IMG/VR virus record: IMGVR_UViG_3300045199_000074 | Strand: one strand, 5' to 3' | Source of the DNA: a virus | DNA: 64,000 bases | Part shown: positions 1-64,000 of the stretch, in pieces | Numbering within the stretch: position 1 is the stretch's first letter | Layout of the letters: every line of letters starts with the position of its first letter | Notes under the pieces: model-generated | What the model was told of the DNA's origin: nothing | The model's database searches: none | What the model saw: the letters and a program-made list of their open reading frames with translations, nothing else | Program-made: the position numbers and the translations under genes

Positions 1-45
1 GGTGACGTTGGTGGTATTAATCGCGATAGCTTGCACGAAACGCAT
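1..45 (-). CDS. 5' end of a CDS running off the window (MRFVQAIAINTTNVT...)
   Basis: ATG at 45 on the minus strand, preceded by AGGAG/AAGG; open to the window edge. Confidence 0.4.
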   Translation of the reverse strand, partial: MRFVQAIAINTTNVT

Positions 46-265
46 CTGAAAACCTTTTTCTCCTGAGCTTTAATAGCTCTATTTTTAATAATTATACTGA
101 CGGCGAGATAATGTCAATTTATGAAATCTTCCATACTGCGTTTTTTTAAACCGCCATAAAGGTGACTTATTAGAACCTCATTACTATTTTTTGAAGAATG
201 CGACGTTCTACATCTTCGCTGGTTCCTATGAAATGTTACGTATCCGATAAAAATATGTCGCTTCA

Positions 266-1252
266 TTAAGACGTGACAGCTCTATTTAACAGGTTTAATA
301 CGATTCCCTGTACGTCTTCCGATGTCTTTTCTCGTGCAAACTTGTCCTTAATGTCTTCCAACAGGATTGAGCCGTCATCGCTTTTAGCCATTTCCATTGA
401 GCTGTTGGCATTAAGAAGATTTACAAAGGCGCTGTCGAAGTCCTTATTCGTTTCAGAACTCGGGGCTTCGCCAGGTGAGATTGCATCAATCAGCTTGCCA
501 GTGAGATCAAAGATAATTTTCTCGTGAGGGATTGCAAATTTTTCGAGTCCCCCTTTTGCTGTTAACGCAAAAACGGCTGGTTCATGATCAATTGCATCCA
601 CGTGTTGCCGAGTGATATTGCCAGGGTTAAACCAAACAGTCGTATTCGCTTTCACAACATTCTTGCGTAAATGCATGTGGCCATTCACGACTAACCTGCA
701 GCCAATGATGGCTTGAGGCGCTACAGAGCCAGGGTAAGGATTTTCAAATGCCACGTCATGATGTGTCAGCCAGATGATCTGGTCGACAGGACCAAAAAAT
801 GGTCTCGCGTCTGTTGGAAAGCTTTGACCATAGGGTGTTGCTCCTACTCCGACGATTTTGTCACCGATTTTAAACGTCTCTAAAGCGCCAGCCTTCGTGC
901 AAACCTTAAGAACACCGCTCTCTGCAATAATCGCAAGTGTGTCCGAATCTGTAAGTGTGTCATTAATCTTGTCGTGATTGCCGACGTTGGAAATTGGTGT
1001 TGTCCAGCTCTGGCGTAAAATGCGGATAAGTTTCGTTTTGAGTGCTTCGTCTTTTTCAACGGCTTCATCGAACATGTCGCCTAGAAAACAAGGTACGAAC
1101 TTTCGCTCATTGCAAAGGTTGATCACGTATTCAATTTTCTTGAGTACAGTCAGGCTGAAGTTTCTGTCCTTACGACGACCTGGCTTCTTAGAGCTGAGAT
1201 GTGGATCTCCGATAAATAGCAGTCCATCTACTTCACGAATGGTTTCAGTCAT
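266..1252 (-). CDS. Mre11/SbcD-like calcineurin-type metallophosphoesterase nuclease
   Basis: Motifs IGDPH, LGDMFD, VGNHD, THH, GHMH and NPG; start MTETIRE overlaps the end of the upstream Rad50-like gene. Confidence 0.85.
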   Translation of the reverse strand: MTETIREVDGLLFIGDPHLSSKKPGRRKDRNFSLTVLKKIEYVINLCNERKFVPCFLGDMFDEAVEKDEALKTKLIRILRQSWTTPISNVGNHDKINDTLTDSDTLAIIAESGVLKVCTKAGALETFKIGDKIVGVGATPYGQSFPTDARPFFGPVDQIIWLTHHDVAFENPYPGSVAPQAIIGCRLVVNGHMHLRKNVVKANTTVWFNPGNITRQHVDAIDHEPAVFALTAKGGLEKFAIPHEKIIFDLTGKLIDAISPGEAPSSETNKDFDSAFVNLLNANSSMEMAKSDDGSILLEDIKDKFAREKTSEDVQGIVLNLLNRAVTS

Positions 1253-3446
1253 GTGTACAGTCTTCCGTATGGCTGTGTCGAAGCAGAGATGTGGCACTTT
1301 TAATCGTACCCTGACAAAGTGGGCATGTGTTTCCCATAGAGGCGACCACTGTATTCAGTTCGTTTTCCACATTTGTCATTTCGATTTCGGTTTGGGCTAA
1401 GTTTTGTTTCGTTTTATGAACTCGTAAGGCTGCATCCTTGATTGATACGATTAGTTCATTAGGAGACTTGTTATCTACAAGATCCGGCATAATTGCTGGA
1501 AGAGAAGCAAGAACTGCGTCCCTTTCCTTGATCTTTCCCATATAAACACGTGTGTCACGAATGGATTTCCCACATTTGATCGCATCATCATTTCTGATGA
1601 TCTCTGGTGCAGATCGAGGCAGGTTCTGGAGAATGCTCAATGTCTCCGTATTTTTCTTGATCGTTTTCTCCACATCTATGATGGTCGAAAGCGTTACGTG
1701 TAATCGTTGAGTGTCATGAATTTCTGGTTCGACATCAGGCAACATTGTCAAAGCATTCACAACCTTCTTTTTATGGAAGATGTGCCTTGTATTGTCTTCA
1801 ATGTTTTGCGCAATGTTCACAAGGCGCTCACTATTGATAAGAGAAGGCCCATTTGCTGGTAAGTTGGAAAGCGCTTCAATGATTTCTGTTTTTTGAGATA
1901 CATTTTTAATGGAAGCTCTAATTTTATCCGCAATCTCAACAATTTTGGAATGTGTAGATGCTTGAAGTTCCATGCTCTTGACATCATCAACATCAGGCAA
2001 CTTACTTAACGCGTCTAGTTTTCCTGAAACCAAGGCCTTGTTCGCATCTGCTTTTTTAAGATTGTCGCAAACAATCTCCATTTTTGATGTTGCATCAGAT
2101 GTTGCCTGAAATGCGTCAAGCATGCTTTTAGCTTTTTCAATTAAGCGAACGCATTCAGGTAGCTTGTCCATTTTCTCTAGGCGATCCAGCAATTTTCCCA
2201 TTTCAGCTTCGCCTTCCTTTACCCTCGCACTATCCAAGGTGCATTGCTCCTTGTGAAGGGTCAGCATTTTGCGAATATGGCTTGCTTCTTGTCCAACAGA
2301 GAGAACCGCTGCGCGCTTTGATGCTGGCTGATTTAGCAGAAAAACAGGCTCTTTTTGTTTAATCGCGTGAATGTCCATTCCTTCAAGAGGTCCAATCTTG
2401 AATTCTGTCATGACCCATTCGGGAACGGCACGTCCACCAGTATTAAAATCTTCGCTTACAAGCGAGCCATCAGCGTTTAGATAGCGCCATCGATTAATCG
2501 GGTTGCGCTTTACCTGTCTGTCCCATGAAAGGATACGACCACCAGCAAAACCGATTTCAACTGTACAGATGCGTTCACCCCAACGGATTAGACTATCCCT
2601 TGCCTCTCCGTAGAACACGGCACGGAAAGCACGCACAAACGAGCTTTTACCGATATTGTTCGCACCGACCAGTGCATTGACGCCTGGTGTTAAATGTAAA
2701 GTCTCGTCAATATATCCCTGAAAGTTTTTTAGACGAATCCATCGAATGCCCTGTTCTTCATTGGTCCAAACATGCGGTCTAGGATTGTTTTCAACCCGTA
2801 CGCCCTCCGGGTGTTCGGGGTGGCCAGAAAGTTTAGCAATCGAAATGTCAGTGTCGAATGTCGTCACATCATGATGTGAAACAGCCAGACATTGCACACC
2901 AATTTTGCGGGCAGCATCTTTCACAACACCGTAAAATGATGGAACTCGATCCGTCGCAACCCAGCAATCGCTTTCGTCAAGAAGCAGGAAGCGGCTCATG
3001 CCTGAGCGGACAACGCCGATCATACGAAGACCAAGAGATACGAGGTTGGTCAGCGCTCCACCCTGATCTTCGTAAATGTCTTCCGAGCGATCAACAGAAC
3101 GTCGCGAAACAATATCGAGCGACGGCTGCCCTCTTTCAATTTGCAGATCGAGACCAATTGGCGCTTCATTCTGGAGAACCTCTGTCACAAGGGCTGTAAG
3201 TAGCATCTCGTAATTTGAGACCAGACGAGCGTTAGTTTCAGATTGCAATTGTTCCAGAAAATCACTGACCTTCGCCTTATTTGCCAAGCGACCCTTTGCA
3301 ACACCTACTTCATTGGTTAGTGTCTCGCGACGTCTGATCAATGACGTTTGTTCGCCGACGAGTTCTGCAATTTTTCGTTCGGCAACAGATAAATTATTTC
3401 TATAAGACAGCAGGTCGGTAAAATTTACGTTCACTTTAAATGCCAT
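1245..3446 (-). CDS. Circularly permuted Rad50/SbcC-like SMC-family ATPase
   Basis: Signature-like QGGA, Walker B FLLLDESD and H-loop VSHH come before IRLKNFQ and Walker A GANNIGKS; then coiled coil and a C-terminal CPLC zinc hook. Start MAFKV with GAGG RBS overlaps the upstream stop. Confidence 0.85.
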   Translation of the reverse strand: MAFKVNVNFTDLLSYRNNLSVAERKIAELVGEQTSLIRRRETLTNEVGVAKGRLANKAKVSDFLEQLQSETNARLVSNYEMLLTALVTEVLQNEAPIGLDLQIERGQPSLDIVSRRSVDRSEDIYEDQGGALTNLVSLGLRMIGVVRSGMSRFLLLDESDCWVATDRVPSFYGVVKDAARKIGVQCLAVSHHDVTTFDTDISIAKLSGHPEHPEGVRVENNPRPHVWTNEEQGIRWIRLKNFQGYIDETLHLTPGVNALVGANNIGKSSFVRAFRAVFYGEARDSLIRWGERICTVEIGFAGGRILSWDRQVKRNPINRWRYLNADGSLVSEDFNTGGRAVPEWVMTEFKIGPLEGMDIHAIKQKEPVFLLNQPASKRAAVLSVGQEASHIRKMLTLHKEQCTLDSARVKEGEAEMGKLLDRLEKMDKLPECVRLIEKAKSMLDAFQATSDATSKMEIVCDNLKKADANKALVSGKLDALSKLPDVDDVKSMELQASTHSKIVEIADKIRASIKNVSQKTEIIEALSNLPANGPSLINSERLVNIAQNIEDNTRHIFHKKKVVNALTMLPDVEPEIHDTQRLHVTLSTIIDVEKTIKKNTETLSILQNLPRSAPEIIRNDDAIKCGKSIRDTRVYMGKIKERDAVLASLPAIMPDLVDNKSPNELIVSIKDAALRVHKTKQNLAQTEIEMTNVENELNTVVASMGNTCPLCQGTIKSATSLLRHSHTEDCTHD
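1440..2012 (-). repeat. Intragenic ~40-aa helical repeats (LxxLPxxxPx[LI]) in the Rad50-like arm
   Basis: LSKLP, LSNLP, LTMLP, LQNLP and LASLP recur at 46, 40, 40 and 40 aa spacing; boundaries approximate. Confidence 0.7.
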
Positions 3447-3717
3447 CCTCGATAGCATTTAATTTTGACGTGATGTCATTTAAAATCGCCTCGAAATCAT
3501 CAACGCGTTTTGTATTTTCTTGATAATTCTCTAGAATTTTTTGACGAATTTCGTCTTCATTGTCTGTCCCTGCAACAGCAATGGCCTGATCTCTCGCAGC
3601 CTTTAAATCGGCTTCAGCGCGTTCCAATTCAGCACTTGTTCGAATTTTTAGATCACGAAATTTTTCGTATTTCGGACGAAGTGAATCTAAACGCGCAATA
3701 TTTTCAGAATCTTTCAT
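3436..3717 (-). CDS. Small coiled-coil protein, first gene of the SbcCD-like operon
   Basis: GGAG RBS, heptad-rich helical sequence, stop overlaps the start of the Rad50-like gene. Confidence 0.75.
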   Translation of the reverse strand: MKDSENIARLDSLRPKYEKFRDLKIRTSAELERAEADLKAARDQAIAVAGTDNEDEIRQKILENYQENTKRVDDFEAILNDITSKLNAIEDGI

Positions 3718-3838
3718 TAAAATATACTCCAATCTATTCGTTAATATCGACTGCTAGTATTAAATGTCAAAGGAAAAATGTTGATTAATTATTTATAAAT
3801 TGATTAATATAATGAAATCGAATTATGGAGGCTTAATA

Positions 3839-4429
3839 ATGCTGAACCCCGAGATTAAAAAAGAGGACAAAGAGCAGATCAATATAAAAAATGAAGCTGA
3901 CAAAGTCATATTTGATGATCTAATAGGGAGGAAGGAATGGAAAAATAGTAAGCTTGGCTATCTTAGTGGGGCCTCATTGATTGTTAATAATTTTAAAACA
4001 ATAGGCAAGACAGCTTCAAATTCTAAATCAAACATAATAACTTTGTGGTCGTCACTGTTTTCCGATTCTGATATAAAAAGCCTGCCTGATGGAGGGGATG
4101 CATCCGAAAGATTCGTAAAATCAATGTCGCTGCACAAAGTAAATGCAAATGATTTAATCAGGATTGCCGATAATACTTACAAGTCATTTTATCTTTACCT
4201 TTCTCTAACTTTGGTAGGCTTGTCGATTGGGTTTTATTCGTTATACATTTCTCCATCAAGCGATATAATTTCTTCTTTCAGCCGTTTTATTATTCTTTTT
4301 GTTTGTATTCCCTTGATGTTTAAACACTCTTACACAAATTGGATTGTCAGAAAACGAAAACTCGGAAAAGTCACTGAGTATTTAATGTCATTTGATTTCC
4401 TTCCCAAAAAAATAAAGGGCCCCAACTGA
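3839..4429 (+). CDS. IcmV/TraX-like inner-membrane protein of a type IVB secretion system
   Basis: GGAGG RBS; two C-terminal hydrophobic segments followed by YTNWIVRKRKLG; located upstream of dotA as icmV/traX are. Confidence 0.55.
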   Translation: MLNPEIKKEDKEQINIKNEADKVIFDDLIGRKEWKNSKLGYLSGASLIVNNFKTIGKTASNSKSNIITLWSSLFSDSDIKSLPDGGDASERFVKSMSLHKVNANDLIRIADNTYKSFYLYLSLTLVGLSIGFYSLYISPSSDIISSFSRFIILFVCIPLMFKHSYTNWIVRKRKLGKVTEYLMSFDFLPKKIKGPN

Positions 4430-4444
4430 GTGGGCCCCTTTATT
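4411..4444. terminator. Bidirectional intrinsic terminator between convergent genes
   Basis: AATAAAGGGCCC...GGGCCCCTTTATT inverted repeat. Confidence 0.7.
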
Positions 4445-4467
4445 TAAAATGTGAAAGACTAGACATA

Positions 4468-4713
4468 TTATTCCTTCTTCATATTATCGCACCATGAAAA
4501 TTTACTCATCGTAGTGTACTTTCGTATTATGTTAGCCTCAAAATATTTTGGGCAATCTCTGTCAAAGGCCTTCTTTTGTTCTGCCTTTATAGCTTCATTA
4601 TAAGGTGCTTCGACACGGGCTCTAGCTTCGTCAGCCTTTATGAGATATGGTATTGCGCATGCAACAGCAACACCTATTATTCCTACGACAACGTAGCTTA
4701 ATTTATTCGACAT
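4468..4713 (-). CDS. Small membrane-anchored protein
   Basis: AAGGA RBS; N-terminal hydrophobic segment YVVVGIIGVAVACAIPYL; two Cys in the C-terminal part. Confidence 0.65.
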   Translation of the reverse strand: MSNKLSYVVVGIIGVAVACAIPYLIKADEARARVEAPYNEAIKAEQKKAFDRDCPKYFEANIIRKYTTMSKFSWCDNMKKE

Positions 4714-4849
4714 AGTGAAATCCTTTCTCCAATTTCTTTTACCCTTATATTTTACAACATAATTCTTGTCAACATTATTTTCCAATTAATTTTGTTGCAT
4801 GCAAAATTTAAAGTTAATATTATTATTAATTAATAATACGGAGCTTGAT

Positions 4850-6943
4850 ATGTTCGATCTTCTAACGACACCGGGCACTACTGATATCGCCTATGATTGG
4901 ATCGGAGTGCTGTTCCCAACCAATGAGAATAGCGCTTTTGGCGCAGCTTTCCAAACATTTACGTCTATGCTTGGCATGCTTGGAGGTCTTTTTTTAGGTT
5001 GGCATGTGATAATAGGCATTGTGTCTTCTGCATATAGTGGAAAAGTTTTGGGGGATAGATTTCACCAAATTTGGGCTCCGTTACGTGTGGTCATCGGATT
5101 TGCAATGCTAATCCCATTGGGAAGCGGCTTCTCTTCGGTTCATTATATATTGAGGGATGTTATCGGTAAAGCTGCTGTCAATATGGGGAATGCTCCTATC
5201 ATAGCATACATCGATCACTTGGCCAAAAATGGTGGTGATGTTAATATGACCTCTATGGCTGGTACTTTTTTGATTAGAGAAATCATTGAACGAGAAGTCT
5301 GTGTTATAGTTCGTGATGCTATTGATAACGTATCGAAACCCCAGCTTCCTAATAGTGCTGGATTCACGGTTCCAGTGGTAGGTGGCGATTCTGATTCAGC
5401 TACTAGACATATTACTCGTTGGTCGTACGGTTCGTGTGGTTCATTCGGGTTTGAGACCGTTTATGCCGATACGGGTGTTAAATCAGCGGACAATTCAGCT
5501 ACAAGTAATCTTAATGTTGCCTACAAAGCTTTCCACGACAAGCGAGCAGTTGCCACCCAGGAAATGATAGACACACTCCGTTCTCGTGGCTTCACTCCTG
5601 AATTGCAAAAGGCACTCGGAGAGTATTTCAGTAAGAAGTCTTATAGTGAGTTAGCTTCTGCTGGAATTGCTAAGAGTTTGGAGCAAGGTGGGATCACAAT
5701 TAATGCTGTTGGTATTTTAATGAATGATCTCGGTGCTACTTGGAACTCAAAGGTTCAACAGGCAGCACGTGAAATATATAATGCTTCTGCAAGTGAGAGT
5801 AAGGACGCTTTGGCGAAGCGTATCGAGACTTATGGCTTCATGGTGGCTGGTACTTATGAACGTGAACTATCGAAAATTTCTGGAAACACATCGCGCTTAT
5901 CGAACGCTATGCCGTTCACTACTATTCCGAATCCTGGTACATCATATATTGATGCGTATCGAGCAGCTGTTGACGCGATCTATCTCAATCGTAACCTAGA
6001 TTCAGATGAGCTTCTCGCAAAAGGTGGTGCAGATATGTCTGATGGAGGTGATGCCTTAAGTTCATTGATGAATAAAATCATGCCATCAATGGATGTATTG
6101 CAAAGGAAATCTCATTTATCTAGTGACCCAGTCGGAGAGATGATATCATTTGGACACACACTTCTCGCATTTGCACAAGTTCTAATTCTGGGCGTATTAG
6201 CTGCTGTTTCACTATCTGAGGGAGGGGCTGGTAACGCTGTTGCGGCTTTCTTTGGTGCAAAGGGCGTCGCTGCTGGTCTGCAATATCTATCTCAATGGAT
6301 ATCATATTTTATTCTGATTCTGATCGTGGTGGGTGTATTACATGCATATATTTTGCCTATGATACCTATGATCATGGTTTTTGTTATGGGTATATCGTGG
6401 TTGGTTTTATTTTTGGAAGCGGCTATTGCTGGCGTTCTTTGGGCTTTTGCATTTATTCGAATGGATGGTCAAGAATTTTTTGATAGGCATCAAAGCAATG
6501 GTGTTAGCCTGCTATTCAATCTATTTTTGCGACCAGCAATTGGGATGTTAGCATTCATTGGTGGCATTATTTTGCTCCCAACGATGCTGAGAGCGTTGGA
6601 TCTGATTTGGAACGATGCATTTTATGCTCAAGCTGGTTCAGCATGGACATTTACAGGATTATTCTGGTTGGCAACGAATCTTGTTATGTATTTTTGGTTA
6701 CAATGGCACCTTACTCTCCGTCTATTCGGATTGGTTCCAACAATTGCTGATCGTGTAGGTCATTGGATGGGCTTCTCTGGTGGGCATGGTTATAACGATG
6801 GCCAAGAAACTACTGCAGCCGTTGGTGCCGCTGTCGCGGCAGGTACCGCAGTGTCGAAAGCGCCAATTAATCCTCAGGTTAATCTGGATGCGAAGAAAAA
6901 GAGAGAAAATGCCCCACCTCCTCCTCATGAAGAGGGGAAATAG
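4850..6943 (+). CDS. dotA: DotA/TraY family type IVB secretion membrane protein
   Basis: N-terminal SAYSGKVLGDRFHQIWAPLRVVIG; large periplasmic domain; C-terminal DPVGEMISFGH, YILPMIP, LEAAIAGVLWA and LFLRP motifs with multiple TM segments. Confidence 0.9.
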   Translation: MFDLLTTPGTTDIAYDWIGVLFPTNENSAFGAAFQTFTSMLGMLGGLFLGWHVIIGIVSSAYSGKVLGDRFHQIWAPLRVVIGFAMLIPLGSGFSSVHYILRDVIGKAAVNMGNAPIIAYIDHLAKNGGDVNMTSMAGTFLIREIIEREVCVIVRDAIDNVSKPQLPNSAGFTVPVVGGDSDSATRHITRWSYGSCGSFGFETVYADTGVKSADNSATSNLNVAYKAFHDKRAVATQEMIDTLRSRGFTPELQKALGEYFSKKSYSELASAGIAKSLEQGGITINAVGILMNDLGATWNSKVQQAAREIYNASASESKDALAKRIETYGFMVAGTYERELSKISGNTSRLSNAMPFTTIPNPGTSYIDAYRAAVDAIYLNRNLDSDELLAKGGADMSDGGDALSSLMNKIMPSMDVLQRKSHLSSDPVGEMISFGHTLLAFAQVLILGVLAAVSLSEGGAGNAVAAFFGAKGVAAGLQYLSQWISYFILILIVVGVLHAYILPMIPMIMVFVMGISWLVLFLEAAIAGVLWAFAFIRMDGQEFFDRHQSNGVSLLFNLFLRPAIGMLAFIGGIILLPTMLRALDLIWNDAFYAQAGSAWTFTGLFWLATNLVMYFWLQWHLTLRLFGLVPTIADRVGHWMGFSGGHGYNDGQETTAAVGAAVAAGTAVSKAPINPQVNLDAKKKRENAPPPPHEEGK

Positions 6944-6967
6944 GACTTTCAATAAGTTGTCTTGATC

Positions 6968-6992
6968 AAAAAAGGCCCTCCGGGGCCTTTTT
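6968..6992. terminator. Bidirectional intrinsic terminator
   Basis: A-run, GGCCC-TCCG-GGGCC, T-run between dotA and the convergent tRNA cluster. Confidence 0.8.
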
Positions 6993-7067
6993 CTTATGTA
7001 TGATTGTGAGGGGCATCTTTTTATGGCCACTTTGTTTAGTTAGTTTTTTAAAATAGAATTTAGGTGA

Positions 7068-7142
7068 TGGTACCGCTGAGGAGAATCGAACTCCCATTTT
7101 CTGATTGAAAATCAGACGTCCTAACCATTAGACGACAGCGAC
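7068..7142 (-). tRNA. tRNA-Glu(TTC)
   Basis: Cloverleaf; anticodon arm TCTGA-TTTTCAA-TCAGA; T-loop TTCGATT; encoded CCA. Confidence 0.9.
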
Positions 7143-7144
7143 AC

Positions 7145-7221
7145 TGGCGGCGATGACGGGAATCGAACCCGTAACCTTCTGATCGACAGTCAGATGCTCT
7201 AACCAATTGAGCTACACCACC
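7145..7221 (-). tRNA. tRNA-Asp(GTC)
   Basis: Cloverleaf; TCTGA-CTGTCGA-TCAGA; G73; encoded CCA. Confidence 0.93.
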
Positions 7222-7222
7222 G

Positions 7223-7294
7223 TACCGCCAACGGGGTTCGAACCCGTGTCACCGCCTTGAGAGGGCAGCATCCTAACCACTAGAAGATGGCGGC
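7223..7294 (-). tRNA. tRNA-Glu(CTC), no encoded CCA
   Basis: Cloverleaf; CTGCC-CTCTCAA-GGCGG; a single C separates the discriminator from tRNA-Asp. Confidence 0.9.
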
Positions 7295-7338
7295 TTATCA
7301 AGACAACTCGCCGAACCTTTCAGTCAGTTTGTTTGTTC

Positions 7339-7417
7339 TTGATGATCTATTTATTGCATATTAAAAAACTGTCGTCAATATATAAAATTCATTTTCTTTA
7401 ATATTTTCAATAACTTA
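7339..7417 (-). promoter_or_regulatory. Sigma70-type promoter of tRNA cluster 1 with an upstream IHF-like site
   Basis: TTGACG at 7378-7373; same layout as 24197-24275; TTTCAATAACTTA resembles WATCAANNNNTTR. Confidence 0.6.
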
Positions 7418-7470
7418 GGTTGATTTCAATAGAAATCCGCTCGCTGCCTTTGGCCTCGTTAAAACTGCTA

Positions 7471-7524
7471 TCATTTGGTTTTGTCACGTTCTCGTTCGTC
7501 GCTATCGTCGTCGCCTTCTGGCAT
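7471..7524 (-). CDS. Putative 17-aa Asp/Glu-rich peptide MPEGDDDSDERERDKTK
   Basis: Strong AAGGAG RBS 6 nt before ATG; below the ORF-track cutoff. Confidence 0.35.
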   Translation of the reverse strand: MPEGDDDSDERERDKTK

Positions 7525-7572
7525 TGACTTCTCCTTTCTTTCTCAATCATTTCGGGTTGTAACTTGGAAAAT

Positions 7573-7596
7573 AAAAAAGGGCCGCAATTGCGACCC
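7573..7596 (-). terminator. Intrinsic terminator GGGTCGC-AATT-GCGGCCC-T6
   Basis: GC hairpin followed by T-run on the minus strand. Confidence 0.7.
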
Positions 7597-7653
7597 AAAA
7601 AAGAAATTACCTATCTTTTTAACGGCCGCGTGCTTGACGGCCGCCGATAACGG

Positions 7654-7719
7654 CTACCGCCGGGTGATATCTTCTTCCCGACGTTCTTCAGTACGAATGA
7701 TTAGTGATATGCCGTTCAT
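7654..7719 (-). CDS. Putative 21-aa leader peptide MNGISLIIRTEERREEDITRR
   Basis: TTGACT-17nt-TAAAAC promoter (7770-7742), GGAG RBS, TAG stop embedded in a hairpin. Confidence 0.5.
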   Translation of the reverse strand: MNGISLIIRTEERREEDITRR

Positions 7720-7840
7720 TTTTAACTCCAATGTTATGTATGTTTTAAATGACCCTTTAGAAACAGTCAAGTTTTTCCATTTTTCTATATGTTATTTCAT
7801 AGTTTTCTATTACATTCGCCTTGAAAGATTTGAGGTGATC

Positions 7841-9007
7841 ATGAAAATCGACATTGCAGACCCTGGCATTCATGTAATTGGTGAACTTTTATCTAGCGGC
7901 GGGTATCAATCTCGTCTCGTTGGAGGTGCTGTTCGCGATATGCTAATGGGTATGAAACCTAAAGATATGGATTTAGCGACCGATGCATTGCCAGAAATCG
8001 TAATGGAATTAGCATCTAGACAGGGTTATCGGGTGATACCAACAGGTCTTCAGCACGGCACTGTGACAATCGTTTATGATGACATCGGTTATGAAGTGAC
8101 CACTCTTCGAAAAGATGTCGACACAGACGGCCGTCATGCAACTGTGGAGTATGTCACCGATTTTGCCGAAGATGCTGCGCGTAGAGACTTCACCATTAAC
8201 GCTATGTCAGCCTCTGTTGATGGCGAAGTTTATGATTATTTTGGTGGTTTGAAGGACCTTGAGGAAGGTCGTGTCCGATTTGTAGGTGATGCACACCAGC
8301 GTATTGAAGAGGATTATCTGCGTATCCTGCGCTTCTTTCGTTTTCGAGCTCGGTTTGGAGGCGAAGAGACCGAACTCGATCTGAAGGCGATCAAAGATAA
8401 TTCCCACGGCCTTTCCGGCATCTCAGTTGAGCGTGTCTGGAGTGAAATTGATAAAATATTACAATATTCAAATGGTACAGACCAGTTGGCGTTAATGGCC
8501 GATTTGGGTGTTGCCCAGGTTGTCGGCCTCCCGATTGACGAAGACAACATCACAATTGCGCGTGATGCAAGGGAGTTTGGCGCTCGTTCATCTGTGATGT
8601 TGGGCATTCTGGCAGGAAATGAAGATTATGCTGGAAGTCTTGCAACGCGCTGGAAGTTGTCCAATTCCGAGATGAAAGATGCAGTCTTGGCGTCTCAAAT
8701 CATTGCTATTTCCGAATACGAACCCCATTACTGGATGACTCAGGCAGTAAACGGTCTTGATCCCACTGTTGCATGTCCTATTCTGTCTGCAATTGGTGCT
8801 CATGAAGCTGCAAAGGCTTTGTCTGGAGATATTCCCGTTTTCCCTCTTAAGGGGCGTGATCTCATTGGTTTAGTCGATAAAGGACCGACGATGGGAGCTG
8901 TTTTACGTGATGCCAACTCAAAGTGGATTGACTCCGGATTTAAGCTTACAAAAGAAGAGCTCATTGCCGATATTGTTAATGTTGGCCCAACTGTTGGTAG
9001 GCTGTAA
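7841..9007 (+). CDS. cca: Class II CCA-adding tRNA nucleotidyltransferase
   Basis: VGGAVRD, DMDLAT, EVTTLR, DGRH loop, RRDFTINAM and EDYLRILRFFRF motifs; start after GAGG. Confidence 0.92.
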   Translation: MKIDIADPGIHVIGELLSSGGYQSRLVGGAVRDMLMGMKPKDMDLATDALPEIVMELASRQGYRVIPTGLQHGTVTIVYDDIGYEVTTLRKDVDTDGRHATVEYVTDFAEDAARRDFTINAMSASVDGEVYDYFGGLKDLEEGRVRFVGDAHQRIEEDYLRILRFFRFRARFGGEETELDLKAIKDNSHGLSGISVERVWSEIDKILQYSNGTDQLALMADLGVAQVVGLPIDEDNITIARDAREFGARSSVMLGILAGNEDYAGSLATRWKLSNSEMKDAVLASQIIAISEYEPHYWMTQAVNGLDPTVACPILSAIGAHEAAKALSGDIPVFPLKGRDLIGLVDKGPTMGAVLRDANSKWIDSGFKLTKEELIADIVNVGPTVGRL

Positions 9008-9291
9008 TGGCGCTTAAACTTAAAAAGCCCAGTTCTAAGCCGAAAGACCAGGATGATGAGCCTTCATTTAATCCACCGAATAATTCATGTGGTATAACTC
9101 CAGCAGTTAAATTGGGGGGTCGTAGGTTCCCGCCACCACCTCTAGGAAGTGGATTCTCTGAATTTTTAGACTGGTCTTCAGATGAGAGCCTTTGTCCAAC
9201 TCCTGAACAGGAGATTTTAGCATTTAATTTATGGATCGGAATTGATATCGAAGATGTTAATCCTGATCCGACATCATCAATAAAAATGTAG
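9007..9291 (+). CDS. Hypothetical protein (Pro-rich, acidic tail ending SSIKM)
   Basis: TAATG overlap with cca. Confidence 0.65.
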   Translation: MALKLKKPSSKPKDQDDEPSFNPPNNSCGITPAVKLGGRRFPPPPLGSGFSEFLDWSSDESLCPTPEQEILAFNLWIGIDIEDVNPDPTSSIKM

Positions 9292-9402
9292 ACGAGAGTG
9301 CGTTTTAAGCAGTTTTTATTTGCGATTTAAAATCTCATTATCTATTGTTGTTTTATAATTAATAATTGCCCCTTTAATTTGGCTTGGGAGATAAAGCCTG
9401 GT

Positions 9403-9930
9403 ATGTCTATTTTAGATATATGGAAAAAATCCGCTTTAATAGATGTTGAAGCTAGCGGTTTAATGCAAGGTTCATTTCCTGTTGAAGTTGGCTGGCTTGT
9501 TGATGACGTTTTTGGTCACATGGTGATAGACCCATCGAAGCATTGGGATACATCAAAATGGGACTCTGATGCGGAGACAATGCATGGTCTTTCTCTGCAT
9601 TGGCTTTCAATGAAGGGTGTTCACCCAGTTCGTGTGGCCTCCCGATTGAACCTTTCTTTTAAAGGCAAAAAAGTATTTTCAGATTCTCCTGATGCTGATT
9701 TGAATTGGCTTAATGAACTTCATCGTGCCGCTAATGTGAAAAGAGAGTATGAAGTTGAAAGTATTGGTAAACTGCTCGGCTATTTAGGAGTTAAGGCTGA
9801 GAAAGCTTATGATATTTTTGACCAGGTTCAAGAAATAATGCCGTCAAGAGGTCGTGCTCTGGTGGGTGTCAGGTATCTAAAAACGGTAGTTGACTGTGCT
9901 ATTCGTGAGGTTGGCGGGAATGAAGTATAA
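9403..9930 (+). CDS. DEDD-family 3'-5' exonuclease-like protein
   Basis: IDVEASG...FPVEVG and ETMHGL motifs; start uncertain (9379 or 9403). Confidence 0.7.
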   Translation: MSILDIWKKSALIDVEASGLMQGSFPVEVGWLVDDVFGHMVIDPSKHWDTSKWDSDAETMHGLSLHWLSMKGVHPVRVASRLNLSFKGKKVFSDSPDADLNWLNELHRAANVKREYEVESIGKLLGYLGVKAEKAYDIFDQVQEIMPSRGRALVGVRYLKTVVDCAIREVGGNEV

Positions 9931-10222
9931 TTTTGTGATAGTTCTGCTGCTTCTCACGTCGTTTTCTTCGGTTAGCTTTGCTCAACATAAAATAACGATT
10001 ACACGTGTAGAATCACTTCGCGCTGCTCCATCGGTTGGTGTTTCTCGCGATTCACTTGAAAACATCCCTGGGACTGTTCTTGCTCCAATAGATTCAAAGC
10101 CAATGCGTCCTATTCCTGAATATGTTTACTCATTCAGGTCTATTGGTAATATTCCGATGCCGTCTCCAAATCCATTACGCGTCGAATTTTGCGAGGTTGA
10201 TATCTATCCGTTTGAAGAATGA
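9920..10222 (+). CDS. Hypothetical secreted protein
   Basis: Signal peptide MKYNFVIVLLLLTSFSSVSFA. Confidence 0.6.
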   Translation: MKYNFVIVLLLLTSFSSVSFAQHKITITRVESLRAAPSVGVSRDSLENIPGTVLAPIDSKPMRPIPEYVYSFRSIGNIPMPSPNPLRVEFCEVDIYPFEE

Positions 10223-10265
10223 TGTGCAGTTAAATACAAATTTTGAAAATTAGGATTAACCGTAA

Positions 10266-10613
10266 ATGTCGCTATCGTATGAAATAATTGGAAATGTTGT
10301 CGTAAAAAATAGAACTAGTGGGCGACAAGACTATGTTTGCCATCTAGGGGATAATATTTCAGTTGGCATCGATCAATCTGATGGCCAGCTTATTGCCCAT
10401 GGAGATATAACTAATGTTGCGAGAATTATTCAGACCGCTGAAAATTATGCTCAAAACGCATCTTCTGATGCTGGTATCAGTGTTGATTTAACTATTGTAA
10501 GCTTTCCTGCAACAGAAGAAACTGTTCTCGCCCTGAACAATGCTGTTAATGGTGTTGAAAACATTGATGCTCTGTTTGATACGGCGTATCGGGACAGCTT
10601 AGCCTTCAGGTGA
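10266..10613 (+). CDS. Hypothetical protein
   Basis: 115-aa ORF in operon orientation. Confidence 0.7.
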   Translation: MSLSYEIIGNVVVKNRTSGRQDYVCHLGDNISVGIDQSDGQLIAHGDITNVARIIQTAENYAQNASSDAGISVDLTIVSFPATEETVLALNNAVNGVENIDALFDTAYRDSLAFR

Positions 10614-10719
10614 TGTGTAGTTATTATTGTAACTTCGCATTTTTATTAATTTAGTCCACTTTTGTTGTTGATTATTTATTTATTATCGATATATTGGCCT
10701 CGAATAATAGGAGCCGATA

Positions 10720-12390
10720 TTGAGATTTTCGTCATCTAACAAGAAAGTCCCTTCATACGTTTATGTAATGATGTTCATTACATTGGCATATCTTACTATT
10801 GAAGTCCCCTTTTCTGTTTACCTTGTAAAATTTATGGGCGGCAATCCTTCAGTATCTGATGTCGATTCAATTGAATTCTTTGGTCGCATTCTGACAGGTT
10901 GCGCTGTTGCAATTTTTGTCGTTGGCACCTGTGTTCTTCCTCGTTTAAATTTCAAGAAATCGTACATCTTGACGGTTTTCTGGATTAGTGTTTCGTCCTT
11001 TATCTCGGTTTTTGGAACATTTCATTCGCTAAACTATATTGCTGATTATCTTGGTACATCCAGTTCTCCGGAAGAGCGACGGATTGCCTTTCAGACAAAC
11101 GTTGTTAAGCGTCAGATCTCTGCGCACGGCCTTGGTGGTATGGAAATATCTAATTCAAATGACTGGTTGGCTTTTGTTTCTGCAATCCCAACCCTGGGTG
11201 CAACTTCTGATGAATTGTTTGCGATGTCCAATGTTTCCAAAAGCGAAATGATTAATGATGAATCTTACCGTGCTCTGGGTGATCTTGTAGCTGCTCGTAA
11301 ATTCTTTTCTGTAGAACGCCTTTCGGCTACTCGAATAATATATGATGAGTATCAGATAGCTGTTGGTCGTTATCATGAAGCTCTTAAGGATTTAGATCGT
11401 GAGGCAAATCGTGCTTATAATACGTTTGAAGATCAGGCTCGCGTGAAATCTAACGGTCTTTGGTACTGGTACAACAAGAAGAAGAAGGCTGAAGTCGCTC
11501 GTACTGAGTTGCGCAAGCATGGTCTGGTGTTTTCGAGCAGGGAAAACCCTTTGGATCGTGACGTTTTTGGATATGTATTTGGTAAAAAGTATAAGGGAAA
11601 GGTTCTTGATACTTTTAGTAAGGGTATGATCGAAGCATTTGGTTCTAATTTGTCTCCAGACCTTGCGTTTGATGAGTTTTCAAATCATCCAGCCGTTCAT
11701 AAGAAGATACGCGCAGTTCTTCATCTGCCTAAATCTGATGTCTCATTGGATGGGGCAATGTCTGACGTAGATTTTAATCGCTTGGTTTATATACCTCTTG
11801 CAAAGAAGAATGCAGAGTTATTTTCGCGCGCCTTTGATGCTCCCGCCTCCAAGTTTGCCAACGGTGAAGAATTTGAAAAACTTGGGACCAGCGCTGTAAA
11901 AATGATACGAGTTCCAGTTATGGCCATCTTGCTCTCGATAGCAGGCGCGATGTTGCACATATATAAGTTCTCGACTTATCTCATACAGGTCTTGGCTGGC
12001 CGTGCGAAGCTTCATTTCATAAACACTGGCGTTCGTCATGCCTTTGGTTTCTCGATAATGATGGTTGCCTTCATAGGCATGGGCCTATCTGGCAACGTCG
12101 TCACCTCGAATATCGCATTTGCTCAGATTAAGAGTGATGGTCCTGTTGCTCACCTGATGCACGGCGCAATAGCAATACAGCCTGAATTTTCTAAGCTTGG
12201 TCGTGGTTTTGGTTCGATAGGACCGTGGAACCTTATAGTATCCCATTTGCCTGCCCCTGTCCTTTATAAGGACGCCAAGATTGCTAAGGGCGCAATCGCT
12301 CCTGTTTCAGAACTAGCTGTCTATGCTGAGGACGTAACACTAGAGAACATACCAGTTCCGACCCCGCGCCCAGAACGCGTGTCAAATTGA
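10720..12390 (+). CDS. Hypothetical multi-pass membrane protein with a large soluble domain
   Basis: AGGAG RBS before TTG; N- and C-terminal TM segments; ends with the alphaproteobacterial-type IPVPTPRP motif. Confidence 0.75.
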   Translation: MRFSSSNKKVPSYVYVMMFITLAYLTIEVPFSVYLVKFMGGNPSVSDVDSIEFFGRILTGCAVAIFVVGTCVLPRLNFKKSYILTVFWISVSSFISVFGTFHSLNYIADYLGTSSSPEERRIAFQTNVVKRQISAHGLGGMEISNSNDWLAFVSAIPTLGATSDELFAMSNVSKSEMINDESYRALGDLVAARKFFSVERLSATRIIYDEYQIAVGRYHEALKDLDREANRAYNTFEDQARVKSNGLWYWYNKKKKAEVARTELRKHGLVFSSRENPLDRDVFGYVFGKKYKGKVLDTFSKGMIEAFGSNLSPDLAFDEFSNHPAVHKKIRAVLHLPKSDVSLDGAMSDVDFNRLVYIPLAKKNAELFSRAFDAPASKFANGEEFEKLGTSAVKMIRVPVMAILLSIAGAMLHIYKFSTYLIQVLAGRAKLHFINTGVRHAFGFSIMMVAFIGMGLSGNVVTSNIAFAQIKSDGPVAHLMHGAIAIQPEFSKLGRGFGSIGPWNLIVSHLPAPVLYKDAKIAKGAIAPVSELAVYAEDVTLENIPVPTPRPERVSN

Positions 12391-12547
12391 TCGTCTAATC
12401 CCGAATTCTGGATAATCGACGATGACGTCATCTGCTACTTCAAGTCCGTTATCGATAGCGTGTTGTATCGCTATCTTGTGAGCTTTCGTTAGGTGTGCTC
12501 GACCCGCTCTTGTCTGAAATCAAGCTTTTTAGATAAATGAATTTTTA

Positions 12548-13015
12548 TCATGTTCCGAGTTTACGTGCATATGCGGAGTTTTGCATGTCCTCGTCTGTGT
12601 GAAATGAAAACGCTTCCGGTCTGGCCAAGTGCGGCATCATTCTGTGAAATAACGTAACCAAGCGTTCCACCAGCGCCTCATCGCGATAGGCCAATTCAAG
12701 ATCATGATCTTGAAACTTCCGGTATCCCACGCATTTCCACGGCGCTTCGAGGCAATTGAAGCGCGCGATAAATGCCGCAGGCGGCATCGGACCATCGTAA
12801 TCCCAAAGTTTTCCATCCAGAAGGACGACAGCATGGCCAACTTCATCGTTCTCGTTTACAAGACCGAATAATTCTCCGCCAATGACTGACTTTAGGGCCT
12901 GAGCAACGATAACGCAGCCACCATCGAATGGTCCACAATCAATGGTGGCCTGCAAATCGGAGTGAAATTCTTCGTCGATCAGTTTACGCTGCATGTTCCA
13001 ACTGCGAAAATTCAT
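12548..13015 (-). CDS. Hypothetical protein with a putative Cys-His-Asp triad
   Basis: GGCVIVAQAL...HAVV...WDYDG. Confidence 0.7.
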   Translation of the reverse strand: MNFRSWNMQRKLIDEEFHSDLQATIDCGPFDGGCVIVAQALKSVIGGELFGLVNENDEVGHAVVLLDGKLWDYDGPMPPAAFIARFNCLEAPWKCVGYRKFQDHDLELAYRDEALVERLVTLFHRMMPHLARPEAFSFHTDEDMQNSAYARKLGT

Positions 13016-13052
13016 CTGAACCTGCCTCTCAGTCTATCACCGTCGCTTTCAA

Positions 13053-15419
13053 TTAAAGTGAAGGGCCAGATCTGACCAAGTCATGATCCAAATGTGCTTC
13101 GTAAGCCTTACGAAGGGCAATAATATCGGCTTTCAAGGTGTCGTTGCTCTGCGTCAGACACCAATCACGGAAGCTATGAGCAAGCTCGATCTCAGCGTCA
13201 TCAGGTTGGCCTCCATCTGGTTTGCGTGTATGCGACCATGTGAATTCATTACCCTTTTCTCGTGATGCAACGATACGATCTTTCACGCTGCGCATCTGCT
13301 TCCAGAACGCATAAAATGGCAGCTTGACCTTGGTCATGTAGCCAACAGCATCTTCGATCACCAAGCCTTCCACATGCTCACCGCCAACGCGGTAGTTCAT
13401 GTCAGTAGTCGCCTTCTTGTGCCAGCCAGCGAACGAAGCAGCATTCTGGAATGTCATCGCTAGCTTCTTCGTTTCGAGACCAAACTTTCGGCCAACAGCC
13501 TCGACCACGCTGAAACCTGCCTTCTCAAAACTTTCCGAACGACGAATAATATCGAGCAAAACTATTTTTGGTTTATCGTACTCGATCATGTGAGGGTCAT
13601 TGAGCGGATCAATCACTTCCCACGTCATCGAAGATTCTGTATCACGAAGATAGCGACGGATTTTCTCCAACTGAACGGCGCTCAGCTGGTTAATTGCAAT
13701 ATTCTTGAAAATATCAGCGAAATCACCATCTGGCGTGGATTTTGAAGCGATAAACAAGCTGTCTGTCTTTTCATCGTAACCCATATTTCCAAGGAAACCG
13801 TTATATTTCACGTAAAGTTTGATCGGGAATTGCATGTTTTTGGCAAGGTTTGCTATTTCAGTTTCTTCCCGTTCGCCCACATTGAAAAATTTATCGTATC
13901 CACGAGAAACTATTTTGCTCGTTTTCCGTTCAAGAAAAAGCCCGCGCGCCTTCACAACAACATCATCCCAAGAACGGTCAAAAAACACCTTCTTGGTGAA
14001 ATTAAGCGAATATACATGCGGGAATCGTTCGCTCGACTTTTCTCGAACGCCTTCATGTTCATGCATAGACTTCAGGAGACTTGAATCCATCTCTGTCGAT
14101 TTTCCGTCAGGATTGATAATCCAATGGGGCAGCATTTTACGTTGAGCCTTTCTAACTTCTGTAATCCTGGTTTCGAGAGCCAGTCGCTCCTTGAGTGGTC
14201 GATAGACATGGTTCTTGAATGCTTTGGTGTTCCAACCATTGCCATCGAGAATGCAAATTCGCAGATTGCCGCCGTGTTCGACTGAGTCTTCGAGATTGAA
14301 CGAGTGTTCGGTGGCCGCAATATCAACATTGCCGTGATTGCGGTGTCCGTGAACCTGGAAACCTCGCTTGCTGTTGCGCTCGAACTGCTCATCAATCGGG
14401 TCTTCCCAGTGGCCTGTGCCATGGGAATATTGATTCAGAGAAATCAGGTGAGGCTTATCGGGGAATGTGCTTAATCCTGCGTGGGTAACGAGAACCTCAG
14501 CGCCCTTGAAGCTGTACTGGAGAAATTCCTTAGCCTTCTGACATACGGCTTCAGCATCAGCAGGAGTTATGCCTGCTTCGATAAGCTGCGGAAGCGTTCT
14601 GAGGGCGAACTCTCCACTTTTTGCATCTTCACCACGCGCCCAACGGTCGAGATGATCTTCATGATTGCCCCATAGAAGGGTGACGTTCTCCCTGTGAAGA
14701 GCATTGTCGACGAACCAGCGCATCACTTTGCCGTTTTCGATGCCTCGATCAAGCAGGTCTCCCACAAAGACGTACTTGTAGTCGTCATCAAAACCATTCG
14801 CGAGTGGCCCGCCTTCTCCCGCCAATACGGTGAAGCAACCTTGCAGGTCTCCAATGTGAATTACGCCCTTATAGCGGTCGCTAAAGTCATGAACGGGCTC
14901 ACGTAGCCACGCATCCAGTTCACTTATGTGACTACCGTCTTCCTTGCCGTTAATAATTGTAATGCCATCGACATCGTCTCTTATGCCAGCTTCGATGAGC
15001 TGTGCATGCATTTCTCTAACTCTGAACTCAGAAACCCGGTTAACTTCCTGGCGTTCACTGTTTCGTTTCAACGCCAATTCTACTGGAATTGAAGACATAT
15101 CAAGAACAGCGATTTCATACCGATGTGGTTTTGCCATATCAGCTAAACGCTTCAAGTTTGAACGTTCTATGAGCGTCGTGTCTATTGCTAGTGTCTCCCC
15201 TCTAGACATCCGCTCCGATGCGAATTGATTAAGCATCGCGAAAGCTCTCTCATTGACATCCTGATTAACGATCATTTGCCCTTCGCTTGTCAGGAATGGT
15301 GCCGCGATTGTCGATCTGATATTGTCGGCGGACAGCGTCCATTGCTCTATCCCTATTGCCTTGAGAGCGTGTGACTTTCCAGATCCAGGTTGGCCGCGCG
15401 TGATTATTAATTTTCTCAT
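13053..15419 (-). CDS. Trifunctional RNA repair enzyme: polynucleotide kinase + metallophosphoesterase + Rnl1-type RNA ligase
   Basis: P-loop GQPGSGKS; GDLQG, GDLLDRG, GNHE; ligase motifs KFFN, KYNG, EGLV and KVK. Confidence 0.88.
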   Translation of the reverse strand: MRKLIITRGQPGSGKSHALKAIGIEQWTLSADNIRSTIAAPFLTSEGQMIVNQDVNERAFAMLNQFASERMSRGETLAIDTTLIERSNLKRLADMAKPHRYEIAVLDMSSIPVELALKRNSERQEVNRVSEFRVREMHAQLIEAGIRDDVDGITIINGKEDGSHISELDAWLREPVHDFSDRYKGVIHIGDLQGCFTVLAGEGGPLANGFDDDYKYVFVGDLLDRGIENGKVMRWFVDNALHRENVTLLWGNHEDHLDRWARGEDAKSGEFALRTLPQLIEAGITPADAEAVCQKAKEFLQYSFKGAEVLVTHAGLSTFPDKPHLISLNQYSHGTGHWEDPIDEQFERNSKRGFQVHGHRNHGNVDIAATEHSFNLEDSVEHGGNLRICILDGNGWNTKAFKNHVYRPLKERLALETRITEVRKAQRKMLPHWIINPDGKSTEMDSSLLKSMHEHEGVREKSSERFPHVYSLNFTKKVFFDRSWDDVVVKARGLFLERKTSKIVSRGYDKFFNVGEREETEIANLAKNMQFPIKLYVKYNGFLGNMGYDEKTDSLFIASKSTPDGDFADIFKNIAINQLSAVQLEKIRRYLRDTESSMTWEVIDPLNDPHMIEYDKPKIVLLDIIRRSESFEKAGFSVVEAVGRKFGLETKKLAMTFQNAASFAGWHKKATTDMNYRVGGEHVEGLVIEDAVGYMTKVKLPFYAFWKQMRSVKDRIVASREKGNEFTWSHTRKPDGGQPDDAEIELAHSFRDWCLTQSNDTLKADIIALRKAYEAHLDHDLVRSGPSL

Positions 15420-15568
15420 TTTTCTTTTCTATATTTATTCCGTTTTCGTGATAATAATTATAGATATCTTTGCAAGAGCCAAGCCCAAATAAGTTGACAT
15501 TTTTATTTTTTAATAGAATTATTGCTTAATTAAAGCGAGCCTCGTTTTTCGTGTCGGGAGTTTATTGA

Positions 15569-16396
15569 ATGAGCAGAGTGGATGACGTCCTTGGTGATGA
15601 GATCAAGGCACATGAAAAATTGAATTCGGATCGTGCGGCAAATATCGGTGATCCTGTAGTGATACGTGTTGACGGCGCTTCATTTTCCAAGTTTACGCGC
15701 AATGCATCAAAACCATTTGATGAACGCATTTCTGCTGCAATGGTTCACGCAACAAAATCTACTGTTGATGAATTTAATTGCCGTTTAGGCTATACGCAGT
15801 CTGATGAAATCAGTTTTTTGCTTTATAGCTCTGATCAGGAACTCCCTTTAAGTGGTCGTTATGAAAAATTGGCAAGCCGTTTTGCGGCACACGTAACTGC
15901 TCATTTCTTGAAAAAGGGTCTTGAGTTATTTCCTGAGCTAATTGGAGAAAGGCTTCCTTCTTTTGACGGCCGTGCAATGTCTTTTCCAACATTAGATTTG
16001 GCCGCCAAAGCAATCCTATGGCGTGAACTTGATGCTCGGAGAAATGCCGTCAGCATGGCTGCGCGTTCTGTCTTTTCGCCAAATGAACTTAGTGGGCGAT
16101 CATCATGGGAACAGCGAAAAATGATGTCTGCACGCGGTCTGGAATTCGACGACTTTCCAGAAACTTTCAGGCGCGGCGCTTTTGTTCGGCGGGTGAAGGT
16201 AGTGAGAGAATTGACGGTAGAGGAGCTGTCTCGGATTCCTGAAAAACACCGACCAAATGGGCCAGTTGAACGCTCAAGTATCGAGCAGGTTACTATGCCT
16301 AATTTGTCTCTTGTTGATAATCTTGCCGATGTCCTTGTTTTCAATGCTGATCCTATCGTCGCGGAACGCAAGTTTGCATTAGCCGTTACGGGGTAA
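15569..16396 (+). CDS. Thg1-like 3'-5' RNA polymerase (tRNA-His guanylyltransferase family)
   Basis: RVDGASFSKFT, YTQSDEISF, FDGR and WRELDARRN motifs. Confidence 0.9.
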   Translation: MSRVDDVLGDEIKAHEKLNSDRAANIGDPVVIRVDGASFSKFTRNASKPFDERISAAMVHATKSTVDEFNCRLGYTQSDEISFLLYSSDQELPLSGRYEKLASRFAAHVTAHFLKKGLELFPELIGERLPSFDGRAMSFPTLDLAAKAILWRELDARRNAVSMAARSVFSPNELSGRSSWEQRKMMSARGLEFDDFPETFRRGAFVRRVKVVRELTVEELSRIPEKHRPNGPVERSSIEQVTMPNLSLVDNLADVLVFNADPIVAERKFALAVTG

Positions 16397-16399
16397 ATT

Positions 16400-18367
16400 A
16401 TGAGTATTGAAAACATTCTGCAGGGACTTAACAGGGAACAACGACAGGCAGCAGAAGCCGTGGATGGGGCATATCTCGTTGTCGCTGGGGCTGGCTCTGG
16501 AAAGACAACCGTTTTGTCGCGACGCGTTGCAGCGCTTGTTGAGGCTGGTATTAATCCGTCTTCCATACTGCTTCTGACATTCACACGGTTTGCCGCAAAA
16601 AACATGCTGGATCGCGCGAAGCGAATTACTCCTGCAGCCGCAGATGTTGTTGGTGGTACTTACCACTCGATTGCTCACAGACTTGTCCTTGAGAACCATC
16701 GTATGTTTCGTCTGCCAGAAAAACCGACATTTCTCGATCCTGATGATGTGACGTCTGCATTTAAGAAGATTGCACTTTCTCTTGGTGGCAAAGACGAAAA
16801 CATGCCGAAGGGGTCTGCCCTCGCCAAAGCGCATTCGTTCTCGGTTAACACAAAACGTTCGCTTGAAGATGTTGTTCACGACCGCTTTCATGAATTTTCC
16901 TATGCTGTCGATTTTTTTCAGAAATGTGCGGAAGAGTACAAGACCTATAAACGCACGCGTGGACTGCTCGATTATGATGATTTGTTGGTTGCTTGGGACA
17001 ACATGATGGATCACCCCGTAATAGGTGCGGCCGTTCGTGATCGTTTTAAGTATGTATTGGTCGATGAAGATCAGGATTCAAATGCCATCCAATGTTCAAT
17101 CGTAGCGAAGCTCGGTGGAGACAATCCTAACGTGATGGTTGTTGGTGACCCTGCGCAGTCTATCTATGCCTTTCGCGGCGCAGCTCCACGTACTATGTTC
17201 GAGTTTATAGAGCGATGGCCGCATGCAACGACAATTAAGTTAAATACAAATTATCGTTCAACAGAAGAAATCCTCACTATTGCTAATTCTGTCGACCGCG
17301 ATATGCGTGAACGCTTTGATCGTGAATTGCTTCCAGCTCCTGGTTCTGTTGGTGAAACACCCATTATGACACAGGTTGTCGATTATGAGGCAGAGGCCAA
17401 ATATATAGCTGACAAAATCTTGGATCGTAAGGATGATGGCGTTGATCTCGAAGAGCAGGCCATTCTAGTCCGCTCAATGAATACGGCCAGACATATTGAG
17501 GCTGAGTTGGTTCGACGTCGTATTCCATATAAGGTCTCTGGCGGCATTAAGATTAATGATGCGGCTCATATTAAAGACATGCTTTGCATGGCTCGTTGTG
17601 CAGCCAATCCATTGGACGAACCTGCCTGGCTTCGAGTGCTAACCATGGCCCGCACAGTCGGCGAGAAAAAGGCATCTCAGGTTTACACCAAGATCGCTGA
17701 CGCAGTTTCGGAGTCGTTCCTTGGTGATCCGTGCGAAATCATTGTGGATATGTGTAAGAAAAGTCCTGATGCAGGCCCTATTTCGGATGCGTATCGAATT
17801 TTGGCAGCTGGAGGCCCGCCTGTCGAAATACTTGAACGCGCTATGACTGTCGTTGAAGATATTTTTAAGCGTCGTTATGACGACTGGAGCGCTCGCAAAA
17901 GTGACATCAGCGCTGTAATTGGCCTCGCCGAAGGTCAGGAGAGCCTCGATAGCTTCCTTTCGACAATGTCTCTTGATTATTCGATTGATAAAAAACGTGA
18001 AATTACAGGGGAGATGCAGGAAGAAAACCCTGTAACGATTTCCACTGTTCATTCCGCGAAGGGACTTGAGTGGGATGTTGTATATATTCCTTCTTTTATC
18101 CAGGGGCATCTTCCATCTGCATATGCTAATAGTTATGAGCAGATTGAGGAGGAAAAGCGGGTGCTATATGTCGCTGTAACGCGTCCGAGAAAATTCCTGG
18201 AAATCACGAAGCCAACTACTGGCTATAAAGGTGTGTTCCTTCAGCAATCGAATTTCGAATACATGATTGCGCCTTTTTGCGAGCATCAAAAAATTGGTGT
18301 GACTAATAGAAATTCTCAGTCGTTCGCTTTTGGTTTCGAAGACGATTATGTCGATATTTTCGGGTGA
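16400..18367 (+). CDS. UvrD/PcrA-family SF1 helicase
   Basis: AGAGSGKT, VDEDQD, GDPAQSIYAFRG, NYRST, TVHSAKGLE and LYVAVTR motifs. Confidence 0.92.
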   Translation: MSIENILQGLNREQRQAAEAVDGAYLVVAGAGSGKTTVLSRRVAALVEAGINPSSILLLTFTRFAAKNMLDRAKRITPAAADVVGGTYHSIAHRLVLENHRMFRLPEKPTFLDPDDVTSAFKKIALSLGGKDENMPKGSALAKAHSFSVNTKRSLEDVVHDRFHEFSYAVDFFQKCAEEYKTYKRTRGLLDYDDLLVAWDNMMDHPVIGAAVRDRFKYVLVDEDQDSNAIQCSIVAKLGGDNPNVMVVGDPAQSIYAFRGAAPRTMFEFIERWPHATTIKLNTNYRSTEEILTIANSVDRDMRERFDRELLPAPGSVGETPIMTQVVDYEAEAKYIADKILDRKDDGVDLEEQAILVRSMNTARHIEAELVRRRIPYKVSGGIKINDAAHIKDMLCMARCAANPLDEPAWLRVLTMARTVGEKKASQVYTKIADAVSESFLGDPCEIIVDMCKKSPDAGPISDAYRILAAGGPPVEILERAMTVVEDIFKRRYDDWSARKSDISAVIGLAEGQESLDSFLSTMSLDYSIDKKREITGEMQEENPVTISTVHSAKGLEWDVVYIPSFIQGHLPSAYANSYEQIEEEKRVLYVAVTRPRKFLEITKPTTGYKGVFLQQSNFEYMIAPFCEHQKIGVTNRNSQSFAFGFEDDYVDIFG

Positions 18368-18370
18368 ACA

Positions 18371-19168
18371 ATGGATAACTATCTATACGATTATGTTGTT
18401 TCGTTTCTGATTTATGAGATGTCCGTCGATCAGAACGGACATCAGTTCACCATTACTGATCGCCTAATTGTTGATGCTGGCCGCGATGAGATGCTTCAGA
18501 TGGGCGGTTTCGATGGTTATGTGCAATTAGCCGCAGAAGGACTTCGCAGCAGAATGACCAAGCCTGGTATGAAGGCCGCAGTCGACATGGTCACGATCCG
18601 AGACCAGATGGTCTATCTGTCATCGAGTGATGAGCGTCATGGTTTCGTCATGCATTCACAGATGAAGGAAATTCTTTCATCGCTTGCGAAGGCTTTTAGG
18701 GACGACGGTCATTTTGAAGTTGTTGGGAAAGAGATCCGGCGCACCGACCGCCCTGCTATTGTGGAGCGTTATGAAAACCCTCCAACGGTTGCCGTCCTCC
18801 TTGTTGAAACCAAATCTGGATTGGTTGTTATTCGCAGAGGTCTTAAGGACGGATTCGGTAAACTGGCACTGCCTGGTGGATTTCATGTTAAGGGTGAAAC
18901 GTGGCAGGAGGCTGCTGCGCGCGAGGTACTAGAAGAAACTGGTCTTGCGCTCAATCCTTCTAAGATTTCTATCCGTGATCTCGTCACGGTCGGCGGAGGC
19001 ACCATTAATCTGGCTTTCGGGCAATACACTGAAATCGCAGACGATTTTGAACCAAAATTCGATAGCGAGGTTCTTGACGTCAAATGGATAAACTCACCTG
19101 TTGAATCGGCATTCGCCACGCATACAGCGATGATCAAAGCTTTTTTCGACGAAAAATTATCTAACTGA
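18371..19168 (+). CDS. Nudix hydrolase with an N-terminal extension
   Basis: Nudix box GGFHVKGETWQEAAAREVLEETG. Confidence 0.85.
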   Translation: MDNYLYDYVVSFLIYEMSVDQNGHQFTITDRLIVDAGRDEMLQMGGFDGYVQLAAEGLRSRMTKPGMKAAVDMVTIRDQMVYLSSSDERHGFVMHSQMKEILSSLAKAFRDDGHFEVVGKEIRRTDRPAIVERYENPPTVAVLLVETKSGLVVIRRGLKDGFGKLALPGGFHVKGETWQEAAAREVLEETGLALNPSKISIRDLVTVGGGTINLAFGQYTEIADDFEPKFDSEVLDVKWINSPVESAFATHTAMIKAFFDEKLSN

Positions 19169-19179
19169 AAGAGTATCGA

Positions 19180-19395
19180 ATGAACAGACCTCAACATCCC
19201 CAAGACGTGCCATTGAATGAGTGGACAGATGGATGGTTGCAACTGAGTGTAGCTAACCATTTTGGTGCACAATATTTGTTTTCCCATAACAACGAGAAAG
19301 CCAAAAATGGTTGGCCTGTTACGCATGATGAAATGGTTGCGTTTCTGATCGATAAGGGGGAAGTCCCGCAGGCGGGCACTGGATTGCCTGAATAA
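19180..19395 (+). CDS. Small hypothetical protein
   Basis: 71-aa ORF directly after the Nudix gene with GAG RBS. Confidence 0.55.
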   Translation: MNRPQHPQDVPLNEWTDGWLQLSVANHFGAQYLFSHNNEKAKNGWPVTHDEMVAFLIDKGEVPQAGTGLPE

Positions 19396-19581
19396 ATTCG
19401 GAATAAGGTGTTGTGACAAGATATTAAAGCGATCACGACGCTTTTTTAAATTCATAAATATCAATAATGATGCATTTTTTGCCTAATACGAATTATTCAT
19501 AAACAAATCTGGCACCGGCGGTTGCCAATTCCATTTCTTTCTTTGATCCTAAATGCATGTGTGTCGAATTAAGGATCATGT

Positions 19582-20013
19582 ATGTCCGACAATAGACAGC
19601 CATTTGATTGGTCTGAGGTTGCGATTGCGATGGATCGCAGCCTGCGTGTCTTTGCGGATTTTTCTAAGCCTATTTTAGTTGCGCACTCGGCTGAAAATAT
19701 GTCGATTTCTAATTTACTCTTTCTGGTTTCTGTTGGTGAGCATGAGGCGCGTGTAAATGATCTGGTTAAACGTGGCCATTATATAGGTTCAAATGCTTCC
19801 TATGCCCTTAAATCATTGCAGAGTGGTGGTTTTATTGAGCGACGGCAGGATTTAAACGATAAAAGAAATGCTATTATTGTTTGCACAGATCGCGGTCGTT
19901 CACTTGTTGGATCGATTAAAGAAGCTTGCGCCTCTAAGGGGGTATCCCCTCGTGATATCATCAAATCCCTTAAAATGTTCGATGAACATTGTATGAAACT
20001 TCCTGTGATTTAA
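19582..20013 (+). CDS. MarR-family winged-helix regulator (LdtR-like)
   Basis: RGHYIGSNASYALKSL...GFIERRQDLNDKR wing motif. Confidence 0.75.
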   Translation: MSDNRQPFDWSEVAIAMDRSLRVFADFSKPILVAHSAENMSISNLLFLVSVGEHEARVNDLVKRGHYIGSNASYALKSLQSGGFIERRQDLNDKRNAIIVCTDRGRSLVGSIKEACASKGVSPRDIIKSLKMFDEHCMKLPVI

Positions 20014-21650
20014 TGAAAATAAGAGTTCTTCCCCCGCATATTTCATCTCAAATTGCAGCTGGTGAAGTTGTTGAAAGATCAGCATCAGTTGTTAAAGAGT
20101 TAGTTGATAATGCTTTGGATTCTGGTGCTTCGTTGGTGACAGTCACTGTTCGAGGACCAGCGCTTGAACATATTAAGGTTGTCGACAACGGCAAGGGGAT
20201 GGACGTTGATGATCTGGCTCTCTCCCTGCATCGGCATGCTACTTCAAAATTGACGAATGATGACATCCTGAAGGTTTTAACATTAGGATATCGTGGAGAA
20301 GCGTTGCCTTCTATTGCGACTGTTGCAGATGTCTCAATTATCTCTCGTACTGCTGAGATGGATTGTGCTTTTATGGTCAGGAGTTGTCATGGTGATCTAC
20401 AAGCTCCGAGACCATCAGCAGGTCAGTATGGTACCATAGTGGAAGTCTTGGATCTTTTCGCGCGGCATCCAGCTCGACAGAAATTCCAGAAATCAGCAAA
20501 GACCGAGGCCGCCGCCATTCGTGAGGTCTTGGCTGCTATTGCGCTCTGTTTTCCGAGCGTCGACTTCCGTTTTTCTGTCAATGGAACCGAGGGCCGTTAT
20601 CAGGCACGTGAGAGCATCAAGGATCGTTGCGCTGACGTTCTTGGCAAGGATTTCCAAGGTAATGGTATCGAAGTGGCTCATCAGATGGGCGATATTCGTA
20701 TTGATGGCGTCACTTGCATCCCTACTGCTGCACGCTCTGACGCATCAGGCATTCGTCTTTCAGTGAATGGACGCCCTATTGCCGACAAGATGCTGAAGGC
20801 TGCTGTGCAGGCCGCTTATGCTTCTTTGATCGGTCCTGGAAGGCACCCGCAGGCCTACATTGCAATCACCCTTCCCTCCAACCTTGTCGACATCAATGTT
20901 CATCCTCGGAAGGCTGAAGTTCGTTTCATGCGACCAAGTGATGTGGCGACGGCAGTGAGACAGGCCGTTGAACACGCGCTCGATCATTCGGGACTGCGTT
21001 CACCAATCTCGCTACCTGATCTAGCTCGTACGCTTGCGTCGGAAAACGAAATTGGCGTCGATGATCGCCGTCGTCTGCCGCTTGGTCAGTTTGTTGGCCA
21101 AACAAATGGCTCCTGGTTAATATCCGAGACCGCAGATGGTATCGTCATCATTGACCAGCATGCCGCACATGAGCGGGTCATTCTGGAGCGTTTGAAGCAG
21201 CATATGGACGGCGTGACAATCCCTGCGTTCGTCTATCCAGAGCCTGTTTCTATTGATGTTTCATTCTCGGATGCGACCTGTGTTGATGAAGCGGCCGAGG
21301 TGTACGCTGATCTTGGCTTCAAGACGCGCGTCGCTGGAGAAGTTGTCCAACTTATTGCTGTTCCCAGTGTTCTGGCGGATGTGTCGCCTAAGTCACTTGT
21401 CACTCTGGTCGTCCGTTGTGCGGTTGACGGTGTTGGCGCGGGTGTCTTGAAGGAAGCGTTGTGGGAGAAGTTGGCAACGGCGGCCTGTAAGGCAGCGATC
21501 AAGGCTGGTGATGATCTGACACCAGAACGAGCTGACCTGTTGCTTCGTGAAATCGAGGCGACCCCTAATGCTTCTTATTGCAACCACGGAAGACCGACTG
21601 TTGCCTTTCTTAAGAACGAGGATATTGCCAAACTTTTTGCCCGAGGTTGA
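20013..21650 (+). CDS. mutL: DNA mismatch repair endonuclease MutL
   Basis: IAAGEVVER, VKELVDNALD, DINVHPRK, endonuclease motif DQHAAHERVILE, ACK and CNHGRP; TAATG overlap with the MarR gene. Confidence 0.93.
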   Translation: MKIRVLPPHISSQIAAGEVVERSASVVKELVDNALDSGASLVTVTVRGPALEHIKVVDNGKGMDVDDLALSLHRHATSKLTNDDILKVLTLGYRGEALPSIATVADVSIISRTAEMDCAFMVRSCHGDLQAPRPSAGQYGTIVEVLDLFARHPARQKFQKSAKTEAAAIREVLAAIALCFPSVDFRFSVNGTEGRYQARESIKDRCADVLGKDFQGNGIEVAHQMGDIRIDGVTCIPTAARSDASGIRLSVNGRPIADKMLKAAVQAAYASLIGPGRHPQAYIAITLPSNLVDINVHPRKAEVRFMRPSDVATAVRQAVEHALDHSGLRSPISLPDLARTLASENEIGVDDRRRLPLGQFVGQTNGSWLISETADGIVIIDQHAAHERVILERLKQHMDGVTIPAFVYPEPVSIDVSFSDATCVDEAAEVYADLGFKTRVAGEVVQLIAVPSVLADVSPKSLVTLVVRCAVDGVGAGVLKEALWEKLATAACKAAIKAGDDLTPERADLLLREIEATPNASYCNHGRPTVAFLKNEDIAKLFARG

Positions 21651-21703
21651 TTTGTGGATTGCGCTATTCGCGATCAATCTGGTTGGAATAGCGGAGGTAT
21701 GAA

Positions 21704-22279
21704 ATGAGTAAATTTACTGAAGCGCAATTGCGCGCATATATCGAAAAGATTTCTGACGATCACGGTCTTGGCATTACAATTTCGGACGCTCCTATTCGTT
21801 TGGAAGATCGCCATTTTAATTTCAAGGGCCGCATCAAGGGCACTCGTGGCGAAAAAGTAATTGCCGTCCCGTTTGAGAGTTTCCAGTACGGAGTTATTAC
21901 GGCTCGTTCGGTGCTCTACGGTACTCATGAACGCGAAATAGCCTGGCTCGTGAACGGACAGGCTTGCGGACGTCGAACTGGGGAGGCCGCATGTTTTGTT
22001 GGCAGAACTCTTCCCGTGTCTCTCCATATCTCTAAAGCACAGCTGAAAGAATGGACGCATGAAAATCTCGAACGCGCTCCAGAAGATAAGAAGGCTACGT
22101 GGCTGAAACACTTCGATCAGAACTACGAAGGCCTTCTGGAGAAGGGGTTGTATGCCGACGAAGCAAGCTTTGGCCGCTATGTTGATAACGGTGGCGATTA
22201 CCTGAATCTACAGTTGGAACCTATTTCGGTTGCGGCCAACGAGCCTGAGCCTGAAGCGGTCTCCACGCTGAAGATGTGA
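21704..22279 (+). CDS. Hypothetical protein ending EPEPEAVSTLKM
   Basis: GGAGG RBS; followed by a terminator. Confidence 0.75.
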   Translation: MSKFTEAQLRAYIEKISDDHGLGITISDAPIRLEDRHFNFKGRIKGTRGEKVIAVPFESFQYGVITARSVLYGTHEREIAWLVNGQACGRRTGEAACFVGRTLPVSLHISKAQLKEWTHENLERAPEDKKATWLKHFDQNYEGLLEKGLYADEASFGRYVDNGGDYLNLQLEPISVAANEPEPEAVSTLKM

Positions 22280-22285
22280 CACGAA

Positions 22286-22308
22286 AAAGGGCGCTCATAG
22301 CGCCCTTT
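22286..22308. terminator. Bidirectional terminator
   Basis: AAAGGGCGCT-CAT-AGCGCCCTTT. Confidence 0.75.
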
Positions 22309-22766
22309 CACTTTAGTGCTGGTGTCGTGTTGAATTGATTGAGAAGCCCTTGAGCGATGATTTTCGCATCCTCTAGTTCCATATCGGTGTAGGGCGCAAG
22401 CGGGCGGTCAAATTCCAAATCATTTTCATCGTCCACATAGATTTGGATTAATTCTGCAGCCGATGCCAATGTGTCCTCTGAATAGAATTGGATATGCAGC
22501 CAGCTTTCCATTTCGTTCTGGACATCTGCTAATGGTCGACGGCCTCGAATGTCCCAAGCCATTTCGTTATCATCGATACAAAATACGTGGCAGACCGAGG
22601 CAATGTAGTTGTCTTCGTCGTCTGGATCTATCCAATGTGGCTCGCCATCGTCGAGGATGACGAGCATTTTCCAACCTGTTATCTCATGAATGGCAAGAGC
22701 GAGCACATGGCAAGAGCCAGTCGTATAGAGATCGATCTCGGTACTTGTTGCTTCGCTAAATTCCAT
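22308..22766 (-). CDS. Hypothetical protein with a putative Cys-His-Asp triad
   Basis: GSCHVLALAI...HVFC...WDIRG. Confidence 0.7.
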   Translation of the reverse strand: MEFSEATSTEIDLYTTGSCHVLALAIHEITGWKMLVILDDGEPHWIDPDDEDNYIASVCHVFCIDDNEMAWDIRGRRPLADVQNEMESWLHIQFYSEDTLASAAELIQIYVDDENDLEFDRPLAPYTDMELEDAKIIAQGLLNQFNTTPALK

Positions 22767-22769
22767 GAG

Positions 22770-23957
22770 TTATCGCCTGCCAAATGTCATTCTTGGAGAC
22801 GGGCGTTCGAAACTTTCATCGTCGTCAATGCCTCCAGACGAGTTACCATAATTTCTGCCTGCTGAAGTTGGGGTAGATGGTTCTGGATTTTCAAAACCTC
22901 TGCGATCAACACGTTCTGTGTTCATGCGTTTTACAGATTCATCATCAAATAGCTTCAAAATAGTAGTTGGAGTGTTGCCATAGCCACGTTTGTTAGTTGG
23001 TAATCGTTCAATGCTCACAGGATCACGTTTAAAAACAGGAGCCATTGATGAGATGACAGGAATGATTTTACCCGTCTTGCCTCCGAATGCCCATTCTTCT
23101 TCCATTGAAATAACTACAAGTGAGGGTAGGAAACCAATCTGGTTGCCAATCGCGTATTGCGAACTGAAGTTTCCGATTACTGATTTACCTGTTTCATTTC
23201 TTGGATTCACGTCTTTGATCACTTGCTCCTTACCCATTTGCAATGACCAGGCGGGTATTATTTCAAGCAAGTAGTCCGAAGCAGGTGTAACTCCGGCATG
23301 ATTTAGATCATCGATAAGATGATCAATAGTCTTTTCATGGGTATGGAAAAACGTTTCTGTCTGCCCGTGGCTATCACGAATAAAAAATCCTGGGTTCCCT
23401 CCAGGCCAACGTTCACTTTTGATACGATCAAAAGCTACACGAAGCCCTTCTTCAGAATTAACAACCATCGCTTTAGCGCCATCTGTAATAATTCCGGACT
23501 GCAAAGCACCTTTTTTATTCACGTTAGCTTTAGTCGGCCGCGTCATCGCGGTCATTACCTGTACTTCTCCAAGAAGTTTGTCGTGGACACGCGCAACCAC
23601 AGCACCGACCATTACCTTATTATTTTCTACATAGCTGCGGTCAAATCCTATTACATCGCCTTTTATGGCAGAAGAAATCCATTCATTGCCAGCAATTGCT
23701 GTTTTTAGTGAATTACGATCTGAAATATGACCTGTTGCTTGTTTCAAAGCAATTTTTTGCCCTGCCTTAAGCCCGTATGCATCAACAAGAAGGTGGCCTT
23801 TTATTTCATCGCTGCCAATAACTTCATCTATGGTCACAAAAACTGGCAATCCAACAGCGAGTTTTTCCTTACTTTTTTCAACAGCCGAGTTAAATGCGGC
23901 TTCACCACTCGCTCGAAGGCTAAATCCATTAGGTCTTTTAGAATTTGATAAGACCAT
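22770..23957 (-). CDS. Hypothetical protein
   Basis: GGAG RBS before MVLSNSK; ~395 aa with an acidic tail ending MTFGRR. Confidence 0.75.
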   Translation of the reverse strand: MVLSNSKRPNGFSLRASGEAAFNSAVEKSKEKLAVGLPVFVTIDEVIGSDEIKGHLLVDAYGLKAGQKIALKQATGHISDRNSLKTAIAGNEWISSAIKGDVIGFDRSYVENNKVMVGAVVARVHDKLLGEVQVMTAMTRPTKANVNKKGALQSGIITDGAKAMVVNSEEGLRVAFDRIKSERWPGGNPGFFIRDSHGQTETFFHTHEKTIDHLIDDLNHAGVTPASDYLLEIIPAWSLQMGKEQVIKDVNPRNETGKSVIGNFSSQYAIGNQIGFLPSLVVISMEEEWAFGGKTGKIIPVISSMAPVFKRDPVSIERLPTNKRGYGNTPTTILKLFDDESVKRMNTERVDRRGFENPEPSTPTSAGRNYGNSSGGIDDDESFERPSPRMTFGRR

Positions 23958-24025
23958 AATATTCTCCAAATATTAATTTGGGGAATTGTTTCATTTTTTA
24001 ATGCATAAATCTAATCGGCGGAAGA

Positions 24026-24102
24026 TGGAAGACGCATTCGGGATTGAACCGAAGACCTGCGGTTTAAGAGACCGCCGCTCTAACCTGCTGAGCTATACGT
24101 CC
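24026..24102 (-). tRNA. tRNA-Lys(CTT)
   Basis: GCGGT-CTCTTAA-ACCGC; encoded CCA; G1:U72 and U73. Confidence 0.88.
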
Positions 24103-24116
24103 ATAGTGAGAACAAT

Positions 24117-24194
24117 TGGTGAACGCGGTGGGATTCGAACCCACGTAGACAGGGATTAAAAGTCCCTCGCTAAAACCTACTCAGCTACGCGTCC
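24117..24194 (-). tRNA. tRNA-Lys(TTT)
   Basis: AGGGA-CTTTTAA-TCCCT; T-loop TTCGAAT; encoded CCA. Confidence 0.9.
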
Positions 24195-24196
24195 AT

Positions 24197-24275
24197 TTGA
24201 TAATCTTAATATGACATATCTAAATATCGTCGTCAACATTAAAAATAAAGAATATGTAATTATTTCAATGTGTTA
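24197..24275 (-). promoter_or_regulatory. Sigma70-type promoter of the tRNA-Lys pair with an upstream IHF-like site
   Basis: TTGACG-17nt-CATATT; TTTCAATGTGTTA at 24263-24275; same spacing as 7339-7417. Confidence 0.6.
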
Positions 24276-24347
24276 GAATTACAGGCAAGCAAAACTGTGG
24301 CGCTAAATACGGCGCTTATAACGAATAGTAATTAGGTTTTATTTCTT

Positions 24348-24428
24348 GGCACTGCGCAATAAAAAGGCCGCGAGGACATCGCGGCTCACAAAGAGTACGA
24401 ATATCCTTCTGCTAGGATGCGCAGTGCT
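24348..24428. other. Structured element: long stem enclosing two hairpins, including a minus-strand terminator
   Basis: GCACTGCGCA/TGCGCAGTGC; GCCGCGA/TCGCGGC with adjacent A-run; ATCCT/AGGAT. Confidence 0.55.
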
Positions 24429-24641
24429 GTGGTTTTCGTTTAAGTGCAGTCATAAAAGTTGACATTGTAATTTCCTTGTATTTTCAGAATTACCCATACC
24501 CGATCTATTCGGGCTAAACAAGCGCATCTTATTCATTATTTCATGTAAAAATCTGATCTAATTATTCTCTCCTTATTAAATTTCGTTGCGGAATACGATA
24601 TGTCGAGCCATCATAAATTGAATTAATCAGGAGCAAAAGCA

Positions 24642-25220
24642 TTGGCCAAAACTCGAATTGGTATGGGACAGGAGGCCTTGGCTGTTATTGCGCCAGAGTT
24701 GATAAACTTTATCCGCTCTGTATCTGCTATTGAGCGTTGTTCTGCACTTGCAGTTTCGAACGCTTTGCTTTTGAAGTCAGCTTCTCATTGGGGACGTGAA
24801 ATCACTCATCAGCCTATGAAAATCAAACCAGAGAAAATCACTGCTGTTCTCGACGCTCTGCATGATCAGTATGTTCGGTTGGAAACGGCATTTGATAATA
24901 CGGACGGCAGTAATATGAATGACGTTTATGTAATGGCCTGCAAATGGGAAATGATTGCGACCCAGGTGGTAATGGTGACTGTTGGCGCTAGTCTTTCTCG
25001 TGAATACGCAAATGTGGCAAATCAGGCTTGGAAACATTTGGCTAAATCGAGGCATGTTGCCCAACTCGCTGTAAATTCCCTTTTGGAATACGGAAAATTC
25101 TATCAGGACTCCCCTGTTCCTCTCCTGCCTGGTAAACAACCAACCAAAAATTATTTGTTCGCTTTGGCGACTAATTTACCTCCGATGTTTAGTGTAAAGA
25201 AGAAAGTTCAGCAAAAATGA
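24642..25220 (+). CDS. Hypothetical protein
   Basis: AGGAG RBS before TTG; ATGA overlap with the PBP gene. Confidence 0.7.
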   Translation: MAKTRIGMGQEALAVIAPELINFIRSVSAIERCSALAVSNALLLKSASHWGREITHQPMKIKPEKITAVLDALHDQYVRLETAFDNTDGSNMNDVYVMACKWEMIATQVVMVTVGASLSREYANVANQAWKHLAKSRHVAQLAVNSLLEYGKFYQDSPVPLLPGKQPTKNYLFALATNLPPMFSVKKKVQQK

Positions 25221-27472
25221 GTTTAGCAAGAACACTCATGTCGGGGATATCAGTCCTTGGCCTGACTGGTACTTTGATAATTGGTTCTGTTGGTCTGTCG
25301 TATATTAAGAATGTTGATGGAACTCTTCCTGATCATAAGGTTCTTAACTCATGGGTTCCTTCTGAAGGGACAACTATTATCTCCAGTGATGGTGTATTGC
25401 TTGGTGTTCATGCTAAAGAGCATCGTAAATTTGTTCCCTTGAAAGAAATTCCTAATGTTTTGATTTCTGCATTTATTTCGGCAGAGGACGGGAATTATTG
25501 GCACCATCACGGCATTGATGTAGTTTCAATTACACGTGCAGCTCTTTCTAATTTGAAATCAGGGCCAGATACTCGACTTGAAGGTGGCTCAACGATAACA
25601 CAACAGGTGGTCAAAAATATGCTTTTGACATCTGAACGTACTCTTGATCGAAAGATAAAGGAGGCAATTCTCGCTCTTAAATCTGATCGAGATATCGGTA
25701 AAAATAAAATTCTAGAGATATATCTTAATCAGATTTATTTTGGATCTGGCGCTTATGGTGTGTCGGTGGCGGCTGAGACATATTTTGGTAAAGATCTTTC
25801 AGAATTGAGTATTGCAGAAGCGGCCATGTTGGCTGGTCTCCCAAAGGCACCAAGTGCTGCTAATCCATACACAAATCCCGAACGTGCGCTTGATCGACGG
25901 AATTATGTTCTCCGTAGAATGTTGGAAAATGGATATATTTCAGAGCAAGAGCATAAAGTTGCCGTATCTATCCCTATGAACGCGAATAAAAATAGCGTCA
26001 ACGTTGCTACTGGTGATCCTTCTATGTGGTATGCGCAGGAAGCTGTTCGAAGACAGATACTCCAGTCCCATGGTGAAAAACAACTTTATGAAGGTGGAGG
26101 CGATGTTGTTTCAACGATCAATTCACGTATTCAAAAAATAGTTCATGCTGAATTACGTCGGCATCTTGTTCTTGAGGATCGAAAGTCTGGTTGGAGGGGT
26201 CCGCTTAAGACGGGTTATATCGGCAGTATTGACTGGACGTCTCCATTGCTTGCAAAGCCATCGGGTGCGGAAGATTGGTCTGTTGCAGTGGTTCTGTCTG
26301 CAAATCGCGATGCATTGCTCGAAACTGAGAATGGAGAAGTTTCCATCACAGGCGTTAGTCTTTCATGGGCAACACCTAAAAAACACGCTGCTTCCATTCT
26401 AAAGCCAGGTGATGTGGTTTTGCTTGCAGACCTGGGAAGTGGTTTAGAACTTGTTCAGTTGCCCGTTCTTCAGGGGGCAGTTGTCGTTATGAACCCCAAT
26501 GACGGCTCAGTTCTTGGCCTTGCAGGTGGATTTAGCGGTGAAACCAGCGAGTTTGATCGTGCTACGCAAGCAAAGAGACAGACAGGCTCTGTTTTCAAAC
26601 CTTTTGTTTATATGGCTGCCATTGAAGCTGGCTACAATGCAACGTCTCCGGTTCTTGATAGCCCGATTGCAATAGATCAAGGGACAGGGAAACGTGATTG
26701 GCGTCCTAGCGGCGGTTCGTCTGGTGGATTAGGAATGATTACATTTCGTAGATCACTAGAATTGTCTCGAAATTTATCTACTGTTCGACTTCTCTATGAT
26801 CTCGGTATGGATCGTGTTGTTAATCTAGCTACGCGCGTCGGCTTTAAAATGCCAGCAAATGCATCATATGCCATGGCTCTGGGTGCGACTGAAGCAACAC
26901 CTATGGAAGTCGCAAGCGCATATTCAGCATTTGCAAATGGCGGGTATCGTGTTCAGCCTAAACTTTTATCTGGCGACATCGAAGCTCAACAAAGAGTTTT
27001 CCAACCGATGGATGTTGCCAAGATTACGTCCATCTTGGAAGGTGTGGTTAAGGCTGGTACGGCGCAAAAAGCGTTTTCAAAGTTCAAGCATCCGCTTGCT
27101 GGCAAGACTGGAACAACCAACGAATCCCGCGATGCTTGGTTTGCAGCCTATGGGCCAGATATTGTGATCGTTGGTTGGTTGGGGCGTGATGATGATGCTC
27201 CGCTTTACAAAGGGGCTGCAGGTGGTTCAAGTGCGGCTCCTTTGGTCAGGGATATTCTAGACGATCTGGATGGATTGGTTCCACTTAATGATTTTCGTAT
27301 TCCTGCTGAAGCTGAAACCGTTCTTGTAAACCGAAAAACAGGAGCTGTTGATCCTGATGGTGATGTTCTGGAAGTGATGTCTACCGATGAAATTAGACAA
27401 CTTACGCCATCAGAACCTGAGAAAAACGTGGAAGACTATGTCGATAGTGATCAGGAGTTTTTTGACGAATAG
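25217..27472 (+). CDS. mrcA: Class A penicillin-binding protein 1A (transglycosylase/transpeptidase)
   Basis: AEDGNY, GGSTITQQ, RKIKE, ILEIYLN; SVFK, SRN and KTG motifs. Confidence 0.9.
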   Translation: MSLARTLMSGISVLGLTGTLIIGSVGLSYIKNVDGTLPDHKVLNSWVPSEGTTIISSDGVLLGVHAKEHRKFVPLKEIPNVLISAFISAEDGNYWHHHGIDVVSITRAALSNLKSGPDTRLEGGSTITQQVVKNMLLTSERTLDRKIKEAILALKSDRDIGKNKILEIYLNQIYFGSGAYGVSVAAETYFGKDLSELSIAEAAMLAGLPKAPSAANPYTNPERALDRRNYVLRRMLENGYISEQEHKVAVSIPMNANKNSVNVATGDPSMWYAQEAVRRQILQSHGEKQLYEGGGDVVSTINSRIQKIVHAELRRHLVLEDRKSGWRGPLKTGYIGSIDWTSPLLAKPSGAEDWSVAVVLSANRDALLETENGEVSITGVSLSWATPKKHAASILKPGDVVLLADLGSGLELVQLPVLQGAVVVMNPNDGSVLGLAGGFSGETSEFDRATQAKRQTGSVFKPFVYMAAIEAGYNATSPVLDSPIAIDQGTGKRDWRPSGGSSGGLGMITFRRSLELSRNLSTVRLLYDLGMDRVVNLATRVGFKMPANASYAMALGATEATPMEVASAYSAFANGGYRVQPKLLSGDIEAQQRVFQPMDVAKITSILEGVVKAGTAQKAFSKFKHPLAGKTGTTNESRDAWFAAYGPDIVIVGWLGRDDDAPLYKGAAGGSSAAPLVRDILDDLDGLVPLNDFRIPAEAETVLVNRKTGAVDPDGDVLEVMSTDEIRQLTPSEPEKNVEDYVDSDQEFFDE

Positions 27473-27599
27473 TTTTAGAAATTTATCAAAGAATGATGAG
27501 AAAATGGCATTTCAGGCTGACATTACAATAAAATCATTGACTTTTATCTCGCCGACACGATCCACTGAGATGGGTGGAAAAAGTTGAAGGGAGTGACTT

Positions 27600-28340
27600 T
27601 TGGTGCATTCACGGGATTCTGCCTTGGCAGAGCCTATGTTAAAACCTGATGAAGAGGCGAGGCTTATCAAGGATTGGCAACAGAATAAAAATGAGCGTGC
27701 GAAAGAGCGCATTATTAAATCTTATATGCGCTCTTGCTATTCTTTTGCCTCACGCTACACTAAAAATGAGACTGACATGCGCGATCTCGCCCAAGAAGGC
27801 AGTCTTGGAATTTGTCGTGCTCTAGATAAATATGATTTTAGCTATAACGTAAAATTTTCAACATATTGCTTTTACTGGATTGAGAATTTTGTAGCTGATG
27901 CTGCATCAAGAACATTAAACGTAATCTATGTTCCATCACGCGCCTTTCTAGCTTCCCGAATGGGAAAATTAGATGGCGAGCGCGGCCGTTCGGCATTTAA
28001 TGCTACCAATAATCTTATAGCGCTAGAAGCGCCTACAGATGAATCCGGGCAGACATTTAGCGAAAGAATTGCTGATAAACAGCCAAATCCAGAAGAAATA
28101 ATGATCCAGGAAACGCTTCAGGAGGAATATAAGCGTTTAATTACCCGTGCCTTGTTTGGGTTAACGCCAAGGGAACAAAAAGTAATTGTCGAAAGAAAAT
28201 TAACTGAGCCGCCTCGTACTTTGGAAGAGATATCTGTAGATTTAAAGCTAACGAGGGAGCGCGTAAGACAAATAGAAATTAATGCTATGAAAAAAATGGC
28301 CGCAACCTTATCTGACGTAGATGGTGCGGCTCATTTTTGA
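27600..28340 (+). CDS. Sigma70-family sigma factor, RpoH/sigma32-like
   Basis: DLAQEGSLG...KFSTYCFYWI (region 2) and TLEEIS...LTRERVRQIE (region 4.2). Confidence 0.85.
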   Translation: MVHSRDSALAEPMLKPDEEARLIKDWQQNKNERAKERIIKSYMRSCYSFASRYTKNETDMRDLAQEGSLGICRALDKYDFSYNVKFSTYCFYWIENFVADAASRTLNVIYVPSRAFLASRMGKLDGERGRSAFNATNNLIALEAPTDESGQTFSERIADKQPNPEEIMIQETLQEEYKRLITRALFGLTPREQKVIVERKLTEPPRTLEEISVDLKLTRERVRQIEINAMKKMAATLSDVDGAAHF

Positions 28341-28386
28341 AATTTGTATTAATTCGACTATATCAGGTAGGGAACAAACCTTTGGA

Positions 28387-28848
28387 TTACTTTACGCCAG
28401 TTGATCCGTAACCACCCTCACCGCGTTTTGTGGCCGAAGTGAACTCTTTGACTTCAGAAAGCTCCGTTCGGACGATAGGCAGGAAAATCATTTGAATAAA
28501 TCTATCTCCTGGTTCAATTACAAGATTTTCTCCCTTTTGTGAATCCCATTCCAGAACAGCTGAGATTTCGCCTTGATAATCGGAATCAATCAATCCAACA
28601 GTATTTGCTAGCCGAAGGCCTTTTGATCCAAGACCTGATCGGGGCATTAAAATAGCCGCAATATTCGTATCTCCAATGTGAATTGCGAAACCAAGAGGAA
28701 CTTTTACGCGTTGCCCTTGAACCAGTATTAGAGGCTCAGTTCCGATGTATCGGATGTCGTATCCTGCAGCACCATCTGTTCCCTTTGAGGGAATGGCGTT
28801 GATTTCCTTAATTCGTGGATTGATTATTTTTACTTCAACGTTATGCAT
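28387..28848 (-). CDS. dut: dUTPase
   Basis: AGYDI, PRSGLG, GLIDSDYQG and RGEGGYGSTG motifs. Confidence 0.93.
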   Translation of the reverse strand: MHNVEVKIINPRIKEINAIPSKGTDGAAGYDIRYIGTEPLILVQGQRVKVPLGFAIHIGDTNIAAILMPRSGLGSKGLRLANTVGLIDSDYQGEISAVLEWDSQKGENLVIEPGDRFIQMIFLPIVRTELSEVKEFTSATKRGEGGYGSTGVK

Positions 28849-29297
28849 TCGTTTTCCCAATATTCAATTCTTAGGTTTGGTGTTTTTTCAAGGCTTCTGA
28901 TTAATTTCCAGCCATCCTTAGTTCGCAAGTCTGGCATAAATGTATCACAGTCGTAAATCCCATTAATTCGACTTATCTCGGCGCAATTACAGAAATTCAA
29001 TGCGCTCTCATAAATTTTCGCGCCGCCTGCAATTATTAATTCATCAATTTCCAATCGTTTAAAATGCGATATTGCTTCTTCAAGCGTTTTGAAGCCTCCA
29101 TTTACAGATGATATCGAATGGATTCTTCTTCCTTCTAATGGCGGCAATGTCTCCATTGTTTTTCTGCCAACGATTAAATCTTTCCCCATTGTTCTGGATT
29201 TAAAATGTTTTAAATCGTCCTTATGTGTCCATGGGAGATGGCCATTTATGCCAATCCCCCAGTTGTTATCTACGGCTGAAATCAGGGAAATTTTCAT
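28830..29297 (-). CDS. folA: Dihydrofolate reductase
   Basis: GIGINGHLPW, DLKHFK, GRKT, GGAKIY and CDTF motifs. Confidence 0.9.
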   Translation of the reverse strand: MKISLISAVDNNWGIGINGHLPWTHKDDLKHFKSRTMGKDLIVGRKTMETLPPLEGRRIHSISSVNGGFKTLEEAISHFKRLEIDELIIAGGAKIYESALNFCNCAEISRINGIYDCDTFMPDLRTKDGWKLIRSLEKTPNLRIEYWENECITLK

Positions 29298-29298
29298 A

Positions 29299-30228
29299 TT
29301 AAACCGCCACAGGTGCTTCAATTGGTGGATGAGGATTATAGCCAGTGACCTCGAAGTCATCGATTGTATAATCGTCAATCGAATTTGGTTTTCTTAGTAA
29401 GCGGATTTTCGGGAATGGTCGAGGCTCGCGGCTAAGAAGCGTTTCAGCCATTTCGATATGGTTCAAATATAAATGTGTATCGCCTCCGTTCCAAACCAAC
29501 TCTCCTGGCACCATGTCAACCTGTTGAGCTATCATGTGTAGAAGCGCCGCTTGCTGGGCGATGTTGAAGGGGTTTCCGAGCCCAATATCACAGGATCTCT
29601 GGCCAACGAGAAGAGAGATTTTGCTTTTCGCGCCCGTGTCTCCGGAGCTTTCAGGCATCTCGCTCACGTAAAACTGGTAGGTCATATGGCAAGGGTGAAG
29701 CGCCATCTGATCTAGCTCACCAACATTCCACGCATGAAATATCATACGACGGCTGGCAGGGTTCTTCCTCAACGTCTCGATCACCTGAGCAATCTGGTCA
29801 TGTTCGTTGCCGTTGGCATCTACCCAACGTCTCCACTGCTTTCCATAGACGGGTCCAAGATCACCCCACTTCATTGCAAAAGCGTCGTCAGCAAGAATCT
29901 TGGCCTCAAAATCCTCCTGAGAAATTTGATTGCCTGTAGCTTTGCGATAAGACGCCAATGGCCAGTCGGTCCAGATGCGGACGTTTTCTCGTAGCAGCGA
30001 CTGAATATTGGTCTGCCCGGTTAAAAACCAGAGCATCTCTCGTACGGCTGTTTTCCAGTAGACACGCTTTGTTGTATAGACAGGGAAGGTTCCGTCAGAA
30101 AGATCGAAACGCATAGAAGCACCAAACAGGGATAAAGTGCCTACTCCTGTGCGGTCGATACGTCGATCACCTTTTTCAAGAATCTGTTTAATTAAGTCAA
30201 GATATTGATATTCAGGGTGTCTTGTCAT
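29299..30228 (-). CDS. thyA: Thymidylate synthase
   Basis: DRTGVGT, GPVYGKQWR, ALHPCH, QRSCD, PFNIA and HLYLNH motifs. Confidence 0.95.
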   Translation of the reverse strand: MTRHPEYQYLDLIKQILEKGDRRIDRTGVGTLSLFGASMRFDLSDGTFPVYTTKRVYWKTAVREMLWFLTGQTNIQSLLRENVRIWTDWPLASYRKATGNQISQEDFEAKILADDAFAMKWGDLGPVYGKQWRRWVDANGNEHDQIAQVIETLRKNPASRRMIFHAWNVGELDQMALHPCHMTYQFYVSEMPESSGDTGAKSKISLLVGQRSCDIGLGNPFNIAQQAALLHMIAQQVDMVPGELVWNGGDTHLYLNHIEMAETLLSREPRPFPKIRLLRKPNSIDDYTIDDFEVTGYNPHPPIEAPVAV

Positions 30229-30374
30229 TGTAGTCTCCGACTTGATAATACGCGAAATATTTTGATGCATAATGAAGATTCCAACAAGCCAATTTGAGTG
30301 ACTTGCCTACTCCATAACTTGCGACGATTATATATTAAATAACGTTGTCTAAATATGCTTTCGGGAGGCAGTAA

Positions 30375-30704
30375 TTGAAAAATTTAACTATGAATGGGTT
30401 TCAAAAGGCATTGCAGGCGGCATGTTCAGTCCTTGGCTTGCCGCCTGGTGCCGTTCAAATTAACGGGTCAGCACTGCTTATACCTTCGGAAAATATCGCA
30501 ATAACTCCTGAATTATCGGGAAACACCAGAGTCTGGCTTGTAACAACGACTTTTACGGTCGGATCGATTGATGGGTTGACGGATCGAGAAATTACTAATG
30601 TTCTTTTTGAAGAACCACTTAATAATATATGGGCAGTCTCCAGGAGAGTTGCGTTGTATTTAGCTGAACGGAATATCGATATCGCTATTGAAAACAGTCT
30701 CTAA
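30375..30704 (+). CDS. Hypothetical protein
   Basis: GGAGG RBS before TTG. Confidence 0.65.
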   Translation: MKNLTMNGFQKALQAACSVLGLPPGAVQINGSALLIPSENIAITPELSGNTRVWLVTTTFTVGSIDGLTDREITNVLFEEPLNNIWAVSRRVALYLAERNIDIAIENSL

Positions 30705-30780
30705 GCACCGGCATTAGTTCATTGCCTTTGCTATCGTCATAATGCTTCATAATTATTACGAACTATGGAGGAGGTGATAT

Positions 30781-32088
30781 ATGGCAACATTGGCGATATC
30801 TCGACCACAAAATGCTTCTCTTTTAAAGAGAATTACCAATACGCTGTCTGATTTCAGCAAGAACTTAATGGGGACAACTTCATTAGTGTCTCCCTCCATG
30901 GCAACAAAAAAAATTGAAAATCCATTTGGCAATTTTGGTGTTTTAGCTTCAGCCGACAAATTTAAAGCTCATTCGAAGCCTATGGTTAGGTCATCTATTC
31001 TTTTCACCATCGATGATGCGCGCAAGCGTATATCGGAATACGTCGAAAACAAGTTCAAACCTGATAGCATTGCTGAACTCAAAGAGTATCTTGCGGAAAA
31101 ATTCTTGCGTCTTGAAACTTGGAAATTGGCTCCAGGTCCAATGAATATGCTTGTTGATACGAAGACAAGCTCTGCCACGCCTGCTGCCGCAGTCGATAAG
31201 CGTCTTTCTTACTGGAATATGCTTGAAGAAAGATTGCGGGGTGATTTACGTCGTGAAATCGGTACAACTGAACCTGCAAAAGCATTTGGAAGTTGGGAAG
31301 GCATGTCTATGTCGCTTTCTAACTCTCGCGGGAATATTGGTTACTCCATTTCAAAAGGACAGGCTTATATTGGCAAGGTTTTTGCAGACCAGAATGATCG
31401 TAGAAGCGTTTCTGAAATTGTGTCCGATGCTAAACAACAAGGTGTGGAGCTAGTTCTTCCTACGGATGACGGTACAATCAACGGGCGTAGATTTCCAGGT
31501 CTGCCATTCCTGAAGAAAATGGAAACTATGAAGGCTGAAGTTGTACATTCAGGTTTGAAACACGATCTGATGGCAAATGCGTTTGGTGGTGTCGGCTTGG
31601 TGGAAACTATTGAAAACAAGATCAATGCCAAAAATGTACGTGACGCTTCTCTTGGTGACAATAATATGGATGCCGCTGAGGAATTCGATTTATCGCAATT
31701 CATCAGGAGTGAACAAGAACCATTTTCGACTATGGTTACAAACTCAAACGTTAGTTCATTTAGCGATTTTGGTAACGAGCTAGAAGAAAATTATGAGACT
31801 ACACGCAATTTAAGTATTCGTGCATATTCTAATAGTTCGAGCGAATTTATTGTTTATGATCGCGACTTTGATGAGGCCACGCAGATTCATTTTACTGATA
31901 TGCCAGCTGGTCGATACGAACGAGAAAATGTTGATGGTGTTGTAGAAGGCTACACTGATATCTTGGATGATGGATCATTAAGGCATTTTGATCGCCGTGG
32001 AAATGTCGTAGAAATGGATAATGGTCTAGATAATGATGATCAACATGACTACGAAAATGAAAATGGTCGCAATAAGTTCGCTAGGTAA
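30781..32088 (+). CDS. Hypothetical protein with an acidic C-terminus ending NKFAR
   Basis: GGAGGAGGT RBS; 435 aa. Confidence 0.8.
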   Translation: MATLAISRPQNASLLKRITNTLSDFSKNLMGTTSLVSPSMATKKIENPFGNFGVLASADKFKAHSKPMVRSSILFTIDDARKRISEYVENKFKPDSIAELKEYLAEKFLRLETWKLAPGPMNMLVDTKTSSATPAAAVDKRLSYWNMLEERLRGDLRREIGTTEPAKAFGSWEGMSMSLSNSRGNIGYSISKGQAYIGKVFADQNDRRSVSEIVSDAKQQGVELVLPTDDGTINGRRFPGLPFLKKMETMKAEVVHSGLKHDLMANAFGGVGLVETIENKINAKNVRDASLGDNNMDAAEEFDLSQFIRSEQEPFSTMVTNSNVSSFSDFGNELEENYETTRNLSIRAYSNSSSEFIVYDRDFDEATQIHFTDMPAGRYERENVDGVVEGYTDILDDGSLRHFDRRGNVVEMDNGLDNDDQHDYENENGRNKFAR

Positions 32089-32218
32089 AATTAAATAATC
32101 AAAAAAGCACGGGCTAATTATGTGTAGATCGCGCTTTTTTGTTGCGATAATTATTTAAATGTGTCAACAATTTTAGCATTGAGTGTTCTGGTGAATATTC
32201 TATTTAACGGAGTTATTT

Positions 32219-33301
32219 ATGAGCAAGAAGCATAATTCTATCGGCAATAATGGTGATGCAGACGCCCGCCGAAAAAGCCTAGAGAGCGCCTTGGCGCAGA
32301 TCGAACGCGCCCATGGAAAGGGGTCTATCATGACCCTTGGCGCAAATTCGAAAGTCGAAACCGAAGTCGTTTCTACTGGTTCTTTGTCTTTGGATATTGC
32401 ACTTGGTATCGGTGGTTTTCCACGCGGTCGTATTATCGAAATTTATGGGCCTGAAAGCTCTGGCAAAACAACTCTTGCTCTGCACACTGTTGCTGAAGTT
32501 CAAAAGGCTGGCGGTGTTGCTGCGTTCGTTGATGCTGAACATGCGCTTGATCCTGTTTATGCTCGCAAGCTTGGTGTTGATCTGGAAAATTTGCTAATTT
32601 CTCAGCCTGACACTGGTGAGCAGGCTTTGGAAATCACTGATACATTGGTTCGCTCTGGCGCTGTTGATGTTCTTGTTATCGATTCTGTCGCAGCTCTTGT
32701 TCCAAAGGCTGAAATTGAAGGTGAAATGGGAGATTCCCTGCCGGGTCTTCAGGCTCGATTGATGAGCCAGGCTCTTCGTAAGCTAACGGCTACGATTTCT
32801 CGTTCGAATTGTATGGTCATCTTTATCAACCAGATTCGTATGAAAATCGGCGTCATGTTTGGTTCACCTGAAACTACGACTGGCGGCAACGCACTCAAGT
32901 TCTATGCTTCTGTACGGCTCGATATTCGTCGTATTGGTTCCATCAAGGATCGTGACGAAGTCGTTGGCAATCAGACTAAGGTTAAAGTGGTTAAGAACAA
33001 GCTTGCTGCTCCGTTTAAGCAGGTTGAATTCGATATTTTGTATGGACAGGGCGTTTCAAAGGTTGGTGAACTTATCGACCTCGGCTTGAAGGCAGGTTTT
33101 GTTGAAAAATCTGGAGCATGGTTCTCGTACAACTCGCAGCGTCTGGGTCAGGGTCGTGAAAACGCAAAGCAGTATCTTCGTGACAATCCAGAAGTTGCTG
33201 ATGAAATCGAGGCCAGAATTCGCGGAGAGCAAGACGGTCTTTCCGAGTCGCTTTTGATTGGCGATGTATCGACCGATGATAATGGCGGTTCGGATGAATA
33301 A
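32219..33301 (+). CDS. recA: Recombinase RecA
   Basis: [17 protein letters not shown] and [19 protein letters not shown]; alphaproteobacterial-type sequence. Confidence 0.97.
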
Positions 33302-33755
33302 TGGCATATCTCAGTATCAGGTCTGGTCTGATGGTTCTTGTTTAGGGAACCCTGGACCAGGCGGTTATGCTGCAATAGTTTTTGATGCCAACGGCAAGGA
33401 AGTTGCGGTGGTCTCTGGTCGCGAAAAGCGCTCTACAAATCAGAGAATGGAGATGATTGCGGCAGCAGAAGGGCTGTCGCAACTTCCATTAGCCGTTGCT
33501 GTCACGGTGAATACCGATTCCAAATATGTTGTTGACGGTATGACATCCTGGATTTTTGGCTGGAAGCGTCGAGGCTGGAAAAAGGCAGACGGTACCCCAG
33601 TGAAAAATCTTGAGCTTTGGCAACGTCTTGACCGAGAAGTGTCCAATCGCAAGGTAAAATGGAACCATGTTCGTGGACATGTCGGGATCGAGCTTAACGA
33701 GCGTTGTGATCAATTGGCTAATGAACAGGCTCACTTCGCAAAATCTGGAGAATAA
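33294..33755 (+). CDS. rnhA: Ribonuclease HI
   Basis: [28 protein letters not shown] and NERCD motifs. Confidence 0.93.
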
Positions 33756-33756
33756 T

Positions 33757-34365
33757 ATGAAGAATTTTATCGCATTGTTTTTTATTGCCTTCGCTGCCTT
33801 CACTTCGGTAGCAGTTGCCTCTGATGAGGCATGGAACCCCTACACCCCAATGCCACATGATATTGTCATAGGAAAGTCTGACGCCCCAATTACGATTGTT
33901 GAGTACGCGTCTCTGACCTGTCCTCATTGTGGCCGCTTCCATCGTGAGACAATTCCTTCATTGAAGGAGCAGTTGATTGAGACAGGTCAAGCAAAACTTA
34001 TTTATAGGCATATGCCACTTGATCAGTCAGCGTTGGCCGGGGCATTAGCGTCATCTTGTGCTCCTGAAGACATTCGGTTTGATGTTGTTTCAACCTTGTT
34101 TGAGGAAGTTTCAGTTTGGGCTCCTGACATTACGCAGATGGTTCCTGTTCTTCAGAAGAAGTTTGGTGATAAGCTTGATGCCGTAGAGATGCTTAAATGT
34201 GCATCGAGTTCGGAAATATCGAATGTCATTGTAAAAGGTATGACGAATGCCATAGATAACGGTGTGGCGTCTACTCCTACATTTTTCATGAATGGTGAGA
34301 AATTTGAAGGATTTATTGCTCCAGAAAACTTCCTACCCCTGGCCAAGGGTAAGTCTGATAATTAA
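33757..34365 (+). CDS. DsbA-family disulfide oxidoreductase
   Basis: Signal peptide; EYASLTCPHC; STPTF cis-Pro loop. Confidence 0.88.
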   Translation: MKNFIALFFIAFAAFTSVAVASDEAWNPYTPMPHDIVIGKSDAPITIVEYASLTCPHCGRFHRETIPSLKEQLIETGQAKLIYRHMPLDQSALAGALASSCAPEDIRFDVVSTLFEEVSVWAPDITQMVPVLQKKFGDKLDAVEMLKCASSSEISNVIVKGMTNAIDNGVASTPTFFMNGEKFEGFIAPENFLPLAKGKSDN

Positions 34366-34438
34366 TAATATTGATGCAACGAATAAGGTCCGCTAAATTT
34401 AATTTTAGCGGACCTATTTTTATTTCATGTTTTAGATT

Positions 34439-34915
34439 TTATTTACAGCTTCGATCAATATCATTTTTGGCAGATGTAAATCCAGTTAGATCATACCTGT
34501 CGACAGCTGTTTTCCCATCTTTCGATGTCCAGATTACCTTCGCTTCTTTGCCACGTTGCATAGCCGCTGTCAGATCAGCTTCTGGTTTCCCCGTGCCTAC
34601 AAAAGCGGCTTCGCGGTATGTGAGAGTGTTGAATTCCTTGTCATCTACCACGATCACAGCCTTCATCTGGCTTGCATCCACGCCTCCGTTTGAAGCCGCT
34701 ATAGAACCCTTAACTCCCTCTGACGGGTGGTTCTGGATGGATAGGTAGGGTATTGAACGATTTTCAAATGAACTATCGCTGCTGCTTGGTGAGGAACTCG
34801 CCCAGCATGCTCCATCAGCTAAACTCACTTTCCAATTTGAAGAATTCTGTTGTGCGTTAGCCGAATATATCGTTCCCAGAATGACTGCTATCGATATGGT
34901 TGCAGTTTTAATCAT
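34439..34915 (-). CDS. Invasion-associated locus B (IalB)-like secreted protein
   Basis: Signal peptide; C-terminal D.YDLTGFTSA...C pattern. Confidence 0.7.
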   Translation of the reverse strand: MIKTATISIAVILGTIYSANAQQNSSNWKVSLADGACWASSSPSSSDSSFENRSIPYLSIQNHPSEGVKGSIAASNGGVDASQMKAVIVVDDKEFNTLTYREAAFVGTGKPEADLTAAMQRGKEAKVIWTSKDGKTAVDRYDLTGFTSAKNDIDRSCK

Positions 34916-35083
34916 TTAATGATCCTCTTTTAAATATTTATTTATAATGAAACCATCACATTGCCTGCGTCGCAATAGCTGTCTTTTAAAATCGAATTTT
35001 TAGATTGCCTGGTTGTGGTTTCTTGCAATAAAAAAGCCCACAATACAGGAAATACAGCATTTTTAATATTGGAGTTTGATGGC

Positions 35084-35995
35084 ATGCGATTACTTTTGGA
35101 GCTTAATTCTGTTGATAGAAGTGTCACTGGGAATGGTCGTACCCAAATCCGCCTGACAGGTTTGGATAAGAATGGTCGCAATAGTCGTGCAATAGCTTAT
35201 GGCTATACAGCTGATAACATATTGAAGAGCCTTTATAAAATTGTTTCGCCAACCGATGATCTCAAAGATCATAGTGTTACTATCGATCTTCACGGTGGTT
35301 GGAAAAATGGCAAAGAATACGAGCGAGACGGCAAGAAGTTTACTTTTCGATATTTTGAAATTGAACAATTCCAGTTTCTCCTTGGTCCTGCTCTTGAACT
35401 TCAAAAAATTCGTCAGGATTCTCTAGCGGCGTTTCATCGTGCGGAAGCTGCCAGAGCGGAAGGTGATTTTCGAAGCGCATACCGAGAACTTCTCGAACAG
35501 ACAGGTAAAACATGTAATATGATCGATGAGGTTTCTGAAATTCTGGAGAGTTTAAATCAATATGAGGATCTCCCAGATGACATGGAACTCACGGCAATTG
35601 AAGAGCAGTTTTCCTCGCCTGAGGCTTTGGCATTAAAGAAGTTTTCGTCTATGAACGGTATTGAAGATGTCATGGAATTGGCAGCTAATTCTCCACAAGA
35701 GGAGATAGCCTCAGATGAAACCTCTGATCATGTTTCTGAGGATATGGTTGCAGATCAAGACGACGATTACGTCTTCGGTGAGATTGTTGATGAGACTTCT
35801 GATGAGAATAATCCAGCAGTAGAAGGTGATATTGAACAATCAGATGTGTTGGACGACGAGCCAGCATCTGATGCTGAAAATAAGGCATCAGGTCCCGCTA
35901 AACCCGCACCTGCGTTTTCTTCCAAACCTTCTTCTGGATTTGGTCGTCCAAGTGGTGGCTTCGGAAGACCAAGCGGTTTCGGCCGTCCAGGCTGA
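35084..35995 (+). CDS. Protein with a putative SSB-like OB fold, acidic linker and FGRP repeats
   Basis: AIAYGYTA...IDLHGGW...YERDGKK pattern resembles SSB; ends SSGFGRPSGGFGRPSGFGRPG. Confidence 0.6.
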   Translation: MRLLLELNSVDRSVTGNGRTQIRLTGLDKNGRNSRAIAYGYTADNILKSLYKIVSPTDDLKDHSVTIDLHGGWKNGKEYERDGKKFTFRYFEIEQFQFLLGPALELQKIRQDSLAAFHRAEAARAEGDFRSAYRELLEQTGKTCNMIDEVSEILESLNQYEDLPDDMELTAIEEQFSSPEALALKKFSSMNGIEDVMELAANSPQEEIASDETSDHVSEDMVADQDDDYVFGEIVDETSDENNPAVEGDIEQSDVLDDEPASDAENKASGPAKPAPAFSSKPSSGFGRPSGGFGRPSGFGRPG

Positions 35996-36086
35996 AAGAC
36001 ATTCACGTCACCATGTGAACATCTTTTATCACCAGTGGTTCAGTTTATTTGCACCACTGGTTTTTTAAGGGCCATAACCTAAATCG

Positions 36087-36845
36087 TCACGGCTCAATTT
36101 TAATTATGCTTTCGTTTAAGTTCTCTAGTGAAATTGTTTTGAAGCGATGGTTTCTTCCGCAATCATCAAAAGCTACGACTGACAGTACCCCTGATCCAAA
36201 ACAACCGCTGTCCATTGCAATTCTGTTTTCGTATTCAGTTGGATTTTTCTTATCTGGAGAGTGTCCGTATACGACAACCTTTCCAAAGTTGTGGTTTGAA
36301 CGGCTGAATTCTCCTCTGATCCACATCAGATCATGGAGTGATTGATCTTCAAGCATTATTCCTGGCTTCATTCCTGCATGAACATAGATGTGTGTATCGG
36401 TTTCAGCAGACATTGGAAGCGAACGTAGAAACTCAGCATGCTCCCAAGGAACGAATTCCTGAAGTTCGTCTGGTATCGGATTATACAGAGGATTCCATCC
36501 GTAGCTTTGTAAGGTCTGTTGTCCACCATGTTCCCACCAAGCTGTTGCCATTTCGTGTGATGGGTTGAACCAAACCGATGAGAACATATCGTCATGATTA
36601 CCCTTGATCGGGTGCCATGACATGTGTTCGTCTTCTGGTCCTGAAATTAAAAGATCAATGACATCTTTTGCGCTTGGGCCGCGATCAACGTAGTCCCCGA
36701 GTAAGTGAACTCTTCCTTGGGTTCCGCTTTGCAGGGCGTCGGCCGCGCACCAATCGAGTGCGATCTTTAGCTGTTCTACACAGCCATGTACGTCGCCTAT
36801 TGCGTAGTCAGTAATATGGTCTGAACTTTTGAATTTTTGATGCAT
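36087..36845 (-). CDS. PPP-family (lambda-type) Ser/Thr metallophosphatase
   Basis: IGDVHG, GDYVDRG, GNHD, VHAG, GHS and DSG motifs. Confidence 0.88.
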   Translation of the reverse strand: MHQKFKSSDHITDYAIGDVHGCVEQLKIALDWCAADALQSGTQGRVHLLGDYVDRGPSAKDVIDLLISGPEDEHMSWHPIKGNHDDMFSSVWFNPSHEMATAWWEHGGQQTLQSYGWNPLYNPIPDELQEFVPWEHAEFLRSLPMSAETDTHIYVHAGMKPGIMLEDQSLHDLMWIRGEFSRSNHNFGKVVVYGHSPDKKNPTEYENRIAMDSGCFGSGVLSVVAFDDCGRNHRFKTISLENLNESIIKIEP

Positions 36846-36903
36846 ATGAAATGACCGATCCTTTTGTCAATTATATTCAATATCGATGAATTTATCCAAC
36901 GAT

Positions 36904-38037
36904 CTATGGCTTGAACGATGATTTCTCCTCAAGCTTTTCGAAAAGCTCCCTGCCCTTATCTTCGTCGCAATCAACTCCGATATTTCTAGCAGACAGGAAA
37001 GCTTCATCCAGATCGGCATCCAAAAATTTGGCATACATAGCTGCAAGCGTTCCTACAAATATCGGTCCATGCGAAGCTTCTCGAACTTTTCGATCTAATT
37101 TCACTACATAATGCGCGAGTTCATGGATTATTGTGTTACTGGTCATCATGTGACTGGCGAGCACTATCCCTTTGCCCACATTGAAGTAGCTGTGATTTAC
37201 TAAATTTGATGGACCTTCTTTGATCGGCACTTCTTTGACGCCCAACTTCTCGCAAACTTGTTTGGCGTAGTCCCTGCATTCATCAATCGTATTGAAGCGG
37301 TCCTTTCTGTAATCAAACGTCCACTCCCACCGATAGACCAATTCACGCTGGTAATCGCGAATACGGTTCGACTTTCTCCTATCTGGAGGATTAAATCGTT
37401 TGGCTATCCTCTTGGCTTCTAATTCAGCCGCTTCCATGAAGTCGTGTTGACTTAAAACTTTGATGTCTCGCGTGTGCCGGGTGTCTGGCCTCCATCCAAC
37501 GAGAATTTTTTTGTCGTCCTCGAAGAGCACTATCTCGCCCCGATCATTGGCTGGTATGGACATCTTTATGCCAAAGCGAATGTCGGCGTACTCTGGAGGG
37601 CTAATGGGGCTTGGTAAGTGCCGCGTGCGTTGACCAGGCTTGGGGTTGTCAACCAAGATAACTGTGTTGGCAGCGAAACCTTTCGTGCTGGATGGCAGGT
37701 CTAGAAAGACACGTCCGTTGTCATGACGTTCATAGAATTCATAGATTTCGGTGAAGGGATGAGTGTCGAATTCGAAAGCAGATGCTGAGATTAGCGACAT
37801 TCCATCGCCATGAACCAAGCCTTCGTACAGATCACGTGCGGTGAAAATCCTGTGCCGATGAGTCGTGTAGAATTCTATCCAGTTTTTGGATGCTACTGAT
37901 GAGCTGAATGGCCCCCATATGCGTCCGTCATCCGATGTAACAGAATGAATTATTTCGGGTACGAAAAGACTGTTTTTCGCGTCGATGTTTTCAAATTTAT
38001 TGTTTGGCGCAATGGGCGCATCCAATAGATGAATCAT
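36904..38037 (-). CDS. Protein with a C-terminal SprT-like HExxH zinc metallopeptidase domain
   Basis: TIIHELAH...HGPIF. Confidence 0.7.
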   Translation of the reverse strand: MIHLLDAPIAPNNKFENIDAKNSLFVPEIIHSVTSDDGRIWGPFSSSVASKNWIEFYTTHRHRIFTARDLYEGLVHGDGMSLISASAFEFDTHPFTEIYEFYERHDNGRVFLDLPSSTKGFAANTVILVDNPKPGQRTRHLPSPISPPEYADIRFGIKMSIPANDRGEIVLFEDDKKILVGWRPDTRHTRDIKVLSQHDFMEAAELEAKRIAKRFNPPDRRKSNRIRDYQRELVYRWEWTFDYRKDRFNTIDECRDYAKQVCEKLGVKEVPIKEGPSNLVNHSYFNVGKGIVLASHMMTSNTIIHELAHYVVKLDRKVREASHGPIFVGTLAAMYAKFLDADLDEAFLSARNIGVDCDEDKGRELFEKLEEKSSFKP

Positions 38038-38091
38038 GGCATCTTACCTGTCATTTTATCTATAATAATGCGTCCATTTGCATTTTTGAAT

Positions 38092-40554
38092 TCAGTCTGT
38101 CAGCTGCCCTTCTTTTAGACGTGTAGACAAGCCTGTAAATCGTTCGTTGGCCTCGGTCGTTCTTACTGAGTGTAAGACAGCCTGATCGTGGCCAACGACA
38201 ATACAGAGCTTCTTGGCGCGCGTCACGGCGGTGTAAATCAGGTTTCTTGTTAGCATATGCTTATGCGCCCATGGACATACGAAAATTACGACAGGAAACT
38301 CGCAACCTTGACTCTTGTGAACGGTGGTAGCCCATGCCAGTTCAATGTCATTAATATCATCCGGACTATATAATGCTTCAAATCCAGAATAATCAACGAT
38401 GAGGTAGTTTTCTTCGTTGTTATCCTTATTGAACCGTTTGCCAACGCGAACAACTGTGCCTACCTCGCCATTGTATACCTTTTTCACATAATCATTTTTC
38501 AAGTGCATGACACGGTCGCCGATAGAAAATTCACGCTTTCTAATTTCAACAGTCTCTGCATTGCCAGAAGGGTTGAGGGCTTGCTTTAGCTTTTGATTTA
38601 AAGCGAGAATGCCTAAATCTCCAACTCGCATAGGTGAAAGAACCTGTACATCTGTGATCGGATTAAACCCCATTTCCTTTACTTTTACAGACATGAAATC
38701 AACGACAGTGTTGGCAAAAGATTCAGGGTCACCCACGGATTTAGAATCCGAGAATACCTCGAAACCATTCAAATCGTCTTTCCCGTCGAGCGGGTGTTTA
38801 CCAGAATTGATATTCGCGGCTGCAACCACAATTCCGCTATCACCCGATTGGCGATGAACAGTTTTCAGGCGAGCGACAGGAATAGAACCAGACGCAATGA
38901 GATCACGAAGTACTTGACCAGCACCAACAGATGGAAGCTGGTTTACGTCACCAACAATGGTAACAGCTGCATGAATGCTTACGGCATCCATAAATGCTTG
39001 CCCCAATCGAAGGTCTACCATCGAAAATTCGTCAATGATAATGCGATCTTCAGGAAAAGGATTCGAGGCATCATATTCGAAGCCGCCTTTTTCAGATGAG
39101 AAGCTTAGGAGACGATGACAGGTACTTGCTACATGTCCTGAAGCTTCGAATAGACGCTTTGCTGCACGGCCCGTTGGAGCTGCTAGAATTGTTTCCTGTT
39201 CCAGTGCTTCGATAGCATGAACAATGACTTTTTGAGTTGTCGATTTTCCTGTACCAGGGCCGCCCGTGATAATCGAGATTGGATTCATCACAGCCATTAC
39301 TGCGGCATTTACCTGACTTTCGTCCCTATTGACCTTCAATTCGACAACAGCGTTTTCAACGACAGTTCTAGCCAGTTCTTCTGGAATTCTGGGGCCACTC
39401 TCAATCATCTTAAGTAGGCGTTTGGCCAGATTGCTCTCGGCTTGAAAGAGACCATCTGTGTAGAATAATCCAGTGATCTTATCAGCAACAATTCCACCAT
39501 CTCTGACAACGTTGGTGATGGCATCTTTGATAAGTTCTTCATCAACATTCAACAAGCGACGTGCTTCACCGACAAGCGCTTCCATAGGTAGTCCACAGTG
39601 TCCTTCTCGGCCTGTTTTCTGTTCTAGTGCATAACGAACACCCGAATTGAGGCGGGCAGGACTGTCCTTTGCATGTCCAGCGTCCATGGCAATTTCGTCT
39701 GCTGTTGAAAAGCCAATACCATCAATGGTTTCGGCTAATTCCCACGGCCTCGTCTGCACGACTCTTCTGGCAGCTGCACCATACCGCTTAATAATCTTGG
39801 CAATAGTCATTTCACCAAGACCAAATCTTCCTAGAAATTCAATTAGCTCAGGTTGTGCTGCATTGCAGTTCCAGGCTTCTGCAATTGCTTCTGCTCTTTT
39901 CATCGGAATGCCAGATTTTACAAGCTTGTTATGGTCGGTAATTGCATCCAGGATGTCATCACCGAAATATTTGGCGATCTTTTCAGCTGTTGATTTACCG
40001 ACACCTGGAACAGATCCCATTTTCAACCAAGCTACTACACCTTTAGCTCCCTTAGCGATTTCCATCATGAAAATGGCAGCCTTAAAGGTATCTTTTCCTT
40101 TGTACTGAGACCACTGTCCCTTAGCGATGATACGATCACCACGCTTAGCTTTCACATTGCTAGTTGCTGCCACAGTCGTGGATTTTCCGCCGTCCACCTT
40201 TACGCTGTAAACAGCGTAGCCATCAGACGTTTCATAAATAACACGTTCGATACGACCAATCACTTCTTGTAAAGTGGGTTCATTCTTTACCACTAATTGT
40301 GGTGCAGTTTCTTTAACTTCAGAAGGTTGATGGAATACATCCTCATCCTGAGGCTCTGGTTGCACAACTTTTTTTAATCCAAATGTCGAAAAAGATTTTG
40401 GTCGGCCAAAACCATGCGGCTGTGGCTTCACAGGAGCGTTAAATAAATCACCCTGATTTACATTGGAATTAATAGTTTGATCCGCTTTAGAAGTCGCGGC
40501 AGGAGCCTTATTTTTAAGGGATAATACTGCTGCAGGCGGCCGCTTAAAATGCAT
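38092..40554 (-). CDS. recD2: RecD2-family SF1B helicase
   Basis: N-terminal OB/HhH region, GGPGTGKS, APTGRAA, DEFSM, TVHKSQG and YTAVTR motifs. Confidence 0.92.
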   Translation of the reverse strand: MHFKRPPAAVLSLKNKAPAATSKADQTINSNVNQGDLFNAPVKPQPHGFGRPKSFSTFGLKKVVQPEPQDEDVFHQPSEVKETAPQLVVKNEPTLQEVIGRIERVIYETSDGYAVYSVKVDGGKSTTVAATSNVKAKRGDRIIAKGQWSQYKGKDTFKAAIFMMEIAKGAKGVVAWLKMGSVPGVGKSTAEKIAKYFGDDILDAITDHNKLVKSGIPMKRAEAIAEAWNCNAAQPELIEFLGRFGLGEMTIAKIIKRYGAAARRVVQTRPWELAETIDGIGFSTADEIAMDAGHAKDSPARLNSGVRYALEQKTGREGHCGLPMEALVGEARRLLNVDEELIKDAITNVVRDGGIVADKITGLFYTDGLFQAESNLAKRLLKMIESGPRIPEELARTVVENAVVELKVNRDESQVNAAVMAVMNPISIITGGPGTGKSTTQKVIVHAIEALEQETILAAPTGRAAKRLFEASGHVASTCHRLLSFSSEKGGFEYDASNPFPEDRIIIDEFSMVDLRLGQAFMDAVSIHAAVTIVGDVNQLPSVGAGQVLRDLIASGSIPVARLKTVHRQSGDSGIVVAAANINSGKHPLDGKDDLNGFEVFSDSKSVGDPESFANTVVDFMSVKVKEMGFNPITDVQVLSPMRVGDLGILALNQKLKQALNPSGNAETVEIRKREFSIGDRVMHLKNDYVKKVYNGEVGTVVRVGKRFNKDNNEENYLIVDYSGFEALYSPDDINDIELAWATTVHKSQGCEFPVVIFVCPWAHKHMLTRNLIYTAVTRAKKLCIVVGHDQAVLHSVRTTEANERFTGLSTRLKEGQLTD

Positions 40555-40693
40555 TGGTAATCCTTCTCTTTAAACGCAAAAAATATTGCCCTTAAAACGT
40601 GTCTTGCGCAAGACGCAAAACGATATTCCAATGTAAATTAACGTAAATATGAATAAATAAATTATCTCATCAATTTTAATGGGAGCCATTTAA

Positions 40694-41755
40694 ATGAAAA
40701 GTTCTCTCGCTTTAATAATTGCTATTTTCTCGGCATTGTTTTTTGTACCGTCAGCTCAGGCTATGTGTCAGCTAGATATTAATCGGATCGTATCCACAAA
40801 CCCTTATTTCAACACGCGTATGGTGCGTTCTCCGGAGAAGGAGAAAGAAAATACTGCTGTTTTTAGTCATATTGATGATCCAAGAATGGTAATTAGTTTG
40901 TCGATGGGGAGAGCAGATCCTGTCGGGCATATTTCACGCAGTGCATACGTTGCCAAGATTGACCAATTTGCGGGCTTCATGGTCGATAAAGCAAAATCTC
41001 AAGGACGTTGGGCTGAAAAATCTGTTCATCCTCATGATCCAGTAGCATCGGTTGTTGTCGAAGAAACAACTATTGATCAAGTGGGAGACGCGCTCGTTGG
41101 GCATATGGAGGCGCTTTTCACTCCGGAATGTATTCTGATTGCTGATTTTGTATCACCATCATCTCAGAACCTTAGAACGAGATGGGTTCAATTGGCTCAA
41201 GAAATTACAACGCTTAGGACGTCGGCCGCATCATTGGTCGCGCCTATTGCGTGGGAACGCGAAGATACATCGCCAACAGGTTGGAAAGCCGTATTAGCTG
41301 GATTTGGAACACCTATTGCGGTTATTGTCCTCATCAACGTGTTGCTGGGGCATGTTAAAGAGCTTGACCCTCCTAGCCGTTACACCAAAACAGTCGTAGG
41401 GGCCGCATCACTACTATCGTTTGGTGCTATTGTTTATCAGTATAGTGGATATTTCCCTTCTAGCCCTGTTGCATTCGATGAAATGAAATATCTGGATAGC
41501 TTACTTTTGCTATTGCTTGTCGGATTCTTATGTATTGTAGGCGCAGTATTTACGGATAAGGCAACACGTTTGGGTTTGATATCAGCTTGTGTGGGTGGTT
41601 TTGGTATGCTTTCTTCTACTTATCTTGGATGGACACCTGACGCGATTATCAGCCTAGTCGTCGGACTCTCATTGCTGTTTATGGGAGGTCTTGCATATGC
41701 GGCTTGGAGTTTGGCATCTAAGCCTAAAAAGAAAATCCAAGCCCAAGTTAATTAA
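40694..41755 (+). CDS. Hypothetical membrane protein (periplasmic N-domain plus ~5 TM segments)
   Basis: Signal peptide and hydrophobic C-terminal half. Confidence 0.75.
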   Translation: MKSSLALIIAIFSALFFVPSAQAMCQLDINRIVSTNPYFNTRMVRSPEKEKENTAVFSHIDDPRMVISLSMGRADPVGHISRSAYVAKIDQFAGFMVDKAKSQGRWAEKSVHPHDPVASVVVEETTIDQVGDALVGHMEALFTPECILIADFVSPSSQNLRTRWVQLAQEITTLRTSAASLVAPIAWEREDTSPTGWKAVLAGFGTPIAVIVLINVLLGHVKELDPPSRYTKTVVGAASLLSFGAIVYQYSGYFPSSPVAFDEMKYLDSLLLLLLVGFLCIVGAVFTDKATRLGLISACVGGFGMLSSTYLGWTPDAIISLVVGLSLLFMGGLAYAAWSLASKPKKKIQAQVN

Positions 41756-41788
41756 AGAATAGTTTAAACAGGGTTTTTAAAACCCTGT

Positions 41789-42502
41789 TTATTTAATTTT
41801 AGCGGCCTGTCTTAAAGCTTTTATCGCTTCCTGAACCATGGCTTCTGTAATATTACCATTGAGTGCTTGGACTTTATCTCCTACTGCAATAACAATTGCA
41901 GGCTGAGACGCCAAACCAGTTTTCTTTGCTAGTTCATTGTTCGCTCTTATATTGTTTAAAGCAGTAGGGGTATCAAGTGAAAGTGGTTGCACTTTTATAT
42001 CATTTAAGGCCTTCAAGCGAGTTTCGGGTTGAATTCCTTGATTGAGATATGTGGCTCTTAAATGTGTCCAATCCCCACCTATCGCATTAACCGCAATAAT
42101 TTCGTTGGCAGCTTGAACGGCTAAAACACCACCTGATCTCGGCAGGTCATGATGAACCACACCAACACCTTTATCATTGGATGCAATTTTATCGATAGTT
42201 CTAGACACTGCGTTGCATGGCTCACATCCGTAATCTGGAAATTCAAATATAGTGACATCGCCCGATGGGTTTCCAGACATTGGTGTTGGAAACTTGGCTT
42301 CAACTACTGAAGATTGAGCCTTTTCTCTCCAATTCATTATTGCCTCCACCAATTCTGATGGATTGTTCTTAAAATGATCAATAACTTCTTCGACAATAAG
42401 AGTTCTGTCTTCGTCAGAAAGCTTTGACATCTCAGTAGCATTGGTTGCACTTGCTGAAAAAAAGGCTAGCGAAATTGCGATGACAGATGTTAGAATTTTC
42501 AT
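41789..42502 (-). CDS. DsbA/Com1-like thioredoxin-fold periplasmic protein
   Basis: Signal peptide; EFPDYGCEPC; helical N-terminal extension. Confidence 0.75.
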   Translation of the reverse strand: MKILTSVIAISLAFFSASATNATEMSKLSDEDRTLIVEEVIDHFKNNPSELVEAIMNWREKAQSSVVEAKFPTPMSGNPSGDVTIFEFPDYGCEPCNAVSRTIDKIASNDKGVGVVHHDLPRSGGVLAVQAANEIIAVNAIGGDWTHLRATYLNQGIQPETRLKALNDIKVQPLSLDTPTALNNIRANNELAKKTGLASQPAIVIAVGDKVQALNGNITEAMVQEAIKALRQAAKIK

Positions 42503-42571
42503 AATTTAACTCCTTTAATTGACCTAATGCATACCTATATGACGTGTCGTCAATATTTTTTAAGGTGCGGA

Positions 42572-43516
42572 ATGAATTTTTATTATATACTAGGTTTAAA
42601 TCCAGGCGCATCCAAGAAGGAAATTATCGCTGCATATCGTAAAAAAGCGAAAGAATACCACCCCGATATAAACGGAAACGATCCCAGTTTAAAGCGTAAA
42701 TTTACAGAACTCCATGAAGCATACAAGCATCTGCTGGATAATATCGACAACCCTCTTGGCCAGATCAGACCCACATTCTCTGAAAATTTGAAGGCAACCA
42801 GATTAAATTCTATTAAAGAAATAAAACTTACGCTCAACGAAGCAATAAATGGCATCCATTATAAGATAGACGATGCCAATAGCATTTGTGACACCTGTAA
42901 TGGTGATGGACATATACGCCTTAAAGAACCTGCAGCTTGTCCTTATTGTGGTGGTACTGGAAACTCAGCCCATAAGAACAGAGGGGTGCTTAGCATCAAC
43001 ATAGTCTGCATCCATTGTGATGGAAGCGGTAAGACGATGCGTCGGAAATGTTTTGAATGCCATGGCTTTGGCACAAAAGCAGGTGGTGGCTTGATAGTTG
43101 ATCTTCCAGCAGGGTGCTTGGTTGGTGATAGCTTTGTGATTGAGAACGGCTTCTCCAATCGGGAAAACAATGTAAAGGGAGACCTGGAACTCTTAATTGC
43201 AATAAAGTCTGAACCAGGGTTCCGGGTGTTGGGAAAGGACATCGAGATGCAGGTTTACGTCGATGTCTGGGACGCCGTATTAGGAGGCAGTAAGGAGATT
43301 TATGGTCCAGGGGGGAATCTACATAAATTGTCTATACCAGCTGGAACTAGTCACGGTCGACGCATTCGACTGAAAAATATAGGTATGAGGCAGAAAACAG
43401 AAGATGCAGAGAAGGGTGACCTTATTATTGTTGTTTGTATTAAAATTCCGAATGTAGAAAACCCAAAAATTAAGGAGGCATTTACACGCCTCCGAAAAGA
43501 ATTGAATAACAATTAG
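42572..43516 (+). CDS. dnaJ: DnaJ chaperone (J domain, zinc finger, C-terminal domain)
   Basis: HPD motif; four CxxCxGxG repeats. Confidence 0.85.
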   Translation: MNFYYILGLNPGASKKEIIAAYRKKAKEYHPDINGNDPSLKRKFTELHEAYKHLLDNIDNPLGQIRPTFSENLKATRLNSIKEIKLTLNEAINGIHYKIDDANSICDTCNGDGHIRLKEPAACPYCGGTGNSAHKNRGVLSINIVCIHCDGSGKTMRRKCFECHGFGTKAGGGLIVDLPAGCLVGDSFVIENGFSNRENNVKGDLELLIAIKSEPGFRVLGKDIEMQVYVDVWDAVLGGSKEIYGPGGNLHKLSIPAGTSHGRRIRLKNIGMRQKTEDAEKGDLIIVVCIKIPNVENPKIKEAFTRLRKELNNN

Positions 43517-43527
43517 TCTTATTTGTA

Positions 43528-44235
43528 TTATCTGTTTCCTGTAAGATTTAAAATTGACCTGAACAGGTTGATTATATTGAGATACAGATTGATAGCGAAA
43601 AGATATTTTAGCTTCTCTTTTTCGTCTGCAGGAAGATTTAGTCCGTAAGTAGCTTTCAGATCTTGTGTTTCCCAAGCAGTGAGACCCGTAAAAATTACGA
43701 CAGCGATACAGGAAAGTGCAAAGTCGAGCGCAGATGAATGTAGAAAAATATTAACTACAGATGCAGCGATGAGACCAATAAGGCCCATAACCATAAATGA
43801 TCCCATGCTCGCCAGGCTTTTCTTTGTCGTGTATCCATATAGACTAGCTCCTAGGAATGTAACAATGGTGGCAAGTGCGGCATTAATAACCGATGCTCCA
43901 GTGTAAATCATAGTTGTAACGGCCAAAGATGGCCCAAGCAGGATAACCAGGCTCCAAAAGACAGTTTTAGTCGATGCAAGAGATTTTCCAATCGCTCCGA
44001 ACATGAACAGAAGCAGGATAGCTAATGGTGCAAATGACACCACGGTTCCTAAGCCTGTATATGCACCTTCTGGAGTGATAAATAAGCCCATTAAACTCGT
44101 GCTTGCCACGACACCTCCAGTAAGCGCCGTTGCTATCAGTCCCTGTGTAACGAGAGAATAGGTTGAAATCATATGATTTCTAAGCCCTTCATCGTAAAAA
44201 TACGCCTCAGCATACTGCTTTTCAGAATTCGCCAT
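43528..44235 (-). CDS. Bax inhibitor-1/YccA family membrane protein
   Basis: YGYTTKKSL, GLIGLIAAS.VNIF, GLTAWETQ; ~7 TM segments. Confidence 0.88.
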   Translation of the reverse strand: MANSEKQYAEAYFYDEGLRNHMISTYSLVTQGLIATALTGGVVASTSLMGLFITPEGAYTGLGTVVSFAPLAILLLFMFGAIGKSLASTKTVFWSLVILLGPSLAVTTMIYTGASVINAALATIVTFLGASLYGYTTKKSLASMGSFMVMGLIGLIAASVVNIFLHSSALDFALSCIAVVIFTGLTAWETQDLKATYGLNLPADEKEKLKYLFAINLYLNIINLFRSILNLTGNR

Positions 44236-44302
44236 ATTTGACCTCCAATTTATTTAAAAGAATAATGGACATTTAATATAACAAATTAAGGTAATCAAGT
44301 CC

Positions 44303-44947
44303 ATGAATCGATTTTTATATGCAGTAATGTTTTCACAATTTGCATTTATTTTCGCGGCAAACGCTTCTGAATGCTCCCCTGTCTCTCCGAAAGTGAACGT
44401 AGGTCAATTATATTCCGGTTATAAAATCGACAGGTCCTTAACTGGTAAGTCGCTAGAGAAACTTGGCAACAAAGATGTCGGCGTGAATGGAGAAATGATG
44501 GGCCTAACTGTAAGTGGTCTCGTCTATTCGTTGCAATTGTCGACATCAGTGATGAACAAAGGAAATTCCTATTGCGGAACAGTAAATGTCGTTGATGTGA
44601 AATTTGGTGCTGACAAACCTGTTGATGTTTATATATCGTCAAATATTCCAGTAGGTTCATGCGATGATCGCGTTACTGTTCAACACGAATTGCAGCATGT
44701 CTCGTTTATTGAGCAAGCGATTATAAGTGGTAGTTCGAAAATTAAGACGTCTATTTATGATTATATGAAGGGGCAAACCTTTTCTGGATCAAGCCAAAAT
44801 AGTGTCGTTTCTCAGGCAAAACATATGCTGACAGCGATTATAGATCGCGAACTGGCAATCGTAACAAAAGAGATGAATGCCAGGCATGCCTCTATTGATA
44901 CACCAGAGGCCTATTTAAAGACCTCGTCAATTTGTCGTCGGCTATAA
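44303..44947 (+). CDS. Secreted putative zinc peptidase (DUF922-like)
   Basis: Signal peptide; HELQH motif; several Cys. Confidence 0.6.
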   Translation: MNRFLYAVMFSQFAFIFAANASECSPVSPKVNVGQLYSGYKIDRSLTGKSLEKLGNKDVGVNGEMMGLTVSGLVYSLQLSTSVMNKGNSYCGTVNVVDVKFGADKPVDVYISSNIPVGSCDDRVTVQHELQHVSFIEQAIISGSSKIKTSIYDYMKGQTFSGSSQNSVVSQAKHMLTAIIDRELAIVTKEMNARHASIDTPEAYLKTSSICRRL

Positions 44948-44979
44948 GACCTGTGTTACAGGTCTTACTCGAATTTTCA

Positions 44980-45618
44980 TCAAGGCTTAGGGCCAGCGTC
45001 GTCTTCGTTTGTTCTAGCTTCCAGTTCCGCAACTTTGATGTCAGCGCCATTTGTTTTATCCATGGAGCAAACATCACTAACAGTTGAATGATATTCAGGC
45101 CCCGATAGTGAGTAATGAGTTGGAAGCGTATTGATAAACGCCTCTTTTTTGGATGTGTAAGGCCCTAAATCGTCTTCTTCATTTCCATCTTGACGTACTT
45201 TATAACCAGATACAGTCCGATAAATACCATGGCCTGCGGAATTATAAAGGCCATCATTTGGTTTCGCATCTTCTCTGGTTTTCGCCACTTTCGAAGGATT
45301 TTCAATCTCTAATTCGTCGAGATAGTCTTGCCAGGCTTCATTGATGCGGCTGAGAATATGATTCACTATATGAGGTTCCAAGTCGCCTAGCGCCAAGTCA
45401 ACTTCTTCACCATCATCAACTCTGGTGCTTAAGGCTTCAACATCAATACCTTCTCCAGATTGCGAAAACCCTATCGGACTTGATGGATTCCCAGATAGTC
45501 CATAATAATCGCCGTCACTAAACACGATTGTGTACCGATCAATCGTTGCCCCGCCATTATCGGTTATCCGGAATAGGTATTCACCTAAATCTTCTGGTTT
45601 CTCAAATAGTTTAGCCAT
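44980..45618 (-). CDS. Hypothetical acidic protein ending NEDDAGPKP
   Basis: 212-aa ORF; DNGGATIDRYT motif. Confidence 0.75.
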   Translation of the reverse strand: MAKLFEKPEDLGEYLFRITDNGGATIDRYTIVFSDGDYYGLSGNPSSPIGFSQSGEGIDVEALSTRVDDGEEVDLALGDLEPHIVNHILSRINEAWQDYLDELEIENPSKVAKTREDAKPNDGLYNSAGHGIYRTVSGYKVRQDGNEEDDLGPYTSKKEAFINTLPTHYSLSGPEYHSTVSDVCSMDKTNGADIKVAELEARTNEDDAGPKP

Positions 45619-45670
45619 ATTTTATACTCTTGTATTGATAACATAAATCTATTCTATTTGGATGCAAAAT

Positions 45671-46075
45671 TCAATTTGAGGCTTTTGTAAGCAATAAATG
45701 TATTCCTTGTTCAACTAGCCTCTCAATATTAATGCCCATTTCTCCTTTGAGGCGGGCCACCCTTTCTACATCTCTTTTTTCATACCAGCCAGCGAGCCTT
45801 ATTTTCCCATTTCTTGATTTAGCAATTTTTTCTGAATCACTTGCTTTCGCAACTGACCTTTTTCGATTGATGATACGTACTCGCGATACTTTTAATAGCG
45901 GAGGCCTGCCATAAAAATCAGCCGACGCATTTATAGCTTCGGCAATGAATTCCTGGAGCGTGATGTTCATTAGCTTTCTTAATCGTTGAGCTTTTTCTGC
46001 AAGTTCCTCATCGATAAATGCTATTATTTGCATTTTATTTACCCTGCTCGGTGGGCGCGTCATTGGGGCTAGCAT
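45671..46075 (-). CDS. Putative tandem ribbon-helix-helix DNA-binding protein
   Basis: Two strand-helix-helix units (IIAFIDEELAEK...LQEFIAEAIN; LAGWYEKRDVERV...IERLVEQGI). Confidence 0.55.
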   Translation of the reverse strand: MLAPMTRPPSRVNKMQIIAFIDEELAEKAQRLRKLMNITLQEFIAEAINASADFYGRPPLLKVSRVRIINRKRSVAKASDSEKIAKSRNGKIRLAGWYEKRDVERVARLKGEMGINIERLVEQGIHLLLTKASN

Positions 46076-46200
46076 GTAAACACCTTTTTAAAAGCAGGAT
46101 ATTTCCCATATTTAAAATGGTCAATCGGTTAATAATTTTCCGAATTATTATAGACATTAGTGCCGATTAATGACCTCCTAGATATATTAATGGAGGTTTT

Positions 46201-47700
46201 ATGTTTTATTCAGATTTTTATGCTGGCGGTGGAGGCTGGTCTCTTGGATTAACTTTGGCAGGTTTAAATCAAGTTATGTCTGCTGAGATATGGCCAATTG
46301 CAAATCGAACCAGAGAATGGAATTTTGGAACCAGTGAGGCTGAGATTGATATACGTAGATTATCTCCAGCTTCTGTTCCTGATTGTGATTTAATCGTTGG
46401 CAGTCCACCATGCACGCAGTTTTCATACGCGAATAAAGGTGGGAACGGGGATCTCTCGGATGGTATGGTTGATGTTCGTTCATTCCTTCAAATCATTCGA
46501 GAAAAACAACCCAGATATTGGGTTATGGAGAATGTTCCGAGACTTGCAGAAATTTTGATTTCCGAGTTGAAAGTTGGCGGATCTCTAGCTGAATTTGCTG
46601 ATTTGTTCTCATCAATTGATGTTTTTGATATGTCTGATTGGGGAGTACCCCAACGTCGAAAGCGTTGTATAGCTGGTCGATATCCTCGTGAAGAGCTATT
46701 GGCTTTACGTGGTAGGCGGTCTCCAACCCTTGCAGAGGTAGTTGCGGGGTGTTCTGACGGTTATGATACCGTATGGGGCCATCATTACGTAGACGTTACA
46801 GATAACAGCCCTGGTCTTTCTCTTTCTTGGGAAGAGGAACGCATCAATCGTGAGAAAAAACAGAACCATCCAATCTACAATGATATGGCGTTCCCTGATA
46901 ACCCTGATAAAACTGCTCGTACGATCACTGCAACATGTACAAAAGTGTCGCGCGAAAGTATTGTCGTTCCAGATGGCTCAGGTGGATACCGTCTTTTGAC
47001 GGCTAGAGAAATGGCAGCTGTACAATCTTTCCCTTTATCATATCAGTTTCCGGCAAAAGGGCAGAATGATCGAGTCAAAATGGCTGGCAATGCCATTCCA
47101 CCGCTGTTTACATATATGGTCGGTTTAGCGGTGCGTGGATTGAAATTGCCAGACCAACTACCCAAGTTCACTCCACTAAACGGGAAGGCTTCTTTTGCGT
47201 CGTCTGTCCGTCCGATCTCTAAAAATATGAGGAGTGACAGGTCTTTTCGAGCTTCAATAGCTGAACTGCGTTTTAAAAGTGGTATGTCCTTCGAGATTAA
47301 TAATTCAGAAGGTCAATGGAAGATGGTCTTTAATCAAGGCGGTCCTGGGCGAATTCTATCTCTTTCTGTTTTGGAAATTTCAACCATAGTCGGTTACTTG
47401 TCCGATGAATATATGGATGTAATTCCATCATTTACATCAGAAAACATTCAAAATGCATGGGATAACTCATTGGCTGAGAGCTGTCATCCATATATGGTTA
47501 TAGACGCAATTAGCAGTCTAATTTCAGGGATGGCTCTTAATCAATCTCAAAGCATTGAACTTGTTCATCAAGCTTATGCAATAAAAGGTATTTCAACCCC
47601 GAACAAAGCCATCTTGAATTATAACTTGATTGCATCAGGATTGATCTTGGCTGATGCATTCAATCGCAAAATTAGAAATACCACATCAAAATCAAATTAG
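46201..47700 (+). CDS. DNA (cytosine-5) methyltransferase, orphan
   Basis: FYAGGGG, GSPPCTQFS, ENV, QRRKR and GNAI motifs. Confidence 0.9.
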   Translation: MFYSDFYAGGGGWSLGLTLAGLNQVMSAEIWPIANRTREWNFGTSEAEIDIRRLSPASVPDCDLIVGSPPCTQFSYANKGGNGDLSDGMVDVRSFLQIIREKQPRYWVMENVPRLAEILISELKVGGSLAEFADLFSSIDVFDMSDWGVPQRRKRCIAGRYPREELLALRGRRSPTLAEVVAGCSDGYDTVWGHHYVDVTDNSPGLSLSWEEERINREKKQNHPIYNDMAFPDNPDKTARTITATCTKVSRESIVVPDGSGGYRLLTAREMAAVQSFPLSYQFPAKGQNDRVKMAGNAIPPLFTYMVGLAVRGLKLPDQLPKFTPLNGKASFASSVRPISKNMRSDRSFRASIAELRFKSGMSFEINNSEGQWKMVFNQGGPGRILSLSVLEISTIVGYLSDEYMDVIPSFTSENIQNAWDNSLAESCHPYMVIDAISSLISGMALNQSQSIELVHQAYAIKGISTPNKAILNYNLIASGLILADAFNRKIRNTTSKSN

Positions 47701-47710
47701 ATGTGGTATT

Positions 47711-48016
47711 TCAAGCTTTATTACTCACCCATACCCTTAATGTATTTATGCTCTGGCTTCCGATTTTGGTGTCGATAATGTCACCGTCAACAGTCAACAT
47801 TAGTGTTGGTATCGATTTAATCCCAAAACGAACAGCGAGTTCCTGATTTTGATCGATATTCACTTTTATTACTGATGCTGTGCCTTCGCTTTCTAGCTGT
47901 TGAAGAGAAGGTTCCATCTGTTTGCATGGCCCGCACCAGTCAGCATAAAAATCAATTATGGCAACTTTGGCATCAGCTACTGCTGCATCAAAAGTATCTA
48001 CATCAACATAGTTCAT
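47711..48016 (-). CDS. trxA: Thioredoxin
   Basis: DFYADWCGPC; SIPTL. Confidence 0.92.
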   Translation of the reverse strand: MNYVDVDTFDAAVADAKVAIIDFYADWCGPCKQMEPSLQQLESEGTASVIKVNIDQNQELAVRFGIKSIPTLMLTVDGDIIDTKIGSQSINTLRVWVSNKA

Positions 48017-48091
48017 TATCCACTCCGTTATTGAGAGCATATTTGCCTATGTCTACAGTATTAACTCTGACAATGCAATATTCATGTTTTT

Positions 48092-49810
48092 CTACATTCT
48101 CATTATAGATTGGTAGTTTTCCTCATCGACCTCTTCAACTGGTGTATTATCGTTATCGTTTACATCCTCGATAGAATCGTCATTGTCTTTTCTGTATGAA
48201 TTTTCGGCTATTTTTGACAAATCTATGTGTTTTGGCTTCGGATATATGGCTTCGTCATTCGGCGTCAGAATTACAGGACCTTCTGGATTGCTCAATCTCC
48301 CATCAGATCTACGGGTTACGACAAGCGAACCATCGCGACCAACTCTAACTGCATGAGTATTAGAGTTAAAATCAAATTCAGGAACATTGTTATCCAGGAT
48401 AATCATGCGCATAAAGAAATCCATCGCCTTGTTTCTTTCTGATTCACTGCATGCTAATCGAGGGTTCCCTTCGCCTGATATTCTTTCTCCGTTTTTATCC
48501 CATTTTACATAAGCTTCTCCGTGATCCTGATGTGACCAGAATGCTTCCGTAGTTCCATCTGTGTTTAAAACAAAAATTTTCGGCCCGTTGTCATCGTGGT
48601 CTTCTATTCTTGTGATGACAATTTTTCTATCAGGTGGTGCTCGGTTCACCATGGCGTCTGACATTTTTGATAGCGCGTCAGCTAAGGATTTCCTGTCGCA
48701 AATTATTAATTCCAGTTCGCCTTGTACAGTTGCTGATATCTTACTAAAAAATGTATCATCGGCATTCTTTATGTAATCAGCAATGAGCCTACTTGTTTCG
48801 TTTGTAGATAAGACGCCAACTAGGCTAGCAAGATTTTTACCTCTATTTAAAGCTTCGTCGAATGCTTTTCTTATTTGAAGGTTAAACTTGGCTTGTATTC
48901 CAGAATATGTGTCCTTTAAAAAATCTTCTATATATGATTTTGCCAACATCGTTGCACCTAACACGAATGCACCGCCACTAATATTTGATAACAGGGACTC
49001 TCCGCCGATACCAATTGCTGATGCTGCCATGGTCAATCCAGTAGCGCCGCCTGATGTTAAAGCATCTATCAAAACACCACCGATAATTATGGCTCCGGTA
49101 CCAATTTGATATTTCGAAACCTTACCCCATATTTTGTCATATTTGAATTGAGCGTTGCCTTCGCCTATTTCCGTATTACGGTATCTGTTACCATAAACTG
49201 TGGCTCGGTATGTTCGATCAGGTAAATGTTTATCTGCAATCGACATAGTAGGTGTCATATCGGCATCTGTTAGATTATTAGATATAACGCTGCTTTCGAC
49301 CCAATCCACGTTGTGAAGCACACATTCTTGAAAATTGGTTCTCCGTACCGTTGCTCCCACGAATGATGCTGATGACATCGTCGAACCGTGAAAATCAGTG
49401 TATTCTACATTCGCACCATCCCATTTCGAGTAGGTGAGTGTGGCATGGTGGAATGTAGAGCGTTTGCCGCCATGCTTTTCGTATTTTGCGAGCTTAGCTT
49501 CACTAAAATCAGCTTGTATAGCGGTTATTCCTGATGCATATACTCCACGCATACTGGCTCCACGGAATATGCTTTTATCTGCATTACTTCCCCTGAGATC
49601 AGCGAAGTCTAGGTTTGCACCCGTAAAATCAATTCCTGATAAATCTGCTCTAGACAAGTCGTAGCCAGATAGATTTGCGTTTGCAAACGAGGCCCCTTTT
49701 TTTAGAAGCGTGCGAACGAATATCTTTCTGGTCGGAGAGTTTCCTTCATAAAGAATGTTTCCTTCGTTGTCGAATATCGTTTGTTTTTTCACGGTCGCCC
49801 TCCATGTCAC
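48092..49810 (-). CDS. Pentapeptide-repeat protein with a central hydrophobic region
   Basis: ANLSG YDLSR ADLSG IDFTG ANLDF ADLRG repeats; acidic tail ending SIMRM. Confidence 0.82.
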   Translation of the reverse strand: MTWRATVKKQTIFDNEGNILYEGNSPTRKIFVRTLLKKGASFANANLSGYDLSRADLSGIDFTGANLDFADLRGSNADKSIFRGASMRGVYASGITAIQADFSEAKLAKYEKHGGKRSTFHHATLTYSKWDGANVEYTDFHGSTMSSASFVGATVRRTNFQECVLHNVDWVESSVISNNLTDADMTPTMSIADKHLPDRTYRATVYGNRYRNTEIGEGNAQFKYDKIWGKVSKYQIGTGAIIIGGVLIDALTSGGATGLTMAASAIGIGGESLLSNISGGAFVLGATMLAKSYIEDFLKDTYSGIQAKFNLQIRKAFDEALNRGKNLASLVGVLSTNETSRLIADYIKNADDTFFSKISATVQGELELIICDRKSLADALSKMSDAMVNRAPPDRKIVITRIEDHDDNGPKIFVLNTDGTTEAFWSHQDHGEAYVKWDKNGERISGEGNPRLACSESERNKAMDFFMRMIILDNNVPEFDFNSNTHAVRVGRDGSLVVTRRSDGRLSNPEGPVILTPNDEAIYPKPKHIDLSKIAENSYRKDNDDSIEDVNDNDNTPVEEVDEENYQSIMRM

Positions 49811-49846
49811 GTGTTAGACTACCCTGATATCCTGCAAGGGACATCA

Positions 49847-50485
49847 TTACCTAGTGCCGATGGAAATCATCTGCTGAAATTCATTTTGCAAAGAATGTAT
49901 TGTGAATTTTGAGGCATCTATCTCTCCGGTTGTTAACGGATATACTGACAACAAAAGAACGGCAATGATTGAGTATCTACCAAAAAACGATGGAAATGTC
50001 AGAAATTCCCATAATGTTTTTGGTGTTCTTGTCAGAATTGACCATATGCATATAATTGCTGCTCCAACGGTTGCTGATGCGCTAAACATCGATATCCATG
50101 TTAGTATGGCTAGCGTGGCGCTCAATTGAGCTAAATATTTCGATTTTTTCTTGGTTACTTTTTTTCTACGATAAACGCGTCCGCTTGTCTGTGTGGCTGC
50201 GTATCTTGCAACCGAAATTGCTCTTTTCACTGTTACTTTGAAAAATTCTCGTCGTTTATTTATGCGATTATCGGTTAGGTGTTCGTGAATAATTCGCTCT
50301 GTTAATGATGGGTTGTTAGTTTCTACGGCCATTTCTAGTTTGAATGGCATTGCAACACCTGTCGCAGAATTTAGTTCTTTTAACCGAGCTTCTGGTTCCC
50401 GAGTAGTCTTCCCGATTTTAACAATTCCTGGCATTGTTGGATTCGTGAGGATATATACATATCCTTTTTTATTAGGGGACTTCAT
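49847..50485 (-). CDS. GIY-YIG (T5orf172-type) nuclease-domain protein with C-terminal TM segments
   Basis: GYVYILTN...VKIGKT...R...E...H...REFF. Confidence 0.8.
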   Translation of the reverse strand: MKSPNKKGYVYILTNPTMPGIVKIGKTTREPEARLKELNSATGVAMPFKLEMAVETNNPSLTERIIHEHLTDNRINKRREFFKVTVKRAISVARYAATQTSGRVYRRKKVTKKKSKYLAQLSATLAILTWISMFSASATVGAAIICIWSILTRTPKTLWEFLTFPSFFGRYSIIAVLLLSVYPLTTGEIDASKFTIHSLQNEFQQMISIGTR

Positions 50486-50567
50486 GAACCATCTCTGGCG
50501 GTGTTTATAATTTCATTATTCTTCATACATATGATTAGCGCAAATTTTTCAAAATTAGATCCAAATA

Positions 50568-50597
50568 GAAAGGGCCTCGAATTTCGAGGCCCTTTCT
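50568..50597. terminator. Intrinsic terminator after nrdF
   Basis: AGAAAGGGCCTCGAA/TTCGAGGCCCTTTCT inverted repeat. Confidence 0.75.
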
Positions 50598-50600
50598 TAA

Positions 50601-53766
<3,166 letters not shown>

Positions 53767-53781
53767 TACGTTCTCCTAAAT

Positions 53782-54177
53782 TCAACGTTTCCAGAAAATT
53801 TCTAGGCCGTTCTGGACATTGGCCACATCTTCAGTAGTGCCCATTAATTCAAAACGATAAAGAAAAGGGACACCATAATCCCTTTTAATTATGTTTCCTG
53901 CAATCGCATATTGATTGCCAAAATTTGTATTTCCCGCAGCAATTACGCCTCGCATATTTCTACGATTTTCATTATGTTCCAAAAAGTTTAGAACCTGTTG
54001 GGGGATAGCTCCTTTTCCTGATGTATCACAGTAGGTTGGAACCACTAATACGAATGGCTTATCTGTAATCAGAAATTCTTTTGCATTGATCGGTATCCGG
54101 GCATTTTCAATACCAAGCTTTTGAACAAAGCGATGGGTATATTCGGATTTTGTTGAAAAATAAACGAGCATACTCAT
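53782..54177 (-). CDS. nrdI: Flavodoxin NrdI
   Basis: YFSTKSEYTHRFV, GNTNFG and FELMGT motifs. Confidence 0.92.
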   Translation of the reverse strand: MSMLVYFSTKSEYTHRFVQKLGIENARIPINAKEFLITDKPFVLVVPTYCDTSGKGAIPQQVLNFLEHNENRRNMRGVIAAGNTNFGNQYAIAGNIIKRDYGVPFLYRFELMGTTEDVANVQNGLEIFWKR

Positions 54178-54187
54178 CGCTTCCACC

Positions 54188-54412
54188 TTAAGCAGCTAGC
54201 GAGCTGATCATGTCAGGACGGAAACCAGCCCAGTGTGTTTCACCTACAATAACTACCGGTGCCTGCCTGTATCCTAGACCTGTTACCAGTGCATATGCAT
54301 CCTGATCTTTCGAGACATCCACAACGGAATATTCGACGCCTTTTTTATCAAGAGCACGTGTAGTTGCGGAGCACTGTGGGCATGCTGGCTTGCTGTAAAC
54401 TGTAACTTGCAT
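54188..54412 (-). CDS. nrdH: Glutaredoxin-like NrdH
   Basis: VYSKPACPQC, GYRQAPVV and WAGFRPD motifs. Confidence 0.92.
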   Translation of the reverse strand: MQVTVYSKPACPQCSATTRALDKKGVEYSVVDVSKDQDAYALVTGLGYRQAPVVIVGETHWAGFRPDMISSLAA

Positions 54413-54680
54413 TTCTAACTTCCTTTTTAGTTGTTTATTTAACCATGAGGTGCTCGCAGACAAAGGTTAATTAAACAAGGGTTTCCACCCAAGTTTGATA
54501 TTCCTATGTATCTGGGAAATTTATGACCGCAGACAGATCACGCATTCTCTATATATTGTTGAGAATATACGGGATATTTGCGAATGAAAAGGCATTTTTG
54601 GTTGCAAATTTTATTGACCACAATGTTTTTTCACTCATAAATTCCTTCGAATTTTATTCCTTTCTCTTTGAACACCACTC

Positions 54681-54727
54681 ATACTATCTATAGTATATCT
54701 ATCGGCGCATGGCACAAAATCTTGGTC
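54681..54727. promoter_or_regulatory. Tandem NrdR boxes upstream of nrdHIEF
   Basis: ATACTATCTATAGTAT (54681-54696) and GCACAAAATCTTGGTC (54712-54727) resemble acaCwAtATaTwGtgt and start 31 bp apart. Confidence 0.7.
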
Positions 54728-54862
54728 ATGAAAATTATATCGATACATTGGTTGACTCGGCCGATATTAAGCTGGCTTTGTGTATATTTTTGGCTTAATT
54801 ATTTTTTCGATATAATCCTAAAGCCTAATGATTTCAATGGTTAAAAAAGGTGCGTCAAGTTG

Positions 54863-56308
54863 TCATCCTTTTACAGTGATAATTGGTCTCATCTTTGCAA
54901 CCTTGTTGACCATTCCTTTGTCTTTCATTGGATAGACAACATTTTCGATTGGCCGATATGCATCAGGAGCTTCTTCTTTTAATCGGCCGACGATTTCGTG
55001 AATAATATCGGACCTGGATCGTATTTTTTGGTCATTGAGATTGATCGGCGTAACCACCCGTAGGTCAACCGGATGTTTAGCCTCAGCTCGCGCTTCTTGT
55101 CGTGACAAGCGTCGTCCCGCTCCATGGGCTGCAGACTGAAGCGTGTCTTCATTGCCAAGTCCCTTGAGAAGCCATGTTCCGTCTCCCATCGATCCTGGTA
55201 GAATTACTGGTTCTCCAAGCCATTCGTACGGAGAACCATGCTGGAAGCCTTGGCCTCGGGCTGGACAAGAACCCTTTCTGTGCATGTATTTGCCGCCGTT
55301 TGACCAGATAACATTGTGTGGAGCGTCATAGATCAGTTTTGCGTCAACTTGTTTCCCTAGAGCCATCTCGACGGCATGAATGGTCGCAAGACCGATCAGG
55401 AAACGGTTTGCAAAGGCGATATTGACTGCGTTTGCCTGGCCGTTGAGAAAGCGTTGCAGTTCATCCGCATGGTGTTCTGCAGAAAGGATGCGCTGATCTC
55501 CATGTCTGGTTAGCGTTCGCATTCTCTCCTTTGTCGTTGATCCAACATATTGCCCGAAATCGAGGGAACCAGAGTGAACGACCATGATGACAGAACCAGT
55601 TTTTATGCCAGTTGCCATGGCAAATGCGCCGTCGACGATCTTGTCGATAATACCGAGTTCGATAAAGTGATTTCCTCCTCCGATAGATCCGAGGATTGCA
55701 TCGTAACGATAGCCGTCATTGAGATTCCCGTATTCAATAAAGCCACTGTCGATGCTTGACGATGCGAAGAAGCCATCATCGCAGGTCCTGCTAATGTCTC
55801 TCCATGCAGTTTTTAGCTCTAGGTTTCTTAGGAGTCCCTTGGCGTCCACAGCCAGTGATTCCAGCAGTCCTGGGATGCCTTCCCTGAGGATTGCGTGACG
55901 TTGCTTTCCATATAGTGAAATGTTTCTGCCGCCTTGGAAATGAACATGACGCAAATGGCCATCCAGCGAGCTAGCGGCCAGATCGTCCTCGGTTACACCG
56001 TCAAGTACGACCATACGCATGCCACACCCAATGTCGTTGCCGATGATATGTGGCATCGTAGCGCCTTGGATGGCCATGGCTACGCCGACTGGCACAGGTC
56101 TACCAGCATGAAAGTCAGGTGTAGTAACGATCCGTTCTACAGTCGCAGAAGCTTGTTCAAACGCCTCAAACGTCGGAATGGCGTTCGCTAGATCATTAAG
56201 CGCCAATCTCCTGTGTCGTTCAGGTTCGTTGCAGGATGTGATAGTGTGAACGTCGTGACCGGAAATATAGACGCGACTATTCTCAGGCAAAATGCCAGTG
56301 ATTTTCAT
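54863..56308 (-). CDS. rtcB: RtcB-family RNA ligase
   Basis: PDFHAG, DIGCG, GGGNHF, HSGS, HN, HRKG and HGAGR motifs. Confidence 0.9.
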   Translation of the reverse strand: MKITGILPENSRVYISGHDVHTITSCNEPERHRRLALNDLANAIPTFEAFEQASATVERIVTTPDFHAGRPVPVGVAMAIQGATMPHIIGNDIGCGMRMVVLDGVTEDDLAASSLDGHLRHVHFQGGRNISLYGKQRHAILREGIPGLLESLAVDAKGLLRNLELKTAWRDISRTCDDGFFASSSIDSGFIEYGNLNDGYRYDAILGSIGGGNHFIELGIIDKIVDGAFAMATGIKTGSVIMVVHSGSLDFGQYVGSTTKERMRTLTRHGDQRILSAEHHADELQRFLNGQANAVNIAFANRFLIGLATIHAVEMALGKQVDAKLIYDAPHNVIWSNGGKYMHRKGSCPARGQGFQHGSPYEWLGEPVILPGSMGDGTWLLKGLGNEDTLQSAAHGAGRRLSRQEARAEAKHPVDLRVVTPINLNDQKIRSRSDIIHEIVGRLKEEAPDAYRPIENVVYPMKDKGMVNKVAKMRPIITVKG

Positions 56309-56437
56309 GATAATTCTCCAAAATTGATGGGTTCAGCAGCCGCAGCAATACGGAGACCTTACTCCTTTCTCATAATTCTTAATCGAGTTCAATGATTTAT
56401 TTGAAAAACCGCTAATTTCTGTGACAATAGTCGAAAA

Positions 56438-57604
56438 ATGGGAAAACAAATGTTCAATAAAATGCAAAAGTTCATTTCTAAAAACAAAGATTCGATAATT
56501 TCTCAATTTACCTCAAAGGCAGACGCATTCCTGCCCGATCCTCTTTCGATAGAAGATCGTATTTATGGCTGTCTTTATGGTGGCGCTGTGGGTGATGCAC
56601 TTGGCTATATAGTGGAATTCGATTCCATTTCTACAATTCGGAAGAACTATGGAACGAGTGGAGTCTCCATGCGTGCAATTTCGCTTGTGTTCCCAATTTG
56701 GGAGCGCTGTCTGGTTAGTGACGACACCCAAATGACGATGTTCACGGCAGAGGGTGTTTTGGTGGCCCATCAACGGTGGGGAGATCGTCTTACTTCAGAA
56801 CGTGTCTTGGATTGCATTCGTGATGCCTATCTTGATTGGTATCTAACCCAGCAAACAAGCCCTTCGCAGGTTCCTGTCGGGCATCTGGGGCATTCTCAAT
56901 TGATGAGGGCTAATCGAGCACCAGGTATGACGTGTCTTTCGGCCTGTAAGGCTGGAGCGATAGGCACCGTTGAGCGACCGCTAAATGACTCAATGGGGTG
57001 TGGCGGTGTTATGCGGGTCGCTCCAATTGGATTCCTGCACCCTTCTGACCCTGCACACAGCTTCACGCTCGGCGTTAAGGCGGCCGCTATGACCCACGGA
57101 CATCCTATGGGGTATATTCCTGCTGGGGCATTGAGCTGGCTGATCAATAGGCTTGCTCAAGGCGAAAGCATGAAGGCAGCCGTCTTTGAGCTGGAGGAAT
57201 ACCTCAGAGGGGTAGAAAACGCTGGTCTGATGCGAACGCTCATTCTTTCCGCGATGAAGATCGCCCCGATCTCAGAAATCGCTCCTGAACATGTTGAGGT
57301 GCTTGGTGGCGGGTGGGTAGGACATGAATGCCTTGCCATCGCAATTTTGGCCGCCCTTGCCGACGTTCCCTTGGAGCGTAAATTCGAGATTGCGGTCAAT
57401 CATTCTGGAGATAGCGACTCAACTGCAGCGGTGCTTGGCAACCTGATCGGCGCAGAGGTTGGGCATCGTGCTTTGCTGGAGGTTCCTGCATACAGATCGA
57501 TGACATCGAAAATGGACGTCGCGCCGCTGCTGGAGCCATTGGTCAAAGATTTTTCTGACTTGATACAAAGGTCTTTGCCTGCAGGGAGTGCTACTGATGA
57601 ATGA
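56438..57604 (+). CDS. ADP-ribosylglycohydrolase (DraG/ARH family)
   Basis: GDALG, SDDTQMT, GCGGVMR, THGH and GDSDST motifs. Confidence 0.9.
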   Translation: MGKQMFNKMQKFISKNKDSIISQFTSKADAFLPDPLSIEDRIYGCLYGGAVGDALGYIVEFDSISTIRKNYGTSGVSMRAISLVFPIWERCLVSDDTQMTMFTAEGVLVAHQRWGDRLTSERVLDCIRDAYLDWYLTQQTSPSQVPVGHLGHSQLMRANRAPGMTCLSACKAGAIGTVERPLNDSMGCGGVMRVAPIGFLHPSDPAHSFTLGVKAAAMTHGHPMGYIPAGALSWLINRLAQGESMKAAVFELEEYLRGVENAGLMRTLILSAMKIAPISEIAPEHVEVLGGGWVGHECLAIAILAALADVPLERKFEIAVNHSGDSDSTAAVLGNLIGAEVGHRALLEVPAYRSMTSKMDVAPLLEPLVKDFSDLIQRSLPAGSATDE

Positions 57605-58235
57605 CGAGATCATCAGGTCGGCTTTGCTTCGTCAGTTTGCAAAGAAACATGCGAATTCGGACACCGTGATCGTGAACGAGCTTAAGGTGGCCAGAGGCTC
57701 CTCACGGCTCGATATTGCTGTACTCGATGATCGTATCAATGGCTTCGAGATAAAGAGCGACCATGATACACTTTCTCGTCTTCCGTCTCAGTTGCGCAAT
57801 TACAACCATGTCGTGGATAGGATGACTATTGTTGTTGGAGAACGCTATCTCGGGAAAGTCTTGGCTATGGTCCCAGAATGGTGGGGCGTGATGCAGGCTT
57901 CGCCAAAAGGAGACGGCGAAGCAGTTGTGAAAACAGTTCGACGTCCGAACCTGAATAGGTCGATCAATGCACGTGGATTGTTAGAGCTGCTTAAGAGAGA
58001 TGAATTGGTCGGTGCTTTGCACAAGTTTGGCCTCGAAAAAGGCCACTCGAAGATGACTATGTGGGACTTAATTTACCGAGCTGAAAATAAGATAAAGCGT
58101 TCTGATCTTTTGCCAATTGCGATTAGGAATATGAAATTTCGCGCAACTAGGCGGTTGGGTTCAGGTGGCGCATTTGTAGAAACAGCAATTGACTGCCGTC
58201 AGGATAGAAATTGCTTGACCAAAACCGTGGTTTAA
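57597..58235 (+). CDS. sce7726-like PD-(D/E)xK nuclease-fold protein
   Basis: RLDIAVL...GFEIKSDHDTLSRLPSQ...WWGV. Confidence 0.75.
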   Translation: MNDEIIRSALLRQFAKKHANSDTVIVNELKVARGSSRLDIAVLDDRINGFEIKSDHDTLSRLPSQLRNYNHVVDRMTIVVGERYLGKVLAMVPEWWGVMQASPKGDGEAVVKTVRRPNLNRSINARGLLELLKRDELVGALHKFGLEKGHSKMTMWDLIYRAENKIKRSDLLPIAIRNMKFRATRRLGSGGAFVETAIDCRQDRNCLTKTVV

Positions 58236-58249
58236 ATAAATATCAATTT

Positions 58250-58444
58250 ACTCTTTTGTTGAGGACCCAGGGGGTCTACTGCTTTCTCCGTAAGGACGGC
58301 AGAGGAGTCTAAAGAAATACCAACGGAATGAGCTTAGACCTTCCGAATGCTCATCAAAAATGTGGAACCGCTAAGATCGATAGGGGCGGCATCGACAGGA
58401 AATTGAAGTGGTCTCGTCTGCAGTTATGGCGCTTCAATTTCTTG
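58250..58444 (+). ncRNA. Candidate structured ncRNA with tandem pseudoknots
   Basis: TTGACC at 58215; hairpins, two H-type pseudoknot pairings and a long terminal hairpin. Confidence 0.45.
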
Positions 58445-58469
58445 AACTATTTCAATTATCATAAGTGTT

Positions 58470-59255
58470 TTAAGGCTCAACACCTAGCTCAAACGTTGTA
58501 ATAGGCTCCATTTTTTCAACGTATATGTCTCCAAGTACTTCCTTCATGCGATCAAAATGCTCGTCAGACGTGAAAACGACTGTCGGACGATGGGTCGATA
58601 CGACGTCGACAACCAAAGTTCCATAGGACGTTATGGTCGACGGCTTGGAAACCTCATCAGCAGGAAAATCCGCTAGCCACATCTCGAATTGTTTTTTGTC
58701 GATCCATTTGCCATTAAGGAGGCTCTCCGTATCTTTGATCGCAGACACTGCTTCGGAAAGTCCGATTTCACACGCGGCCTTTACTGGATCGATTCCGTTC
58801 TCGGTCGCGAGGGTTGTAATGCGGAGAATAGCTGGTTTTGTAATTATGCAATCTTTATAGCGAGGAGATACATAGGCATTCCTGTCGACATAAAGGCCGC
58901 CCATTCTGTTGGTGGCGTGTGCCTTGATGGTGATAAAGCCTTCATTCAGTTTGCGTATGTGAACAGACACTGGCTCTCTTATGCTCTTCGTGGCCTTGCA
59001 GCGTTTCTGAATTTCAAATGTGGCATCAACGAGAGGTTTCATCAGTTGGGTTGCGCGCTCTTGAAATCCGTCGAATAGATATCCTCTTAATTCGTCATCG
59101 ATTGGTAGTGCAGTTGGTTCCTCGCGGCCGATGAAATTGTACGCTTTGTCGACCTCAGGAAACTCTTCCAAGAGCTGCATCATCACAGGTGCATATAGCC
59201 TGATATGTTCATCCAGCAATTCAATGATATTGATGTTGTGATTTTTTGAGGTCAT
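58470..59255 (-). CDS. Hypothetical protein
   Basis: AAGGAG RBS; 261 aa. Confidence 0.75.
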   Translation of the reverse strand: MTSKNHNINIIELLDEHIRLYAPVMMQLLEEFPEVDKAYNFIGREEPTALPIDDELRGYLFDGFQERATQLMKPLVDATFEIQKRCKATKSIREPVSVHIRKLNEGFITIKAHATNRMGGLYVDRNAYVSPRYKDCIITKPAILRITTLATENGIDPVKAACEIGLSEAVSAIKDTESLLNGKWIDKKQFEMWLADFPADEVSKPSTITSYGTLVVDVVSTHRPTVVFTSDEHFDRMKEVLGDIYVEKMEPITTFELGVEP

Positions 59256-59299
59256 ATGTCCGCTCCTTTTTCGATAAAGACAACGGATTAGCAGCCTAT

Positions 59300-59411
59300 A
59301 AAAATAGTGAGGAAATCAATAAAATAATTTCCTCACCTTTATTGGTTAGACTCTTCCGGCGTCCAGGTCATTTCTGGCTTCGCTTCATCGAAATGTCGCC
59401 GCCGACCGAGT
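59300..59411 (-). ncRNA. Candidate small hairpin RNA with its own promoter and terminator
   Basis: TTGACA-17nt-AATAAT (59446-59418); rod hairpin 59411-59350; terminator GTGAGGAAAT/ATTTCCTCAC plus T-run. Confidence 0.45.
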
Positions 59412-59456
59412 AATTTAATTATTAATTTGATGATAGAATATGTCAATTTGAAAATA

Positions 59457-59531
59457 TGGCGTCTCCGGCAGGATTCGAACCTGCGGCCTATTTCTTAGGA
59501 GGAAATTGCTCTTCCACTGAGCTACGGAGAC
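59457..59531 (-). tRNA. tRNA-Arg(CCT)
   Basis: ATTTC-CTCCTAA-GAAAT; encoded CCA. Confidence 0.92.
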
Positions 59532-59539
59532 TAATGTTA

Positions 59540-59616
59540 TGGCGATCCCGGTAGGATTCGAACCTACGACCTTGAGCTTAGAAGGCTCCTGCTCTCGTCC
59601 ACTGAGCTACGGGACC
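59540..59616 (-). tRNA. tRNA-Arg(TCT)
   Basis: GAGC-CTTCTAA-GCTC; encoded CCA. Confidence 0.92.
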
Positions 59617-59644
59617 AAAGTGTAGTAAATACACTTCTTATATG

Positions 59645-59718
59645 TGGAGGCCTGACCGAGAATTGAACTCGGGTAAACGGTTTTGCAGACCGTCGCGTAA
59701 CCACTCCGCCATCAGGCC
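59645..59718 (-). tRNA. tRNA-Cys(GCA)
   Basis: ACGGT-CTGCAAA-ACCGT; U73; encoded CCA. Confidence 0.93.
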
Positions 59719-59793
59719 ATACTGACATTGCTGCCAGTTTATTCTTACTGGCGGGGAAAGGTTCTAATCCTTTAACAACCGCACGCCAGATTT

Positions 59794-59869
59794 TGGTGGG
59801 CTGAAGGAGAATTGAACTCCTGCCAGACAGGATCTCTGTCCCTGTTATCCTTTACAACAGTCTCAGCCC
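59794..59869 (-). ncRNA. Non-canonical tRNA-like RNA (6-bp D stem, 5-nt anticodon loop)
   Basis: GGGCTGA/TCAGCCC-A-CCA acceptor; AGGAG-TTCAATT-CTCCT T arm; GACAG-AGATC-CTGTC. Confidence 0.75.
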
Positions 59870-59876
59870 AAAAATG

Positions 59877-59952
<76 letters not shown>

Positions 59953-60065
59953 ACATGACGTCTCACGACGTTATTCGCGGGATGATTGATTGTCGGGCTC
60001 AACCATCCAAAAGCCATGACGCAACGAATTAGGCTGCGTGGAATCCGCATTTTATAGCGGACCTT

Positions 60066-60141
60066 TGGTGCCAAATAAGAGACTTGAACTCCCGACCTTC
60101 GCTTTACGAAAGCGCTGCTCTACCAACTGAGCTAATTTGGC
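60066..60141 (-). tRNA. tRNA-Thr(CGT)
   Basis: CGCT-TTCGTAA-AGCG; encoded CCA. Confidence 0.9.
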
Positions 60142-60148
60142 AATTACA

Positions 60149-60325
60149 TTAATCCAGATCAAAATCGACATCATCGGATTCACCGATTAGCAATCTCTTT
60201 CCAATGTCTTCTAATGCAAGTTTTTTAAGTTCTTGCATTTTATTCCATGCTTCCTGGAGAACTTTTTCATAAGTTTCTCCTTCTAGCATTAAATCGATAA
60301 GCCTGTTTACCATCGACTTTTCCAT
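60149..60325 (-). CDS. Putative 58-aa helical acidic protein inside the tRNA cluster
   Basis: MEKSMVNRLIDLMLEGETYEKVLQEAWNKMQELKKLALEDIGKRLLIGESDDVDFDLD fills the Trp-Thr spacer. Confidence 0.55.
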   Translation of the reverse strand: MEKSMVNRLIDLMLEGETYEKVLQEAWNKMQELKKLALEDIGKRLLIGESDDVDFDLD

Positions 60326-60330
60326 TTATT

Positions 60331-60406
60331 TGGCAAGGGCAACAGGATTCGAACCCGCGACCTACGGTTTTGGAGACCGTCGCTCTACCAACTGAGCTAT
60401 ACCCCT
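60331..60406 (-). tRNA. tRNA-Trp(CCA)
   Basis: ACGGT-CTCCAAA-ACCGT; G73; encoded CCA. Confidence 0.93.
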
Positions 60407-60421
60407 ATATAATTTTAGACA

Positions 60422-60635
60422 AAATAAAAGCCCCGAACTTATATTCGAGGCTTCATCGGATGCGGCACTGTACTCATCGAGTCAACAGATGTTTCCGCCT
60501 CCAGGGAAGCCCCTGTAGGTTCTCCAACATGTCCATGTTGTTCTCGTGTTGCGCATCTTTCAGTCTTTCTTTTTGGATAAGGACCCATGTCCATCTCGTT
60601 ACATCCTTTATGAATTGTTGGCTGCAAATTGTCAA
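60422..60635 (-). promoter_or_regulatory. Promoter plus structured leader/ncRNA ending in a terminator just before tRNA cluster 3
   Basis: TTGACA at 60635-60630; terminator AAGCCTCGAA/TTCGGGGCTT plus T-run at 60453-60422. Confidence 0.5.
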
Positions 60636-60710
60636 ATAGTTTTTTACTATTTTTTAAAATAAATGAGTTCGTTTATTTATCGCTATTATGTTGACGTTGC
60701 GTATAAATAA

Positions 60711-63221
<2,511 letters not shown>

Positions 63222-63240
63222 TCCTAACAAGAATTAATCG

Positions 63241-63275
63241 CAATGGCCTCATAACGTGATGTGAGGCCATTTTCT
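63241..63275 (+). terminator. Intrinsic terminator after gyrB
   Basis: AATGGCCTCA...TGAGGCCATT followed by T-rich sequence. Confidence 0.65.
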
Positions 63276-63356
63276 TCTGAGCGGAATGTGATTTAGTCAC
63301 TTTCCGGATTTTAAATACCTTATTCAATCCAATATGCAATTAATAAAGGTGAATTC

Positions 63357-63695
63357 ATGTCTGATGTCGTTGTTCATAACGTTGAAAACGAAAATGTTGC
63401 TGCCCTTTCAATTAACGAGGAAAACGAAAAAACAGAAATCGAAGTTAGATTTGAGGTTGGTGGTAAGATTATTGATTTATCACAGGTGAATCGAGTTGCC
63501 CGTCGCCTTCTTGAAGGGCAGGCAAAAAAATATCAGACAAAATATGCCAATCTTGTTGGGCCTAATAACGTGCGACCAGCTATCATAATTAGATCACCAC
63601 GGCTGCTGGATAAAAAAGTTGAAATTGTTCTCGAATATCCTGACGATATGAAGGATTTGGTTAAAGGGCATTCCAAAGCAACCCGTATATCATGA
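63357..63695 (+). CDS. Hypothetical protein
   Basis: AAGGTG RBS; 112 aa. Confidence 0.7.
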   Translation: MSDVVVHNVENENVAALSINEENEKTEIEVRFEVGGKIIDLSQVNRVARRLLEGQAKKYQTKYANLVGPNNVRPAIIIRSPRLLDKKVEIVLEYPDDMKDLVKGHSKATRIS

Positions 63696-63837
63696 CGCGA
63701 TAAAAATCTGTTTATTATGAATGGCGAAGGTTTTATTAAATTAAATAATCGCTGTTTATTCTATTCAACAATGTTGACACGCTTAGATGGTGTAAATACA
63801 ATTTATATAGAATTTTGCCACCTTTATGGGGATTTTA

Positions 63838-64000
63838 ATGGCTCTTGAAAAAATAATCCGCGATCACAATAAGCAGATAAATCTGAAAGAAGATTTTTAC
63901 GGCTCAATCGTTTGCAAAAAACTTTTGGTTCCTGTTGGTGTCAAATGTTATGGTCATGTAATTGCTGAAGAAATTTACATTAAAGGACAGTTTGATGGCC
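63838..64000 (+). CDS. Bactofilin-like (polymer-forming cytoskeletal) protein, truncated by the window end
   Basis: FYGSIVCKKLLVPVGVKCYGHVIAEEIYIKGQFDG fits the bactofilin beta-helix pattern. Confidence 0.5.
   Translation, partial: MALEKIIRDHNKQINLKEDFYGSIVCKKLLVPVGVKCYGHVIAEEIYIKGQFDG

Follow-up and report, generated by a model that had tools for sequence, protein, structure and literature searches.

How does a Rad50-type ATPase work, and where does it come from, when the two halves of its head are encoded in reverse order? Canonical Rad50 and SbcC run from Walker A through a coil, the CxxC hook and a second coil to the signature and Walker B. The window, i.e. the whole 64-kb stretch of DNA analysed here (zero N), codes for an ATPase that departs from this single-chain order of N-lobe, coil, hook, coil and C-lobe. 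With somewhat better than even confidence, our analysis points to an Mre11-Rad50 (SbcCD)-type trio belonging to proteobacterial megaplasmids, with a C-lobe-first ATPase that is likely a re-fused three-piece gene, a likely role in DNA-end processing for plasmid recombination or repair, and a small protein predicted to make up a portion of the missing arm. A description of the permuted trio was not found in the literature covered, one key ABC-ATPase classification lying outside that coverage.

Organization of the locus

All three genes lie on the minus strand. The small gene and the start of the ATPase gene share 11 nt, and the end of the ATPase gene shares 8 nt with the nuclease gene.

3436..3717, minus strand: gene for the small helical subunit (93 aa), which may form a piece of the return strand
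1245..3446, minus strand: gene for the permuted Rad50/SbcC-type ABC ATPase (733 aa; return coil, C-lobe, linker, N-lobe, arm, CxxC)
266..1252, minus strand: gene for the Mre11/SbcD-type metallophosphoesterase (328 aa)

The window also codes for RecA, UvrD, RecD2, MutL, GyrB, ribonucleotide reductase and a DotA/TraY protein. The linkage of the three genes, claimed in an earlier note made from the sequence of this DNA, was found in 75 of 80 genome loci, in the order small gene, fused ATPase, nuclease (s > C::N > D); the five loci without the full trio comprise three contig-end truncations, one frameshifted copy and one broken nuclease.

Order of lobes and motifs in the ATPase

Motifs in the ATPase start at residues 128 (QGGA), 153 (FLLLDESD), 189 (VSHH), 237 (IRLKNFQ), 261 (GANNIGKS) and 708 (CPLC). 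The parts of the chain are as follows.

3177..3422, minus strand: head-proximal return coil, residues 9-90 (canonically just N-terminal of the C-lobe); model helices 9-55 and 57-90; aligns with the coil at the N-terminus of stand-alone C-halves
3057..3065, minus strand: degenerate ABC signature QGG, residues 128-130; both glycines (G129, G130) unchanged across 114 aligned sequences
2973..2990, minus strand: Walker B FLLLDE, residues 153-158, then family-specific SDCW; D157, E158, D160, C161 and W162 invariant (114 aligned)
2871..2882, minus strand: H-loop VSHH, residues 189-192; S190 and H191 invariant (114 aligned)
2742..2822, minus strand: junction of old C-terminus and old N-terminus, residues 209-235; frame open in every aligned homologue; pLDDT 93-97
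2643..2666, minus strand: Walker A GANNIGKS, residues 261-268; AAA_23 and AAA_15 above cut-off
1383..1862, minus strand: four 40-aa LP..P arm repeats, residues 529-688; copy number varies among homologues
1314..1325, minus strand: CPLC zinc-hook motif, residues 708-711, then a His-containing tail; both cysteines (C708, C711) unchanged across 114 sequences

Profile searches with the two parts of the ATPase, as the earlier note had proposed, matched the N-lobe with its Walker A directly to Rad50 (5f3w, E 6.2e-9). Residues 1-227 as sole query gave no Pfam, NCBIfam or solved-structure match by sequence; this part was reached through PHROGs and split-family profiles, the fused and split C-half profiles matching at 98.3% and the split C-halves matching the Rad50 C-lobe at E 1.3e-11. 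A fold search with the ATPase model gave a match to chain 1f2u_B, a Rad50 C-lobe (TM by target 0.68, rmsd 4.0). Residues 1-227 are thus indirectly identified, through profile chains and fold search, as a probable Rad50 C-lobe. The canonical signature serine is absent, Q, N, K or E standing at that place in the homologue alignment; the GG of the split C-halves, equivalent to the fused GG, aligns to Rad50 LSGG.

The ATPase model (pLDDT 85; residues 11-480 at 73-98) matches Rad50 N-lobe chains and Rad50 C-lobe chains alike, and both lobes are predicted to fold into one normal ABC head, connected by about 25 ordered linker residues. The chain ends with the arm and a terminal CxxC, which places the break directly past the hook, as had been proposed. 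The CxxC of the putative zinc hook is invariant and terminal, not central; the earlier note was right to place it near the end, and its distance of about 20 aa from the C-terminus is corrected to 25 residues for the first cysteine.

Conservation and distribution

A search with ATPase residues 1-400 identified 339 proteins at E<=0.001. Walker B precedes Walker A in all 120 of these that were listed (119 by pattern and P0030 via alignment), and 118 of the 120 end in CxxC (113 by pattern, five as CTVC in their tails), the other two appearing truncated. The claimed order of C-lobe, N-lobe, arm and terminal CxxC is thus that of the family. The fused C-N order with an upstream small gene occurs in 80/80 genome loci (49 Microvirga, 16 Methylobacterium). 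Since the order is kept in the 120 listed homologues and in every genome locus, it is no artefact; an assembly artefact or chance fusion was rejected, the order recurring in homologues, genomes, plasmids and metagenome loci.

Conservation of the gene trio in related replicons was confirmed in genome, plasmid and metagenome loci. Matches across the junction were found in 21 proteobacterial plasmids of 253 kb-1.32 Mb, and seven of the eight plasmids inspected at the locus carry the trio. Among metagenome loci 58/79 are complete and most of the remaining ones are truncated. The small-gene match is absent from plasmid copy L088, and at locus L247 the small gene follows the ATPase.

The search for close stand-alone C-halves returned one protein (P0121, its tail apparently frameshifted). 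Three queries, one of them a tblastn of annotated phages that gave N-half matches only, in three records, found no fused form in viral contigs, although Atlas feature neighbours include viral clusters of 609-672 aa that might contain it. Canonical SbcC was found above cut-off in 0/5 host genomes, a cut-off that passes only 1/14 controls.

The nuclease

The nuclease carries the five metal-binding motifs of metallophosphoesterases (DPH, GD, GNHD, HHD and GHMH) and its gene adjoins that of the ATPase, in line with the Mre11-type partner claimed for it. Its profile matches were to the SbcD-like phrog_100 (E 5.8e-4) and, below cut-off, to Metallophos (E 0.0016). The motif check was passed by the window and by 133/147 fused loci; most other failures were truncations or pattern variants. 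Five gammaproteobacterial megaplasmid copies keep the gene with its metal motifs lost and the ATPase motifs retained, from which it follows that cutting is not needed everywhere. These copies would suit a core job independent of the nuclease, in which the ATPase, as an ATP-driven clamp or tether, would keep hold of DNA ends or organise the megaplasmid and the Mre11 fold would serve as a dimer scaffold; we consider this very unlikely, given the loci in which the nuclease motifs pass.

A split sister family and the origin of the permuted chain

The three-piece split SbcC of Firmicute-type phages and megaplasmids is homologous to the window system in N-half, C-half and, with moderate support, small protein, with separate genes for the CxxC-ended N-half, the small protein, the C-half and the nuclease. 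PHROGs likewise keeps the halves as two families, 15167 (matching residues 15-203) and 16465 (233-718). The halves lie on one fused gene in the window and in all 80 genome loci. Among 80 viral loci of the split family, 51 have the order N>s>C>D, seven N>D>s>C and five D::N>s>C, and none is fused. The order N>D>s>C is the circular order of s>C>N>D, and it branches first in the split clade. In a tree of 49 of 226 sequences with only three distant canonical outgroups, support was 98 for the fused clade, 99 for the split clade and 100 for both together, so that fused and split forms are sisters, not nested.

As the same parts occur as separate genes in the sister family, with 0/80 viral loci fused, the permuted chain probably arose when the pieces of a three-piece SbcC were fused again. 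The earlier note had proposed that the gene was permuted near the hook; its permuted order stands, and the permutation is most probably a fusion of two pieces from a family already split.

Arm, repeats and the small helical protein

The window ATPase lacks a full-length intramolecular antiparallel coiled coil: a return coil of about 82 residues faces an outgoing arm of 326 residues, as expected from the missing return strand that had been claimed. The arm repeats (mean pair score 26 versus -31+/-5; 0/5000 shuffles) are modelled as helices interrupted by loops. Arm lengths in homologues are 206, 246, 286, 326 and 366 aa, i.e. steps of 40 aa, and the shortest is 166 aa.

The small protein is modelled (AlphaFold2, pLDDT 96) as one long kinked helix, its two helical stretches (residues 2-49 and 54-92) meeting at a conserved G-T-D turn. 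It superposes along its length on straight coiled-coil helices, with 83-89 of its 93 residues aligned and, in nearly all rows, an rmsd of about 4-7 A. The VIA matches (Z up to 6.5) are of the generic long-helix kind and carry shape information only. Foldseek gave no match. Its search returned 675 cluster representatives at E<=0.001, and almost all of the 150 listed are stand-alone proteins of 66-186 aa. Its profile matches split-family small proteins at 88.5% (E 2.7e-6), a score to be read with the ease with which helical proteins match, and single-sequence comparisons found no link between the two groups; we regard their homology, judged from profiles, as moderately supported. Among loci with enough upstream DNA (17 dropped for too little), it is the small one of the system's genes that comes before the C-half in 153/155 fused loci, window included, and likewise in 77/86 split loci.

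The earlier note had proposed that this protein supplies the return strand in trans. About 90 residues would be covered, and in the shortest homologues 82+93 return residues close the gap to an arm of 166 aa. Arm length ranges from 166 to 366 aa at a nearly constant small-protein length of about 93 aa. The window ATPase therefore cannot have a one-to-one return strand, and its four 40-aa repeats (about 160 residues) are left without a partner. The small protein is predicted to replace only part of the missing arm. Invariant columns dominated mutual-information covariation in the 213 paired loci (effective number 116), and a clean antiparallel signal was lacking, in the control pair too.

The same independence of length from repeat number would fit a small protein that is a cofactor or homodimeric spacer of the same end-processing enzyme, the whole distal arms of two ATPases forming a parallel coiled coil that ends in the zinc site. 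So would its occurrence unfused to either half in the 150 listed representatives and the locus census, and its having no sequence match or specific fold match to Rad50. We judge this unlikely, as the small gene lies between N-half and C-half, in a collinear arrangement, in most split loci, and the protein models as an extended helix of a length that closes the gap in the shortest homologues.

Function and proposed mechanism

Neighbours of the trio include UvrD, topoisomerase, RecQ, RecJ, LigD, RecD2, RusA and an exonuclease, and those of the phage relatives a Holliday-junction resolvase and a helicase. The most likely role of the trio is the processing of plasmid DNA ends in recombination or repair. 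A part in DNA surveillance, also raised in the earlier note, is little supported: matches in the defence library were weak and nearly all to the Walker A region, with recombination and repair genes as neighbours. In such a system, resembling Lamassu, the ATPase would sense foreign DNA ends or hairpins and free the nuclease against phages or rival plasmids, guarding the megaplasmid or the host. The three-gene composition, the location on mobile elements, a weak LmuB match (E 3.2e-5) and its occurrence (26/31 Microvirga genomes versus 3/61 in the wider family sample) speak for it. We nevertheless hold it to be quite unlikely, since the PADLOC matches are generic to Walker A, the phage relatives sit in replication and recombination modules, and the 68 neighbouring ORFs, most of them without a Pfam match, hold just one restriction-type domain.

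For the preferred end-processing enzyme, residues 9-90 would pair antiparallel with residues 386-481 in the fashion of Rad50, and the small protein would prolong the return strand over the next stretch of arm. Two ATPases would be joined at their heads through ATP and at their terminal CxxC through zinc, and the unpaired repeats might zip against those of the partner. ATP-driven closing of the heads on a DNA end would then license the nuclease.

Rad50 and SMC proteins are one chain folding back at hook or hinge, and changes of the arms from ring to rod are tied to DNA-end sensing (PMC7752040). In this widespread natural variant, swapped lobes, a terminal hook, about one quarter of a return strand and a detachable helical subunit make the need for a continuous antiparallel arm testable, with subunit removal or changed repeat number as the handle. 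The results also suggest a likely function for two groups of genes annotated as hypothetical, the small protein and the stand-alone C-half, and the trio marks a DNA-processing module common to megaplasmids such as pMPPla107.

A wider proposal, plausible yet clearly below even, is a separate-chain-arm branch of SMC/Rad50 with outgoing 40-aa modules, a zinc clasp at the end and a return strand supplied in trans by one or more 93-aa subunits; this branch would have spread from phages to megaplasmids, been re-fused in permuted order in Proteobacteria and become near-core in Microvirga. Arm length and head-to-hook coupling would then be set by subunit number, and the family would be a natural dissection of Rad50 arm signalling.

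Comparison with known systems

The reference set was Mre11-Rad50/SbcCD (P. furiosus and M. jannaschii Rad50, E. coli SbcCD, T4 gp46/gp47 and T5 D13/D12). The window trio shares with it a Rad50-type ABC head, a long helical arm with CxxC at its end and an adjoining five-motif metallophosphoesterase. It differs in having the lobes swapped on one chain, the hook terminal and not central, a return strand of about 82 aa, an additional small gene, an arm of 40-aa proline-broken repeats and the signature QGG.

Lamassu (LmuA/B/C) also combines an SMC-like ATPase, a nuclease and a small third gene on mobile DNA, as the window trio does; LmuB has the canonical lobe order. The window ATPase resembles LmuB only weakly, LmuA and LmuC are unmatched, and PADLOC families gave no match at E<=0.1 to the window nuclease or small protein.

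The split SbcC of Bacillus phage 0305phi8-36, phBC6A51, vB_BboS-125 and Firmicute megaplasmids (PHROGs 16465 and 15167) has the same four parts. For 0305phi8-36, the available text of PMC3175470 describes a nuclease-ATPase fusion without one P-loop segment, and that text was found to make no mention of the separate C-half and small gene. As in the window, the N-half of this sister clade ends in the hook and the small gene precedes the C-half. The split forms keep the halves separate, or the N-half fused to the nuclease, whereas in the window the C-half precedes the N-half within one fused gene.

Organization of the trio and motif order of the ATPase

Three genes on the minus strand, each overlapping its neighbour, were identified at the start of the window:

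3436-3717, minus strand, small gene (93 aa)
1245-3446, minus strand, ATPase gene (733 aa)
266-1252, minus strand, nuclease gene (328 aa)

These coordinates confirm the overlap of the ATPase gene with both neighbours described in the earlier note. The swapped motif order claimed there was also found, with the motifs of the normally C-terminal Rad50 head half (C-half) ahead of those of the Walker A half (N-half):

QGGA, residue 128 of the ATPase
FLLLDESD, residue 153
VSHH, residue 189
IRLKNFQ, residue 237
GANNIGKS, residue 261
CPLC, residue 708

The ABC signature retains GG and lacks the serine. Alphaproteobacterial copies carry a His-rich tail beyond CxxC (HxH, with H726 almost invariant; window 1245-1313, minus strand), which could provide extra zinc ligands.

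Identity of the two ATPase halves

Separate profile searches gave a direct match for only one half. Residues 234 onward matched AAA_23 and AAA_15 above cut-off, and archaeal Rad50 models matched weakly, reaching residue 714. Residues 1-227 alone had no match in Pfam, NCBIfam or PDB sequences, and their identity therefore called for other evidence. Residues 15-203 matched phrog_15167 (E 8.7e-8) and residues 233-718 phrog_16465 (E 2e-23). Against C-half proteins that stand alone in phages and plasmids, the profile of the family with both halves on one chain (fused) scored 98.3% over 183 columns, and these proteins in turn matched the Rad50 C-lobe (E 1.3e-11). An AlphaFold2 model from 114 sequences (mean pLDDT 85, pTM 0.58; per-block pLDDT 73-98 over residues 11-480 and 93-97 over the lobe junction) returned in Foldseek both N-lobe (1ii8_A) and C-lobe (1f2u_B, 1f2t_B, 1ii8_B) chains of Rad50, the lobe identity of these chains being taken from other comparisons in the same analysis. 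Judged by these profile chains and the model, the first half of the ATPase is the Rad50 C-lobe, in agreement with the SMC-type C-terminal head proposed earlier.

Conservation and distribution of the trio

A search with ATPase residues 1-400 found 339 proteins, and the permuted order was present in all 120 matches listed. A genome scan confirmed 92 relatives, of which 80 were kept, a redundant set with 49 Microvirga and 16 Methylobacterium loci. The small gene followed by the fused ATPase occurred in all 80 and the full trio in 75; the other five comprised three at a contig edge, one frameshifted and one with a broken nuclease. The proposed co-occurrence of the small gene with the ATPase and retention of the trio in related replicons thus hold. 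An assembly artefact as the source of the swapped order is ruled out by the same order in 120/120 listed homologues and 80/80 genome loci. Among 79 metagenome loci, 58 had the full trio and most of the remainder were cut short; in one (L247) the small gene lies downstream of the ATPase.

A junction-spanning match was found in 21 plasmids of Proteobacteria, 253 kb to 1.32 Mb in size, from Rhizobium, Bosea, Acidiphilium, Methylorubrum, Variovorax, Vibrio, Pseudomonas (including pMPPla107), Aeromonas and Alteromonas, and seven of the eight examined carried the trio. The nearest named locus to the window is a 1.19-Mb Mesorhizobium contig (75% identity).

The fused gene occurred in 26/31 genomes of the Microvirga genus sample versus 3/61 of the family sample. 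In Microvirga sp. VF16 the trio sits on the chromosome. Many Microvirga and Methylobacterium contigs (L003-L076) break about 2.2 kb upstream, which suggests a repeat there. Taken together, the trio seems to be domesticated in these genera.

Overall, our analysis indicates that this arrangement of a known enzyme class is genuine, conserved and apparently undescribed. In the parts of the literature returned by full-text searches, no account appeared of a Rad50 in permuted order or in three pieces. Such forms may be covered in the ABC-ATPase classification of Krishnan and colleagues (2020) or its supplement, which is the chief risk to the novelty of the permuted Rad50.

Split relatives and origin of the permutation

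In two Clostridium plasmids and in Bacillus phage 0305phi8-36, only the N-half was matched. At these loci the nuclease is fused ahead of an N-half that terminates in CxxC; a gene of some 90 aa is also present, and a separate C-half lies nearby (in the C. perfringens plasmid just beyond the stretch examined). The one point noticed in PMC3175470 is that the 0305phi8-36 nuclease-ATPase fusion is without one P-loop segment.

A viral scan with split C-halves as queries kept 80 of 84 loci. With N and C for the halves, s for the small gene and D for the nuclease, the orders were N>s>C>D (51), N>D>s>C (7), D::N>s>C (5) and partial or other (17); the fused C::N form occurred in none of the 80. Other searches of viral sequences, with three queries, likewise recovered no fused form. 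The order N>s>C corresponds to the canonical protein severed past the hook and again within the return strand, and N>D>s>C has a circular order identical to the s>C>N>D of the window.

A head-region tree (308 columns; thinning at 62% identity left 49 of 226 sequences; three distant outgroups) gave a fused clade (98) and a split clade (99) as sisters (100). The N>D>s>C forms branched first among split forms, and fused forms were not nested within split forms. Gene orders and tree fit an origin in which the canonical gene would have been split into pieces, the operon order permuted and the C-half placed ahead of the N-half by a single re-fusion.

Isolated halves were also observed. At L084 (5989-7356 and 10180-11157), a 485-kb uncultured phage carries an N-half on its own, complete with repeats and hook, adjoining RecA and thymidylate synthase-like genes; the nuclease is 3 kb off and no C-half occurs in the 12 kb examined. 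At L099 (4501-5151) and L100 (4339-5007) a C-half gene stands alone, neither an N-half nor a small gene being present within 4.5 kb. Each precedes a gene for an ATP-binding protein of roughly 610 aa, a pairing also present at L095 and L097.

The small protein and the arm

The small-protein family is large and stand-alone (675 representatives at E<=0.001, 169 at 1e-10). Profile comparison related window-type and split-family proteins at 88.5%; single-sequence comparison gave no link. The small gene is the system gene before the C-half in 153/155 fused and 77/86 split loci, 17 loci with too little upstream DNA being left out; a similar 80-106-aa ORF was seen by eye at that position in five of the nine split exceptions. 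The model has two helices flanking a four-residue turn and superposes along its full length on straight coiled-coil helices, hence the protein is predicted to be extended, not folded back.

In the AlphaFold2 model of the ATPase, residues 9-90 form a return coil of about 82 residues, and the first outgoing helix covers 386-481 (96 residues). The head-to-hook arm has 326 residues in the window; lengths among 114 scorable homologues were 206 (42), 241-250 (47), 282-296 (17), 326 (7) and 366 (1), while the three shortest loci have 166-170. Each step corresponds to a genuine repeat of 40 aa with the pattern LP..P (0/5000 shuffles), modelled at lower confidence as 28-residue helices and loops. The suggestion that the small protein supplies the missing return strand in trans agrees with the shortest homologues, where 82+93 fits an arm of 166; in the window it leaves about 160 arm residues partnerless. 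These would therefore pair with a second ATPase, fold mutually or bind additional small-protein copies.

Surroundings in the window

Directly beside the trio, at 3800-6943 (plus strand), are a DotA/TraY gene (E 5e-70) and a weak IcmV-like gene (E 7e-5), a putative type IVB conjugation-like locus. Scanning of 49 ORFs revealed a near-complete DNA toolkit at 16400-63221: UvrD, MutL, RecA, RNase H, RecD2, dUTPase, DHFR, thymidylate synthase, class Ib ribonucleotide reductase with NrdI, GyrB, a C5 methylase and a sigma-70 factor. The same region has a class A penicillin-binding protein and a Bax-inhibitor-like protein. An RNA repair set lies at 7475-19168 and 54863-57604: CCA-adding or poly(A) polymerase-like, kinase-phosphoesterase-RNA ligase fusion, Thg1 and NUDIX, with RtcB and ADP-ribosylglycohydrolase farther along; this set resembles counter-defence kits of jumbo phages. 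With DotA/TraY, the weak IcmV, its own DNA toolkit, a sigma factor and RNA repair enzymes, the window looks like a megaplasmid.

Function of the trio

All five metal motifs are intact in the window nuclease; the same check was passed by 133 of the 147 fused loci. Loss of these motifs in five copies on gammaproteobacterial megaplasmids argues against a nuclease role throughout the family:

L085, 6709-7632, motif-dead Mre11-like gene
L086, 6998-7870, motif-dead Mre11-like gene
L088, 6704-7510, motif-dead Mre11-like gene
L090, 6878-7651, motif-dead Mre11-like gene
L092, 6655-7596, motif-dead Mre11-like gene

All five stand behind an ATPase with recognisable motifs.

Helicases, RecJ, LigD, RusA or topoisomerase are frequent neighbours of trio loci, and phage relatives are located in replication and recombination modules. 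Of the end-processing and surveillance roles offered in the earlier note, the first appears likelier: judged by the known chemistry of SbcCD and T4 gp46/47 (PMC3175470, PMC5105663, PMC7824862), the trio would process DNA ends when the element is recombined or repaired; a defence system is possible but weakly supported. The trio would work as Mre11-Rad50 does, although its ATPase departs from that complex in single-chain lobe order and in lacking the full coiled coil.

Follow-up and report, generated by a model that had tools for sequence, protein, structure and literature searches.

The window analysed here is a 64,000-nt stretch of DNA which carries on its minus strand three clustered tRNA genes, viz. 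tRNA-Glu(CTC), tRNA-Asp(GTC) and tRNA-Glu(TTC), at 7068..7294 (called by ARAGORN and Rfam); tRNA-Glu(CTC) adjoins tRNA-Asp, and CCA is not encoded. The sequence at 6969..6992 forms a hairpin flanked by T runs on both sides, which is likely to be the common end of the tRNA unit and of the convergent dotA/traY gene. Alongside this DotA/TraY homologue, the proteins encoded in the window include GyrB, RecA, ribonucleotide reductase and a set for tRNA maturation and repair, made up of the CCA-adding enzyme (7841-9007, divergent from the leader promoter P1), a kinase-phosphatase-RNA ligase protein (13053-15419), Thg1 (15569-16396) and RtcB (54863-56308). The RNA-repair genes are compatible with a setting of tRNA damage, without proving such damage.

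The best plasmid match for the CCA enzyme, DotA and GyrB of the window is pRlX5, a 1.32 Mb plasmid of R. leguminosarum with the same gene order, and the window is therefore read as part of a Dot/Icm-type alphaproteobacterial megaplasmid. A jumbo-phage origin, prompted by matches of the CCA enzyme, was rejected once the synteny with pRlX5 emerged. No relatives of the window were found among the viral contigs scanned, the fetched stretches of Atu_ph07 and Phosso hold 0 and 1 tRNA, respectively, and blastn against phage records aligned nothing beyond the tRNAs. A scan of genome contigs gave a single unrelated locus, which lacks tRNAs and belongs to an order in which a distant DotA occurs in 1 of 101 genomes. 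Homologues are present in Agrobacterium rubi, Rhizobium MHM7A and BK176, and Mesorhizobium SP-1A, and the sequencing runs containing the window are labelled ant metagenome. The leader region gave no blastn alignment with pRlX5. A link of the leader to the divergent cca gene was also rejected, since cca is not adjacent in pRlX5 or in the metagenome locus L049.

The DNA upstream of the tRNA genes, on the same strand, begins with a putative sigma70-like promoter, P1 (7742..7770), in which TTGACT at 7770-7765 is followed after 17 nt by TAAAAC. P1 was not called in a consensus promoter scan of the window because the scan demands T at the last position of the -10 box, a T reported to be often missing from alphaproteobacterial promoters (PMC7703639). 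It is followed by a Shine-Dalgarno-like GGAG (7726..7729) and by ORF1 (7654..7719), a 21-codon reading frame encoding MNGISLIIRTEERREEDITRR, whose candidate control codons are Glu15, Glu16 and Asp17, a consecutive run of no more than three, along with Glu11 and Glu12. These elements lie on the minus strand exactly where the preliminary description had placed them, with the codons it quoted.

Within and beyond ORF1 lies a series of overlapping pairings. Helix A:B (7683-7677 with 7664-7658) lies within ORF1 and is predicted to form if ORF1 is untranslated; helix B:C (7636..7661), which includes the stop codon, is predicted with a ribosome at or before Asp17; and helix C:D (7621..7645) is predicted with a ribosome at the stop codon. 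Segment D can instead pair with segment E (7629-7624 with 7595-7590, span 7590..7629) in a candidate antiterminator, inside which an inner hairpin (7620-7614 with 7604-7598) closes and stacks. Segment E is also the 5' arm of a predicted intrinsic terminator E:F, which with its U tract spans 7573..7596; its stem (7596-7579) has a z of -4.3, a value reached by none of 200 shuffles. The description from the letters had proposed three of these pairings, B:C and C:D (its 1:2 and 2:3) and that of D with the terminator arm, and folding bore out each of them. It had further noted a second acidic peptide before the tRNA genes, and ORF2 (7471..7524) is indeed a 17-codon frame with its own Shine-Dalgarno sequence, encoding MPEGDDDSDERERDKTK, in which 8 of the 17 codons are Asp or Glu. 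Folding of the ORF2 region gave nothing beyond shuffles (z -1.0). Between ORF2 and the tRNA genes lies TAAnnnnTTGAAA (7405..7417), of the form TAAnnnnTTGARA, which we take to resemble an IHF site, and, downstream of it and directly before the tRNA genes, a second promoter-like site, P2 (7350..7378), with TTGACG at 7378-7373. A search of the leader region against Rfam returned only tRNA at gathering score and nothing significant at E up to 10; there was no match to a T-box model, to the His leader or to other amino-acid operon leaders of Rfam.

The Glu/Asp content of ORF1 (5 of 20 codons) has a p of 0.006 against random small ORFs and of about 0.11, calculated by hand, against the D+E share of 0.13 in the long ORFs of the window, and taken alone it is weak evidence. 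That ORF1 and its hairpins are more than a product of chance follows from their conservation in 9/9 relatives and from the modelled switch, which only 1 of 400 shuffles reached. The relatives come from 26 metagenome loci anchored on DotA, 16 of which lack Glu/Asp tRNAs in the fetched span; of the ten that have them, two are cut before the upstream region, leaving eight which, with pRlX5, make nine relatives with intact upstream DNA and, with the window, ten loci. These ten are related and fall into only a few clades, so they do not amount to ten independent trials. All nine relatives keep the promoter, a 21-codon ORF, the his-type hairpin relay, the terminator, a second acidic ORF and the second promoter.

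Across the ten loci P1 has the form TTGnnn-17-TA and lies 51-60 nt upstream of the start codon, a purine-rich Shine-Dalgarno-like site precedes ORF1 in every case, and the ORF is always 21 codons long. Codons 15-17 read E, E/D, D in 10/10 loci, Asp17 and Arg21 are invariant, and the Asp17 codon is GAT throughout. Letters departing from the majority fall mostly on third positions in codons 11-17 (4/12/25 by codon position) and evenly over the three positions in codons 2-10 (36/33/38). The check that had been proposed, folding and covariation over homologous loci, gave two two-sided changes in B:C, one in A:B and none in D:E. The eight core pairs of B:C are 100% paired, and one of its two changed pairs involves the stop codon, TAG or TGA, with C or U as the partner; the change in A:B is from G-C to U-A in L054 and L059. 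Apparent A:B covariation in four loci proved to be a register shift and was left out of the count. For D:E, 90% of cells are paired, the absence of two-sided change referring to the six pairs counted. A terminator is found in all ten loci with differing sequence, and the inner hairpin of D:E is unrelated in sequence between them.

Downstream, ORF2 keeps its Shine-Dalgarno sequence, its start and its acidic N-terminus in 10/10 loci, with 8-11 D/E among the first 16 codons, and its length is not conserved (17-50 codons). P2, with TTGAC and a matching AT-rich element 17-18 nt further on, occurs in 10/10 loci, and TAAnnnnTTGAAA-like motifs stand 39-40 nt upstream of its -35 box in each. The caveat entered from the start, that the cluster has its own promoter, fully holds. 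No second U-tailed hairpin was seen between ORF2 and the tRNAs in any of the ten loci.

Some irregularities of the tRNA genes themselves were seen among the relatives. Calls with Arg anticodons (CCG, TCG) lie within the Glu/Asp clusters of L059 (1922-1998) and L050 (3789-3863); CGG at codon 13 is confined to the leader of L059. The T arm of the pRlX5 tRNA-Glu(CTC) (L003, 16056-16127) is unusual, and the gene is detected by Rfam but not by ARAGORN.

Each leader was folded with the ribosome mimicked by keeping every base as far as +13 from the P site unpaired. With the A site at Asp17, the minimum-energy structure of all ten loci contains B:C together with the long D:E, closed by its inner hairpin. 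With the A site at the stop codon, C:D replaces B:C and removes segment D from the terminator arm in 9/10 loci, the exception being L044, where D:E is retained. The modelled cost of antitermination goes up from Asp17 to the stop codon in 10/10 loci, the rise coming at codons 18-20. It amounts to 9.4 kcal/mol in the window, the largest of the ten and the value that 1 of 400 shuffles reached; eight relatives were equalled by 0-5 of 150 shuffles, and L059, with 16 of 150, does not stand out from them. In the model without a ribosome, A:B forms in ORF1 and the cost is high again (9.6 in the window, compared to 3.7 at Asp17). In the full transcript the terminator is lower in energy at every ribosome position, by +2.5 or more kcal/mol, so any read-through must be kinetic, with D:E forming first. 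The leader thus combines a short ORF and a ribosome-binding site 3' of a putative promoter with cognate control codons at a fixed distance from the predicted switch, and in the models antiterminator and terminator are mutually exclusive and set by the position of the ribosome, more weakly in L044 and L059.

The arrangement is best read as a ribosome-positioned transcription attenuator, in which slow Glu/Asp codons in ORF1 would allow read-through into the Glu/Asp tRNA genes, and we assign this reading a probability of roughly 0.78. A ribosome that has advanced no further than Asp17 is predicted by folding to leave B:C and the antiterminator D:E in place; one that reaches the stop codon would free C:D and the terminator E:F; and with no ribosome A:B would be allowed and termination favoured, as in the his attenuator. 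Translation of ORF1, switching in vivo and the production of tRNA by read-through in addition to a basal amount made from P2 are inferred steps of this scheme. Sequencing runs labelled as RNA are contigs of flat depth which may contain DNA, and they speak neither for the scheme nor against it. The attenuator proposed from the letters alone thereby gains support at the sequence level, from the parts kept in 9/9 relatives, from a modelled switch that comes right after the last Glu/Asp codon and from the recurrence of the design, with matching codons, before other tRNA clusters. The same description had suggested loss or cleavage of tRNA as the trigger of read-through, which on sequence would be indistinguishable here from amino-acid limitation or high demand.

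The same design, with codons of its own, is found before other tRNA clusters of the window. At 24360..24465, on the minus strand, a sister leader encoding MSTFMTALKRKPQHCAS is followed by a U-tailed hairpin before tRNA-Lys(CTT) and tRNA-Lys(TTT); it contains KRK, LKRK being retained in pRlX5, and its modelled switch is weak. A second, at 60420..60556 on the same strand, encodes MRNTRTTWTCWRTYRGFPGGGNIC and has a terminator about 20 nt before a tRNA-Trp/Thr/Thr/Cys/Arg/Arg cluster. It carries TRTTWTCWR, 13 of its 23 codons are cognate (p 5e-5), and the energy step falls between R12 and Y14; its Shine-Dalgarno sequence is weak, and no second promoter was seen before the cluster. The fourth leader, searched for on the basis of synteny with L043 and L045, is cut by the window edge (1..116, minus strand) and consists of TTGACA-17-TATAAT, AGGAG and the start of MRFVQAIAINTTNVT; it is the orthologue of the Asn/Ala/Val/Gly/Met/Ile/Thr leader, its tRNA cluster lying outside the window.

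On pRlX5 there are 57 tRNA matches, in eight multi-gene clusters with leaders and three single tRNAs without. Among the 40,320 permutations of the eight leaders over their clusters the true pairing ranks first, as it does among 720 for the six leaders picked by rule. When a codon-blind rule was applied, a U-tailed hairpin was found before 22 of 25 multi-tRNA clusters, and in these 22 the rule returned the leader seen by eye in 19 cases, the same ORF from an internal start in two and a wrong frame in one, the last being the Trp leader of the window with its weak Shine-Dalgarno sequence. A chromosomal control, run with a slightly laxer rule on one genome of an alphaproteobacterial order (30 of 38 tRNA matches fetched), gave a hairpin before 4 of 27 tRNA units and no cognate-rich ORFs. 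In both Trp leaders and in the Ser/Gln, Tyr/Pro/Leu/His and Asn/Ala leaders the modelled step comes once the last cognate codons are passed; there is no clear step in the Lys and Phe/Arg leaders, and in the Gln leader it is absent. The U tail is lacking in the pRlX5 Gln leader and in a Bosea Trp/Cys leader. A gap of 10-21 nt separates the terminator from the first tRNA of the Trp and Ser/Gln clusters, before which no second promoter was seen, so read-through is the only evident route there.

Two Bosea plasmids, from RAC05 and ANAM02, show the same design by eye in 6/6 multi-tRNA clusters examined. The leader of a RAC05 cluster with Pro, Val and His tRNAs has the control stretch SLVSHPSLLSSLSYS, compared to LSSSSLSLSSLSYS in ANAM02, where the cluster lacks these tRNAs; Pro, Val and His codons thus occur in these stretches only with matching tRNAs in the cluster. 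As far as the sequences tell, leader content follows tRNA content. No leader was found at the single tRNA-Thr of RAC05 or at the sole cluster of the M. extorquens AM1 megaplasmid. For 85 of the 87 distinct anticodons in 17 leader-cluster pairs the leader contains a codon that the anticodon can read, the exact one in 68 cases, and random codons gave a mean of 50.6 readable anticodons with a maximum of 67 in 5000 draws; ten of the 17 leaders were chosen by eye and several are orthologues. ARAGORN calls judged doubtful (one without assignment, a long Lys in L035, two Arg in L077 and those on the opposite strand) are excluded from the count, and the pRlX5 Glu(CTC) is included on the strength of its match in Rfam. 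The sole two misses both belong to leaders of the window, which have no GAG for Glu(CTC) and no AAG for Lys(CTT). Amino-acid attenuators are reported to prefer one starvation-sensitive codon (PMC1183508); coverage of all isoacceptors would fit the monitoring of tRNA species better than it fits amino-acid sensing. Separately, of the 11 cognate codons that the pRlX5 leaders draw from two-codon boxes, 8 end in U, compared to background shares of 0.14-0.46, and U-ending codons are described as mostly decoded more slowly (PMC4046918).

The other tRNA clusters of these megaplasmids thus appear to be headed by the same device, with codons for nearly every downstream anticodon, from which it is likely that the leaders jointly provide feedback control over charged-tRNA supply. 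A wider proposal is that the spare tRNAs of Dot/Icm-type alphaproteobacterial megaplasmids form a nearly full set monitored isoacceptor by isoacceptor, in which loss of one host tRNA, e.g. through a toxin or anticodon nuclease directed against the invader, would switch on only the replacing operon, as an on-demand counter-defence by attenuation; we offer this tentatively and consider it rather less probable than its being wrong.

Several other readings of the leader have to be weighed against these data. The attenuator may be real and yet have an output other than extra tRNA precursor from P1, read-through acting instead on P2, which it would open or block via the IHF-like site, or serving to express ORF2. 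The fixed spacing of motif and P2 and the restriction of ORF2-like starts to clusters with P2 are what such an output would lead one to expect, but there is no terminator between ORF2 and the tRNAs, the length of ORF2 is not conserved, and before the Trp and Ser/Gln tRNAs the terminators leave read-through as the only evident route; we regard it as unlikely. Decay of the device in the AT-rich replicon of the window, the device being functional in the lineage, could account for the loss of GAG and AAG, the truncated ORF2, the weak Shine-Dalgarno sequence of the Trp leader and the weak Lys switch. It is hard to reconcile with a window that shows the largest modelled switch of ten, has all parts intact and keeps a reader of GAA in its cluster, and is thus judged very improbable.

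Stalling might alternatively be caused by the nascent peptide, through an arrest motif (REEDxxxR, for instance) that responds to a ligand or antibiotic, and not through tRNA shortage, which would agree with the invariant Arg21 and Asp17 and with the fixed length of ORF1. Codons 2-10 are nevertheless free to vary, a change of Arg14 to Leu is accompanied by one in the pairing partner, which points to a structural role for Arg14, and every cluster has a different leader matched to its own tRNAs; arrest of this kind therefore has very little probability in our assessment. The least probable reading, a short terminated RNA whose ORF arose by chance and which has no relation to the tRNAs, draws on the weak enrichment of ORF1 taken alone (p ~0.11) and on GC-rich repeats that permit several pairings, and is largely refuted by the 10/10 conservation, the third-position bias in the control codons and the permutation results.

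Returning to the attenuator with tRNA output, the dependence of the tRNAs on read-through is affected by two features of the Glu/Asp loci: no second terminator stands before the tRNAs, yet a conserved P2 does. With P2 and its upstream motif kept in 10/10 loci the tRNAs can be made without read-through, and since P2 is as conserved as the leader, attenuation may only add to a basal tRNA supply. ORF2 is possibly a second codon sensor. Starts like that of ORF2 occur in clusters that also have P2 (Glu/Asp, Asn/Ala and Phe/Arg); none was observed in clusters whose terminator is followed directly by a tRNA. Before Phe/Arg clusters the ORF in this place opens with an Arg run (MRRRRRD, MRRRRRRRF), which would fit the idea of a second sensor; before Asn/Ala clusters it opens MDDDGNG though no Asp tRNA is served there, which would fit that of a shared nucleotide motif.

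The closest known parallel is the hisL attenuator of the Salmonella and E. coli his operon, in which E:F terminates on fast translation, B:C and D:E form on stalling, and A:B forms with termination if the leader is untranslated (PMC4046918). The same six-segment relay and the same three states were obtained here from folding. In contrast, the genes after the present leader are tRNA genes and not genes for amino-acid biosynthesis, as in hisL, or for a synthetase; three to five mixed Glu/Asp codons take the place of seven His in a row, a second ORF and a second promoter are added downstream, and no Rfam leader matches the sequence. Synthetase genes too can lie under a cognate-codon leader attenuator, as pheST does in E. 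coli. A leader-peptide attenuator with cognate codons is also described for hisS paralogues in bacilli (PMC2965389). These systems likewise place the supply chain of translation under cognate-codon control, but there the target is a protein gene, whereas here the product would be tRNA itself, with nearly all isoacceptors covered. Tandem attenuators with two leader ORFs are reported for Salmonella mgtCBR (PMC3641672), which resembles the present locus in having two short ORFs in one leader and differs from it in target and signals; the present locus showed no further switchable terminator downstream of ORF2.

Spare tRNA sets on large plasmids have been described elsewhere. The trn operon (L-array) of Anabaena is a megaplasmid tRNA set induced under translational stress and co-regulated with rtcB (PMC8421152, PMC10272220), and the window likewise encodes RtcB; its control is attributed to direct repeats over the -10 box and start site of the promoter and to the repressor TrcR, acting on all genes together (PMC8421152), and that paper uses none of the words ‘attenuat’, ‘leader’ and ‘terminator’. 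Megaplasmids of Enterobacteriaceae carry tRNA blocks as here, numbering as many as 208 tRNAs, for which a role against tRNA-targeting defence has been proposed (bioRxiv 10.1101/2025.09.30.679422), and the main text of that preprint describes no regulation and contains neither ‘attenuat’ nor ‘leader’. Neither leader-peptide attenuation of tRNA genes nor a loop in which decoding speed feeds directly into the transcription of tRNA genes was found in the mostly open-access literature searched at abstract level. The mechanism of attenuation is of a known kind; what is new is the tRNA target and the operon-by-operon, near isoacceptor-complete layout. This bears on the open question of why mobile elements carry tRNA arrays and how such arrays are controlled: the leaders spell out codon by codon the signal of each operon, for which explanations based on codon use, starvation and anti-nuclease action predict different things. 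They could also be used as ready-made reporters of individual tRNA supply, and cultured hosts exist for such leaders in R. leguminosarum TP16 (pRlX5) and two Bosea strains.

A number of further features were seen around these clusters. In the Tyr/Pro/Leu/His leader of pRlX5 (L038, 3241-3408) the first half is enriched for Ala, Gly, Ile, Asn, Met and Val, residues which belong to a different cluster (z 3.4) and are perhaps the trace of fused operons. Long tRNA clusters are preceded by the motif (G/C)T(T/G)(C/T)TTTGACAT, presumably boxA-like, which is located after P2 in L035, L043-L047 and L052 and after the terminator in L038, L074 and L077. Within the Trp/Thr/Cys/Arg cluster of the window (59793-59869, minus strand) lies a tRNA-like cloverleaf with a CCA end and a 5-nt loop replacing the anticodon loop, which was called neither by ARAGORN nor by Rfam at E up to 1. 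Lastly, hairpins with the loop (C/T)TTGAAA, resembling the anticodon stem-loop of tRNA-Ser(UGA), form an array of seven in the Bosea ANAM02 plasmid (L077, 1215-1787); none occurs in the window, two lie outside tRNA genes in RAC05 (L074, at 1866 and 1968), and it is possible that they are anticodon-nuclease decoys or decayed tRNA copies.

Follow-up and report, generated by a model that had tools for sequence, protein, structure and literature searches.

A replicon-specific C-terminal tag on unrelated megaplasmid proteins and its possible role as a type IVB export signal

A C-terminal tail found in a family of DotA-bearing Rhizobiales megaplasmids is a protein-level label on a large, soluble, non-housekeeping subset of their proteins. 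The window analyzed here, a stretch of 64,000 nucleotides, is a member of this family, with a 1.19-Mb Mesorhizobium contig as its nearest relative. In the literature searched, we found no account of about 200 unrelated families sharing a replicon-specific address tag, a point that holds even under the rival readings weighed below. As judged from sequence, there is about an even chance that the tail acts as a recognition signal for export into contacted bacteria by the plasmid's type IVB coupling complex.

Definition and distribution of the tag

Replicon-wide statistics were computed on relatives of the window, chiefly the Mesorhizobium replicon with its 1,148 C-termini. Unsupervised EM modelling placed approximately 27% of these in one class, in which an acidic linker is followed by small residues and the end [PMFL]-[KRSG]-[MPLFI]-COOH. 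The same class emerged from 12 of 12 random starts, with a gain of 577 versus 278 to 301 with shuffled columns; for the host chromosome, the gain was 232 to 271 versus 229 to 250. Held-out halves of the replicon gave 130/586 and 111/562, versus 22/467 and 24/467 for chromosomal proteins. Models with three and four classes did not resolve a second distinct tail class, and Phe-Gly-Arg endings behaved as variants of the same tag. The fraction of hydrophobic residues or Pro was 0.82 at -3 and 0.79 at -1, and that of A/S/T/G was 0.64 at -4. By position, 20.5% of proteins scored at offset 0, 7.3% at offset 2 and 1 to 3% at other offsets, which places the motif at the free C-terminus. The acidic block (0.25 versus 0.16 in Mesorhizobium) was seen too in pRlX5 and Bosea and was missing in Pararhizobium and AM1 tails; on Pararhizobium, unsupervised EM gave no clean class.

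At the strict threshold of 4.62, 235/1148 proteins of the Mesorhizobium replicon were tagged, as were 8 to 26% of the sampled proteins on four related megaplasmids, compared with 3/467 chromosomal proteins and 3/198 proteins from the host's other plasmids. The test of distribution covered named plasmid records; the tag was present on five DotA megaplasmids, and on neither the host chromosomes nor the other plasmids of the host.

It is extremely unlikely that the tail reflects a compositional or gene-calling artefact or a DNA repeat at gene ends. Although the gene caller was home-made and the window list hand-picked, internal-position controls scored at only 1 to 2%, replicons sharing the tag range from 44 to 67% GC, and database proteins, independent of our gene calls, also show it. 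The use of synonymous codons and all three stops, with no DNA consensus past the stop, led us to reject a repeat at the DNA level as well as translational coupling. Tagged genes were mildly clustered (67 adjacent pairs versus 45 ± 5), and no shared promoter was found for them (best k-mer p = 1e-4 among 818 tests).

Graded tails in the window

The window was graded with a model trained on the Mesorhizobium replicon, the region syntenic to the window being left out. A preliminary description had listed, by eye, 14 tailed proteins; their translated C-termini agree with the spelling given there. As seen in Table 1, six carry the strict motif at the very end and four exceed the threshold with 1 to 3 residues beyond it, while the other four are linked to the tag through orthologues only: the Mesorhizobium orthologues of Cca and of the 10613, 32088 and 58470 proteins score 4.0, 9.3, 5.3 and 4.7, respectively, against the strict threshold of 4.62. 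Among 49 other window open reading frames, none scored at its end and 2 did so with an offset; of the host chromosomal proteins, 19/467 score with an offset. In the unbiased count, 5 of the 55 called genes were tagged (9.1% versus 1.8% at internal positions, p = 0.003), the gene ending at 9291 having been missed by the caller and lying outside this count.

Table 1. Features of the window and grading of their C-termini
Feature	Coordinates	Strand	Evidence
IcmV-like protein (weak), untagged	3800..4429	+	NF038219 E=7.4e-5, under cut-off
DotA/TraY type IVB secretion component, untagged	4799..6943	+	TIGR04346 236.8 bits (cut-off 100); tag score -7.1
CCA-adding enzyme, C-terminal extension, degenerate tag	7802..9007	+	start inferred from orthologue
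94-aa hypothetical protein, strict tag SSIKM	9007..9291	+	score 13.0; orthologue tagged
Hypothetical protein, end sub-threshold (SLAFR)	10266..10613	+	orthologue strictly tagged
Hypothetical protein, tag + 2 residues (RKLGT)	12548..13015	-	6.1 at offset 2
Kinase-phosphatase-RNA ligase (Pnkp/Rnl1-like), strict tag SGPSL	13053..15419	-	
Hypothetical protein, strict tag STLKM	21704..22279	+	
Hypothetical protein, tag + 1 residue (TPALK)	22308..22766	-	7.0 at offset 1
Conserved beta-rich protein, disordered tail, tag + GRR (TFGRR)	22770..23957	-	9.1 at offset 3; family tails
Hypothetical protein, acidic tail, end sub-threshold (NKFAR)	30781..32088	+	orthologues tagged (5.3)
Calcineurin-like (ApaH-like) phosphatase, tag + 2 residues (IKIEP)	36087..36845	-	orthologue strictly tagged
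Hypothetical protein (weak HEXXH match), strict tag SSFKP	36904..38037	-	
Hypothetical protein, strict tag AGPKP	44980..45618	-	
Pentapeptide-repeat protein, long acidic linker then strict tag SIMRM	48092..49810	-	
Hypothetical protein, end sub-threshold (LGVEP)	58470..59255	-	orthologues tagged (4.7 and 12.1)

The proposed absence of the tag from RecA, GyrB, ThyA, NrdE and RecD2 was borne out (scores of -5 to -14); RecA has an acidic tail that lacks the motif, and a second RecD2 paralogue, on the Mesorhizobium relative, is tagged. The assignment of DotA was likewise confirmed, and the expected C-terminal enrichment was clearly found, both when host proteins and when outside Cca and phosphatase homologues served as the reference. 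The functional labels fared less well. A tRNA repair set was not supported, the tag being confined to Cca and the kinase-phosphatase-ligase and missing from Thg1 and RtcB; "peptidase" goes back to a single weak HEXXH match (E = 0.0067), and the "Cys hydrolase" labels drew no supporting match.

The 12548 protein has a strictly tagged paralogue on the Mesorhizobium relative. For the 22770 protein, the predicted fold had a mean pLDDT of 86.8, with residues 362 to 395 below 50, and no PDB entry reached E <= 0.001, the OB-fold hits that did turn up being weak and partial. Atlas searches with 22770 and 30898 gave no usable match or matches below 0.9 only, and PHROGs matched 2/14 tailed proteins, every match being of unknown function.

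Tagged proteins and their putative targets

The 235 tagged proteins of the Mesorhizobium replicon fall into 204 families, with a median length of 213 aa, and membrane or signal-peptide proteins are depleted among them (7/235 versus 139/724, p = 2e-11). In the plasmid-clade Cca and phosphatase, the tag lies past the end of the fold; at a separate, posterior-0.5 threshold, 38/74 plasmid-clade Cca homologues scored versus 3/46 outer ones. Tag status is kept in orthologues of approximately 40% identity although the tail sequences differ, with concordances of 18/50 versus 14/188 in Pararhizobium (p = 2e-6), 8/19 versus 10/86 in pRlX5 (p = 0.004) and 5/10 versus 4/21 in Bosea (p = 0.10, not significant). 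Paralogues bear independent tails in 6/6 ART, 5/7 AbiEii and 11/16 PcfJ proteins. Tags also occur on enzymes of repair and salvage (Cca, RNA ligases, NADAR, DprA, RecX) and on ART-PolyVal (3/6 matches above cut-off), LPD1 and GNAT proteins. A sample of 100 untagged proteins, including gyrase, DnaK, a synthetase, regulators, defence and apparatus proteins, held no ART-PolyVal or LPD and one GNAT. A few apparatus proteins, such as the flagellar hook, score by chance.

The tagged families (ADP-ribosyltransferases, AbiEii, PcfJ and RNA repair) point to bacterial targets. Injection into plant, fungal or protist cells in the manner of Legionella, a form of the delivery to eukaryotic cells that the preliminary description had also entertained, appears very unlikely. 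The signal layout is that of Legionella and the hosts are soil- and plant-associated bacteria, and one dual-specificity phosphatase match, below cut-off, occurs among the tagged proteins; nevertheless, Pfam matches across the 205/235 tagged proteins scanned include no ankyrin, F-box/U-box, LRR or SET domain, and IcmW was not found in two genomes. Moreover, transmembrane effectors, about one-third in host-targeting systems according to the parts of PMC12981334 drawn on here, are nearly absent among tagged proteins.

At two loci, the toxin and antitoxin of an AbiE pair are both tagged, and a third has a near-threshold partner. This joint tagging might suit a C-terminal degron, read by host ClpXP, Lon or a tail protease, that keeps plasmid early or conflict proteins short-lived; the free disordered C-terminus and cytosolic substrates that it needs are both observed. 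Hydrophobic ends are typical of degrons, and the alphaproteobacterial degron end is Ala-Ala. However, this Ala-Ala end forms a separate class on the same Mesorhizobium replicon, host proteins lack the tag, and no ClpP or Lon protease domain was found on two megaplasmid contigs. Overall, we regard a degron as unlikely.

Type IVB apparatus, proposed export and known systems

The Mesorhizobium relative encodes DotA, DotG, DotI, DotN, DotM, IcmT, DotC and DotH, together with a DotB-like ATPase and a DotL-like coupling protein called from weak Pfam matches; the DotL-DotM-DotN genes thus named sit on this related replicon, outside the window. Mating-pair formation (MPF-I) genes with a coupling protein and a type IVB pilus set resembling that of IncI plasmids are also present. 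The DotF model gave no match. By one pairwise alignment, three of five positions of the DotM arginine patch are mostly basic and two are not: R314 is kept in 51/51 sequences and R217 is K/R in 46/51, with Asp at R196 in 44/51 and no basic residue at R315, and the cytoplasmic domain has a net charge of 0 to -16. A Lon match at L004:13459 was rejected as not being a Lon protease domain.

The relative also carries AAA ATPases, a ParM-like actin and flagellar-type genes, with which the tag might instead sort proteins intracellularly or to another plasmid-encoded exit, such as an adaptor, a plasmid-centred compartment or flagellar-type export. Flagellar and type III export relies on N-terminal signals, however, whereas the tag is C-terminal; sampling of the other megaplasmids turned up no flagellar homologue, the single terminase model used (Terminase_6N) matched neither contig, giving no sign of the machinery that head-packaged phage cargo would need, and no DotA relative was found among viral contigs. 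We consider such sorting unlikely.

MOBH, MOBP, MOBQ and MOBF relaxases were not found on two related megaplasmid contigs, which leaves the earlier proposal of delivery with conjugation unsupported, and MOB-suite classes pRlX5, the megaplasmid of AM1 and pANAM02 as non-mobilizable. Tagged proteins include five AbiEii toxins along with six ART-like ones, and the type IVB system could be a contact-dependent device for competition or manipulation that moves protein without DNA, for which Pseudomonas putida IsoF offers a precedent in the portions of PMC9519443 considered. Yet the tagged repair and salvage enzymes suit aiding a recipient more than killing it, antitoxins are tagged alongside their toxins, and the IncI-like pilus set is present, and a protein-only device also seems unlikely.

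In the export model that we favor, the last 3 to 6 residues, on a disordered linker, would be read by the DotL-DotM-DotN complex, with the acidic linker assisting in some lineages, and substrates would be threaded via the type IVB channel. The cargo would form a recipient-side kit, with ADP-ribosyltransferases, nucleotidyltransferases, acetyltransferases and phosphatases as modifying enzymes, alongside enzymes of RNA/tRNA repair and numerous small acidic proteins of unknown function, readying the recipient for an incoming replicon of approximately 0.7 to 1.6 Mb. This model draws on the motif and its specificity to the replicon, on the placement of the tag past the end of the fold, on the low number of membrane proteins among carriers and on a Dot/Icm-type apparatus encoded by the replicon family itself, as well as on a positional chemistry agreeing with the Legionella signal as given in PMC12981334. 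Against it stand the missing relaxase families and IcmW, the partly kept DotM patch, the lineage-dependent acidic block, and SSB and primase-polymerase, typical co-transferred proteins that are untagged. Seven further type IVB plasmids, each represented by a small sample, showed no clear enrichment (2/24, 0/37, 1/20, 2/46, 0/37, 2/36 and 0/34), and because tag and apparatus share one lineage, their co-occurrence is not independent evidence. It is possible, if somewhat short of an even chance, that the megaplasmids carry about 300 bacteria-aimed effectors, a repertoire as large as that of Legionella, and that one portable tag routes a modifying, anti-defence and repair kit through the type IVB machine, with or before DNA.

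If export holds, conjugative protein delivery would extend beyond a handful of helpers to as much as one-quarter of a megaplasmid proteome, picked by a readable code, and the tag would list the cargo from sequence alone. Hundreds of hypothetical proteins would become testable anti-defence or establishment candidates, the laboratory strain Methylorubrum extorquens AM1 would become a model in which to study how type IVB systems choose their substrates, and host-targeting Dot/Icm signals might descend from a plasmid establishment system.

Sog primase of IncI plasmids is co-transferred by conjugation. As in such co-transfer, plasmid proteins would enter recipient bacteria and help the plasmid to become established. 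For F/pED208, the passages of PMC8406263 and PMC11288057 used here describe substrates in the tens with heterogeneous signals, C-terminal in some and without a shared motif. In contrast, one motif marks an estimated 235 to 310 megaplasmid proteins, SSB is untagged, and the four relaxase families were not found.

The Dot/Icm signal of Legionella and Coxiella, as presented in PMC12981334 and PMC5802825, combines an E-block, small polar residues and a terminal hydrophobic residue. The Dot/Icm-like layout first claimed fits the positional pattern: the last approximately 16 residues are used, D/E is, in some lineages, high at -7 to -13 and low at the end, small residues occupy -4 to -6, and hydrophobic residues or Pro occupy -3 and -1. 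Both systems have hundreds of unrelated substrates, putative ones in the case of the tag, and DotL-like, DotM and DotN proteins are encoded on the replicon. Unlike the Dot/Icm signal, the tag is plasmid-borne, with a sharper, Pro/Met-rich three-residue end that is basic or small at -2; its acidic block is optional by lineage, IcmW was not found, the DotM basic patch is partly kept, and the cargo has bacterial-conflict rather than eukaryote-like domains and few membrane proteins.

The kib system of P. putida IsoF is also type IVB and acts on bacteria; in the text of PMC9519443 drawn on, it has one effector-immunity pair with a C-terminal FxxxLxxxK, a motif that differs from the megaplasmid tag. 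Finally, polyvalent proteins, as outlined in Iyer et al. 2017 (PMC5512222), hold domains predicted to act upon delivery to a new host. The tagged set shares ART-PolyVal, LPD1 and GNAT domains with them, but as solo proteins, each with its own tail, rather than fused.

Detection of the C-terminal tail

The window (64 kb, GC 40-50%) encodes gyrase B, RecA, NrdHIEF, ThyA, DHFR, MutL, UvrD, RecD2, a sigma factor, tRNA-processing enzymes and 11 tRNAs, together with a DotA that passes TIGR04346. Close relatives of this DotA lie on Mesorhizobium sp. SP-1A contig2 (1.19 Mb, 51%), Pararhizobium sp. BT-229 ctg003 (1.60 Mb, 42%) and Rhizobium leguminosarum pRlX5 (1.32 Mb, 45%). Because of these relatives and of synteny with the Mesorhizobium contig (GyrB identity, 94%), we infer that the window is probably part of a Rhizobiales megaplasmid. 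Its tRNA genes, with Cca, Thg1, RtcB and RNA ligase, would let the plasmid supply and repair tRNAs. The analysis used the Mesorhizobium contig in full, 400 kb from the chromosome of the same strain and 800 kb from the Pararhizobium contig; genes were called with our own dicodon model, and only complete genes that passed the coding-score cut and encoded 70 aa or more were counted.

The preliminary description had proposed that 14 window proteins share Dot/Icm-effector-like termini, all of which read as written there. On the Mesorhizobium replicon, Met was found at -1 in 8.5% of C-termini (background, 2.2%; host chromosome, 0.3%) and Pro at -3 in 11.7% (background, 4.2%), with Glu enriched at -8 to -13 and Asp depleted at -2 to -4; none of these biases was seen at host chromosome C-termini. 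When the last 16 residues were modeled as a two-class mixture, 12/12 random starts led to the same class, holding 27% of C-termini: an E/D-rich linker, A/S/T/G at -4 to -6, [PMFL] at -3, [KSRG] at -2 and [MPLFI] at -1. The likelihood gain, 577, was twice that of column-shuffled data (278-301), and on the host chromosome the gain equaled that of its own shuffle. After training on alternate loci, held-out calls were 130/586 and 111/562, versus 22/467 and 24/467 for chromosomal proteins. That the class is an artifact is extremely improbable. When the model was trained without the syntenic region, 6 of the 14 proteins scored strictly at their end and 4 more with 1-3 trailing residues; the other 4 scored via orthologs only. 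No other window ORF scored at its end (0/49).

Distribution of the tag and its addition to proteins

Strict tags were carried by 235/1148 proteins of the Mesorhizobium replicon, 73/741 of Pararhizobium, 24/315 of pRlX5 (300 kb sampled), 18/234 of the M. extorquens AM1 megaplasmid (250 kb sampled), 22/86 of Bosea pANAM02 (100 kb sampled) and 5/55 of the window; controls at internal positions gave 1-2%. The host chromosomes gave 2/336 and 1/131, which bears out the supposed enrichment over host proteins. Other plasmid contigs of the Mesorhizobium host held 3/198 and one Pararhizobium plasmid contig 0/22. Seven other type IVB plasmids, each represented by one 50-kb sample, gave 2/24, 0/37, 1/20, 2/46, 0/37, 2/36 and 0/34; with samples of this size, often taken from accessory DNA, the range of the tag is neither extended nor bounded. 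Mesorhizobium, pRlX5 and Bosea show a clear acidic linker; Pararhizobium and AM1 lack it, and Pro/Ala prevail in their tails; in Pararhizobium, unsupervised EM found no clean tail class.

Tagged genes use synonymous codons and all three stops, and no DNA consensus was found downstream of them. The tag thus acts at the protein level, as an addition to folded domains, and the 235 tagged proteins fall into 204 families. Among the 120 window phosphatase homologs listed, the 50 closest mostly extend past the end point of the others. The posterior-0.5 threshold was exceeded by 20/50 closest versus 2/67 outer phosphatases (three intermediate rows left out) and, in groups cut by rank in the match list with plasmid-clade membership presumed, by 38/74 versus 3/46 Cca homologs, in line with the expected enrichment over homologs outside the plasmid clade. 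Between orthologs about 40% identical, tag status is inherited and tail sequences turn over (concordance, 18/50 versus 14/188 in Pararhizobium, 8/19 versus 10/86 in pRlX5, 3/4 versus 4/33 in AM1 and, not significantly, 5/10 versus 4/21 in Bosea). In the structure predicted for the 22770 protein the last 34 residues form a disordered tail; this protein may bind nucleic acid and is a candidate for a role as cargo or in transfer.

Coordinates of features in the window and on related replicons (L, pieces of the Mesorhizobium megaplasmid)
Location	Feature	Observation
Window 7068-7294, 24026-24194, 59457-60406	11 tRNA genes in three groups	Adjoin Cca, Thg1, RtcB, RNA ligase
Window 22770-23957	Conserved 395-aa beta-rich protein	37 relatives; confident model; weak OB-fold hints; no match in PDB structure search
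Window 35084-35995	Protein with C-terminal Gly-Phe-Gly-Arg-Pro repeats	Kept in relative; no match in family search
Window 38092-40554	RecD2	Ortholog group untagged; ortholog is one of two RecD2 paralogs on Mesorhizobium relative
L046:4165-6762	Second RecD2 paralog	Group with ~100-residue extension; tagged in Mesorhizobium and Bosea, untagged in pRlX5
L024, L027	Tandem arrays of PcfJ-like paralogs	11 of 16 on replicon strictly tagged; tails differ
L060:9499-19867, L061:2-19649	Flagellar-type gene set	Hook protein by Pfam; export, rod, motor, flagellin genes by eye; no homologs in sampled parts of other megaplasmids
G002:C2, G001:C3	Near-complete type IVB apparatus	No recognizable relaxase (four families tested)

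Tagged proteins and the type IVB apparatus

Predicted membrane or signal-peptide proteins (hydropathy rule) were scarcer among tagged proteins (7/235 versus 139/724). A Pfam scan covered 205 of the 235, and 39 of the top 150 had a match; the families include PcfJ-like, ART-PolyVal, AbiEii nucleotidyltransferases, LPD1, NUDIX, NADAR, GNAT, HD, DEDD exonucleases, RNA ligases, DprA and RecX. A BLAST comparison showed the tag on 6/6 ART-like, 5/7 AbiEii and 11/16 PcfJ-like paralogs of the replicon, each bearing a tail of its own. A random 100 of the 546 untagged soluble proteins (43 with Pfam matches) held gyrase, DnaK, a tRNA synthetase, regulators, Wadjet JetA, restriction subunits, SSB, a primase-polymerase and apparatus proteins; ART-PolyVal, AbiEii and LPD were all absent from it. 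Since it also held one NUDIX, one GNAT, one phosphatase and one PcfJ, the tag divides by protein, not strictly by family. Across L004-L063, the bodies of tagged proteins were more acidic than those of untagged ones (median net, 0.050 versus 0.017 per residue; p=5e-22), uncorrected for membrane and DNA-binding proteins. A degron, marking proteins for proteolysis, is unlikely: no ClpP or Lon protease domain was found on the two megaplasmid contigs, leaving host proteases as candidate readers. Another sorting route, against which the failure to find a terminase on either contig speaks, seems slightly less probable still.

The Mesorhizobium replicon encodes DotA, DotG, two DotI, DotN, DotM, IcmT, DotC and DotH. 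A type IVB pilus set is also present, as are a coupling protein resembling DotL and a DotB-like ATPase. Neither IcmW nor a relaxase of the MOBH, MOBP, MOBQ or MOBF families was found on the Mesorhizobium or Pararhizobium contig. The relaxase may be of another kind, or the machine may be protein-only; a protein-only machine serving competition is a doubtful reading, on a par with the sorting route. In a preprint that describes linear plasmids of Rhizobiaceae carrying dot/icm genes, neither a relaxase nor effectors could be identified (10.1101/2025.05.29.656789). Five DotM arginines are reported as required for E-block binding in Legionella (PMC5802825). In the DotM clade (n=51), R314 is invariant, K/R stands at R217 in 46 members and R at R197 in 31, Asp takes the place of R196 in 44, and the R315 position is basic in none; where these residues vary, the same paper suggests that DotM co-evolves with different tails (PMC5802825).

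Export reading and known systems

In the best reading, to which we give an even chance, the tail directs cargo to the type IVB system for export into bacterial mating partners. The motif, its specificity and the apparatus are established by the data above; the type IVB system would read the tail and the cargo would be passed on, with recognition, translocation, target cell and purpose of the tag presumed here. The main weakness of the export reading is that tag and apparatus share a single lineage. The tag is apparently new to the literature, no description having been found in open PubMed Central and bioRxiv text (subscription papers and supplements excluded).

Protein co-transfer by conjugation has a precedent in the IncI Sog primase. 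Conjugation systems are described as moving proteins whose signals vary and may be C-terminal or internal (PMC11288057, PMC8406263), and a type IVB system as able to act on bacteria (PMC9519443). According to Iyer et al., ART and related domains are predicted to be active on delivery during new-host invasion (PMC5512222). That the tagged proteins are instead effectors for eukaryotic cells is very improbable. The tag is real and replicon-wide, and it resembles the Dot/Icm signal in layout and is a putative member of that class: as described for Legionella, the signal has small polar residues, terminal hydrophobics and acids that are low at the end and high upstream (PMC12981334), and the positional chemistry of the tag follows this pattern, with the acidic linker in some lineages only.
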